Assembly: GCF_003944705.1 (NCBI RefSeq)
Contig: NZ_RWIS01000011.1
Span: 155,253 to 187,252, forward strand
DNA from: Hymenobacter metallilatus
GTDB taxonomy: Bacteria > Bacteroidota > Bacteroidia > Cytophagales > Hymenobacteraceae
Length of the DNA stretch: 32,000 nucleotides
Reading direction: 5' to 3'
Shown: in pieces, positions 1 through 32,000 of the stretch
Layout of the letters: each line of letters starts with the position of its first letter
How positions within the stretch are numbered: position 1 is the stretch's first letter
Program-made: the position numbers and the translations under genes
Notes under the pieces: model-generated
What the model was told of the DNA's origin: nothing
The model's input: the letters and a program-made list of their open reading frames with translations, nothing else
Databases searched by the model: none

Positions 1-67
1 CTTCGAATTGGAAGAAATGCGCAACCGCCTCGAAATCCTCTGGAAAAACTATACCGGTCAAGCATAA
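1..67 (+). CDS. 3' end of an unidentified CDS entering from upstream (..FELEEMRNRLEILWKNYTGQA*)
   Basis: The frame is open from the window edge to TAA at 65-67. It is too short to assign a function. Confidence 0.3.
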   Translation, partial: FELEEMRNRLEILWKNYTGQA

Positions 68-79
68 CCACTAGATACA

Positions 80-454
80 ATGTCATCCCTTGCTTTCTAT
101 ACTGCCAGCCTGCTTCTGACCGCCTACGACGTCGGCTATTTACTCGGGCGGTTTCTGGGCTTTATCCTAGTCGGCATCCTATACTTCCTGCCTACCGTCC
201 TGGCCCGCAAAAAAAGCAAGTCCACGCAGATATTCCTGCTGAACCTGCTGGCCGGCTGGACCGGTATCGGGTGGATCGGCGCCCTGATCTGGGCCTTATC
301 CAGCGACAAAGCGCAACCCATGCCGGTGCGCATCGTCGGCTCAGCTTCCGTCGCGAATGAGCTGGCCAATCTACAAGCGTTGCGCGACAACGGCAGCCTG
401 AGCGAAGAGGAATTTCACCAGCAGCGCCAGCGCCTGCTTAACCAGCCAAACTGA
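80..454 (+). CDS. Small membrane protein: superinfection-immunity-like domain plus C-terminal SHOCT domain
   Basis: ATG start. Two or three TM helices with the YFLPT..AR....IFLLNLL.GWTGIGWI.ALIWA signature of the Imm_superinfect family. The C-terminal ELANLQALRDNGSLSEEEFHQQRQRLL matches the SHOCT short C-terminal domain pattern. Confidence 0.8.
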   Translation: MSSLAFYTASLLLTAYDVGYLLGRFLGFILVGILYFLPTVLARKKSKSTQIFLLNLLAGWTGIGWIGALIWALSSDKAQPMPVRIVGSASVANELANLQALRDNGSLSEEEFHQQRQRLLNQPN

Positions 455-762
455 TGCACCTGCCGGCCTACGACGAACGACAGTTGGACATGCGCTTCCT
501 GACAGAGGCAGCACGCTTGCTGGAAGAGGGAGCGGTGCATTCTTACCGCGAACTGGCTGAGAAGCTGCAACAGCAGCCTGTCATCTTTCGGCAGGTCGAA
601 ATTGGCCGCTACCACTGCAGCGTTAAGATGCTGTACCAGTTGCGGGCCCACTTTCCCACTGCCGATGTGGATTGGGTGCTGTATGGGCAGGCTTACACCG
701 GCCGCCCAGAGCCTACCCAGGCCCCTAAGCGAGAGCGTGGCCGGCCGGTTCGGACGCATTAA
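454..762 (+). CDS. Small putative DNA-binding protein (phage CI-repressor-like HTH, C-terminal RGRP AT-hook-like tail)
   Basis: The ATG overlaps the upstream TGA (TGATG at 452-456). Codon usage looks coding. The ..SYRELAEKL....IFRQVEIGRY..SVKMLYQL...FP.ADVDWVLYG pattern resembles Phage_CI_repr-type HTH proteins. The basic KRERGRPVR tail looks like an AT hook. Confidence 0.55.
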   Translation: MHLPAYDERQLDMRFLTEAARLLEEGAVHSYRELAEKLQQQPVIFRQVEIGRYHCSVKMLYQLRAHFPTADVDWVLYGQAYTGRPEPTQAPKRERGRPVRTH

Positions 763-884
763 GTGTCGGTTTTCTGCCCAAAAGTATGCCCATACTTCTG
801 GTGCTACTATATAAGTAGTTGATGCATAAAAATATGTGCGGATTGTCCCGTAGTCTGAGGGGAGTGCGCTTTCGATGTGTGGAA

Positions 885-916
885 CCGTCCTATCCATTGG
901 GTAGGGCGGTTTTTTG
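885..916 (+). terminator. Rho-independent terminator after the 80-762 gene pair
   Basis: 11-bp stem CCGTCCTATCC/GGGTAGGGCGG (two G.T pairs) with a 3-nt loop, followed by TTTTTT at 910-915. Confidence 0.7.
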
Positions 917-1039
917 CTTCTTGCAACTGCCAGAATAATTTTCTCCCACCGGCCAGCCACTAAACCACTCCCGGCGCCCGGCCAAGCCACCCGTTTCTGC
1001 GTAGTCAACACCTCCTGTAATAAGCCGACAGTTCAGCCC

Positions 1040-1987
1040 ATGAATGCTATTTATTTTACCGAGTACGGCCCGGCCGACGTGCTACGCTACGGCGAGCAAC
1101 CCACTCCCTCCCCCAAATCGGACCAGATATTGGTGCGTGTACGGGCCAGCAGCATCAACCCCATCGATTGGAAAGTGCGCAGCGGCGACCTGAAGATGCT
1201 GACGGGCCCCCGCTTCCCCAGGATACCGGGGCGCGACGTAGCCGGGGAAGTGGCCGCCGTAGGTAGCCATGTTACCCGCTTTACAATAGGCGACCGGGTG
1301 TACGGCCTGCCCAACGATGGTACCGGCGGAGCCAATGCCGAGTACGCGCTACTGGCCGAATCGGTGGCCGCTTTTATCCCCGCTACGCTTTCGTTCGAAG
1401 AAGCCGGGGGCGTACCTCTGGCAGCCTTAACGGCCCTGCAAGGCCTGCACGACTATGGCCAGCTGCTTTCCGGCGACAGAGTGCTGGTGAATGGTGCTTC
1501 GGGTGGGGTGGGCACCTTTGCTGTGCAGATTGCCAAAGCCCTGGGGGCCGGGGAGGTAACCGCCGTGTGCGGACCTAACAACCTGGAGCTGGTTCGTAGC
1601 TTGGGTGCCGACCGGGTAATTAACCATGAGGAGCATGATTTTACCAAAGACCGTAGCCTTTACGACCTGATATTTGATGCAGTGGGTAAAAGCAGTTTCA
1701 CGGCCAGCCAGTTGGCATTACGTCGCAATGGCCGCTACGTGACTACTGTGCCGGAGCCGGCGGCTGTTATTACCGATAAGCTGGCGGCGGCCTTATCCAC
1801 CAAATCGGCCCACCTTTTCCTGGCCAAAGAACGAGGCACCGACCTGGCACTGATATCGGCTTGGCTGCAGGCCGGCACTATTCGGGTCGTAATCGACAAA
1901 ACGTTTCCCCTGGCCGAAACAGCACAGGCCCACCGCTACAGCGAAACTGGAAGCGCCGCCGGCAAAATTGTGCTAACCGTAGACTAA
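1040..1987 (+). CDS. NADPH:quinone oxidoreductase / zinc-type alcohol dehydrogenase superfamily (MDR) protein
   Basis: MNAIYFTEYGPADVLRYGE..P.P....ILVRV.A.SINPIDWKVR N-terminus, NGASGGVGTFAVQIAK Rossmann motif, and a C-terminal ...GKIVLTV ending typical of the QOR family. I chose the ATG at 1040 over the upstream extension of the track ORF (914). Confidence 0.9.
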   Translation: MNAIYFTEYGPADVLRYGEQPTPSPKSDQILVRVRASSINPIDWKVRSGDLKMLTGPRFPRIPGRDVAGEVAAVGSHVTRFTIGDRVYGLPNDGTGGANAEYALLAESVAAFIPATLSFEEAGGVPLAALTALQGLHDYGQLLSGDRVLVNGASGGVGTFAVQIAKALGAGEVTAVCGPNNLELVRSLGADRVINHEEHDFTKDRSLYDLIFDAVGKSSFTASQLALRRNGRYVTTVPEPAAVITDKLAAALSTKSAHLFLAKERGTDLALISAWLQAGTIRVVIDKTFPLAETAQAHRYSETGSAAGKIVLTVD

Positions 1988-1990
1988 GAT

Positions 1991-2074
1991 GTGTCTGAAA
2001 ACTCCAAAACGGTCCTGCTGAGCCCACCGAAGCATCTTTACCGCTTCGGTGGGCTTAGCAGGGCGTTCAGACAC
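1991..2074. repeat. Nested palindromic intergenic element (GTCCTGCTGAGC.. variant of the GTCATyCTGAGC family)
   Basis: Outer arms GTGTCTGAA (1991-1999) / TTCAGACAC (2066-2074). Inner 20-nt arms at 2014-2033 / 2043-2062 have one G.T mismatch. The element starts 4 nt after the stop codon. Confidence 0.85.
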
Positions 2075-2111
2075 AACCTGGTAAATCAGAAAATTAAGGG
2101 ACTAATGTAGG

Positions 2112-2146
2112 GCTACACAAATGCAACTTAGTTGCATTTGTGTAGC
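2112..2146. promoter_or_regulatory. Perfect 35-bp palindrome (17-1-17), candidate operator upstream of the FAD oxidoreductase gene
   Basis: GCTACACAAATGCAACT-t-AGTTGCATTTGTGTAGC, verified base by base. It is AT-rich relative to its surroundings and ends 66 nt upstream of the ATG at 2212. Confidence 0.6.
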
Positions 2147-2211
2147 TTTGTGTGGTTTCGGGCCCACCGGTTTTGGTGGTTGTCAGGTAAAAACACGATT
2201 CTAAACCAGGT

Positions 2212-3114
2212 ATGCAGGTACTCTCGCGCGTTGAAGTATTAATTGTTGGTGGTAGCTATGCCGGATTGGCAGCGGCACTATCGTTGGGGCGGGCACTACG
2301 CTCGGTGCTGGTGCTGGATAGTGGGCAGCCCTGCAACCGCCAAACGCCCCGCGCCCACAACTTCCTGACTCAGGACGGTGAGCACCCAGCCGTTATCAGG
2401 GCTCAGGGCCTGGCCCAGGTACAGCAGTATCCGACCGTGAGTTTTAGGCAGGATATGGCGTTACATATCCAAAAAGACGGGCCGGAGTTTGTGGTAACAA
2501 CGGAAAGCGGCCAACGGATAGCTGCCCGCAAACTGATTTTTGCCTCGGGCATCAGGGATATGCTGCCAACCTTGCCGGGCTTTGCGGAGTGCTGGGGCAT
2601 ATCGGTGCTACACTGCCCGTACTGCCACGGCTACGAGGTACGTGGCCAGGCTTTGGGAGTGCTGAGTAATGGTGAACCGGGCTATTTGCAGGCCCGCCTG
2701 ATTCGTAACTGGACGCCCCACCTCACCCTGTTTACCAATGGCCCCTCCACCCTGGATGCTACGCAAACCCGGCAGTTGTACGAGCAGAATATTGCTTTGG
2801 TAGAAACCCCGATTCAGGCAGTGGAGCATAGCCAGGGCCGGTTGCACCATCTTCTGCTGCAAAACGAAGTAGCGGTGCCGCTGGCGGCTGTGTTCACGCA
2901 CGTTCCATTTGAGCAGCACACTGCCCTGCCGGCCCGGCTGGGATGTGCCTTCACCTCAGCCGGGCACGTGCAGGTTGATGATTGGCAGAGAACCTCAGTG
3001 CCGGGCGTGTACGCAGCCGGGGATGCTACTACACCCATGCGCTCCGTGGCCAATGCAGTGGCAGCTGGCACCAAAGCTGGTGCCTTCGTTAATCATGAGC
3101 TGCTGGGGCTGTAA
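2212..3114 (+). CDS. NAD(P)/FAD-dependent oxidoreductase, thioredoxin-reductase-like
   Basis: N-terminal VLIVGGSYAGLAAAL dinucleotide-binding motif, a CPYCHG cysteine pair, and the C-terminal GVYAAGD FAD motif. Confidence 0.85.
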   Translation: MQVLSRVEVLIVGGSYAGLAAALSLGRALRSVLVLDSGQPCNRQTPRAHNFLTQDGEHPAVIRAQGLAQVQQYPTVSFRQDMALHIQKDGPEFVVTTESGQRIAARKLIFASGIRDMLPTLPGFAECWGISVLHCPYCHGYEVRGQALGVLSNGEPGYLQARLIRNWTPHLTLFTNGPSTLDATQTRQLYEQNIALVETPIQAVEHSQGRLHHLLLQNEVAVPLAAVFTHVPFEQHTALPARLGCAFTSAGHVQVDDWQRTSVPGVYAAGDATTPMRSVANAVAAGTKAGAFVNHELLGL

Positions 3115-3163
3115 CCTGGAGCCCGATTGGCAGGAAGTAGTTTTTGTGCAATTGGCAGGCCTC

Positions 3164-3592
3164 TCAGTTGCTTTCCCGGGTGAAAGCAATGAGTAAAGCT
3201 CCTCCCGCCATCAGGGCGGCTCCCATAATTACCTGCCAGGTTACTTTTTCCTTTAGAAAGAATACTGCCAGCAGGATAGAAAACACCAGCGAAATTTTAT
3301 CGAATGAGGAAGTGCGGGAAGCCTGCCCCAGCTTCAGGGCCTGAAACGAGAACAGGGAGGAAAGACAGGTGAGTACGCCGGCCGCCACCAGGAACAGCCA
3401 GGTGCGTCGGTCTATTTCGGCTACCTGCCCCAGATGCCCCTGCCAGGCCACTACTCCCCAGGCTACACTCACAATCAGGACGGATTGAATAGCAAATGCA
3501 ACGCTGGCTTCAATATTCTTCACTCCAACCTTGGAGAGGGTTACAACAATGGCAGCTGACAGAGCTGCCAGCAGAGAAAAAACTATCCACAT
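3164..3592 (-). CDS. EamA-like small (single-domain) DMT-family transporter
   Basis: 142 aa with 4-5 TM helices and an EamA-domain-like pattern (..LSKVG......VAFAIQ ... ALKLG.AS....DK.SLVFSILLAVFFLKEK). Convergent with the upstream gene. Confidence 0.75.
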   Translation of the reverse strand: MWIVFSLLAALSAAIVVTLSKVGVKNIEASVAFAIQSVLIVSVAWGVVAWQGHLGQVAEIDRRTWLFLVAAGVLTCLSSLFSFQALKLGQASRTSSFDKISLVFSILLAVFFLKEKVTWQVIMGAALMAGGALLIAFTRESN

Positions 3593-3745
3593 ACTCGGTT
3601 CATCAGAAGATACCTGCTACCCAGTACGTAGCTCGACTCCCCGTAGCTGAAATGTGCCGCAACTGAATCTGCGCGCCTCGCTTACCCTGACCGGCAGATC
3701 GGTATCTTGCCTACTTCTTCGCTTACCTCTCAGATAACTGGCTTT

Positions 3746-4711
3746 ATGCAGATGCACGTTCGCACACCGTTGTTTAGGTTGATGGGTATAGCTGTTCTGC
3801 TACCGCTTAGCGGGTGGGGGCAGCAGGGGCGCGGTAGCGCGGTACCCGCGCTGCCAGAGCCTCCCGGCACGGTGCGGGTGGGCGAAAACCTGTTCATGGA
3901 CGAAACGGAAGTAGCCAATATTCATTGGCTGGAGTACCTGCACTTTACTCGGCGCGACTCATCTCTGGCCTACTACCGCACGCAGCTCCCCGATTCTACT
4001 GGCTGGCAGCCCGTGCCCGACCCGGAGCAGACCGGCCCGGCTCAGGCATATTTTCGGGCCCCCGGCTACCGCTATTATCCCGCTACTGGTATTCGCTATG
4101 AGCAGGCCCGGGCTTACTGCCGCTGGCGTAGTGCAGTAGTAAACCGCAGCTACTTCCAGGGGCCTGAGTTCCGGAAGCAGCACCCCGAGCTGCGCGACTA
4201 CACCGTGACGGTGGAATACCGGCTGCCCACGGAAGCGGAGTGGGAGCAGGCGGCTGCCGGGGGGCTGGCCGCTGGTCCGCGGCCGTTTGAGTTGGTACAA
4301 ACCCGCTCCGTCCGTAAGCCAAAGCCCCAGAAGCTCAACGAATCAGACGATTTGGTAGCGTGCCTGGATGCCCTGCATCTGGCCCATCCGGCCACTGAAA
4401 CGGCCTATGAGCTTCCGTACAACCTGCGGGAAAACTACTACCTGGCGAGTAGCAACCAGGTGTTTGCCTGTGCGCCGGTCAAGGAGAAATTTCCTCTACA
4501 GCCTATTACTATCGGCCCGCCTAACGGCTTCGGCCTGCAGAATGTGATTGGCAACGTGGCCGAAATGACGGCTACCAAGGGCGTTGCCAAGGGCGGGTCC
4601 TTCAAAACTTCTATTCAGGGGCTTACGCTGGGTGGACGGCAAGCATACACCGGTCCCGAGAACTGGCTGGGCTTTCGGTGCCTAGCTACTGTGCGCATGG
4701 TGAAGCGGTAA
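3746..4711 (+). CDS. Secreted formylglycine-generating-enzyme (SUMF1/FGE-sulfatase) domain protein
   Basis: Signal peptide after the ATG at 3746 (the track ORF starts at a TTG at 3707). Motifs YRLPTEAEWEQAA, GN.AEM, KGGSF and the terminal GFRC are typical of the FGE-sulfatase fold. Confidence 0.8.
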   Translation: MQMHVRTPLFRLMGIAVLLPLSGWGQQGRGSAVPALPEPPGTVRVGENLFMDETEVANIHWLEYLHFTRRDSSLAYYRTQLPDSTGWQPVPDPEQTGPAQAYFRAPGYRYYPATGIRYEQARAYCRWRSAVVNRSYFQGPEFRKQHPELRDYTVTVEYRLPTEAEWEQAAAGGLAAGPRPFELVQTRSVRKPKPQKLNESDDLVACLDALHLAHPATETAYELPYNLRENYYLASSNQVFACAPVKEKFPLQPITIGPPNGFGLQNVIGNVAEMTATKGVAKGGSFKTSIQGLTLGGRQAYTGPENWLGFRCLATVRMVKR

Positions 4712-4730
4712 AGCAGGATAAGAATACTGC

Positions 4731-4771
4731 GGGCCGATGGGAACTGAATGCTTCTCAGTTACCATCGGCCC
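4731..4771. terminator. Hairpin between convergent genes (terminator-like, no clear T-tract)
   Basis: GGGCCGATGG (4731-4740) pairs with CCATCGGCCC (4762-4771). There is also an inner AACTGA/TCAGTT pairing. Confidence 0.45.
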
Positions 4772-4949
4772 ATTAGCTGGTGGGGCGGAAGTAGTGCGGC
4801 GTCATGGTTCAACGGTTGGCCTCACCCCCGGTCCTCTTCCCTCAACCGAAGAACTCCCCGCGGCCGGCTCGTACCTGAGCCTTTTGCTCCGCCCCGTAAG
4901 TTTGCCTATGAGCAACGGGATGCTCGGTACCGTGGGAATGTAGCCAGCC

Positions 4950-5798
4950 TCACTTTCCGAGCCGGAAAGCCAGGCCGGCGCCTACAGTGAAGCCGCCAGC
5001 TGCCGCCGTCAGGCCGTGCCCGGCCGTTATATCCAGGCGTAGGCCGGGGGCGGGGCGGTAGTACAAACCAGAGGTGAGGCCCGGCCGCCAGCCCTGCTGC
5101 CGCTGCCAGGTGGCGTAGGTTTCGGCCAGGAAGCCCAGGTGCGTACCCGCTCCTATGGGGCCATTTAGGGCCAGGGTGGTAAGGTACTGACCCTGTTTGG
5201 TGCCCTCGGCCTTGAAACCACGCTGCCGAAAACCGAAGTTACCTTCCAGCCCGAACCGCTGCCCCAGCTGCTGCGACACCAATAGGCGGGCGCCGGGCTC
5301 AAACTGCTTGTCGGGGTAGCTGGCGTCACCATTACGTAGGTTCATATCGAAGAGCACTACTACCTGAGAGCGGGCGTTCTGCACGGTGGAGGCCAGAAAC
5401 TTGGCTCCTACATTCAGGGGCGCAAAGCCTGTGGGGCCGGAATAGGGCACTGGAACTCCTTCGGTAAAACGGGTGGCCGACGGGGCCAGCAGGTAGTTCT
5501 GAGTAGCCCGTAGCTCAATGTGGTTGAAGAAGCCTACCCGCAACGTACTGCCCCAAGCCGAGCGGCCGGCGTAGCCCACACTGCTGCCCGTATCGTAGCG
5601 GGTGAGGCCGGTTTCCAATTGAAACTGCCCGGGATACAGCATGTTGGTAGTAATGGTTTGCCCCGGCCGATCAGGGCGAATCAGGCGCACAAACGGCGAC
5701 TCGGCGTTGGTGGAATTGGGGTCGGTGGTTTGGGCCAGGGTGCGGGCCGGGCCGGCGAGCAGCAAGGCCCCGGCGGTCAGCAGAGTGGTCGTTCGCAT
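4950..5798 (-). CDS. Outer-membrane beta-barrel protein (MetA-pathway/'transporter' OMP family-like)
   Basis: Signal peptide MRTTTLLTAGALLLAGPARTLAQ. Alternating hydrophobic, G/Y/F/N-rich beta-strand pattern over 282 aa. Confidence 0.6.
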   Translation of the reverse strand: MRTTTLLTAGALLLAGPARTLAQTTDPNSTNAESPFVRLIRPDRPGQTITTNMLYPGQFQLETGLTRYDTGSSVGYAGRSAWGSTLRVGFFNHIELRATQNYLLAPSATRFTEGVPVPYSGPTGFAPLNVGAKFLASTVQNARSQVVVLFDMNLRNGDASYPDKQFEPGARLLVSQQLGQRFGLEGNFGFRQRGFKAEGTKQGQYLTTLALNGPIGAGTHLGFLAETYATWQRQQGWRPGLTSGLYYRPAPGLRLDITAGHGLTAAAGGFTVGAGLAFRLGK

Positions 5799-5997
5799 AC
5801 CCTCCCGACGCCCGAAAGGTGGTAAAAGTTCGATTTTTCAAAGAAGTTGTAACCTTGCCATGAATTTTACGTTGGACGTTTTTCTGCAGAAATCAGCCTT
5901 CTACCTAGGCTGTGGGCACGTACCTAGTAGGGCATATTCTTTCGTAAATTCTGCCAGCCGCCCACACGCCGTACAGAAATCCTGCACTTTCGGAAAC

Positions 5998-6030
5998 AAA
6001 AAAAGGCCGACGCTTGCGCCGGCCTTTTTT
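5998..6030 (-). terminator. Rho-independent terminator downstream of pepN (bidirectional geometry)
   Basis: A7 run, GGCCG..CGC/GCG..CGGCC stem, then a T6 run. On the minus strand the hairpin is followed by T7, 24 nt after the pepN stop. Confidence 0.75.
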
Positions 6031-6053
6031 ACTAAAACCAGGAATCAACGGGT

Positions 6054-8522
6054 CTACTCAGCTTTTTTAATGGCGTCCATGGCTGCCTGAACCGTGGCTT
6101 GCTGCTCGGCAGGTTTGCCTTGCTTCACTTTCTCCAGCATAGCCAGTACCGGCTCATCTACGCCGTAGCGCTTGTACTGCACAGCCAGCTTCTGCAGGCG
6201 CTCCGTTCCCTCGTTCAGCACGGCGGCATCGGGCAGGCGCGTCATGAAGCTAACCAGACTTTCTAGCATCTGAAATTTCCCTTGCACCGGAGCCGCATCA
6301 AACTGGTTGCGGACGAAGGCCCAGTTGCTGGCATCCCCCTGCTCGGCGTATACGGTAGCAATAGCCGCCGCAACGGTGCCTTTTGCTGTGGGCTCCAATG
6401 CTTTGGCGCGGGCCAGGGCTGCTTTGGGTTGCACGGCCGCCAGGGCTTCCAGCGCCGCTCCCTGCACCGCATACGACTGGCTGTTGAGCAGTTGCGTAAA
6501 GGTCTTTTCGTCCTTTTTATCCTTCAGGCTGGCAAGACCACCCAGTAGAGCAGCCTGTACGTTGGTGTTTTTCTCCTGAGCCAGCTGTTTACGAAGCACC
6601 GGCGCCGCCGCTTTCTGCACGGCTTTGTCATCCAGTTTCAGGCTTGCCACCGACGCCAGCCGAATGCTGGGATACTTGTCGCTGAGCGCCGAAATGAGCA
6701 GTTGGCGGGCAGCGGCATCGGTGGGGGGCAGGGCCGCGGCAGCGGCCACGGCCTCGCGCCGGTCCACGTAGCGGGGGGCGTTCTTGAACTGGTAGGCGAA
6801 ATCGGCAAATGGCTTGTTGTCGGTTTTCTGCCACAGCAGCACCTTTTCGGCGTCCACGTTCACTAGGCTGGGCTTGCTGGCGGCCGCAAAGCGAAAGGTT
6901 TCGGCACGCTCGCGCATCCACACCTGGTGGCGCTCCGGCTTGCCGTTCACGTACACATCCACCGCAATGGGCAGCTGGAACACGGTGCCGGGCTGGGTTT
7001 GCTTGATGGTAACGGTTTGCTGCCTGGCGGCGGCGTCGTAGCCGTAGTCGATGGTGACCACAGGATGGCCCGCGCCGAAGTACCACTGGTTGAAAAACCA
7101 GTTCAGGTCCTGCCCCGATACGGCCTCCATGGCCAGGCGCAGCTGGTGGGCCTCGCCGTTGCCGAACTTGTTATCGGTGAGGTATTTTTTCAGGCCGGCG
7201 AAGAATACGTCGTCGGTGAGGTAGCTGCGCAGCATGTTCAGCACCTGGCCGCCTTTCTGGTAGCTCACCAGGTCAAACATGTCCTCCTTGTCGGCGTAGT
7301 GGAAGCGCACGAGCTGCTTCTGGGCGTCGCGGGGGCTGCGCAGGTAGTTGCGCATGTTCTGGTAGGCGTGGGCGTCGCCGGCGTCCTGGCCGTACTTGTA
7401 CTCGGCCCACAGCGCCTCCGAAAAGTCGGCAAACGACTCGTTTACCGTCAGGTTGCTCCAGCTCTCGGCCGTTACCAGGTCGCCGAACCACTGGTGGAAC
7501 AGCTCGTGGGCAATAACCGACTCGCCGTTGGCATATTCCGCATCCAAGGCTTCGCGGGCATCTTTCTGGAGGAACTCGCCGTGCAGGGTAGCCGAGGTAT
7601 TTTCCATGGCCCCGCTCACGTAGTCGCGCACCACCACCTGGGCGTACTTATTCCAGGCGTAGTCCACGCCCAAACGGCGCGAGAAAAACTCCAGCATCTC
7701 GGGTGTGTTACCGAAAATCTGCTTGGCGTAGGGCGCGTATTTGGGCTCCAGGTAGTAGCTCACTTCTTTGCCGCGCCACGTGTCCTTCGTGATTTTGAAG
7801 TCACCCACGGCCATCATAAACAGGTAGGGCGAGTGGGGCAGCTCCTGCTTCCAGGTGTCGGTGCGGGTACCGTCGGCGTTGTTTTTCTGGCTGGTGAGGG
7901 CCCCGTTGCTTAGCGTCACGTAGCGGGCGGGCACCGTCATGCTGATTTCGGCGGTGGTTTTCTGGTTGGGCTTGTCGATAGTGGGAAACCAGGCCGAAGA
8001 AGCCTCCGTCTCGCCCTGCGTCCAGATCTGGCGGGGCTTGCCGGCCTCGGTGCTGTCGGGGTTGATGAAGTACAGGCCTTTGGCATCGGAAATGGCTGCG
8101 CTACCTTTTGCTTTCAGCTCCTCGGGCTTGGCCACGTACTCCAAGTACACGGTATACTGCTGGCCGGGCAGGTAAAGCCTATCCAGGTCAATATCCAACT
8201 GCTCGTTGTTGTAGCGGTACTTCAGCGTCTTGGTGCTGGAGCCATCCACCAGCGTCACCGATTTAATATCCATGCCCTTGGCGTCGAGGCGCAGGGAGTC
8301 GGTGGCGTAGCCCACGGGCTGCAGCGTCACCCATTCCTTGCCCAGCAGCTGGCGCTTGGCGTAGTCGAAGCGCACATCGAGCTTGGTGTGTACCAGGGCG
8401 TTGATTTTGCGGGCCGATTCGCGGTACATCTTAAGGGCAGCCGTGTCGGCGGGGGCGGCTTGCTGGGCCAGGGCCGGTGCGGCGGCCAGCAGGCCCAGGC
8501 TCAGCAGGAAAGCTTTTGTCAT
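6054..8522 (-). CDS. pepN: M1-family aminopeptidase N with C-terminal helical-repeat domain
   Basis: Signal peptide, GAMEN exopeptidase motif (VSGAMENTS), HELFHQW zinc motif plus the downstream NESFADF glutamate. 822 aa. Confidence 0.95.
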   Translation of the reverse strand: MTKAFLLSLGLLAAAPALAQQAAPADTAALKMYRESARKINALVHTKLDVRFDYAKRQLLGKEWVTLQPVGYATDSLRLDAKGMDIKSVTLVDGSSTKTLKYRYNNEQLDIDLDRLYLPGQQYTVYLEYVAKPEELKAKGSAAISDAKGLYFINPDSTEAGKPRQIWTQGETEASSAWFPTIDKPNQKTTAEISMTVPARYVTLSNGALTSQKNNADGTRTDTWKQELPHSPYLFMMAVGDFKITKDTWRGKEVSYYLEPKYAPYAKQIFGNTPEMLEFFSRRLGVDYAWNKYAQVVVRDYVSGAMENTSATLHGEFLQKDAREALDAEYANGESVIAHELFHQWFGDLVTAESWSNLTVNESFADFSEALWAEYKYGQDAGDAHAYQNMRNYLRSPRDAQKQLVRFHYADKEDMFDLVSYQKGGQVLNMLRSYLTDDVFFAGLKKYLTDNKFGNGEAHQLRLAMEAVSGQDLNWFFNQWYFGAGHPVVTIDYGYDAAARQQTVTIKQTQPGTVFQLPIAVDVYVNGKPERHQVWMRERAETFRFAAASKPSLVNVDAEKVLLWQKTDNKPFADFAYQFKNAPRYVDRREAVAAAAALPPTDAAARQLLISALSDKYPSIRLASVASLKLDDKAVQKAAAPVLRKQLAQEKNTNVQAALLGGLASLKDKKDEKTFTQLLNSQSYAVQGAALEALAAVQPKAALARAKALEPTAKGTVAAAIATVYAEQGDASNWAFVRNQFDAAPVQGKFQMLESLVSFMTRLPDAAVLNEGTERLQKLAVQYKRYGVDEPVLAMLEKVKQGKPAEQQATVQAAMDAIKKAE

Positions 8523-8630
8523 AGTGGAAAAGGGGAGAGTGAAATCAGGCTGCTAGTTGCAAACTTTTCAGCACAGATGCGGCCGGCTGCGGCAGAGTTG
8601 CTTTTGCGCGCCTGATTTCCGGTCGGCGCG

Positions 8631-9527
8631 TTACCGTTCCAGCGCCGCCCGGTCCCAGCCGGCCAGGGTGGCTCCGGCGGCGTAGGTGCTGTCGAGAAAT
8701 TCGCGCAGAGCGGCCGCGGGGTCGGGGGCGGTGCGCACGGCTTCGTAGGGCAGCAGGAATTCGCCCAGCTCCGCACTGTAGAAGGCGGCGGCCGGCCGCA
8801 CCGGGGCGTCGGCGAAGCCGGCTGGGGCGGGGGCAGTGTAGGCGTAGAAGGCGGCCTCCTGCCCGTTGCCGCCGGGCCAGAAACCGTGGCTGATGACCTC
8901 GTGGGAGTAGGCCTCACGGGTGATGCCGTCGGCTCCGGGGCGGGTTGGGGCCAGGCGGCCGGAAAAGCGCGTCACGGCCAAATCAAACGAGCCCCAGAAG
9001 AAATGCACCGGGCTGCACTTGCCGATAAACCCGGACCGGAACTGCTCCAGCACCGGCGTAATGAGCGTGAGGACCCGCCAGAACCGCTGGGCCGCCGCGG
9101 GGTCGTAGCTGGCGTGCTGCTCGTCTTCGGCAAAGGGAATCGGGTGTTCGATTTCCACCGGCACCGGCCAGATGCGCACCTTAATGCCCAGCTCGGCCAG
9201 CATTCGTTGCACCTCGTGGTAGAAGGCGGCCACGGAGCGGGGCTGCAGGGCCAGGCGCTGCTCGGCCCCGTCGCTGCACCGGATGATGAGCTGATGGTCG
9301 AGGAAGTCGAAGTCCATCTGGAAGCTGCGGCCTTCGTAGGGCATGGCCGAGGTGGTGAGGCCTCGGGCCGAAACGTAGAGCGGCACGTTCCAGAAGTGGT
9401 TGACGAGTGGGGTAGTAGCCAGCCGGATTTTGCCCACGACCTGCGTGTACAGGTGCAGGGTAGCGAGGGTATCGGCCCAGGCGGCCAGGGGCAGGGCGGG
9501 CCAGGATGTGGCGGAGGCGGTAGGCAT
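8631..9527 (-). CDS. DUF5996 family protein
   Basis: WPALPLAAW.DT..TLH.YTQVVGKIRLA...L.NHFWNVPLYV.ARGLTTS and the later FFWGSFDLAVTRFSG blocks match my recollection of DUF5996. I chose the ATG at 9527; the track ORF begins at a TTG at 9569. Confidence 0.75.
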   Translation of the reverse strand: MPTASATSWPALPLAAWADTLATLHLYTQVVGKIRLATTPLVNHFWNVPLYVSARGLTTSAMPYEGRSFQMDFDFLDHQLIIRCSDGAEQRLALQPRSVAAFYHEVQRMLAELGIKVRIWPVPVEIEHPIPFAEDEQHASYDPAAAQRFWRVLTLITPVLEQFRSGFIGKCSPVHFFWGSFDLAVTRFSGRLAPTRPGADGITREAYSHEVISHGFWPGGNGQEAAFYAYTAPAPAGFADAPVRPAAAFYSAELGEFLLPYEAVRTAPDPAAALREFLDSTYAAGATLAGWDRAALER

Positions 9528-9690
9528 GGCAGGCGGGGTAGCAGGTGAAACGTGCTGATAAAGACGCAACTTAGGCCCGGCGCGTTGGGAAAAGGCCGCT
9601 GGTATTTCGGGGCCGTTTGCTTCGGGCCCGCCAGCCTCCGCAACGGGCTGCCAAAAATCCGCGTCTGTACCCCGTATCTACTCCCTTTCT

Positions 9691-10566
9691 ATGAAAAACG
9701 TCCTACGCCTGCTGCTGCTCCTGCTGTTGCTGGGCCCCGCCGCCCACGCCGCCACCGTTGATACCGTGGCCATTGCCAGCGCCGCCATGCAGCGCACCTA
9801 CAAGGCCGCCGTGGCCGTGCCGGCCTCCTACGCCAAAAACAAGAAAGCCCGCTACCCGGTGCTCTACCTGCTGCACGGAGCCTACGGGCACTTCTCGGAC
9901 TGGAGCAGCAAAACGCCCGACAAAACCCTCATCCACCGCCTCGCCGACCAGCATAACCTCATCATCGTGATGCCCGAGGGCGAGACGTTCAGCTTCTACC
10001 TCGATTCGCCGGTGAACCCCGGCAGCCAGTTCGAAACCTACATTACCAAGGAAGTCATCGGGGCCATCGACCAGCGGTACCGCACCGTGGCGCGCAAGGA
10101 AGGCCGGGTTATTTCGGGCCTGTCGATGGGCGGGCACGGGGCGCTGTACCTCTCGGGGCGGCATCCGGAGCTGTTTGCCGCGGCCGGCAGCATGAGCGGG
10201 GCCCTGGATTTGAGCATCACCAACCGCAAGCTCAACCCCCAGGAAGCCCAGCAGCGGCAGAGCCTGTTCAACCCCATCCTCGGCCCCGAAACGCCCGCGC
10301 CCAGCCTGTACAGCACCAACTCGGTGGTGAACATGGCCGACAAGCTCTACACCAACGGCCTGCCCCTCATCATCGACTGCGGCGTGGACGATTTCCTCAT
10401 CGACATCAACCGCGAAGTGCACCGCCGCCTCGTGTACAACCACACCCCCCACGATTACACCGAGCGGCCCGGCGCCCACACCTGGGAATACTGGCAAAAC
10501 GCGCTGCCCTACCACGTGCAGTTCTTCCAGCAAGTGCTGGACGCAAACGGAGTGATGGTGAAATAG
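9691..10566 (+). CDS. Secreted esterase (esterase D / CE1-like alpha/beta hydrolase)
   Basis: Signal peptide, YPVLYLLHG motif, nucleophile elbow GLSMGGHGA, and a C-terminal H..W..W block. Confidence 0.9.
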   Translation: MKNVLRLLLLLLLLGPAAHAATVDTVAIASAAMQRTYKAAVAVPASYAKNKKARYPVLYLLHGAYGHFSDWSSKTPDKTLIHRLADQHNLIIVMPEGETFSFYLDSPVNPGSQFETYITKEVIGAIDQRYRTVARKEGRVISGLSMGGHGALYLSGRHPELFAAAGSMSGALDLSITNRKLNPQEAQQRQSLFNPILGPETPAPSLYSTNSVVNMADKLYTNGLPLIIDCGVDDFLIDINREVHRRLVYNHTPHDYTERPGAHTWEYWQNALPYHVQFFQQVLDANGVMVK

Positions 10567-10621
10567 AGACGCAATAGGTTACGGCTCGCCGTTGCGGATT
10601 TGGTAGGCGCAAGAGCAGTTT

Positions 10622-10736
10622 CAGAACGGTGTAGAGACGCGACACTTCGCGTCTCCTCGTTGAACGACCGGAACCGCGCCTAATAAACAACCTCAGCACG
10701 CGCCGAGACGCGAAGTGTCGCGTCTCTACATCGTGC
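10622..10736. repeat. GAGACGCG double-hairpin element, copy 1
   Basis: Hairpin GAGACGCG-acactt-CGCGTCTC (10634-10655) and the inverted hairpin GAGACGCG-aagtgt-CGCGTCTC (10705-10726), with conserved flanks CAGAACGGTGTA.. / ..TACATCGTGC. It is near-identical to 18799-18949. Confidence 0.9.
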
Positions 10737-10823
10737 GGGTCACCCAACGGGTTCCGTATCTTCACCGCATTAACGCGTGGTGGTTACCCCACCTCACCGA
10801 ACTACGGGTTGCTCCAGAAAAGC

Positions 10824-10860
10824 AAAAACCCCGGACTGTTGGTACCAGCCGGGGTTTTAA
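10824..10860. terminator. Bidirectional rho-independent terminator
   Basis: AAAACCCCGG (10825-10834) / CCGGGGTTTT (10849-10858). There is a T-run on both strands, longer on the minus strand. Confidence 0.7.
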
Positions 10861-11033
10861 GAAGCAGGTGGGCAAAACACCTTACTTCTACTCGCATGAA
10901 GAGGAAGCGTGTTAAAGCGGAAGAGCCGGACAAAGTCGGGCTGTTTCGCGTGCTGCTCGAACTGGGTAAAACAGTTCTGAGCGGCGTAGTTCGCGCCGTG
11001 GTAGCCGAATGGCTGCACCGGCACTAGAACGGT

Positions 11034-11075
11034 AGCAGGGGTGGGCCTTCGGGCCGGCTCCTGCTATTTTGCTTT
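11034..11075 (+). terminator. Rho-independent terminator (plus strand)
   Basis: GC-rich stem AGCAGGGG..GGCC-TTCG-GGCC..CTCCTGCT with a TTCG tetraloop, followed by ATTTTGCTTTC. Confidence 0.65.
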
Positions 11076-11207
11076 CTGCGTTTCAGAAAGTGCGTATGCA
11101 AATGTAAACAAATACAGACGAATACGGACGCGGTGTGTACGCAAATGCGACGGCACAGTTTGCGAAGCGTCTGTATTCGTCCGTAAAAGTCCAGCCTGAA
11201 AGTTTTC

Positions 11208-14200
11208 CTAATGCGCCAGCACGGCTTGCTGCCGCTGGGGGTGCAGTTGCGGGTCGTCGCCGTAGTGGGTGTGCTGGGCGCGGTAGGCGCGCTCGAAAAT
11301 CAGGGGGAAGATGAACAGGGTGAGGACGGTGCCGGTGATGAGGCCGCCGATAACCACAATGGCCAGGGGCTTGGAGGTTTCACTACCGATGCCGGTGCTA
11401 ATAGCAGCGGGCATGAGGCCGATGGTGGCCATCAGGGCCGTCATGACCACGGGGCGGACGCGGCTGGTGACGCCCTCGTGGATGCTGCGGTCCAGGCTGA
11501 GTTTACGCACCATGTTCTGCTTGAACACCGATATCAGAATCACCCCGTTCTGGATGCAGATACCGAACAGGGCGATAAACCCGATACCGGCCGAGATGCT
11601 GAAGTTGGTGTGCGTGATGAGCAGGGCCGCAATGCCGCCGATGATGGCAAACGGCACGTTCAGGAGCACCAGCCCGGCATCTTTCAGGTTGCCGAACAGG
11701 ATAAACAGGATGAAGAAGATGAGGGCCAACGACACCGGCACCACCTGCGTGAGGCGCTGGGTGGCGCGGCGCTGGTTCTCGAAGTCGCCGGTCCATTTCA
11801 TGCTGTAGCCTTTGGGCAGGCTTACCACGGCATTCACCTTCTTCTGGGCTTCCTCGATAGTGCTGCCCATGTCGCGGCCCCGGATGCTGAACTTCACGGC
11901 GGCGAAGCGCTGGTTGTCGTCGCGGTAAATGAGCGAGGGGCCGTTGACGTCGCCGATGGTGGCAATTTCGGAGAGGGGAATGGTGGTGCCGTTCTGGGTG
12001 GGCACCATGAGGGCGGCAATTTCCTCGGGCGTCTGACGGAACTGCTCCTGGTAGCGTACCCGGATGGGGAATTTCCGCTCGCCCTCGTACATCTGCGAGG
12101 CCTGCTTGCCGCCCACGGCCATTTCCAGCACCGCGTTGGCGTCGGCTTTGCTCACGCCGTACTGGGCCATGCGCTGCTCATCCAAATCCACGTGCAGTTC
12201 GGGCTGACCGATGTTGCGGAGCACGCCCAGGTCGTCGATGCCTTTTACCTTTTTGAGGATGCCGTACACCTGGCGGGCTTTTTCCTCCATCAGCTTCAGG
12301 TCGGTGCCGTAAATCTTCACGGCAATGGAGCCTTTCACGCCCGAGGCGGCTTCCTCCACGTTGTCGGTGATGGGCTGGGAGAAGTTAAAATCCACGCCGG
12401 GGAAGCGGTTGAGCTTTTCCTTCATGTGCTCAATCAGGGCTTCGCGCTTATCCTTGTGCTTCATTTCGGCCTCCACCGCGGGGGTGTGCTTGAGCTGCAC
12501 CAGAAACTCGTTGTTGTAGAAGCCGGTGGGGTCGGTGCCGTCGTTGGGGCGGCCGGTCTGGCTCACCACGTCGCCTACCTCAGGGAACGACAGGAACACC
12601 CGGCGCATCTCGTTGCAGAGCTTGTTCGACTCATCGAGGCTGATGCTCAGCGGCAGCTGGGCCCGCACGTAGATGGAGCCTTCGTTCAGCTCAGGCAGAA
12701 ACTCAGAGCCCAGGAAATGGAAGGCGCCCATGCCCAGCACTACGGCCACGGTGGCTACCAGCAAACTGGCGGTTTTGCGGGCGTAGGTGAACGAGAAGAA
12801 CCGCTGGGCGCCCTTGTTGATGCCGCGCACAAAGAAGTTGTCCTTCTCCACCACGTTCTTTTTCAGCAGGATGGAGGTAAGTACCGGTACCAGCGTGAGC
12901 GTGAAGATGAGCGCGCCGAGCAGGGCAAAACCCAGCGTCCAGGCCAGGGGGCTGAACACCTTGCCTTCCACTTTCTCGAACGAAAAGATGGGCAGCAACG
13001 CGGTGATAATGATGGCCTTAGAGAAGAAAATGGCCTTGCCCATGTCGCGGCCGGTTTTCTTGATGAGGCCCAGCTTGGCCAGCTTGTTGAAGCGCTCCAT
13101 GCCCATCTTGTGGGCCCGGTGGTCGAGGGCCACGAAGAGCCCTTCCACCATCACCACGGCCCCGTCGATGATAATGCCGAAGTCGATGGCGCCCATGCTG
13201 AGCAGGTTGGCCGACATGCCCTTCAGCCGCAGACAGATGAACGCAAACAGCAAGGCCAGCGGAATAATCACCGACACGATGATGGTGGTGCGCCAGTCGG
13301 CCATGAATACGAACACGATAACCGTCACCAGAATAATGCCTTCCAGTAGGTTGTGGATGACCGTTTCGGTCGAGAAGTCGATGAGCTGCTGCCGGTCGTA
13401 GAAGGTTTGAATCTTCACGTCGGAGGGCAGAATCTTCTCGTTCAGGTCGGCTACTTTATCCTTGAGGCGGGCAATAACTTCGGAGGGGTTTTCGCCCTTG
13501 CGCATCACCACAATGCCTTCCAGCACGTCGTCGTTCAGGCCCCGGCCCACTTTGCCAAACCGCGGCAAGGCCGATTCGTGCACGATGGCCACGTCCTTCA
13601 CCAGGATGGGCGCCCCGTTCACGTTCTTGATGACGGTGTTGTTGATGTCGTTGCTGTTGTTGAGCAGGCCAATGCCGCGCACCACGTAGTTCTGCTGGCC
13701 CTCGTTTATCACGTCGCCTCCCACGTTGATGTTGCTGCGCTGGATGGCGTTGTAGAGGTCGAGTGGGGTGAGGCCCAGGTCCTGGAGCTTGCCGGGGTTC
13801 ACGCTGATTTCGTAGTCCTTCACCTCGCCGCCGAAGCTGTTCACGTCGGCCACGCCGGGCACGGCTTTCAGGTTGCGCTCCACCACCCAGTCCTGCAGGG
13901 TTTTCAGCTCGCGGGTGGTTTTGTCCTTGCTCTTGAGGGTGTAGCGGAAAATCTCGCCGGTGGGGCCGTAGGGCGGCTGCACGTCGGGGTCGGCGCCTTC
14001 GGGCAGGTCGGCCTGGCTGAGCAGGTTGTTCACCTGCACCCGGGCAAAGGCATCGTCCACGCCATCATCAAAAATCACCTTCACTACCGACAGCCCAAAC
14101 AGGGTGGTGCTGCGGATGCTGGTTTTCTTCTGCACCGGGTTCAGCGCAATTTCGATGGGGGCCGTCACGAACTTCTCAATCTCCTCGGCCGAGCGGCCCG

Positions 14201-14369
14201 GCCACTGCGTGATGATGGTAATTTCGGTGTTGGTAACGTCGGGGAAGGCCTCGATGGGCGTATTCCGGTAGCTCATCACCCCGGCCACAATGACCACAAA
14301 AGTCATCAGGAACACGAAGCCCCGGTTTTTGAGCGAAAAGGCAATAATGCCCTGGATGAATTTGTTCAT
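11208..14369 (-). CDS. czcA: CusA/CzcA-family heavy-metal efflux RND permease
   Basis: 1053 aa with a 12-TM RND architecture. The N-terminus (MNKFIQGII.FSLKNR....L....V.AG..S....PIEAFPDVTNT.I.IITQWPGRSAEE.E) is typical of HME-RND pumps. Confidence 0.95.
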   Translation of the reverse strand: MNKFIQGIIAFSLKNRGFVFLMTFVVIVAGVMSYRNTPIEAFPDVTNTEITIITQWPGRSAEEIEKFVTAPIEIALNPVQKKTSIRSTTLFGLSVVKVIFDDGVDDAFARVQVNNLLSQADLPEGADPDVQPPYGPTGEIFRYTLKSKDKTTRELKTLQDWVVERNLKAVPGVADVNSFGGEVKDYEISVNPGKLQDLGLTPLDLYNAIQRSNINVGGDVINEGQQNYVVRGIGLLNNSNDINNTVIKNVNGAPILVKDVAIVHESALPRFGKVGRGLNDDVLEGIVVMRKGENPSEVIARLKDKVADLNEKILPSDVKIQTFYDRQQLIDFSTETVIHNLLEGIILVTVIVFVFMADWRTTIIVSVIIPLALLFAFICLRLKGMSANLLSMGAIDFGIIIDGAVVMVEGLFVALDHRAHKMGMERFNKLAKLGLIKKTGRDMGKAIFFSKAIIITALLPIFSFEKVEGKVFSPLAWTLGFALLGALIFTLTLVPVLTSILLKKNVVEKDNFFVRGINKGAQRFFSFTYARKTASLLVATVAVVLGMGAFHFLGSEFLPELNEGSIYVRAQLPLSISLDESNKLCNEMRRVFLSFPEVGDVVSQTGRPNDGTDPTGFYNNEFLVQLKHTPAVEAEMKHKDKREALIEHMKEKLNRFPGVDFNFSQPITDNVEEAASGVKGSIAVKIYGTDLKLMEEKARQVYGILKKVKGIDDLGVLRNIGQPELHVDLDEQRMAQYGVSKADANAVLEMAVGGKQASQMYEGERKFPIRVRYQEQFRQTPEEIAALMVPTQNGTTIPLSEIATIGDVNGPSLIYRDDNQRFAAVKFSIRGRDMGSTIEEAQKKVNAVVSLPKGYSMKWTGDFENQRRATQRLTQVVPVSLALIFFILFILFGNLKDAGLVLLNVPFAIIGGIAALLITHTNFSISAGIGFIALFGICIQNGVILISVFKQNMVRKLSLDRSIHEGVTSRVRPVVMTALMATIGLMPAAISTGIGSETSKPLAIVVIGGLITGTVLTLFIFPLIFERAYRAQHTHYGDDPQLHPQRQQAVLAH

Positions 14370-14397
14370 GGCTTTTGGAGAAGCTAGAAGGCGGTAA

Positions 14398-14581
14398 CTA
14401 GAGCTAGAAAAAAGGCAGTGCTAGCCTAGCTCCCCTCCTTAGAAAGGAGGGGCTGGGGGTGGTTGATAATCGGTTGGATAGTTTTTAGCACTAGCACTAG
14501 CACTAGATGACGGGCTGACGCTCCGGTCAACCACCCCCAACCCCTCCTTTCCAAGGAGGGGAGCTAGCTTTCTAGCTCTAG
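14398..14581. repeat. CTAG-rich nested palindrome filling the adaptor1-czcA spacer
   Basis: Outer arms CTAGAGCTAGAAA (14398-14410) / TTTCTAGCTCTAG (14569-14581) overlap the adaptor stop codon. The 39-nt inner arms 14428-14466 / 14527-14565 pair at 37/39. Each arm contains its own CCCCTCCTT..AAGGAGGGG hairpin. The centre carries (GCACTA)x3. Confidence 0.9.
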
Positions 14582-15678
14582 TCGTTCAACTCGTCGTAGA
14601 CCAGCAGCTGGTTTTGGGCGATGATGTGCTCCCCGTCTTTCAGGCCCGACTGCACGTAGCTCACGTCGCCCACGGTTTTGAAAAGGTGAACCTCCCGGGT
14701 TTCCACGTGGTTTTTGTCCTTGAACACCATCACAAAGTTGCGGTCCTTGTCGAAGACCACGCACTTGGCGGGCACGGCCAGCATCTGCTGGTTTTCGGTG
14801 TTGAGGACCTTAATCTGGGCGTACATCTCGGGCTTGAGCTGGTAGCCGGGGTTGTTGAGCTTCACGCGCACCTTCATCACCTTGCTTTCCGGGTCGAGCA
14901 CGTTGAACACCTTGTCGATGCGGCCCTGGAAATGCTTGTCGGGGTAGGAGAGGGTGGTCACGTCGGCCTGGTAGCCCTCCTGCACCTTGCTGATATCCGA
15001 CTCAAACACGTTGGCCATGATCCACACGTCGTCGAGGTTGCTCACCGTGAACAGGTTGCCCACGTTGTCGGCGTTGAACTGCATGTGGTCGGTCACGTTC
15101 TTCTCCGTGATGAAGCCCGAAATGGGGGCCCGCAGCGTGTAGGTGCCGTCGGCCGATACGCCGTACACGCCCAGCTGCTTGTTGGTTTTGCCCACGTTGC
15201 TCTGGGCCTTGCGCAGCTCCTGGCGGGCCAGCGTCACGTCGCGCTCCGAGGCCAGCCCCGATTTGTACTGGTCTTCCAGCACCGAGAGGTTTTTGCGGGC
15301 AATATCCAGGTCGGTGCCGGCGGTGCTATTCTGGTTCTGCAAGTCGGCAATTTCGCCGCTTTTGATGACGGCCAGGACTTGGCCTTTCGTCACATGGTCG
15401 CCCAGCTCCACGCTCAGCTGCTCCACCACGCCGCCCACCAGCGGGTACACCTTCACGGTTTTGTCGCCGTCGGTGGCAATCTGGCCCGAGAGGTTCAACT
15501 CGTCGCGCACGGGTTCCCGGCGCACCGTGTCAATCTTCAGCTCCCGCAGCATCTGGTCCGACATCGAGAAGCCGGCTTCGGCCTTCTGCGGGGCGTCAGT
15601 TTCTTCGGATTTCGAGCAGCCCGCCAATCCCAGGGCGAGCGGGAGGGCGAGGGGGAATAAGGGGAGGAGGCGGTTCAT
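14578..15678 (-). CDS. czcB: Efflux RND periplasmic adaptor (membrane fusion protein), lipoprotein; adaptor 1
   Basis: I chose the ATG at 15678 (MNRLLPLFPLALPLALGLAGCS lipobox); the track ORF extends through the repeat upstream. HlyD/CzcB-like barrel-sandwich, coiled-coil and beta-barrel blocks. It lies directly upstream of czcA. Confidence 0.9.
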   Translation of the reverse strand: MNRLLPLFPLALPLALGLAGCSKSEETDAPQKAEAGFSMSDQMLRELKIDTVRREPVRDELNLSGQIATDGDKTVKVYPLVGGVVEQLSVELGDHVTKGQVLAVIKSGEIADLQNQNSTAGTDLDIARKNLSVLEDQYKSGLASERDVTLARQELRKAQSNVGKTNKQLGVYGVSADGTYTLRAPISGFITEKNVTDHMQFNADNVGNLFTVSNLDDVWIMANVFESDISKVQEGYQADVTTLSYPDKHFQGRIDKVFNVLDPESKVMKVRVKLNNPGYQLKPEMYAQIKVLNTENQQMLAVPAKCVVFDKDRNFVMVFKDKNHVETREVHLFKTVGDVSYVQSGLKDGEHIIAQNQLLVYDELND

Positions 15679-15864
15679 ATTGGTTGAGGATGAAGGATTA
15701 AAGGATGAGGGATAAAGGATTGAAGGATGATGGATAAAGGATGTAGGAGTTGAAAAAACCAAGTGGCGCAGTCCCTCTACTCGTATGGCAACTTCTTGAT
15801 AGGGAAGTGCAAAGGCCCTTAGTCCTTCATCCCTTATCCTATATCCTTCATCCTTTATCCTACT
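15677..15864. repeat. GGAT-rich strand-skewed palindromic element, copy 1 (OMF-adaptor1 spacer)
   Basis: An 82-nt run without any C (15677-15758), made of GGATGAAGGAT/GGATAAAGGAT-type units. The opposing G-free run (15823-15864) includes ATCCTTCATCCT (15843-15854), the exact complement of 15687-15698. Confidence 0.9.
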
Positions 15865-17140
15865 GAAACACCGGGCGGCCCACGGCGTAGTTGAGTTGTT
15901 CGAAGGCGCGCACCCGGTTGGCGCGCAGGTTGTTGAGCTGCACCAGGTTGTTCTTGTAGCTCTCGTAGAAATCCAGGAACTCCACGACGGTGAGGTTGCG
16001 CTTGGCATAGCTCTCGTCAATGCCCTTCATCAGGCGGTCGAAGTCGGAGGTTTCCCGGTCGGTGCCCTGGTAGAGCTGGTCGTTCTGGCGGGCCAGGCGC
16101 CAGGCTTCCTGCACGTCGTTCTGCACCTGCAGCTGCTGCTGGCCCAGCTGGGCCTTGCTCACCTCAATCTGGTTCTGGGCCGTGCGGATATTGCCCTGGT
16201 TGCGGTTGAACAGGGGCACGGCCACGCCCAGCGTGAGGGCGTTGTAGTTCTGGATGTAGTTGCCGGCCCGGTCATACACGTAGCCCACGGCCAGGTCGGG
16301 GGTAGCCAGGGCGCGCTGCAGGCGCAGGTTCTGGGTTTGCTGCTGCACGGCGGCCTGGCGGGCCTTCAGGTCGGCGCGGTTCACCTGGGCCGAATCGATG
16401 AGCTGCGCCTCGGTGCGGTTGGTCAGGCTCAGGGCTTTCAGGCGGTTCTGGTCGGCCTGGGGCAGGTAGTAGGCCCCGGTGGTGTCGCGCATCAGGGTGC
16501 GCAGGTCGGCCTGCTCCGAGGCAATGTCGTTGAGCAGGGCCTGGCGCTCGTTGCGGAGCTGAAACAGGAAGGCTTTTAGTCGGATGACCTCTTTCAGGGC
16601 AATGTTGCCCTTGTCGTATTGGCCCTGGTACAGGCTCACGGTGCGCTGGAAGCTGGCTACTTCCTTGTCGTACACGCCCACGCTCTGCTGCTTGAAATAC
16701 AGGTCGTAGAAGGTGCTGCGGAGCTGGTAGCGCAGGGTGCGCAGCAAATCCTGAAAGGTAAACTGCTCCACCAGCGCATTCTGCTGGGCCACGCTGGCGG
16801 CGGCTTTGCGGCGGCCGGCTATGGCAAACAGCTGCTGCACCTGCACAATGGAGTTGCCGGTTTTGGTCACATCCAGCACCTTGTGGGTGAACTGGTTGTA
16901 GGCGTTCTGTTCGATGGAAACCGTGGGGTTGTCCCAGAGCCAGGCTTGCAGAATCTGGGCCTCGGCCGCCGATACGTTGTAGCGCTGGGCCAGCAGATTC
17001 AGGTTGTTCTGGATGAAGCGCTGTTCGGCGTCGGAAAGGGTAAGCCGCACCGTGTCGCCGGCTAGGGGAGCGGCCGTGGCGGGGCGGGTAAGAAGGCTGA
17101 GCAGCAGGGCCGCCATCAGCACGAAAACAGAGCGTTGCAT
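15860..17140 (-). CDS. czcC: TolC/CzcC-family outer-membrane efflux protein
   Basis: ATG at 17140 gives the signal peptide MQRSVFVLMAALLLSLLTRPATA; the track ORF starts at a TTG at 17167. Two OEP-type repeats rich in Q/L/A/N coiled coil. It sits in operon position upstream of the adaptor and pump genes. Confidence 0.88.
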   Translation of the reverse strand: MQRSVFVLMAALLLSLLTRPATAAPLAGDTVRLTLSDAEQRFIQNNLNLLAQRYNVSAAEAQILQAWLWDNPTVSIEQNAYNQFTHKVLDVTKTGNSIVQVQQLFAIAGRRKAAASVAQQNALVEQFTFQDLLRTLRYQLRSTFYDLYFKQQSVGVYDKEVASFQRTVSLYQGQYDKGNIALKEVIRLKAFLFQLRNERQALLNDIASEQADLRTLMRDTTGAYYLPQADQNRLKALSLTNRTEAQLIDSAQVNRADLKARQAAVQQQTQNLRLQRALATPDLAVGYVYDRAGNYIQNYNALTLGVAVPLFNRNQGNIRTAQNQIEVSKAQLGQQQLQVQNDVQEAWRLARQNDQLYQGTDRETSDFDRLMKGIDESYAKRNLTVVEFLDFYESYKNNLVQLNNLRANRVRAFEQLNYAVGRPVFQ

Positions 17141-17164
17141 AACCGGATTCGGTGGTTGGTTATG

Positions 17165-17223
17165 CAAGAGTACGCCCCCCGTATTAGGGCTGAATTAGAG
17201 GTAGATTAGAAACGGATTAGAGC
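17165..17223 (-). promoter_or_regulatory. Candidate activator-dependent promoter: four phased YTCTAAT direct repeats plus a -7-like TACTCTTG box
   Basis: ATTAG cores (plus strand) start at 17183, 17194, 17205 and 17216, in exact 11-bp steps. TACTCTTG (17172-17165, minus strand) has one mismatch to the Bacteroidetes -7 consensus TAnnTTTG. The ATG lies 25 nt downstream. Confidence 0.55.
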
Positions 17224-17392
17224 TGAAAAATTTTCTCAGAAAGGTCGTTTTCGGCTGATAAACGCAGGTTTTGGTAGTTGGCGCAACGGAAAAAACCGGC
17301 CGCTGCGCCAACTCCCGCTCCGAGGTCCACATGGCCCGCGCCACCCACAGCCCGGACTCAGACAGTTCATCGGGGTGTAAACCGTAGCCCAT

Positions 17393-17476
17393 AGTAGCGC
17401 GAACTTTGTAGTTCGCGTCCCCGAGCCGTCCGAACGATTGTCGTTCCGGGACGCCAACTACACAGTTCGCGCTACT
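17393..17476. repeat. Double-hairpin palindromic element in the adaptor2-OMF spacer
   Basis: AGTAGCGCGAACTTTGTAGTTCGCGTCCC pairs with GGGACGCCAACTACACAGTTCGCGCTACT at 27/29. The left arm is itself a hairpin, CGCGAAC-tttgta-GTTCGCG. Confidence 0.8.
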
Positions 17477-17510
17477 GCGCCCTGCCGGTGCACTGACCGG
17501 AATAGCGGGC

Positions 17511-18590
17511 CTAATCATTGAGCTCCTTGTAAATAAGCAGCGGGTTGCCGGTGACGACCTGCTCGCCCGGTATTATGCCGCTGCGCACGAAGCTCACGCC
17601 GCCCACCGTGGGGCCGGTTTCCACCGCTCGGGTTTCCACCTGCCCCGATTCCTGCAGCACCAGCGCGTAGCGGCGGCCGTTGGCAAATACCAAGCTGCCG
17701 GCTGGCACGGTGGGCAGCTGCTCGGGCAGAGTGCGGGTGAGCTGCACCTGGGTGTACATGCTGGGCTTCAGCAAGTGGCCGGGGTTGGGAAGCCGCACCC
17801 GCACCTGCAGGCTCTTGCTGGTGGCGTGCAGCAGGTTGAACACCTTGTCAACCTGCCCGGTGAATACCTTATCTGGGTAAGCCAGCGTCCGGATTTCGGC
17901 CGGTACGCCCACCCGCATGCCGGCAATATCGGCCTGGTACACGTCGGCCAGCACCCACACTTCATCCAGGTTGGCCAGGGTGAACAGGGCATCCACCTGC
18001 CCCGGCTCAAACTGCATCCCGGCGCTGACATGCTTGGCGGTGATGGTGCCCGCCAGCGGGGCCCGCACCACGTACCGCTCCTGCGAGGCCCCCAGCACCG
18101 CCTGCTGCTGCTGCACCCGGTGGGTTTCGGCCTGGGCCGTGCGCCACGCTGCCCGGGTCTGGGCCAGCTCCCGCTCCGAGGCCATGCCATCGGCGTGCAT
18201 TAATTCCGTAGCCGCCAGCTCCCGGCGGGCAGTAACCAGGTTGATGGCGGCCACCTGGGCTTCCTGGGCCAGCCCCGCCACCCGCGTGCTACGTACCACG
18301 GCCAGCACCTGGCCCTTGCTCACCTCGTCGCCCAGCGTCACGGGCACCGACTCCACTACGCCCCCGGCCACCGGGTACACGGGAGCCGTGCGGTCGGCAT
18401 TGGTAACTACCTGTCCACTGAGCTTTAGGTGGGTTTGCACCGGGGCCAGGCGCACGGTATCGGTGGTGAGGTTAGTGAGTCGGGGAGCAGCGGCGGGCGT
18501 TACGGTCTCGGCGGCTTCTTCGGAGCAGCTGGCCAGGCCCAGGCCGGAGGGTAACAGCAGCAGGCTGGCGAAGTGAAATAATCGGGTCAT
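17511..18590 (-). CDS. Second efflux RND periplasmic adaptor (lipoprotein), paralogue of adaptor 1
   Basis: ATG at 18590 gives MTRLFHFASLLLLPSGLGLASCS (lipobox). It shares blocks with 14578-15678 (GQVLAV, ASERE, YPDK.F.G..DKVFN, LKP.MY.Q, C-terminal ELND). Confidence 0.9.
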   Translation of the reverse strand: MTRLFHFASLLLLPSGLGLASCSEEAAETVTPAAAPRLTNLTTDTVRLAPVQTHLKLSGQVVTNADRTAPVYPVAGGVVESVPVTLGDEVSKGQVLAVVRSTRVAGLAQEAQVAAINLVTARRELAATELMHADGMASERELAQTRAAWRTAQAETHRVQQQQAVLGASQERYVVRAPLAGTITAKHVSAGMQFEPGQVDALFTLANLDEVWVLADVYQADIAGMRVGVPAEIRTLAYPDKVFTGQVDKVFNLLHATSKSLQVRVRLPNPGHLLKPSMYTQVQLTRTLPEQLPTVPAGSLVFANGRRYALVLQESGQVETRAVETGPTVGGVSFVRSGIIPGEQVVTGNPLLIYKELND

Positions 18591-18614
18591 GGGGTAAGCA
18601 ACACAAGTGAGGTG

Positions 18615-18673
18615 CAAGCTTACGCCGCCGATATTAGGACCCGGTTAGAGCCGCATTAGAAACGGATTAGAGC
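18615..18673 (-). promoter_or_regulatory. Second copy of the phased-repeat promoter (upstream of adaptor 2)
   Basis: Cores start at 18633, 18644 (GTTAG), 18655 and 18666, in 11-bp steps. -7-like TAAGCTTG at 18622-18615. The distance to the ATG is the same as in copy 1. Confidence 0.55.
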
Positions 18674-18733
18674 GTGAGTTTTTGATGAATTTTCTTCCGA
18701 ATTCTGAGAATAGAGGTCGGAATAGGGAAGGAT

Positions 18734-18782
18734 AGAACGTCATGCAGAGGCACAGCCGAAGCATCCCGCGTGCTGATGTTGT
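18734..18782. repeat. Solo arm of a GTCATyCTGAGC-family element
   Basis: AGAACGTCATGCAGAGG..CCGAAGCATCCCGCGTGCTGATGTTG aligns with the left arm of 29456-29507. I saw no partner arm. Confidence 0.6.
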
Positions 18783-18798
18783 TGGTTCGTAGGATGGG

Positions 18799-18949
18799 CA
18801 GAACGGTGTAGAGACGCAACACTTTGCGTCTCGTCGTTGAACGACACGGTAATGTAGCGTTTGAATAACGTTAGCAGCGACGTGGTAACGCACAATCCAA
18901 ACAACGTCAGCAACGACGAGACGCAAAATATTGCGTCTCTACATCGTGC
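18799..18949. repeat. GAGACGCG double-hairpin element, copy 2
   Basis: The first 47 nt match 10622-10668 at 44/47. The stems read GAGACGCA/TGCGTCTC, a compensated G-C to A-T change relative to copy 1. The right hairpin is at 18918-18939. Confidence 0.9.
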
Positions 18950-18967
18950 AATAACTCAACCTTTCTG

Positions 18968-20317
18968 CTACAATTCCACCTCTACCACCGTGCCCTGGCC
19001 CGGCCGGGAGCTGATGTGCACCTCGCCGCCGTGCAGCTGAATGATTTTGCGGGCCAGCGGCAGCCCCACGCCGTGCCCCACCACCTGCCGGGCGTTATCG
19101 GCCCGGAAAAACGGCTGAAATACCTGCGGCAGGGCTTTTTCGCTGATGCCGATGCCGTGGTCCTGCACCCGGATGTAACGGCGGCCAGCCCGGTATTCCA
19201 GCTGCACTTCCACCGGCTGGTCGGCGGAGGAGTATTTCAGGGCGTTGTCCAGCAGGTTGGTGAGGGCCCGGCTCAGCAGCTGGCGGTTGCCCTGGATTTC
19301 GAGAGCCTCGGCATCCTCCGGCAGCTGCCCGAACGTGAGCTGCACCCGGCGGCGCTGCTCCGGCAGCACCGCTTCCCGGGCTTCGGCCAGCAGCTCATCC
19401 AGCCGGATTTCGTCGCGGGCCCCGGTATTGGTTTGGGTAAGGTCGAGCAGGTTGTTGATGAGCAGTTTCAGCTGTTGCAGCTCGTGCAGCACCGAGGCCA
19501 CGCCTTCCCGGTACGCGGCCGGCTCCCGCTCCCGGTTCAGCAGCACCTGCAGCTCACCAATGGTGGCCGTGAGGGGCGTGCGCAGCTCGTGCGAGGCATT
19601 GCTGACGAAGGTGCGCTGCGTTTCGAAGCCTTCCTCCAGGCGCTCCAGCATGCGGTTGAAGGTGCGGGCCAAACGGGTTATTTCGTCCTGCTCGTGGCTG
19701 ATGCCTTCACTCACGCGCAAGTGCAGATCCTGGGTGGTGATGCGGTCCACCTGGTCGTTGACACGGGCAATCGGAGCCAGGGCCTTCCCGGCAAACACCC
19801 GGCCGGCCACGTATATCACCACCAGGCTTGCCACGAAGATGCTGGCCAGAATCAGCACCAAATGCTCCAGCCGGGCTGCGCCGGAGTGGTTTTCCGCGGC
19901 AGCCACAATAACGAACTGGCCCTGATTATCGGTGTAAAATAGCCCGATAGCCTGCCGGTTGCCCAGCGTAAAATACACTTCTTTCTCAGTGATAATCCGC
20001 GTCAGCATCCGGTCGGAAATGGCCACGCGCGTATCCTGCTCAATGAAGCGGGGCTGCAGCTTATCGTCGTAAATCTGTAGTACCTCGCCGGTGAGCGTAC
20101 GCAGATAGCGGCGCTGAAACTCCCGGAATGCCTCGGCCCGCAGCTCGTCCTGCTCCAGAAACACGTAACCCGTCACCTCAGCCCGGTCGCGCAGGCGCTG
20201 GTGAAATTCCTCGTGGGTGTAATCGGCCTGCAGCAGGTAGATGGTGGTCATCACCGCCAGCAAAATCACTGCCACCACGCCCACAAACAGCCACGTCAAT
20301 CGGTTCCGGATGGTCAT
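18968..20317 (-). CDS. Sensor histidine kinase (two TM, periplasmic domain, HAMP, HisKA, HATPase_c)
   Basis: TM1 LTWLFVGVVAVILLAVMTTIYLL, TM2 LVLILASIFVASLVVIYVAG, H-box FVSNASHELRTPLT, N-box LLDNALKY, G-boxes DHGIGI and GHGVGL. Confidence 0.93.
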   Translation of the reverse strand: MTIRNRLTWLFVGVVAVILLAVMTTIYLLQADYTHEEFHQRLRDRAEVTGYVFLEQDELRAEAFREFQRRYLRTLTGEVLQIYDDKLQPRFIEQDTRVAISDRMLTRIITEKEVYFTLGNRQAIGLFYTDNQGQFVIVAAAENHSGAARLEHLVLILASIFVASLVVIYVAGRVFAGKALAPIARVNDQVDRITTQDLHLRVSEGISHEQDEITRLARTFNRMLERLEEGFETQRTFVSNASHELRTPLTATIGELQVLLNREREPAAYREGVASVLHELQQLKLLINNLLDLTQTNTGARDEIRLDELLAEAREAVLPEQRRRVQLTFGQLPEDAEALEIQGNRQLLSRALTNLLDNALKYSSADQPVEVQLEYRAGRRYIRVQDHGIGISEKALPQVFQPFFRADNARQVVGHGVGLPLARKIIQLHGGEVHISSRPGQGTVVEVEL

Positions 20318-20553
20318 GGAGGAGTGGTGAAGTTGTGAAAGGTGAAGTTGTGAAGGGCAAGCAAAGGACCTAAAAGAACGTCATTCTGAGCGAAGCCGGA
20401 GGCGAAGTCGAAGAATCTCTACCGCACTAGTAATCCTGGTCGTGAGGCAACGAAGCGGTAGAGATTCTTCGACTTCGCCTCCGGCTTCGCTCAGAATGAC
20501 GTTCCTTTTCTCACTTCTCACTTCTCACTTCTCACTTCTCACTTCTCACTCCT
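20318..20553. repeat. Composite palindromic element filling the RR-HK spacer
   Basis: 40-nt C-free run with a 15-bp tandem repeat (GTGAAGTTGTGAAAG / GTGAAGTTGTGAAGG, 20327-20356). Perfect 50-bp inverted repeat 20376-20425 / 20455-20504. (TTCTCAC)x6 at 20508-20549 lies inside a 52-nt G-free run and overlaps the RR stop codon. Confidence 0.95.
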
Positions 20554-21223
20554 GGGCCCGCAACACGTAGCCCATGCCCACCACCGTGTGAATGAGCTTG
20601 CGGGAGAAGGGCTTGTCCACTTTGTTGCGCAGGTAGTTCACATACACATCCACCACGTTGGAGCCGGCGTCGAAGGAGTCCTCCCACACGTCGGCGGCCA
20701 GCTCGGCGCGGCTGAGCACGCGGCCGGGGTGGCGCAGCAGCAGCTCCAGCAGCCCAAATTCGCGGGCGGTGAGCTTGAGCGGCTGCCCGGCCCGCGTCAC
20801 GGTTTTGGCGGCCGAGTCCAGTGTCAGGTCCTCAAAGCTGAGGGCCGAGCCCTTAGCCTGCTGACCGCGCCGCCGCGTAAGGGCCCGCACCCGGGCCACC
20901 AGCTCCGGAAAATCGAAAGGCTTTACCAGATAATCGTCGGCCCCGCCGCCAAAGCCGTGCAGCTTGTCCTGGGTGGTGCCCAGGGCCGTGAGCAGGAGCA
21001 CCGGCGTCTGCTGGTCCTGCGCCCGGATGGCTTCCAGTACCTCCAGCCCGCTGAAATAGGGCAGAATCACGTCCAGAATAATCAGCTCGTAGGAGTGGGA
21101 GAGGGCCAGCTGCCGCCCAAAGCGCCCATCGTAAGCCACCTCCACCTCAAATCCTTCTTCTTCCAGCCCCCGCTTTATAAACGCCGATACTTTGGGCTCA
21201 TCTTCAACCAGCAGAATTTTCAT
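20546..21223 (-). CDS. OmpR/PhoB-family response regulator (receiver plus winged-helix DNA-binding domain)
   Basis: MKILLVEDE, phospho-acceptor context LIILDV.LP, K in YLVKPF, and a C-terminal trans_reg_C block (LT.REF.LLELL......VLSR..L...VW........NVVDVY...LR.K.D). Confidence 0.95.
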   Translation of the reverse strand: MKILLVEDEPKVSAFIKRGLEEEGFEVEVAYDGRFGRQLALSHSYELIILDVILPYFSGLEVLEAIRAQDQQTPVLLLTALGTTQDKLHGFGGGADDYLVKPFDFPELVARVRALTRRRGQQAKGSALSFEDLTLDSAAKTVTRAGQPLKLTAREFGLLELLLRHPGRVLSRAELAADVWEDSFDAGSNVVDVYVNYLRNKVDKPFSRKLIHTVVGMGYVLRAQE

Positions 21224-21476
21224 GGGGAAATGGTTGAATGGGTGGATTGTTGAATGGGTGAACTGTCATCCTGAGCATGTCGCGCATCAAGCGAGGACGA
21301 AGGAACTTATAACGGCAGAACGGCTGGTGGCGGAACGGAAGGTATGCTGAACTAGGCAAACGTGGTCAGGTCCTTCGTCCTCGCTTGATGCGCGACATGC
21401 TCAGGATGACAGATTTTCTTAAATCAGCTATCCATCCGTTCAACCACCCAACCATCCACCTACCTAGCCACCCACC
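21224..21476. repeat. Composite palindromic element between the TPR gene and the RR gene
   Basis: 39-nt C-free run (21224-21262) with TTGAATGGGTG twice. Perfect 42-bp inverted repeat 21263-21304 / 21371-21412 (CTGTCATCCTGAGC...). The right flank is CCAC/CCAT-rich and G-poor up to the TPR stop codon. Confidence 0.95.
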
Positions 21477-21818
21477 CTAGTCCTCGTCCTCGTAATCCAG
21501 ACCCAGCAGCTGGTTCAGGGCTTGCTGGATTTCACTGGCGGCGTGCAGCTGCCCGGCTTTGCGGGCCACGCTGAGGCCTCTGCGGTAAACTTTTTCGGCT
21601 TCTTCGGGCTTTTCCAGCTGTTGCAGCATCTTGCCGGCGTGGTAGTACGTACCCACGTAGTCCGGATGCTCGTCGAGTAGTTTCTGGTAGTACATCATGG
21701 CCCGTTCCGGCTCCGTGGCCCGGTATTCGGTGGCCAGCGCGTAGATGGTGAATGCGTCGGTAGGATCATCCTGGTAGAAGACCAGGAGTTGTTGCAGGCG
21801 GCTCGGCGCAGTTTCCAT
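21477..21818 (-). CDS. Small tetratricopeptide-repeat protein
   Basis: ATG at 21818 (METAPSRLQQL..). TPR-like A/Y/L spacing (YALATEY......A..YYQKLL...P.YVGTYYHAGK). Confidence 0.7.
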   Translation of the reverse strand: METAPSRLQQLLVFYQDDPTDAFTIYALATEYRATEPERAMMYYQKLLDEHPDYVGTYYHAGKMLQQLEKPEEAEKVYRRGLSVARKAGQLHAASEIQQALNQLLGLDYEDED

Positions 21819-21892
21819 GGGGCGGTAGTTTTGAGTATCTTCGCCCCAAATTTGACACTTTCTCCTAGTATCTTCCATATAAGCAGCCGTAG

Positions 21893-22633
21893 ATGAAGTT
21901 TCTCGTTTGCATCAGCAACGTACCCGACACGACCACCAAAATCACGTTCACTCCTGATAATAAGGAGTTTAACAAGGCTGGTGTACAGTTCGTAATCAAT
22001 CCCTGGGATGAGTATGCACTCACTCGCGCCATTGAGCTGAAAGAAGCCCAGGGTGGCGGCACCGTAACGGTACTCAACGTAGGGGAGGCCGATACCGAGC
22101 CCAACATCCGCAAGGCGCTGGCCATTGGGGCCGACGACGCTATCCGCGTGAATGCCCACCCCAAAGATGCCTTCTTTGTAGCCCAGCAGATTGCCAGCAT
22201 CGCCAAAGACGGTGGCTACGACGTGATTCTGATGGGCAAGGAAAGCATCGACTACAACGGCTTCCAGGTGCACGGCATGGTAGGCGAACTGCTCAACATC
22301 CCGACGGTGGCCCCGGCCATGAAGCTGGATATGAGCGGCAACACCGCCACGCTGGAGCGCGAAATTGAAGGCGGCAAGGAAATCGTGGAAGTAAACACGC
22401 CCTTCGTGGCTTCCTGCCAGCAGCCCATGTGCGAGCCCCGCATTCCCAACATGCGCGGCATCATGACGGCCCGCACCAAGCCCCTGAAAGTGGTGGAGCC
22501 CACCGCCGACGCCGCCCGTACGGAAGTATCGTCGTACGCGCTGCCCCCGGCCAAGCAAGGCGTGAAGCTCATCCCCGCCGAAAACGCCGGTGAGCTGATC
22601 AAACTGCTCCGCAACGAAGCCAAGGTTATCTAA
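21893..22633 (+). CDS. etfB: Electron transfer flavoprotein beta subunit
   Basis: MKFLVCISNVPDTTTKI..........GV.FVINP.DEYAL..A...KE and GKESIDYN motifs. It is followed by etfA. Confidence 0.95.
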   Translation: MKFLVCISNVPDTTTKITFTPDNKEFNKAGVQFVINPWDEYALTRAIELKEAQGGGTVTVLNVGEADTEPNIRKALAIGADDAIRVNAHPKDAFFVAQQIASIAKDGGYDVILMGKESIDYNGFQVHGMVGELLNIPTVAPAMKLDMSGNTATLEREIEGGKEIVEVNTPFVASCQQPMCEPRIPNMRGIMTARTKPLKVVEPTADAARTEVSSYALPPAKQGVKLIPAENAGELIKLLRNEAKVI

Positions 22634-22745
22634 AAAGTAGAATGATGAGTGTTGAATTATGAGTGATGAATTGGTCTGTCCTTGCTCACGCGGGCGGGAT
22701 GCATTATTCGCAAATTCCTAATTCAACATTCAGCACTCATAACTC
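22634..22745. repeat. Strand-skewed imperfect palindrome in the etfB-etfA spacer
   Basis: 45-nt C-free run from the stop codon (22631-22675) with ATGAGTG/TTGAATT units. It opposes the G-poor AATTCAACATTCAGCACTCAT arm, and pairing needs G.T wobbles. Confidence 0.75.
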
Positions 22746-22753
22746 TCTGAAAA

Positions 22754-23731
22754 ATGTCTGTACTAGTAGTTGTTGAATGTGACGGCGGCGAGGTAAAGAA
22801 ATCCTCGCTGGAAGTAGCTTCCTACGGCAGCCAGGTAGCCCAGATGCTGGGCACCACGGCTACGGCCGTAGCCGTGGGTGAAGCCACCGAAGCCAACCTG
22901 GCCAAGCTGGGCGAGCAGGGCATCACCAAGGTGCTGCATGACGCCGAGCCCCGCCTCAAGGATTTCGTGAACGGGGCCTACACCAAGCTGATTGCCGCCG
23001 CCGCCCAGAAGGAAGATGCCAAAGTCATTGTACTGGCTAACTCCAACATCGGGGCCTCGGTAGGCTCGCGGTTGTCGGTGCGCCTGCAGGCCAGCATTGC
23101 CACCAACGTGGTGGAGCTGCCCAAAACCGACGGCGGCTCGTTCACGGTGAAGCGCGGTGCCTTCTCGGGCAAAGCCTTTGCTGATGTGAAGCTGGACGGC
23201 GACCGGAAAATCATTGCCGTTAAGAAAAACTCCATCGAAGCCCTGCACGAGGCTGGCAAAACCGCTCAGGTAGAGGCCTTCTCGGCTCAGCTGACGGATG
23301 CCGACTTCGCCGATGCTCCCAAGCAGGTGGTGATGCAGGACCAGGCCGGCGGCATTCTGCTGCCCGAGGCCGACAAAGTAGTATCGGGTGGCCGCGGCAT
23401 GAAAGGCCCCGAGAACTGGAACCTCATTGAGGATCTGGCGAAGGCCCTGGGCGCGGCTACGGCCTGCTCTAAGCCCGTTTCGGACGTGGATTGGCGCCCT
23501 CACCACGAGCACGTGGGCCAGACGGGTATCACCGTGTCGCCGAACCTCTACATTGCCTGCGGTATTTCGGGTGCTATCCAGCACCTGGCCGGCGTAAACT
23601 CAAGCAAGGTAATTGTGGTGATTAACAAGGACCCCGAGGCGCCGTTCTTCAAAGCTGCCGACTATGGTATCGTGGGCGACGTGTTCGATGTGCTGCCCAA
23701 ACTCACGCAAGCGGTAAAAGAGTTGAATTAA
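22754..23731 (+). CDS. etfA: Electron transfer flavoprotein alpha subunit
   Basis: C-terminal FAD-binding block VGQTG..V.P.LYIA.GISGAIQH.AG...SK.IVVINKD.EAP.F. 325 aa. Confidence 0.95.
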   Translation: MSVLVVVECDGGEVKKSSLEVASYGSQVAQMLGTTATAVAVGEATEANLAKLGEQGITKVLHDAEPRLKDFVNGAYTKLIAAAAQKEDAKVIVLANSNIGASVGSRLSVRLQASIATNVVELPKTDGGSFTVKRGAFSGKAFADVKLDGDRKIIAVKKNSIEALHEAGKTAQVEAFSAQLTDADFADAPKQVVMQDQAGGILLPEADKVVSGGRGMKGPENWNLIEDLAKALGAATACSKPVSDVDWRPHHEHVGQTGITVSPNLYIACGISGAIQHLAGVNSSKVIVVINKDPEAPFFKAADYGIVGDVFDVLPKLTQAVKELN

Positions 23732-23732
23732 T

Positions 23733-23807
23733 GTGATGAAATGTGCGACATGCGGGAAATGTGCTGCGGCCATTCCCGTATGTTGCACATTTTCACATTC
23801 TTCACAC
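23733..23807. repeat. Imperfect strand-skewed hairpin after etfA
   Basis: AATGTGCGACATGCGGGAA pairs with TTCCCGTATGTTGCACATT (two wobble or mismatch positions). It is flanked by GTGATGAAATGTG / CACATTTTCACATTCTTCACAC. Confidence 0.7.
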
Positions 23808-23832
23808 TAGCATATTCACCACGACCCTACTT

Positions 23833-24459
23833 GTGAAAAAAATACCGCTCGAAATCCTGGGCCTCTCGTCCAGCCAGTCGCAGTCGGGTTCTTTCGCCCT
23901 CATCCTGGGTGAAAAAACCGGCAACCGGCGTCTGCCGATCATTATCGGCATGTTTGAGGCGCAGAGTATTGCCATCCAGATAGAGAAAATCAACCCGAAC
24001 CGGCCCCTCACCCACGACCTGTTCAAGTCGTTTGCCGAGCAGGTGCACGTGGCGGTGCTTGAAGTACTGATTTCCGATTTGAAGGAAGGCGTTTTTTACT
24101 CCAAAATTGTGTGCTCCGATGGAGCCACCACTTTCGAGTTGGATTCACGCCCTTCTGATGCCATTGCCATTGGTTTACGCTTCGGGGTACCCATTTTTAC
24201 GGTGGAAAGCGTGCTGAGCGAAGCCGGCATTATCCTGTCGGACCTCGACGAAAACGCTGAGGACTCTGATGAGGATGACGACGACGATGAGGATGATGAC
24301 TCCGGCGACCGGCCGGTGCCGTCGCCCGCCGAGCCCAAGGAGCCCAGCGGCCAGGTGTCGTTGGATGAGCTAACCAAAATGCTGGCCCAGGCCCTGGAGC
24401 GTGAGGATTACGAAAAAGCTGCCAAAATCCGGGACGAACTCAACAAGCGCAACGGCTAA
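23833..24459 (+). CDS. Bifunctional nuclease (DUF151/BFN) family protein with C-terminal UVR motif
   Basis: I chose the GTG start at 23833 (VKKIPLEILGLS..). Motifs RRLPIIIG.FEAQSIA and RPLTHDL, an acidic linker, and the C-terminal EDYEKAAKIRDELNKR UVR-like helix. Confidence 0.8.
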   Translation: MKKIPLEILGLSSSQSQSGSFALILGEKTGNRRLPIIIGMFEAQSIAIQIEKINPNRPLTHDLFKSFAEQVHVAVLEVLISDLKEGVFYSKIVCSDGATTFELDSRPSDAIAIGLRFGVPIFTVESVLSEAGIILSDLDENAEDSDEDDDDDEDDDSGDRPVPSPAEPKEPSGQVSLDELTKMLAQALEREDYEKAAKIRDELNKRNG

Positions 24460-24546
24460 CGAGCTGTTCCTGCGAGGACGCCAGGCATTCCGCCGGGCAG
24501 GCGGTATCAGTCCGTCCTTTCCCAAGCGCCAAGCCTTAATCTATGC

Positions 24547-24582
24547 AAAAGCCCCTACCGTGTAAAGCGGTAGGGGCTTTTG
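24547..24582 (+). terminator. Rho-independent terminator after the nuclease gene
   Basis: Perfect 14-bp stem AAAAGCCCCTACCG / CGGTAGGGGCTTTT with a 7-nt loop. The T-run forms part of the 3' arm. Confidence 0.8.
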
Positions 24583-24599
24583 AGTGTAGGGCCACACCA

Positions 24600-24684
24600 C
24601 TTCACGTCTCGGCCTCGGCGCGTGCTGGTGTTGTTGAGGTGACACTGGTCAAACACGAGACGCGCGGTGTCGCGTCTCTGCAAC
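24600..24684. repeat. Degenerate GAGACGCG-family element
   Basis: Intact hairpin GAGACGCG-cggtgt-CGCGTCTC at 24657-24678. The left part, CGTCTCGGCCTCGGCGCGTGCTG, resembles the reverse complement of 10691-10710. Confidence 0.6.
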
Positions 24685-24820
24685 TGTTCTGGTACCAGGA
24701 GATTCTCATATTCGGTTGATTACAGCGCTGAGAAGGACAAATTAGCGGCGCCGCCGGTACGCAATGACAGAAGCTGAACCCGCCGTACCTTTCTGCCCGC
24801 ATCAACCTCCCAACTTCTGC

Positions 24821-25372
24821 ATGGAAACTCCCGTCACTCCCGACCTGCGCTACCCCATCGGCCACCCCGTACTACCCGACGAGGCCCTTGACCGGGGTGC
24901 CCGGACGGCCTACCTGGCCCACCTGGCTACGTTGCCCGACCAGGTACGGGCGGCCGTGGCTGGCCTCACGCCCGAGCAGCTGGATACCCCCTATCGGCCT
25001 GAGGGCTGGACAGTACGCCAGGTAATCCATCATCTGCCCGATTCTCACCTGAACGCTTATACCCGCTTCCGGCTGGCTCTCACCGAGGAAAACCCCACCA
25101 TCAGGCCCTACAACGAGGCCGCCTGGGCCGAGTTGCCCGATGTGGCCACTACCCCGCCGGCCGTGTCGCTGGCGCTGCTGGAGGCGCTGCACATCCGCTG
25201 GGTGCGGCTGCTGCGGGGCCTTACTGATGCGCAGTGGCAGCGCACGTTCCTGCACCCCGAATCCAAACGCACCTACACGCTCGATCAGGCACTGGTACTG
25301 TACTCCTGGCACGGCCGGCACCACCTGGCCCACATCGGCAGCCTGGTGCAGCGCGAAGGATGGCGGCAGTAG
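24821..25372 (+). CDS. DinB/YfiT-family putative metal-dependent hydrolase (bacillithiol-transferase-like)
   Basis: DLRYPIG start (ATG at 24821), LDTPYRPEGWTVRQVIHHL.DSH.N.Y.RF.LAL.E, and the YSWHGRHHLAHI His triad. Confidence 0.85.
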   Translation: METPVTPDLRYPIGHPVLPDEALDRGARTAYLAHLATLPDQVRAAVAGLTPEQLDTPYRPEGWTVRQVIHHLPDSHLNAYTRFRLALTEENPTIRPYNEAAWAELPDVATTPPAVSLALLEALHIRWVRLLRGLTDAQWQRTFLHPESKRTYTLDQALVLYSWHGRHHLAHIGSLVQREGWRQ

Positions 25373-25378
25373 ATTTTT

Positions 25379-25476
25379 AGACATGAGACGGTGAGACATG
25401 AGAAGTGAGACTTCCGTTCTTGCGTAGGGGCCAATGAACAGAAGTCTCACTTCTCATGTCTCACCGTCTCATGTCT
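25379..25476. terminator. Perfect 36-bp inverted repeat between convergent stop codons (bidirectional terminator-like element)
   Basis: 25379-25414 is the exact reverse complement of 25441-25476, with a 26-nt loop. It lies between the stop codons at 25370-25372 and 25477-25479. Confidence 0.8.
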
Positions 25477-26286
25477 CTAAATATTAATAGCTTCGTCGGT
25501 GGTAGCGGCGGCGAGGCCGCCTTCGGTTTCGTCATCTACCTTCTTGGCGGCGCGCACGAGGCTGCTGCTAAAGATAAATTCTTTGAGCTCGGGTACCTGG
25601 GCGTTGAGAATTTCGTCTTTGTTACCGTCCCAAAGCTTCTGGCCCTTATAAAGAAAAATGATATGGTCCCCGATTTCGATAACGGAGTTCATATCGTGGG
25701 TTACTACTACGGTGGTAATGCCGTATTCGTGGGTGATTTCGTGGATTAGCTCGTCGATTTTGATGCTGGTGAGCGGGTCGAGGCCCGAGTTGGGCTCGTC
25801 GCAGAACAGGTAAGTGCAGTTGGGTGCAATGGCGCGGGCAATACCCACCCGCTTCTTCATGCCGCCCGATATTTCAGAAGGCATTTTAGTGCCGGCATTT
25901 TCCAGCCCTACCCGCTTCAGGCAAAACTCCACCCGGTCGCGCCGCTCTTCCCGGCTCATTTCCGGCGTCAGCATCTTCAAAGGAAACTCTACATTTTCAT
26001 ACACTGTCATGGAGTCGAACAGGGCCGAGCCCTGGAACAGCATCCCAATCTTGCGCCTGATTTCCTGGCGAATCTGCACTTTGTTGTTGGTGAACACCGT
26101 GCCATCGAAGGTAATGCTGCCTAAATCAGGCTTCATAAGGCCTACAATACACTGCAACAGGACCGATTTGCCCGTACCGGAGCCCCCCAACAGCAGATTA
26201 CACTTGCCCGTTTCGAAGGTGCAGGTGATGCCCTTGAGTATCTGGTTGCCGTCGAAGGATTTCTGAACGTTATGGACTTCAATCAT
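25477..26286 (-). CDS. ABC transporter ATP-binding protein, MlaF-like
   Basis: Walker A GGSGTGKS, signature SGGMKKR, Walker B LFCDEP. It is adjacent to an MlaE-like permease gene. Confidence 0.92.
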   Translation of the reverse strand: MIEVHNVQKSFDGNQILKGITCTFETGKCNLLLGGSGTGKSVLLQCIVGLMKPDLGSITFDGTVFTNNKVQIRQEIRRKIGMLFQGSALFDSMTVYENVEFPLKMLTPEMSREERRDRVEFCLKRVGLENAGTKMPSEISGGMKKRVGIARAIAPNCTYLFCDEPNSGLDPLTSIKIDELIHEITHEYGITTVVVTHDMNSVIEIGDHIIFLYKGQKLWDGNKDEILNAQVPELKEFIFSSSLVRAAKKVDDETEGGLAAATTDEAINI

Positions 26287-26382
26287 GGGGTAAAAGGATA
26301 ATGGATGCAGGATAATGGATGCAGGATGAGAGACACCATTGAACGACAGTCCTTCATCCTACTACCCTAATCCTTTATCCTA
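26287..26382. repeat. GGAT-rich strand-skewed palindromic element, copy 2 (mlaE-mlaF spacer)
   Basis: Tandem AGGATAATGGATGC x2 (26295-26322). The right arm AGTCCTTCATCC...ATCCTTTATCCTAC shares both end blocks with 15821-15863, and its CTA is the mlaE stop codon. Confidence 0.85.
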
Positions 26383-27111
26383 CAACAACAACGCCGCCAG
26401 GACGAAATCGGCAATGAGAATGGCAATAATGGAGTTGTTTACGGCCGTGGTGCTGGCATTGCCCACTTCCAAAGCTCCCCCCTGGGTATAAAACCCTTTG
26501 AAGGAGGATATAGCCGATACCAAAAACGCAAATACCACCGATTTAATCAGGGCAAAAACGATGTTGTAAGGAATAAAGTCGGTGCGGATGCCTTCCACAT
26601 ATTCCTGGGCCGACAGGGCCCCGGTGAGGGAGCCCGCCAGATACCCCCCAATGATGGACAGCGCCATGGCCAGAATCACGAGCAGCGGGAACATGAGCAT
26701 GGAGGCCAGAATGCGCGGAAATACCAGGTAAGATGCCGAGTTGATGCCCATTACCTCCAGTGCCGAAACCTGCTCGGTAATGCGCATGGTGCCCAGGCCG
26801 CCCGCAATGCTGGAGCCCACCTTGCCTGCCAGCACAATGCTGGTAATGGTAGGGGCCAACTCCAGAATGGTCATTTCGCGCACCATATAGCCAATGGTAC
26901 TTTTGGGAATGAGCGGGTTGGTGAGGTTATAGGCAATCTGCACGCAGGTAACGGCGCCAATAAATGCCGATACAATGGCGACAATGAAGATGGAGTTGAT
27001 GCCAATAACGATGCACTCATCCAAGGTGCGCTGCCAGAGCACCGTCAGGCGTTCTTTTCGCGTAAGCATGCTCTGAAGGAAGAGCAGGAATTCACCGAAG
27101 GCTTTGACCAT
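26380..27111 (-). CDS. MlaE-family ABC transporter permease
   Basis: ATG at 27111 (MVKAFGEFLLF..). Multi-TM, with the MlaE-like blocks GINSIFIV, EL.PT.T..VLAGKVGS..A..LGTM..TEQ..ALE.MG.N. Confidence 0.88.
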   Translation of the reverse strand: MVKAFGEFLLFLQSMLTRKERLTVLWQRTLDECIVIGINSIFIVAIVSAFIGAVTCVQIAYNLTNPLIPKSTIGYMVREMTILELAPTITSIVLAGKVGSSIAGGLGTMRITEQVSALEVMGINSASYLVFPRILASMLMFPLLVILAMALSIIGGYLAGSLTGALSAQEYVEGIRTDFIPYNIVFALIKSVVFAFLVSAISSFKGFYTQGGALEVGNASTTAVNNSIIAILIADFVLAALLL

Positions 27112-27227
27112 ACAATCGAAAAACAAAAGGAAAAGCGAAACTTGCAGCCTCGTAAATGCCAGCCGGCAATTTGCCCGGTGAAGGTAGCCGTTGTGCTTAC
27201 GTAAAAACTGCTTCAGCAATCAAAGGA

Positions 27228-27938
27228 ATGCAAAAAAATATCGTTGTCACGGGAGGTACCAAAGGAATTGGGCGGGCGCTGGTATTCCGGTTTCTGCGGG
27301 CCGGTTATCCGGTAGTCACCTGTGCCCGCTCCGCCCCCGACCTGGAGGCGCTGCAAACGGCCGCTGCTGAGCTGGTGCCGGGTGCCGTGCTGCACACCCA
27401 CGCCGCCGACTTGAGCCAGCGCCCCGATACCGTGCGGTTCACGGAACTGGTAAACAGCCTGGGGCCGGTAGAGGTACTGATCAACAACACGGGCGCTTTT
27501 GTGCCGGGGCGGTTGCAGGAGGAGCCCCTAGATGGCTCGCAGCTGCGCCGGATGCTGGACGTGAACCTGCTCAGCGCCTACGATGTAACGCAGGCCCTGC
27601 TGCCGGGGCTTTTGGCCCAGCGGAGCGGCTATATCTTCAACATCTGTTCCACGGCCAGCATTACGGCCTACCCCAATGGCGGCTCCTACGGTATTGCCAA
27701 GCACGCGCTGCTGGGCTTCACCCGCAACCTGCGCGAGGAGCTGAAAGACGCGGGCATTCGGGTAACGGCTGTACTGCCGGGGGCTACCCTCACGGCCAGT
27801 TGGGAGGGCGTGGACCTACCCGCCGAGCGGTTCATCCGGGCCGAAGACATAGCAGAGGCTATTTTTGGGGCGTTTTCCCTGTCGCCGCAGGCGGTGGTGG
27901 AGGAATTGCTGATTCGGCCACAGCTGGGAGATATTTAG
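27228..27938 (+). CDS. Short-chain dehydrogenase/reductase
   Basis: ATG at 27228. TGGTKGIG cofactor motif, NNTG, and catalytic S...YGIAKHA (YxxxK). Confidence 0.9.
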   Translation: MQKNIVVTGGTKGIGRALVFRFLRAGYPVVTCARSAPDLEALQTAAAELVPGAVLHTHAADLSQRPDTVRFTELVNSLGPVEVLINNTGAFVPGRLQEEPLDGSQLRRMLDVNLLSAYDVTQALLPGLLAQRSGYIFNICSTASITAYPNGGSYGIAKHALLGFTRNLREELKDAGIRVTAVLPGATLTASWEGVDLPAERFIRAEDIAEAIFGAFSLSPQAVVEELLIRPQLGDI

Positions 27939-27943
27939 GGCGC

Positions 27944-28705
27944 TTATTCGGCCTGTACTTTGCCCTTGCCAGTGGTGCTGAGCTCAATTCGGGCTGGTGC
28001 TGGTGGCCTGAAATAGATAGTGCCGATGCCCGCGTGGAAACCCGCCAGAAGCTCCGAGGCGCGGGTGTGCAGGTTGCCGTTGCTGTCGAAGTTGGTTTGC
28101 AGGTACAGGTTCTGTACCGGAAAATCGGCTGCATACAGGCTGCCGTTGCCGCCCAGTGTATGGTGCAGCTCTTGGGCTGAACCCGATAGGTAGATGTCGC
28201 CCAGCTCGTACTGGCTCATGCCCACGTAGGTGCTGCGCAGGTGCAGGTGGTAGTCGCCGGAGCCGATGAGGTGAAAGAAGATGGTATCCTGGCTGAACGG
28301 ACCTTCGGTGCGGATATCGGCCTGGCCGCGCAGGAAGGTGCTGGTAATGTGGGGCGTATGCAGCCGTACCTCCCGGGGCGTGTTGTAGCGGCGCACCCAG
28401 TTGCAACGGCTGGTATTGCGGATAACCAGCTCCTCGCCTTTAACTTCCAGGCGTATATCGTCCTGCAGGTTTTTGCCGGCCCGCACCTCGGCGTAGGTTT
28501 CCTGGTCTTGCACCAGTGTCACCTGCACGTTGTCGTAGGTGGTCAGCACGCGAAAGGGCGGGAGGCTGCGGCGCTCCGTCACAATGTTGCCGGTACTGGT
28601 AAAGCAGCCGGCTTCGTTTTCCTTGCTGCAGCCGGACAGCAGGAGTGTGGCCGCGCCAGCATACGCAAGGCCGCGCAAAACCCGGCTGAGCCCACTAACT
28701 TGCAT
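27944..28705 (-). CDS. Lipoprotein with DUF2807 / head GIN (putative auto-transporter adhesin head) domain
   Basis: ATG at 28705 gives the lipobox LLLSGCS. Repetitive beta-strand pattern with GSGD/GNGS/GIGT turns. The track ORF's upstream extension lacks coding support. Confidence 0.7.
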   Translation of the reverse strand: MQVSGLSRVLRGLAYAGAATLLLSGCSKENEAGCFTSTGNIVTERRSLPPFRVLTTYDNVQVTLVQDQETYAEVRAGKNLQDDIRLEVKGEELVIRNTSRCNWVRRYNTPREVRLHTPHITSTFLRGQADIRTEGPFSQDTIFFHLIGSGDYHLHLRSTYVGMSQYELGDIYLSGSAQELHHTLGGNGSLYAADFPVQNLYLQTNFDSNGNLHTRASELLAGFHAGIGTIYFRPPAPARIELSTTGKGKVQAE

Positions 28706-28739
28706 CTTTAAATCTGACCACACCATATAACCCAGGCCT

Positions 28740-29432
28740 ATGGACCTCAGCGGCAAGGTAGCCATTATCACAGGCGTCAGCAAAGGTATTGGGCGGGCCA
28801 CGGCCGAGCTGTTGCTGGCCAAAGGCATGGTAGTAGCCGGCTGGGGCCGCACCGCCCCCAATGAGTTCAAGCATCCGCGCTTCCACTTTATCCGGTGCGA
28901 CATTCGCAAGGAAGCCGACGTGCAGAAGGCCTACGACGCCACCGTGAAGGCTGCGGGGCCGGAAATCCACGTACTGGTGAACAACGCCGGCCTCGGTAAT
29001 TTTGGACCAGTTGACGGGTTTTCATCGGAGCAGTGGCACCAGATGTTCGATACCAACGTGCACGGGCTGTTTTACTGCACCCGCGCCGTGTTGCCCGCCA
29101 TGAAAAAGCAGCAGCTGGGTCACATCATCAACGTGGCGTCGTTGGCCGGTACGGCGGGCACCGCCAACCTGGCTGGCTACTGCGCCACCAAGTACGCCGT
29201 GCGCGGCTTCTCCGATGCCCTGTTCAAGGAAGTGCGCCCCCAGGGCGTGCGCGTGACCTGCCTGATGCCCGGCTCGGTGGAAACCAACTTCAACGGCAAT
29301 GAGCCCGGCCAGCAGCCCGACCCGCATAAAATGCAGCCCGAAGATGTGGCCGCCACCATCGTGCACGCGCTGGAAGCCCCGCAGACCGTATTGCTCTCGG
29401 AAATCCAAATGCGCCCGACGCAGGTGAAGTGA
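28740..29432 (+). CDS. Short-chain dehydrogenase/reductase
   Basis: TGVSKGIG, NNAG, and catalytic S...YCATKYA. Confidence 0.9.
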   Translation: MDLSGKVAIITGVSKGIGRATAELLLAKGMVVAGWGRTAPNEFKHPRFHFIRCDIRKEADVQKAYDATVKAAGPEIHVLVNNAGLGNFGPVDGFSSEQWHQMFDTNVHGLFYCTRAVLPAMKKQQLGHIINVASLAGTAGTANLAGYCATKYAVRGFSDALFKEVRPQGVRVTCLMPGSVETNFNGNEPGQQPDPHKMQPEDVAATIVHALEAPQTVLLSEIQMRPTQVK

Positions 29433-29455
29433 GTTGCCGATTGATGACAACCAGT

Positions 29456-29571
29456 AGAACGTCATTCCGAGCGTAGTGTGACGGAGCCGAGGAATCTCGC
29501 GTGCTGACGTTGAAATTACTATTGCAACCTCAGCACGCGAGATTCCTCGGCTCCGCTCGGAATGACGTTCT
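29456..29571. repeat. GTCATyCTGAGC-family palindromic element (SDR-gldA spacer)
   Basis: 16-bp outer arms 29456-29471 / 29556-29571 and 26-bp inner arms 29482-29507 / 29530-29555. The left arm carries a 10-nt extra block. Confidence 0.9.
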
Positions 29572-29596
29572 GATAGAACTAGACCAAAGTACTCAC

Positions 29597-30505
29597 ATGG
29601 TAGAAATAACCAACCTCACCAAAATCTTCGGCCCGCAAACGGCCGTGGACAACGTCAGCTTCTCGGTCGGGAAGGGCGAAATCCTGGGGTTTCTGGGGCC
29701 GAACGGGGCCGGTAAGTCCACCACCATGAAAATTGCCACCGGCTACCTGCCGCCCTCGGCCGGCACGGTAGTAGTGGATGGTTTCGATGTGCAGACCGAT
29801 CCGCTGGAAGTACGCCGCCGGGTGGGCTACCTGCCTGAGCATAATCCGCTGTACCTGGATATGTACGTGCACGAGTACCTCGAATTCATTGGCTCGGTGC
29901 ACGGGCTGGGCGGCAGCGCGCTGCGCCAGCGGGTGCGGCAGCTGGTGGATCGGGTGGGGCTGGGACGCGAGCAGAACAAGCAGATCGGAGCCCTCTCGAA
30001 AGGCTACCGCCAGCGCGTGGGCTTGGCCCAGGCCCTCATCCACGACCCCGGCGTGCTCATCCTCGACGAGCCCACCACCGGCCTCGACCCCAACCAGATT
30101 GGCGAAATCCGCAGCCTGATTCGGGAGCTGGGCCAGGACAAAACGGTCATTTTCAGCACCCACATTCTGCCCGAGGTGGAAGCGTTGTGCAGCCGCGCGG
30201 TCATCATCAACCGGGGCCGCCTCGTGGCCGACTCACCCGTATCGGAGCTGGGAGCCCGCGCCGCCGGCGAAACCATCATCCGCGCCGAGTTCGAGCAGGC
30301 CATCGACGTTGCCCCGCTGCGGGCGTTGCCGGGCGTGCTGGCCGTGGAGGCCGAAACTGGCCACACCTACCGCATCCGGGCCCGCCCCGGCGCCGACCAG
30401 CGCGGGGCCATTTCGCGCCTCGCCGCCGCCCAGGGCTGGGTGCTGCTGGGCCTCCGTCAGGAAGAACAGAGCCTGGAGCAGGTGTTTCAGGAGCTGACCA
30501 GATGA
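29597..30505 (+). CDS. gldA: Gliding-motility ABC transporter ATP-binding protein
   Basis: ATG at 29597. Walker A GPNGAGKST, signature LSKGYRQR, Walker B LILDEP. It is followed by gldF- and gldG-like genes. Confidence 0.88.
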   Translation: MVEITNLTKIFGPQTAVDNVSFSVGKGEILGFLGPNGAGKSTTMKIATGYLPPSAGTVVVDGFDVQTDPLEVRRRVGYLPEHNPLYLDMYVHEYLEFIGSVHGLGGSALRQRVRQLVDRVGLGREQNKQIGALSKGYRQRVGLAQALIHDPGVLILDEPTTGLDPNQIGEIRSLIRELGQDKTVIFSTHILPEVEALCSRAVIINRGRLVADSPVSELGARAAGETIIRAEFEQAIDVAPLRALPGVLAVEAETGHTYRIRARPGADQRGAISRLAAAQGWVLLGLRQEEQSLEQVFQELTR

Positions 30506-30509
30506 AGAA

Positions 30510-30623
30510 GAACGTCATGCTGAGCGAAGCCGAAGCATCTCTACCGCTTCGTTGTAATGGTAAGTAAGTAGTCAGAGGTAGAGATGCTTCAACTACGCCT
30601 CCGGCTCCGCTCAGCATGACATT
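30510..30623. repeat. GTCATyCTGAGC-family palindromic element, decayed (gldA-gldF spacer)
   Basis: GAACGTCATGCTGAGCGAAGCC... / ...GGCTCCGCTCAGCATGAC. The left arm lacks a 12-nt block that is present in the right arm and in the 20376 copy. Confidence 0.85.
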
Positions 30624-30673
30624 GTGCTTGCTTTTGATTATCCCATTACCCCATCATCACATCACCAGCCTAG

Positions 30674-31399
30674 ATGCTCGCCATCCTTCGCAAAGAATTT
30701 AACAGCTTCCTGAACTCGCCCGTAGCCTACGTGGTGCTGGGGGTGTTTCTGGTGGCTACCGGCCTGTTCGTGTGGGTGTTCCCCGACAGCTCGGTGCTCG
30801 ACTACGGGTTTGCCGATTTGCAGACGCTATTCAACATTGCCCCCTGGATTTTCCTGTTCCTGATTCCGGCCCTCACCATGCGCACATTTGCCGAGGAAAA
30901 GAAAGCCGGCACCATGGAGCTGCTACTCACCCGCCCGCTCACCGACGGCCAGATCATCGGGGGCAAGTACCTGGCCTGCCTGCTACTGGCGTTGCTGGCG
31001 TTGGTGCCTACGCTGCTCTACTACTACTCGGTGTACCAGCTGGGCAACCCCGCCGGCAACATCGACTCGGCCGCGACGGTGGGCTCCTACCTGGGGTTGG
31101 CGCTGCTGGCAGCCGTGTTTGCGGCCATCGGGGTGCTGGCCTCGGCCCTGACGCGCGACCAGATTGTGGCCTTTTTGGTGGCCGTGGTGGGTTGCTTTCT
31201 GGTGTACTCCGGCTTCGATTCGCTGGCCTCGGTGTTTGATGGCGGTCTGGCCTATTACATCGGGCAGCTGGGCATTGCCGCCCACTACCGCGACCTGGCC
31301 AAGGGCCTCATCGACTCCCGCGACCTGCTGTACTTCCTGAGCCTGATTGCCGGCTGCCTGCTGGCCACGCGCCTGGTGCTGCAAAGCCGCAACTGGTAA
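30674..31399 (+). CDS. gldF: Gliding-motility ABC transporter permease
   Basis: 241 aa ABC-2-type permease with MLAILRKEFNSF.NSP.AYVV N-terminus. It lies between the gldA- and gldG-like genes. Confidence 0.88.
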   Translation: MLAILRKEFNSFLNSPVAYVVLGVFLVATGLFVWVFPDSSVLDYGFADLQTLFNIAPWIFLFLIPALTMRTFAEEKKAGTMELLLTRPLTDGQIIGGKYLACLLLALLALVPTLLYYYSVYQLGNPAGNIDSAATVGSYLGLALLAAVFAAIGVLASALTRDQIVAFLVAVVGCFLVYSGFDSLASVFDGGLAYYIGQLGIAAHYRDLAKGLIDSRDLLYFLSLIAGCLLATRLVLQSRNW

Positions 31400-31406
31400 C
31401 ACTATA

Positions 31407-31512
31407 CCGTCATCCTGAGCATTCCGCGCATCGAGCGGCGTCGAAGGACCTTTTCACGCTGGAACGAATTATTCTCACGCGGTAAGGTCCTTCGCTTCCC
31501 TCAGGATGACAG
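31407..31512. repeat. GTCATCCTGAGC-family palindromic element, decayed (gldF-gldG spacer)
   Basis: CCGTCATCCTGAGCATTCCGCGCATCGAGCGGCGTCGAAGGACC / GGTCCTTCGCTTCCCTCAGGATGACAG. The left arm resembles 21263-21304, and the right arm has an internal deletion. Confidence 0.8.
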
Positions 31513-31537
31513 CTGATTTCTTGTAACTCGCCACGCT

Positions 31538-32000
31538 ATGGCATCTACTGAACAACCAATTGTAACCGCAGCCGCCACTCCCCGCAAACGCCGCGACCTG
31601 ACGCGCTTCGGGGCAGTGCTGCTGGGGCTGCTGCTACTCAACTTCCTCGGGGGGCTGTACTTCTTCCGCCTCGACCTCACGGAGGAAAAGCGCTACACCA
31701 TGTCGGCCGCTACCCAGACGCTGCTTTCGGGCCTTAAGCAGCCGGTTACCGTAACGGTGTACCTGGATGGCGACTTTCCGCCGGCCTTCCGCCGCCTGCA
31801 GCAGTCGGTGCGCGAAACCCTGAACGAAATGCAGGTGCACAGCGGCTCCAACCTGCACTACGTGTTCGTGGACCCCTCGGCGGCTGGCACCGAGAAGGCC
31901 CGCAACGACTACTACCAGACGCTGTTCAAGAAAGGCCTGAGCCCCACCAATCTGGGGGCCAACGAGAACGGCAAGCGCGTGGAGAAAATCATCTTCCCCT
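31538..32000 (+). CDS. gldG: Gliding-motility ABC transporter accessory protein GldG, 5' part (runs off the window)
   Basis: I translated this by hand: MASTEQP..RFGAVLLGLLLLNFLGGLYFFRLDLTEEKRYT.. (N-terminal TM plus the FRLDLTE.KRYT motif). The frame is open to the window end. Confidence 0.85.
   Translation, partial: MASTEQPIVTAAATPRKRRDLTRFGAVLLGLLLLNFLGGLYFFRLDLTEEKRYTMSAATQTLLSGLKQPVTVTVYLDGDFPPAFRRLQQSVRETLNEMQVHSGSNLHYVFVDPSAAGTEKARNDYYQTLFKKGLSPTNLGANENGKRVEKIIFP

Follow-up and report, generated by a model that had tools for sequence, protein, structure and literature searches.

Palindromes at gene junctions of Hymenobacter metallilatus behave like fast-changing dispersed repeats that follow genes

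In a 32,000-nt stretch of Hymenobacter metallilatus DNA (contig NZ_RWIS01000011.1; hereafter the window), the spacers between co-directional genes are 93–253 nt long and nearly filled by palindromes. An earlier note on this DNA described them as nested elements of one arm polarity at operon junctions, and proposed that folding brings each stop codon close to the next start codon. Are these elements, then, a device for coupling the translation of neighbouring cistrons? We observed directly how they are built, where they lie, which way they point, how they turn over and which families they form; they behave like fast-changing dispersed repeats located after genes rather than like a dedicated translation-coupling system of operons.

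Anatomy of the junction palindromes

Repeat searches and RNAfold detected long inverted repeats at every junction that had been named, and gene identities were confirmed by Pfam. The co-directional spacers are MFP1/czcA (14370-14577), OMF/MFP1 (15679-15859), RR/HK (20318-20545), TPR/RR (21224-21476), etfB/etfA (22634-22753), etfA/BFN (23732-23832), mlaE/mlaF (26287-26379), SDR2/gldA (29433-29596), gldA/gldF (30506-30673) and gldF/gldG (31400-31537). Junction palindromes fold far better than dinucleotide-shuffled sequence (z = -4 to -20; 200 shuffles for program z-scores). Separate z-scores from 12 shuffles ranged from -1.3 (plus-strand fold of mlaE/mlaF) to -20, and the divergent spacers of the window, which lack structure, gave -0.3 to +1.2. 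Stems span 30–54 nt and are 92–100% complementary. The palindromes are a mixture of hairpins of low complexity, each arm an array of 7–8-nt tandem repeats inverted relative to the other, and of dispersed repeat families ('GTCATyCTGAGC', 'GTAGAGACGC' and 'CCCCTCC/GGAGGGG'), some of which sit at the apex of heptamer-array hairpins. Nearly all skewed arms have a period of 7, 14 or 15 according to TRF. Elements below have no assigned strand unless the plus strand is given.

True nesting, which had been described for all spacers, is restricted to 14370, 20318 and 21224, where the elements are composites of different repeat families. At MFP1/czcA (14397..14582; repeat search and fold, z = -9.2), outer arms (14397-14410/14569-14582), one of which contains the MFP1 stop codon (14578-14580, minus strand), enclose inner arms (14426-14466/14527-14567) of the 'CCCCTCC..GGAGGGG' family. 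This family also occurs at other junctions in loci L004 and L006, and the related CCCCTCCCC/GGGGAGGGG palindromes were found in loci L005, L007 and L014. The RR/HK composite (20316..20553; TRF and fold, z = -20.5) has outer heptamer arms at 20316-20371 and 20502-20553, the second being (CTCACTT)x6 and containing the RR stop codon (20546-20548), around an inner 'GTCATTCTGAGCG' (B1) palindrome (20372-20508) with 54-nt arms that are 98% complementary. In the TPR/RR composite (21222..21466; TRF and fold, z = -8.7), outer arms with an 8-nt period (21222-21262/21430-21466) surround an inner 'GTCATCCTGAGC' (B2) palindrome (21263-21412).

The OMF/MFP1 element (15677..15864; TRF and fold, z = -5.0) is a heptamer-array hairpin with 8.6 copies of a period-7 unit in one arm (15687-15748) and 5.6 in the other (15823-15861; both TRF), its ends touched by the OMF stop (15860-15862) and the MFP1 start (15676-15678). 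In the etfB/etfA hairpin (22631..22753, plus strand; z = -4.0, 200 shuffles), the C-free run begins at the TAA stop, and an A-rich stretch of ~10 nt directly ahead of the ATG at 22754 is left unpaired. The etfA/BFN hairpin (23725..23809, plus strand; z = -7.6, 200 shuffles) consists of 'AATGTGC' repeats and carries the etfA stop (23729-23731) within its stem; related arms are present at etfA/BFN in loci L003, L004 and L017 and at mlaE/mlaF in L005. The mlaE/mlaF hairpin (26285..26392; TRF, z = -4.5 on the sense strand) contains 2.4 copies of 'AGGATAATGGATGC', with the mlaE stop (26380-26382) inside its second, G-free arm. Together with a further stop at 10564, the positions of upstream stop codons in or at an arm agree with the earlier description. 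The element at 25373-25476, previously listed among the seven skewed elements, is not at an operon junction but belongs to a hairpin (25373..25482; z = -17.7 and -16.3 on the two strands) between DinB (plus strand) and mlaF (minus strand), which Pfam places convergently, so that the next signal is a stop rather than a start; its 47-nt arms have a period of 7/15 ('GAGACATGAGAAGTGAGAC', TRF).

The remaining spacers contain dispersed palindromes. SDR2/gldA holds a B1-family member (29456..29571; z = -20.0) without skewed outer arms, which belongs to a dispersed family of 22 spacers; gldA/gldF (30505..30667, plus strand) holds a degenerate B1 palindrome (30505-30629) and, after it, a G-free leader (30637-30667) ahead of gldF; and gldF/gldG holds a B2-family palindrome (31409..31511). 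A REP-like 'GTAGAGACGC..GCGTCTCTAC' palindrome lies downstream of HK (18803..18947), with a second copy at 10626-10734.

Polarity and placement relative to genes

Seven elements had been described as having their C-depleted arm on the left. Six of them have left arms with strictly C-free runs (15677-15758, 82 nt; 20316-20357; 21222-21262; 22631-22675; 23713-23745; 26285-26307) and right arms with strictly G-free runs (15823-15864; 20502-20553; 21439-21466; 22711-22732; 23786-23809; 26350-26392), while the skew of the arm at 25373 is no more than moderate (13 G, 7 C). Nor does the G-free arm always end a few nucleotides before a start, since the etfA/BFN hairpin ends ~30 nt upstream of the GTG (23833) of BFN. 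It is correct that a palindrome presents the same polarity to transcripts of either strand. The quoted chance of 1/64 assumed independence, although several arms belong to related families; independent data nonetheless strongly confirmed the polarity itself. With the window left out, hairpins with the G-rich arm first (G-first) outnumbered the reverse (C-first) by 110 to 47 in co-directional spacers and by 41:8 in divergent ones, convergent spacers giving 11:16. The ratio was 30:4 for low-GC arms, and skewed hairpins cluster within 30 nt of the start (19:1). At etfB/etfA, 18 of 19 Hymenobacter species were G-first, none was C-first and one was a tie. All 29 metagenomic (GAGAAGT)n hairpins were G-first, the first arm meeting the stop of an ORF in 14 of the 16 classifiable cases, and 8 of these 16 being stop|stop junctions. 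G-first polarity is thus real and general, and junction hairpins of a single polarity with stops inside the first arm extend across the genus and into metagenomes.

G-poor leaders facing C-poor regions could in principle create such a pattern by composition alone. Leaders are G-poor even in divergent spacers without a hairpin (C 0.31 vs G 0.15–0.21), where the G-first excess of the minimum-free-energy (MFE) folds is purely compositional, and the leaders at the window junctions have 0–2 G within their final 30 nt. We rejected a chance or composition artefact, whose probability we regard as negligible, given the length and complementarity of the stems, dinucleotide-shuffle z-scores as low as -20 and the uniform polarity of the (GAGAAGT)n family across unrelated contigs.

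In Hymenobacter, the share of spacers with z < -3 was 84% at convergent, 50% at co-directional and 4% at divergent junctions, a pattern typical of elements at gene 3' ends that does not uphold a specific link to operon junctions. Hairpins are nearer to the upstream stop (median 11 nt) than to the next start (median 43 nt; quartiles 17, 43 and 109 nt).

These figures bear on the coupling idea, according to which the stem would juxtapose stop and start so that a ribosome melting or shunting it could reinitiate, in place of Shine–Dalgarno (SD)-based coupling. In Bacteroidetes, AUG is depleted at -21 to -1 and initiation is SD-less, relying on unstructured initiation regions (Baez et al., 2019, PMC6847099); this reliance counts in favour of coupling. 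At etfB/etfA, pairing begins 0–11 nt from the stop, the stem ends 0–23 nt before the ATG, EtfAB requires balanced subunits, and five window junctions have a stop codon within an arm. However, the elements are at least equally frequent at stop|stop junctions, where reinitiation is impossible, their distances to the start are broad, they are dispensable at most junctions, and the Pontibacter group couples etfB/etfA through a spacer of 2–3 nt without a hairpin. From sequence comparison, we do not favour translational coupling by these hairpins and judge it improbable.

Conservation, turnover and dispersed families

Orthologous etfB/etfA hairpins were found in 19 of 20 Hymenobacter species. Arm conservation exceeded that of four-fold degenerate sites in the flanking genes (0.93/0.85 against 0.65 in one example, with loops at 0.45), and 8–25 nt preceding the ATG were unpaired and A-rich across species. 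Arm conservation and this near-complete occupancy hint that the hairpin itself may be selected, beyond mere tolerance. Compensatory double changes occurred in 5 of 34 pairs at this site. Stems showed no sense-strand G:U preference, wobble-type mismatches in Hymenobacter numbering 65 sense and 50 antisense (24 and 10 in other Bacteroidota), and the sense strand had the lower MFE in 34 spacers, the antisense strand in 50.

Other sites are far less stable. Structured spacers were present in 2/6 Hymenobacter species at RR/HK, 2/5 at TPR/RR, 4/12 at mlaE/mlaF and 4/7 at OMF/MFP1, which makes a required coupling device unlikely at these four; hairpin presence varied among species at most junctions. 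Hymenobacter sp. 102, ~94% identical to the window, has an inverted TPR/RR centre; in the sister strain, the RR/HK core is truncated and its arms hold fewer units, and mlaE/mlaF has a 48-nt unstructured spacer instead of a hairpin. Strains at this identity differ by unit indels (7-nt, 15-nt and 4x7-nt) as well as by a half-deleted core and an inverted loop. Of 271 spacers, 80 had sequence in common with non-orthologous spacers (clusters of 22, 15, 6 and 5), and the B1 and B2 palindromes have termini in common.

One reading of these data is that the hairpins are selected RNA elements on polycistronic mRNA, acting as terminators or attenuators without a U-tract, RNase III sites or 3'-exonuclease barriers, which would adjust neighbouring cistrons relative to one another in level or shield the initiation region that follows. 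The terminator-like position at gene 3' ends, the etfB/etfA record set against the 2–3 nt spacer of sister genera, the conserved arms with freely varying loops, the compensatory changes and the unpaired nucleotides before the ATG all agree with it, and the TAnnTTTG promoter motif was not found in the window junction spacers, so that read-through transcripts are needed. On the other hand, U-tracts are absent and a terminator scan gave no matches at the junction hairpins, the strand signature is missing, most junction hairpins occur in a minority or about half of the species and can be absent from a 94%-identical strain, and near-perfect Watson–Crick arms and dispersed-family membership fit young DNA repeats. 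We consider selected RNA elements possible but doubtful.

The periodicity admits another reading, in which a candidate single-strand nucleic-acid binder with a ~7-nt footprint (a cold-shock domain, S1/OB fold or another protein) would occupy the 7-nt repeats as tandem sites and the inverted layout would allow a switch from one state to the other, a hairpin or an open form coated with protein. Period 7 indeed dominates periodic arms in Hymenobacter (12/16), the Pontibacter group (2/2) and other Bacteroidota (6/8), with TRF concurring, arm sequence is conserved above neutral sites, and S1, Csp or CsrA have been proposed for intergenic TAACTGA heptamer arrays, which occur in five Bacteroidetes among others (MacGregor, 2015, PMC4679880). 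Units, however, vary widely among junctions and species (GGATGAA, GTGAGAA, GAATTAT, TTAGAGC, GGTTTTT, AGCTNNC), which disfavours a single sequence-specific binder, and the period could stem from slippage or from 7 not being a multiple of 3. We hold such binding arrays to be quite improbable.

A proposed origin and comparison with known systems

We give about an even chance to the junction palindromes being REP/MITE-like dispersed DNA 3' of genes, with a polarity imposed by a coding-signal filter. Two kinds, both settling directly 3' of genes, would be involved: hairpins with inverted arrays of degenerate 7–8-nt tandem repeats as arms, and classical multi-copy palindromic repeats, often at the apex of the former, hence the nested look. 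Both would be co-transcribed, folding as long stem-loops at the cistron end, and would evolve as DNA through unit slippage, arm-to-arm correction, loop inversion, gain and loss. The selective filter on polarity, and the effect on RNA, we infer. An arm abutting or overlapping an ORF end would have to carry or tolerate stops, and C is absent from TAA, TAG and TGA; an arm running to the next start would have to avoid AUG, GUG, UUG and SD-like G-runs, a constraint set in a phylum that chooses starts without SD. As the palindrome is identical from both strands, G-first would satisfy both demands at stop|stop and stop|start junctions and C-first would violate both everywhere, and tandem amplification of a single unit would turn entire arms C-free or G-free.

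Period-7 arms, 3'-end placement, dispersed families, strain turnover and variable presence support this origin, as do the lack of a G:U signal, the polarity counts, the G-poor leaders and the initiation mode of the phylum (PMC6847099). Against it stand arm conservation and etfB/etfA occupancy, as well as the dominance of period 7, which it does not explain. Against the filter speak the weak excess of first-arm stop codons over composition (3.0 vs 2.55 per 36 nt), the closure of all three frames in only 8 of 30 first arms, and G-free runs of 40–80 nt, which far exceed the initiation region of ~20 nt. The RNA effect is likely to be that of REP or Correia elements (a 3'-exonuclease barrier, RNase III substrate or partial terminator); of the roles proposed earlier, the data fit RNase processing or stability best.

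Correia/NEMIS elements of Neisseria and other bacterial MITEs are 100–150-nt inverted-repeat elements between co-transcribed genes; Correia/NEMIS form long mRNA hairpins that are RNase III substrates and differ in presence among strains. The window elements resemble them in layout, long hairpins and strain variability but share no sequence similarity, have no visible terminal inverted repeats of fixed sequence, and have arms that are tandem arrays growing and shrinking through slippage. Eukaryotic foldback (FB) transposons have long inverted arms of short tandem repeats around a variable centre, an analogy of architecture only, as domain of life and scale differ. Cyanobacterial STRR heptamers are intergenic 7-nt tandem repeats. 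With these and the TAACTGA arrays, the window arrays share intergenic 7-nt units with stop codons near coding boundaries, also in some Bacteroidetes; STRR and TAACTGA arrays, however, are direct, form no hairpins and lie mostly directly 5' of starts in the stop-containing orientation, whereas the window arrays are inverted pairs, with the stop-containing array after the upstream stop and its G-free complement before the start. Bidirectional intrinsic terminators are likewise palindromic and occupy gene 3' ends, above all where genes converge, with a 5' A-tract and a 3' U-tract as polar flanks, but the window elements have far longer stems of lower GC content, without U-tract or terminator-scan matches, and canonical terminators within the same loci tend toward C-first. 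REP/BIME sequences of Enterobacteria and Pseudomonas (among them GTAG-tagged REPs; Di Nocera et al., 2013, PMC3733652) are also multi-copy extragenic palindromes, located after genes and inside operons but not in divergent promoter regions, co-transcribed and stem-loop forming. The heptamer-array hairpins are much longer (arms of 25–80 nt), of low complexity, variable in sequence among sites and compositionally polarized, while the GTAG head of REPs is present in the 'GTAGAGACGC' family of the window.

Structure and composition of the junction palindromes

Pfam matches bore out the gene names that the earlier note had assigned from sequence alone across this stretch of ~60% GC. The minus strand carries czcA (11208–14369), MFP1 (14578–15678), OMF (15860–17140), a second MFP (17511–18590), HK (18968–20317), RR (20546–21223), TPR (21477–21878), mlaF (25477–26286) and mlaE (26380–27111), and the plus strand etfB (21893–22633), etfA (22754–23731), a BFN nuclease (23833–24459), DinB (24764–25372), gldA (29597–30505) and gldF (30674–31399); gldG begins at 31538, and two SDRs and a DUF2807 protein are also encoded in the window. 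Pfam detected no transposase among the window genes, and the whole window returned zero Rfam matches at the gathering score and no tRNA or tmRNA gene (ARAGORN). The palindromes give rise to spurious ORFs, such as the 107-aa ORF at 17195–17518, which had no Pfam match, and to false upstream start calls: the longest ORFs of gldA and BFN, starting at GTG 29501 and GTG 23743, read through palindromic repeats (29501–29596 and 23743–23832), and a codon model together with orthologue comparison put the true start of gldA at 29597 and that of BFN at 23833. As they also mark hot spots of rearrangement and inversion, the palindromes matter for the annotation and assembly of these genomes.

The proposal that long palindromes fill the spacers between these genes held. 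The inverted-repeat arms measure 30–54 nt with 92–98% complementarity, and in RNAfold predictions one dominant stem-loop takes up each junction spacer. Relative to 200 dinucleotide shuffles, fold z-scores were −4.0 at etfB/etfA, −7.6 at etfA/BFN, −4.5 at mlaE/mlaF, and −17.7 and −16.3 for the two strands of the element at 25373; with 12 shuffles, the longer window spacers scored −5 to −20 and the divergent spacers of the window −0.3 to +1.2. The element at 25373, previously listed with the skewed operon-junction elements, is indeed a palindrome but lies between convergent genes, and its skew is just moderate. Nesting, claimed for every spacer, applies to some of the elements, and the truly nested structures are composites of different repeat families.

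The compositional skew of the arms was recovered as strictly C-free runs of 23–82 nt on the left and strictly G-free runs of 22–52 nt on the right in six elements, and each of the stop codons reported within the elements lies in or at an arm. Tandem Repeats Finder (TRF) resolved the skewed arms into tandem arrays of period 7, or of 14, 15, 8 or 16, among them (AGGATGA) in 8.6 copies at 15687–15748 and (TTCTCAC) in 6.1 copies of 100% identity at 20508–20550; period 7 (or 14, 15, 21) was also found at 15823–15861, 22640–22672, 25379–25411, 25444–25477 and 26295–26327. Besides these heptamer-array hairpins there are two related multi-copy families, B1 and B2, with the common termini GTCATyCTGAGC...GCTCAGrATGAC, which supply the core of the RR/HK and of the TPR/RR element as well as the palindromes of SDR2/gldA, gldA/gldF and gldF/gldG. 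Also present in the window are 'CCCCTCC/GGAGGGG' and the REP-like family 'GTAGAGACGC', headed by GTAG. Copies of the REP-like palindrome 'ACGGTGTAGAGACGC..GCGTCTCTACATCGT', with a GTAG head as in RAYT-associated REPs, occur at 10626–10734, 18803–18947 and ~24655–24680.

Placement along genes and arm polarity

An EtfA genome scan provided 20-kb loci, of which 20 are from Hymenobacter or Solirubrum, 7 from the sister genera Pontibacter, Adhaeribacter, Rufibacter and Botryobacter, and another 53 from elsewhere in the Bacteroidota; across these loci the surroundings of etfBA are syntenic; spacers of all loci were defined by our own codon-based gene calls. Half of the co-directional spacers in Hymenobacter carry a strong hairpin, and tight gene junctions are very few: the median co-directional spacer is 129 nt, and spacers of ≤20 nt make up 6% (Pontibacter group, 27%; other Bacteroidota, 23%). 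In Hymenobacter, strong structure was seen in 84% of convergent spacers, in 50% of those between co-directional genes and in 4% of divergent ones (61–67%, 29–34% and 0–29% in the outgroups), and hairpins lie a median of 11 nt from the upstream stop versus 43 nt from the next start. Because the hairpins favour convergent junctions and upstream stops, their distribution is that of 3′-end elements such as terminators and REPs, and the idea of a device specific to operon junctions was not upheld. The observation made in the earlier note was confirmed and extended; its functional interpretation finds only partial support.

The reasoning that the polarity of a palindrome is the same from either strand is correct, and the G-first polarity (G-rich, C-free arm 5′ and C-rich, G-free arm 3′; C-first being the reverse) is real. 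In 18 of the 19 species compared at etfB/etfA, more pairs are G(5′)–C(3′) than C–G, and the remaining species is tied. In Hymenobacter spacers outside the window, G-first exceeded C-first by 110 to 47 at co-directional (p = 5e-7) and 41 to 8 at divergent junctions; convergent junctions gave 11 against 16. At co-directional junctions, inverted repeats were 30:4 G-first when their arms were low in GC (15:1 where the skew was strong), and 28:23 when GC was high. These counts come from inverted repeats and from folds; the pairing of adjacent strictly C-free and G-free runs was too noisy to show polarity outside the window. The C-first hairpins mostly belong to the CCCCTCC family or are canonical A-tract/GC-stem/T-tract terminators. 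The single canonical terminator of the region, AAAAGCCCCTACCG..CGGTAGGGGCTTTTG at 24546–24582 after the BFN gene, has a C-rich first arm, the polarity opposite to that of the heptamer hairpins.

Leader composition could account for part of this polarity. Leaders are generally G-poor, also in hairpin-free divergent spacers (C 0.31 vs G 0.15–0.21), and the last 30 nt of the window junction leaders contain 0–2 G. At 8521–8545, 9675–9692 and 28717–28734, tracts that are G-free on the sense strand reach start codons without any hairpin, which makes the G-poor leader a general trait of the genome. Strongly skewed hairpins were 19:1 G-first where the second arm ends ≤30 nt from the start, and beyond 60 nt the skewed ones were 6:3, alongside 22 unskewed. 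Leader composition thus contributes to polarity, which fits the biology of Bacteroidetes, where Shine-Dalgarno sequences are not used and AUG is depleted at −21 to −1 (PMC6847099). It is not the sole cause, as judged from a metagenome scan for (GAGAAGT)n, the arm unit of RR/HK. Among the 120 loci retrieved, with GC from 27 to 69%, a complementary array within 350 nt was found downstream in 29, upstream only in none and on both sides in 3. An ORF stop sits at the first arm in 14 of 16 classifiable hairpins, and 8 of the 16 are stop|stop junctions. Leader composition was rejected as the only explanation, given the 29:0 excess of G-first hairpins and the stop|stop setting of half of those that could be classified.

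Two other candidate explanations were set aside. A purine-first, pyrimidine-second order giving a weak RNA:DNA hybrid was dropped, because two of the compared loci (L006 and L007) have a T-rich first and an A-rich second arm and keep the G/C polarity. A design principle of closing every frame with a stop is only weakly supported: all frames are closed in 8 of 30 cases, and first arms hold 3.0 stops per 36 nt against 2.55 expected from composition. Period 7 predominates among periodic arms, with 12 of 16 in Hymenobacter, 2 of 2 in the Pontibacter group and 6 of 8 in other Bacteroidota, at densities of 4.1, 1.45 and 0.9 per 100 kb, respectively.

Conservation and turnover in Hymenobacter

The etfB–etfA spacer measures 101–189 nt in 19 of 20 Hymenobacter species, compared with 2–3 nt in 7 of 7 sister-genus loci, and in almost every Hymenobacter it holds a single long hairpin of short-period repeats. 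The hairpins belong to unrelated-looking families (GAATTAT.., TTAGAGC.., GGTTTTT.., ATTAAAA.., GAGACAT..) whose distribution does not match EtfA similarity. Within a family, the arms, not the loops, are more conserved than the four-fold degenerate sites of etfAB; for L010 and L018, identity is 0.93 and 0.85 in the arms, against 0.65 at four-fold sites and 0.45 in the loop. Compensatory double changes occurred in 5 of 34 pairs and do not tell RNA-level from DNA-level maintenance. The presence of the etfB/etfA hairpin throughout the genus and the conservation of its arms above neutral sites are the best arguments for selection on at least some hairpins. H. translucens (L008, 9973–10003) is the sole Hymenobacter locus with a short (25 nt), hairpin-free etfB/etfA spacer, a natural deletion control.

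The other junctions are far less constant. Structured spacers (z < −3) were found at RR/HK in 2 of 6 species, TPR/RR in 2 of 5, mlaE/mlaF in 4 of 12, OMF/MFP1 in 4 of 7, gldA/gldF in 7 of 13 and SDR2/gldA in 9 of 12.

Hymenobacter sp. 102 (CP188172) is a sister strain, with an identical EtfA and ~94% identical DNA, and its differences from the window are DNA-level: slippage, arm–arm recombination, and gain or loss. Its RR/HK element misses half of the core, and has two CTCACTT units instead of six on one arm and 15 nt fewer on the other. The ~60-nt centre of TPR/RR (21304–21371 in the window, 8479–8693 in L001/L002) is the exact reverse complement in sp. 102, flipped by recombination between the 42–52-nt arms. 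At etfB/etfA the strains differ by a single 7-nt unit in the arm, and mlaE/mlaF of sp. 102 has an unstructured 48-nt spacer in place of the hairpin. The mlaE product (26380–27111) is 67% identical to its sp. 102 orthologue and the neighbouring proteins 92–100%, which suggests that mlaE may have been locally replaced by recombination, coinciding with the presence or absence of the mlaE/mlaF hairpin. Synteny with sp. 102 stops exactly at the stop codon of the second MFP (breakpoint 17511); neither the OMF–MFP1–czcA block nor anything left of it has a counterpart there, and L004 and L016 share the window order. The breakpoint spacer (17141–17510, 370 nt) is dense in palindromes (17393–17476).

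Class membership and possible roles

In an all-against-all comparison of the 20 loci, 80 of 271 Hymenobacter spacers resembled non-orthologous spacers, in clusters of up to 22 (B1), 15 ('GAATTATGAAT' heptamer hairpins), 6 and 5 (B2). Since the families recur in non-orthologous spacers, the palindromes are dispersed repeats and, counted over 20 loci, have the many extragenic copies that define REPs and BIMEs; a GTAG or CGTC tetranucleotide heads the 20–40 bp palindromes of REPs, and such a head (GTAG) is present in the 'TGTAGAGACGC' family (10626–10734, 18803–18947) and absent from the heptamer-array hairpins and B1/B2. MITEs of the Correia/NEMIS type are marked by invariant terminal inverted repeats, by target-site duplications on either side, and by sites that are filled in some strains and empty in others. 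Here filled and partial states were seen, the RR/HK spacer measuring 228 nt in the window and 103 nt in sp. 102 and the mlaE/mlaF hairpin being matched by 48 nt of unstructured spacer; neither a clean empty site nor a target-site duplication was identified. Unlike intrinsic (Rho-independent) terminators, with their GC-rich stem of 5–20 bp, short loop and U-tract, all junction hairpins lack a U-tract, and C/A-rich sequence follows their stems. None of 12 terminator-like matches fell on a junction hairpin, the total being below shuffle expectation; a sigma-70 promoter scan gave no junction signal, with counts again below shuffle expectation, and the Bacteroidetes −7 motif TAnnTTTG was absent from the junction spacers. 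Because there is neither a U-tract nor this motif, the junction hairpins are most likely transcribed through.

We found no description of junction palindromes in Hymenobacter or Bacteroidetes in the literature. The nearest are the TAACTGA heptamers that form direct arrays upstream of start codons in Beggiatoaceae, in cyanobacteria and in five Bacteroidetes; S1, Csp or CsrA was proposed to bind them (MacGregor, 2015; PMC4679880). Tandem 7-nt intergenic units are common to both, but those TAACTGA/STRR arrays are direct, without hairpin potential, and typically end just upstream of the start in the stop-containing orientation, whereas here inverted array pairs fold and the G-free complement adjoins the start; inverted, hairpin-forming, polarised arrays were not described there. 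The elements are best filed as REP/MITE-like intergenic palindromes with heptamer tandem repeats, a new variant, and their polarity rule appears to be previously undescribed.

An RNA-level signature, sense G:U over A:C mismatches, was not found in Hymenobacter stems (65 sense-wobble vs 50 antisense-wobble mismatches; 24 vs 10 in other Bacteroidota), and in 84 structured co-directional spacers the sense strand folded better in 34 and the antisense in 50. From mismatches and strand folds alike, nothing points to the sense RNA having been under long-term selection; near-perfect Watson–Crick arms fit DNA-level maintenance or youth. We favour, as an explanation of the polarity, a filter of coding signals acting on a symmetric element, which we infer from these patterns. 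The C-free arm would tolerate or supply stop codons where an ORF enters, and the G-free arm would be incapable of creating starts before the next gene; G-first would meet both demands from either strand and C-first neither. Family inheritance and tandem amplification of one unit would then make whole arms C-free or G-free.

Translation in Bacteroidota initiates without Shine-Dalgarno pairing, and the organisation of their polycistronic mRNAs is poorly understood. Should the hairpins be no more than selfish DNA that is tolerated, the strictness of their polarity gives a clean natural read-out of the sequence permitted beside stops and starts in such a bacterium. Should they instead be under selection, they would constitute a novel kind of intercistronic control element, easily tested on the etfB/etfA hairpin found across the genus. 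A more far-reaching reading, which we regard as unlikely, is that inverted heptamer-array hairpins with obligatory G-first polarity are a widespread, undescribed class of bidirectional 3′-end and intercistronic elements, kept by selection as at etfB/etfA across the genus, that act as U-tract-independent terminators or insulators, or as protein-switchable hairpins setting cistron ratios without Shine-Dalgarno sequences. Such hairpins reach their highest density in Hymenobacter, and other Bacteroidota have them too, as do metagenome contigs of 27–69% GC. In four unrelated contigs among these (L087, L088, L169 and L193), (GAGAAGT)n hairpins carry an apex mini-palindrome of GTCAYCC(C/T)GAGCG type, composite as in RR/HK and TPR/RR of the window; either that family prefers hairpin apexes as targets, or hairpin and apex element move as one unit.

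Follow-up and report, generated by a model that had tools for sequence, protein, structure and literature searches.

Two phased CTAAT arrays at efflux promoters of Hymenobacter metallilatus as the probable operator of a neighboring OmpR-family response regulator

Introduction

Hymenobacter metallilatus was described from lead-zinc ore. In Bacteroidota, sigma-A recognizes a TTTG element at -33 and a TAnnTTTG element at -7, not a -35/-10 pair, and, to our knowledge, very few transcription factor operators are known from these bacteria and activator geometries have hardly been defined in them at all. We analyzed a stretch of 32,000 nucleotides of the H. metallilatus genome (contig NZ_RWIS01000011.1, positions 155,253 to 187,252; referred to here as the window), in which an initial annotation made from the letters alone had described four short direct repeats in 11-bp register at each of two promoters next to genes for an OmpR-family two-component system. 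This raises the question of whether the repeats form an operator, which protein would read it, and whether binding would turn the promoters on or off. We consider it probable, at roughly 0.8, that the two modules are activator-dependent promoters in which the response regulator (RR) encoded at 20546-21223 uses the four phased CTAAT half-sites as its operator; the RR gene lies 1.9 to 3.3 kb upstream of the two modules.

Results

Genes of the efflux locus

The genes follow one another on the minus strand in the order RR, histidine kinase (HK), promoter P2, adaptor MFP2, promoter P1, outer-membrane factor (OMF), adaptor MFP1, and RND permease. The initial annotation had described the flanking genes, among them those for the OMF, a second adaptor, and an OmpR-family RR and HK, and these assignments held.

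20546 to 21223, minus strand: OmpR-family response regulator (RR), the candidate binder, with REC and winged-helix Trans_reg_C domains; recognition helix SNVVDVYVNYLRNKVD
18968 to 20317, minus strand: sensor histidine kinase (HK) with HAMP, HisKA, and HATPase_c domains and two predicted transmembrane segments
18803 to 18947, no strand assigned: long hairpin-forming inverted repeat with 37-nt arms, between the HK gene and P2
17511 to 18590, minus strand: MFP2, an extra CzcB-like periplasmic adaptor lipoprotein behind P2
17393 to 17476, no strand assigned: long inverted repeat with 32-nt arms, between MFP2 and P1
15860 to 17140, minus strand: outer-membrane factor OMF (OEP), the first gene behind P1
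14578 to 15678, minus strand: MFP1, a CzcB-like adaptor; likely start MNRLL..., lipoprotein signal
11208 to 14369, minus strand: CusA/CzcA-family heavy-metal RND permease; TIGR00914 at 929.8 bits against a cut-off of 701.45; TM4 motif DFGIIIDGAVVMVEG

A regulator with both a REC domain (PF00072, E = 2.5e-26) and a winged-helix Trans_reg_C domain (PF00486, E = 7.1e-26) is thus encoded near the arrays; its best relatives in the PDB were DrrD, PrrA, and PhoP, and some of the relatives with solved structures are in complex with DNA. The RR showed 100% identity to the NCBI protein of H. metallilatus. The transmembrane segments of the HK were predicted by eye from the N-terminal sequence, and the predicted periplasmic segment of the HK showed no obvious richness in metal ligands. 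The operon adjacent to the two-component genes has the composition of a heavy-metal-exporting RND operon (a TIGR00914 permease, CzcB-like adaptors, and OEP), and the TM4 motif of the permease, DFGIIIDGAVVMVEG, is presumably of the divalent-cation type in Nies' classification. Heavy-metal two-component models were the best hits for both the RR and the HK, with scores just below the NCBI cut-offs in each case (RR, 254.9 bits versus 279.2 for TIGR01387; HK, 208.5 versus 292.55). Neither protein, therefore, was placed in the curated families TIGR01387/TIGR01386, and metal sensing by the pair is putative; the type of the pump and the family affinities point to divalent metals as the signal. The inverted repeat at 18803-18947 may be a terminator or an insulator, and the long hairpins upstream of P1 and P2 could insulate the transcription units from read-through. 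A terminator scan returned one weak terminator-like site, fewer than expected from shuffles, and an Rfam search of 16900-21600 gave no family match.

Two modules with four phased cores

The following features make up the two promoter regions.

17183 to 17220, minus strand: P1 array, four CTAAT cores at 17216-17220, 17205-17209, 17194-17198, and 17183-17187, in 11-bp register
18633 to 18670, minus strand: P2 array, four cores at 18666-18670, 18655-18659, 18644-18648 (CTAAC), and 18633-18637
17165 to 17172, minus strand: P1 -7-like box TACTCTTG, beginning exactly 10 nt past the last core
18615 to 18622, minus strand: P2 -7-like box TAAGCTTG, 10 nt past the last core
17224 to 17246, minus strand: A/T-rich tract ctgagaaaatttttcag upstream of the P1 array, moderately conserved in the consensus of Hymenobacter promoters
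17138 to 17164, minus strand: P1 leader inverted repeat CATAACC-N13-GGTTATG, the 3' arm of which holds the OMF start codon (17140-17138)

On the minus strand, copy 1 (17223-17163) reads GCT CTAAT CCGTTT CTAAT CTACCT CTAAT TCAGCC CTAAT ACGGGGGGCG TACTCTTG CA, and copy 2 (18673-18613) reads GCT CTAAT CCGTTT CTAAT GCGGCT CTAAC CGGGTC CTAAT ATCGGCGGCG TAAGCTTG CA. Pattern matching recovered the annotated core starts in both modules, i.e., 17183, 17194, 17205, and 17216 in exact 11-bp register in P1 and 18633, 18644, 18655, and 18666 in P2, with the third P2 core being a variant. The cores of the TCTAAT-type repeat had been named correctly, while the half-site itself was extended to the 7-bp sequence TTCTAAT in the two distal repeats; the distal pair of the P1 array is (C/T)TCTAAT-N4-TTCTAAT. 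The pattern CTAAT-N6-CTAAY-N6-CTAAY-N6-CTAAT had exactly two matches in the 32-kb window, at 17183-17220 and 18633-18670, and none in any of 100 dinucleotide-preserving shuffles of the window; chance origin of the two arrays is thereby excluded. CTAAT is otherwise scarce in the window, with 17 copies on both strands versus 30 expected, 7 of which fall within the two arrays, and the only two occurrences of TTCTAAT are both inside arrays. Together, these features amount to an operator layout of the OmpR/PhoB kind, namely, at least two direct repeats of a 5-to-7-bp half-site spaced 10 to 11 bp center to center.

The two modules were identical at 47 of 61 positions, in agreement with an earlier manual count, and the clustering of the mismatches in spacers was likewise upheld, as 13 of the 14 lie outside the cores; the sole core mismatch lies in copy 2, the third core of which is CTAAC and not CTAAT. 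Similarity between P1 and P2 breaks off sharply beyond GCT...TTGCA. We considered the possibility that the arrays are nonfunctional repeats, i.e., a slippage minisatellite, a mobile-element remnant, or the leftover of a segmental duplication. Within each array, however, the spacer sequences are unlike one another, and the window holds two copies only, which argues against a simple tandem or dispersed repeat family.

Other elements of the region were also inspected. The A/T-rich tract at 17224-17246 may be an UP-like element, and the window copy of the P1 leader inverted repeat carries one change that affects both sides of a pair. A 107-amino-acid open reading frame that overlaps the P1 array (17195-17518) was rejected as spurious; it had no Pfam match, and its cross-species similarity was limited to a C-terminal stretch that overlies conserved promoter DNA. 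A search for an autoregulatory array upstream of the RR gene or of the TPR gene found none. A sigma-70 promoter scan likewise found nothing, the sigma-70 model being uninformative for Bacteroidota.

Conservation of the array in Hymenobacter

Related loci were fetched by way of RR orthologues (71 to 89% identity), so that sampling was by regulator and not by motif, and the whole comparison covered about 200 related loci. The order RR-HK-[four cores]-OMF-MFP-RND was found in H. tenuis, H. chitinivorans, H. cellulosivorans, H. arizonensis, and H. aerilatus, and the same four-core layout was present on a Logan contig bearing an RR named by NCBI for an H. tibetensis plasmid. H. negativus carried the shorter arrangement RR-HK-[two cores]-MFP, and three metagenome contigs (L129, L130, and L133; RR identity, 76 to 80%) also had an array after the HK gene. 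Of the Hymenobacter-type loci, 10 had both an RR-HK pair and sequence coverage of the gap downstream, and in all 10 an array of two or four cores directly followed the HK gene. One locus, L132, with an RR 76% identical, had neither an HK gene nor an array nearby, which counts against the operator model.

The P1 array was kept in the orthologous OMF promoters of at least eight Hymenobacter species. Alignment of orthologous promoters, which had been proposed as a check on whether cores are conserved while spacers drift, gave an information content of 1.95 bits per position for cores versus 1.18 for spacers (12 Hymenobacter promoters, aligned without gaps); the partial conservation of the first spacer follows from the distal units both having TTCTAAT as their half-site. 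In BLASTN comparisons of both 380-nt intergenic regions, conservation across species was confined to the last 60 to 100 nt, which correspond to the array, the -7 box, and the leader. Site and regulator thus occur together, orthologous promoters retain the site, and the retention of cores over drifting spacers is not the pattern of a nonfunctional repeat. The initial annotation had also raised the concern that the array might recur in many unrelated intergenic regions and be simply another repeat family; this did not hold for Hymenobacter, where arrays were confined to the expected promoter positions across about 150 kb of loci.

P1 and P2 as old paralogues

The resemblance between P1 and P2 had been attributed to conserved protein contacts and not to a recent duplication. 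H. telluris (L017), H. pini (L050), and contig L129 likewise have either an MFP2 gene or an array where P2 would lie, and L129 carries both a P2-like and a P1-like array. The H. telluris and H. pini copies share the CTAAC third core and the GTA(A/G)GCTTG box with P2, whereas the second array of L129 has four perfect CTAAT cores and no CTAAC. In H. tenuis, a two-core relic that resembles the proximal half of P2 lies directly after the HK gene. Moreover, the MFP1 and MFP2 proteins are only 45% identical. A recent origin of P2 as a copy of P1 was therefore rejected; by this comparison P2 predates the divergence of at least three species, and the similarity between P2 and P1 reflects constraint, as had been supposed. 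The same age and the same divergence of the adaptors speak against the leftover of a segmental duplication.

Association of the array with a regulator type beyond Hymenobacter

The initial annotation had named the neighboring RR and HK as the candidate regulators. A scan of one genome per species for CTAAT-N6-CTAAT-N6-CTAAY-N6-CTAAT gave at least 120 loci. These served as examples, the tandem repeats among them acting as the internal control, and no frequencies can be derived from them; H. metallilatus was not among the matches listed. Among the matches listed, 98 were simple, near-perfect 11-bp tandem repeats in unrelated organisms and 22 had diverged spacers. Fifteen of these 22 diverged-spacer arrays among the matches listed lay within 8 kb of an RR homologue (38 to 96% identity to the window RR, usually with an HK gene), compared to none of the 98 tandem repeats (P = 4e-14), indicating that the array travels with the RR. 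The full order RR-HK-array-OMF-MFP-RND was shared by a Bacteroidota MAG, L045, with an RND permease 62% identical, and by the Chryseobacterium genomes L088 and L096, with RND permeases 57 to 59% identical.

The abundance of perfect 11-bp tandem repeats in unrelated taxa, which made up most of the four-core hits among the matches listed, and the presence of multicopy TCTAAT repeat families in some Bacteroidales are what a nonfunctional repeat would lead one to expect. Since the position of the arrays relative to the -7 box is fixed (see below), in addition to their unlike spacers, we regard a nonfunctional origin of the arrays as extremely improbable.

In the converse sample, 80 metagenome loci (523 kb) were drawn by RR protein at 47 to 80% identity, and four-core arrays were searched for with up to 2 mismatches. 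Such arrays occurred at 11-bp spacing in 16 loci and at spacings of 8, 9, 10, 12, 13, and 14 in none of the 523 kb. They occupied two fixed positions, either directly after the HK gene or, on the opposite strand, about 100 to 125 nt upstream of the RR. Arrays of at least three cores stood beside RRs with the helix xN..DVY.[NSR]Y[LV]R in 14 of 33 fully covered loci and beside RRs with other helix types, e.g., TNxVEVYVNILRKK, in 0 of 13 (P = 0.004). Confinement to one spacing and one recognition-helix type strengthened the candidacy of the RR. When seven helix-matching loci without an array were inspected, five had a two-core or degenerate CTAAT site directly after the HK gene, which in several of the array-less loci took the form TTCTAAT-N4-TTCTAAT. 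The TT flanking the two distal cores was present in 15 to 16 of the 16 arrays, though it was outside the search criterion. The derived rule is TTCTAAT-N4-TTCTAAT-N6-YTAAY-N6-CTAAT-N10-TAnnTTTG.

Among the distant-homologue loci, the proportion with three or more cores where they would be expected, only 14 of 33 fully covered loci, was counted against the operator model.

An array bound by another factor, either an OmpR-family paralogue or an unrelated protein, with its nearness to RR-HK being incidental, was also considered. Hymenobacter genomes encode many OmpR-type regulators, and one locus (L125) has a second OmpR-type regulator beside the adaptor gene. Arrays were also found far from such two-component systems, before an epimerase gene (L114) and before TonB-receptor, MgtC-like, and P-type ATPase genes (L033 and L035); these distant arrays could belong to a paralogue. 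Against this explanation, the colocalization of array and RR homologue extends from Hymenobacter to Chryseobacterium, Chitinophagaceae, and Bacteroidales and depends on the type of recognition helix, and the second regulator of L125 has a different helix, SNYIDVHVRNVRKALA. Binding by a factor other than this RR is thus judged very unlikely.

Register of the array to the -7-like box

The -7-like boxes of P1 and P2 each carry one mismatch to TAnnTTTG (CTTG for TTTG), and inspection of the sequence found no TTTG at the -33 position of either promoter; the mismatch in P1 and the missing -33 element had been annotated as such. The imperfect boxes are counted against the operator model. In the P1 -7-like region, GTACTCTTGCATA was invariant across 7 species. 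With a box defined by at least 5 of the 6 specified positions of TAnnTTTG, the distance from the last core to the box was 10 nt in 12 of 12 Hymenobacter promoters, and the same distance was found in the Bacteroidota MAG L045, in Paraflavitalea (L016), in a Chitinophagaceae MAG (L039), and in L070. Four Bacteroidales promoters (L048, L083, and both arrays of L033) had a distance of 21 nt, and the distance was 32 to 33 nt in L035 and the two Chryseobacterium loci, with an extra in-phase core after the four matched ones; in the two Chryseobacterium promoters, with a distance of 32 nt, this additional core sits 10 nt ahead of the box. The 10-nt offset was also present in 11 of 17 regulator-sampled metagenome arrays. 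Two loci from Clostridium have TATTAT or TATAAT at a distance of 10 nt past the last core, these -10 hexamers having been read by eye because the box scan did not cover sigma-70 hexamers. Together, these results indicated a fixed register of 10, or 10 + 11n, nt between the array and a TAnnTTTG-like box.

The initial annotation had stressed that the geometry relative to the start codon is identical in the two copies. Indeed, the ATG codons at 17140 (OMF) and 18590 (MFP2) are each 43 nt from the proximal core, but it is the 10-nt core-to-box distance that is constrained and not the distance to the ATG. Orthologous leaders differ by 1 to 2 nt while the core-to-box distance stays constant; the 43-nt spacing was therefore rejected as a constrained quantity, and its equality in P1 and P2 is partly coincidence.

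OmpR-family proteins can repress from sites that overlap the -33/-35 region of a promoter. The arrays lie at about -23 to -60, overlapping the -33 region, and the RR might therefore bind the proposed sites and act as a repressor, blocking RNA polymerase over the normal -33 position until derepression on signal. MtrA is an example that has been discussed of OmpR-family repression from such positions (PMC7380067). However, a -33 TTTG was absent from P1, P2, and their orthologues, and the -7 box is imperfect, which together suggest a weak, activator-dependent promoter. Moreover, the strict register of 10 (or 10 + 11n) nt across Bacteroidota classes, and to the -10 hexamer in Clostridium, is a signature of class II activation, whereas a repressor would need to overlap the promoter without any fixed register. 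Repression from these sites consequently appears unlikely, and activation is, on the promoter anatomy that constitutes the evidence here, the most likely mode of action.

Comparison with known operators

At E. coli pho promoters such as pstS, the Pho box lies 10 bp upstream of the -10 hexamer (structure, PDB entry 1GXP). The arrays resemble the Pho box in that both consist of head-to-tail direct repeats with an 11-bp period, divided into a conserved block of about 7 bp and a variable block of about 4 bp. Strong pho promoters have two boxes and thus four repeats, as in the arrays described here; in both cases the array stands in for the upstream promoter element, and 10 bp separate its end from the downstream element, which is the -10 hexamer for E. 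coli PhoB promoters and the -7 box for the present arrays; and the binder (here the candidate) is a winged-helix regulator of the OmpR/PhoB family. The two differ in the half-site (TTCTAAT versus CTGTCAT for PhoB), in the targets (efflux and not phosphate genes), and in the promoter, which is of the Bacteroidota -33/-7 type. The RR scored 182 against a cut-off of 296.2 for TIGR02154 and 166.7 against 270 for the Bacteroidota PhoB model NF053854. Neither a PhoB orthologue nor the CTGTCAT half-site of the Pho regulon was thus found here.

The PmrA/BasR box is CTTAAT-N5-CTTAAT. This direct repeat of the 6-5-6 type lies upstream of the promoter and is oriented as the arrays are, its hexamer CTTAAT is very close to TCTAAT, and Chitinophagia-type arrays have TTAAT as the third core; the PmrA-DNA structures 4S04 and 4S05 were among the structural relatives of the RR. 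In contrast, PmrA promoters usually have one dimer site and the present ones have two, the regulons differ, and the RR is not an orthologue of PmrA (166 bits versus a cut-off of 330). The element would work like a double Pho box in its architecture and geometry, and its half-site is close to that of the PmrA box.

Regulators of the CusR/CopR/AgrR/HprR type are the nearest family. TIGR01387 was the best model, the RR is 47% identical to E. coli CusR, and in these systems, too, the regulator genes adjoin a heavy-metal RND operon and the sites occupy a type II activator position. The recognition helix differs at three positions (DVAVKRLRGK in CusR versus DVYVNYLRNK in the window RR). The CusR box before cusC is an inverted repeat, TGACAA-N2-TTGTCA (AAAATGACAATTTTGTCATTTT), whereas the present arrays are four direct repeats. 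The half-site of the arrays read on the opposite strand, ATTAGA, is similar to ATKACA/ATTACA of the AgrR box, which is a 6-4-6 inverted repeat, ATKACA-N4-TGTMAT (PMC7380067). This palindrome was absent from 17140-17330 and 18590-18970, and an inverted-repeat operator of the CusR/CopR/AgrR kind was not what the arrays represent. By the tests applied, the RR and its putative arrays are not members of the Pho, Pmr, or curated Cus/Cop/Czc families.

The Clostridium difficile RR_1586 motif, a DRTTAAGNWWW direct repeat, is also different from the TTCTAAT arrays (PMC6222199). A literature search that covered few subscription journals found no paper on the motif or on this two-component system in Bacteroidota and nothing relevant on Bacteroidetes heavy-metal two-component operators or on the regulation of efflux in Hymenobacter.

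Discussion

The model that we favor for P1 and P2, i.e., activation by the RR from four phased half-sites, draws on what has been established for PhoB, OmpR, PmrA, and the PhoP of Mycobacterium. The HK would phosphorylate the RR on an envelope or metal signal, with divalent cations being our best guess. Phosphorylated RR dimers would then bind head to tail on one face of the DNA, as the conservation and the behavior of PhoB and OmpR suggest; the better-conserved distal pair TTCTAAT-N4-TTCTAAT would be bound first, and the weaker proximal pair YCTAAY-N6-CTAAT would follow cooperatively. In this arrangement the proximal monomer would end exactly 10 nt before the -7-like box TAnnCTTG and would thus take the place of the absent -33 element, recruiting RNA polymerase, as PhoB does, through a contact that may be made with sigma-A region 4 or with the alpha-CTD. 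P1 is predicted to drive the genes for OMF, MFP1, and the CzcA-like RND permease, and P2 is predicted to drive the extra adaptor MFP2; with both promoters under the RR, the two units would respond to one signal.

A wider reading, which we offer tentatively and at slightly worse than even odds, is that of a Bacteroidota-wide code in which a subfamily of OmpR-type regulators with the helix xN(V/I)xDVYxNY(L/V)RNK reads TTCTAAT in 11-bp register and engages RNA polymerase from a rigid upstream position, separated from the -7 box by 10 nt or by 10 nt and a whole number of helical turns. If this reading is true, class II activation at Bacteroidota -33/-7 promoters would have its first rule at the level of sequence. 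Because the same 10-nt offset is kept to the -10 hexamer for homologous regulators in Clostridium, the contact geometry between regulator and sigma would then predate the divergence of sigma-A promoter types. The regulons would differ by lineage: those of Cytophagia and Flavobacteriia would include metal efflux, those of Chitinophagia would include Usp and TPR proteins, and in Bacteroidia they would take in MgtC-like, P-type ATPase, and TonB-receptor genes.

The half-site code and the promoter register are apparently undescribed and, judging from the loci compared, appear to be widely conserved in Bacteroidota. The mechanism itself is that of the textbook, and the value of the finding therefore lies in the specific code and its breadth and not in a new principle. 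The rule would tie one two-component system to a CzcA-type efflux pump and may make the regulon of this two-component family predictable across hundreds of Bacteroidota genomes. Reporters that respond to metal or stress could be designed with its help, and it would allow a test of whether OmpR-type activators contact the sigma-A of Bacteroidota as PhoB contacts sigma-70.

Leader and intergenic elements of the efflux locus

Upstream of and between the genes of the locus, the window contained several elements apart from the phased array of TTCTAAT-type cores, which is the candidate operator of the response regulator (RR):

17138-17164, minus strand: inverted repeat CATAACC-N13-GGTTATG in the leader of P1, the promoter module before the outer-membrane factor (OMF) gene, with the OMF start codon inside its 3' arm
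15679-15859: gap of ~180 nt between the OMF stop codon and the likely start (MNRLL...) of MFP1, the first adaptor gene
17393-17476, 18803-18947, 20372-20508 and 21263-21412: long hairpin-forming inverted repeats

In eight Hymenobacter P1 promoters, the leader repeat took the form CATATCC-N12-14-GGATATG. One pair was altered on both sides in the window (T>A with A>T), and a U-G pair was present in H. telluris. The repeat was absent from P2, the promoter module before the additional adaptor gene, MFP2. The P1 repeat could act either as an RNA hairpin that sequesters the start codon or as a second operator, and the choice between these two functions depends on the start site. For MFP1, the mechanically listed open reading frame of 480 amino acids, with a TTG start at 16020, probably extends too far.

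Long inverted repeats able to form hairpins were found in all intergenic gaps of the locus, that between the RR and sensor kinase genes included; their arms measured 32 to 54 nt and showed 91 to 98% complementarity. Since the length of the RR-kinase gap ranged from 21 to 325 nt across Hymenobacter species, it is suggested that REP- or MITE-like elements have been inserted.

Related arrays in Hymenobacter and other lineages

Two further Hymenobacter loci carried a complete or partial array:

L114 (H. norwichensis), starting at 4120, minus strand: strong four-unit array
L001 (H. tenuis), 11176-11215: two-core relic, TTCTAATCTGGCTCTAAT plus ACCGCTGGCG-TAGACTTG, directly 3' of the kinase gene

The H. 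norwichensis array consisted of three TTCTAAT units and one CTCTAAT unit and was followed 70 nt downstream by a gene for an NAD-dependent epimerase/dehydratase, a placement that recalls the PmrA-controlled envelope-modification genes. Neither a homologous two-component system nor an RND operon was present in the 8-kb block compared, and the array may represent a distant member of the regulon. The H. tenuis relic resembled the proximal half of P2 and was not followed by an MFP2 gene; it is probably what was left behind when MFP2 was lost.

Similar repeats were also found in more distant genomes:

L028, 6210-6285; also L029, L057, L101 and L113, and L009, L018, L107 and L117: multicopy TCTAAT elements
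L021, 1738-1775, and L061, 2287-2324 (Clostridium): arrays of four TTCTAAT-type units spaced 11 bp apart
L033, 3210-3313; L035, 2244-2281; L039, L103, L060, L083 and L070: arrays before other genes

The multicopy elements, several per genome, occurred in Bacteroidales (Mediterranea, Bacteroides and Proteiniphilum) and comprised at least four, usually at least five, TCTAAT repeats at 11-bp spacing, directly followed by inverted ATTAGAG copies. No close homologue of the window's two-component system was found next to the elements listed; in L018 there was only a 33%-identical RR, ~5.6 kb from the element. These elements could be the ends of mobile elements or could belong to another regulon.

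In both Clostridium loci, a hexamer, TATTAT or TATAAT, lay 10 nt beyond the end of the array, and downstream came genes for a DUF4342 protein, an RR (41% identical; helix TNVVDVYIRYLRSKIDD) and a kinase, in that order. Together, the repeats, the 10-nt offset and the RR and kinase genes suggest that the half-site and its geometry may reach into the Firmicutes.

Outside Hymenobacter, Chryseobacterium and L045 (a Bacteroidota metagenome-assembled genome with the RR-kinase-array-OMF-adaptor-RND layout), the same type of array lay upstream of other genes. Genes for universal stress and TPR proteins followed it in Chitinophagaceae and a Bacteroidales metagenome-assembled genome; it also preceded genes for a T9SS polysaccharide deacetylase, a C-N hydrolase and a P-type cation ATPase. 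A further site was a divergent gene pair, one member encoding a TonB-dependent receptor and the other an MgtC-like protein, with adaptor and RND genes following the latter. This variety of downstream genes indicates that the putative regulon differs from lineage to lineage.
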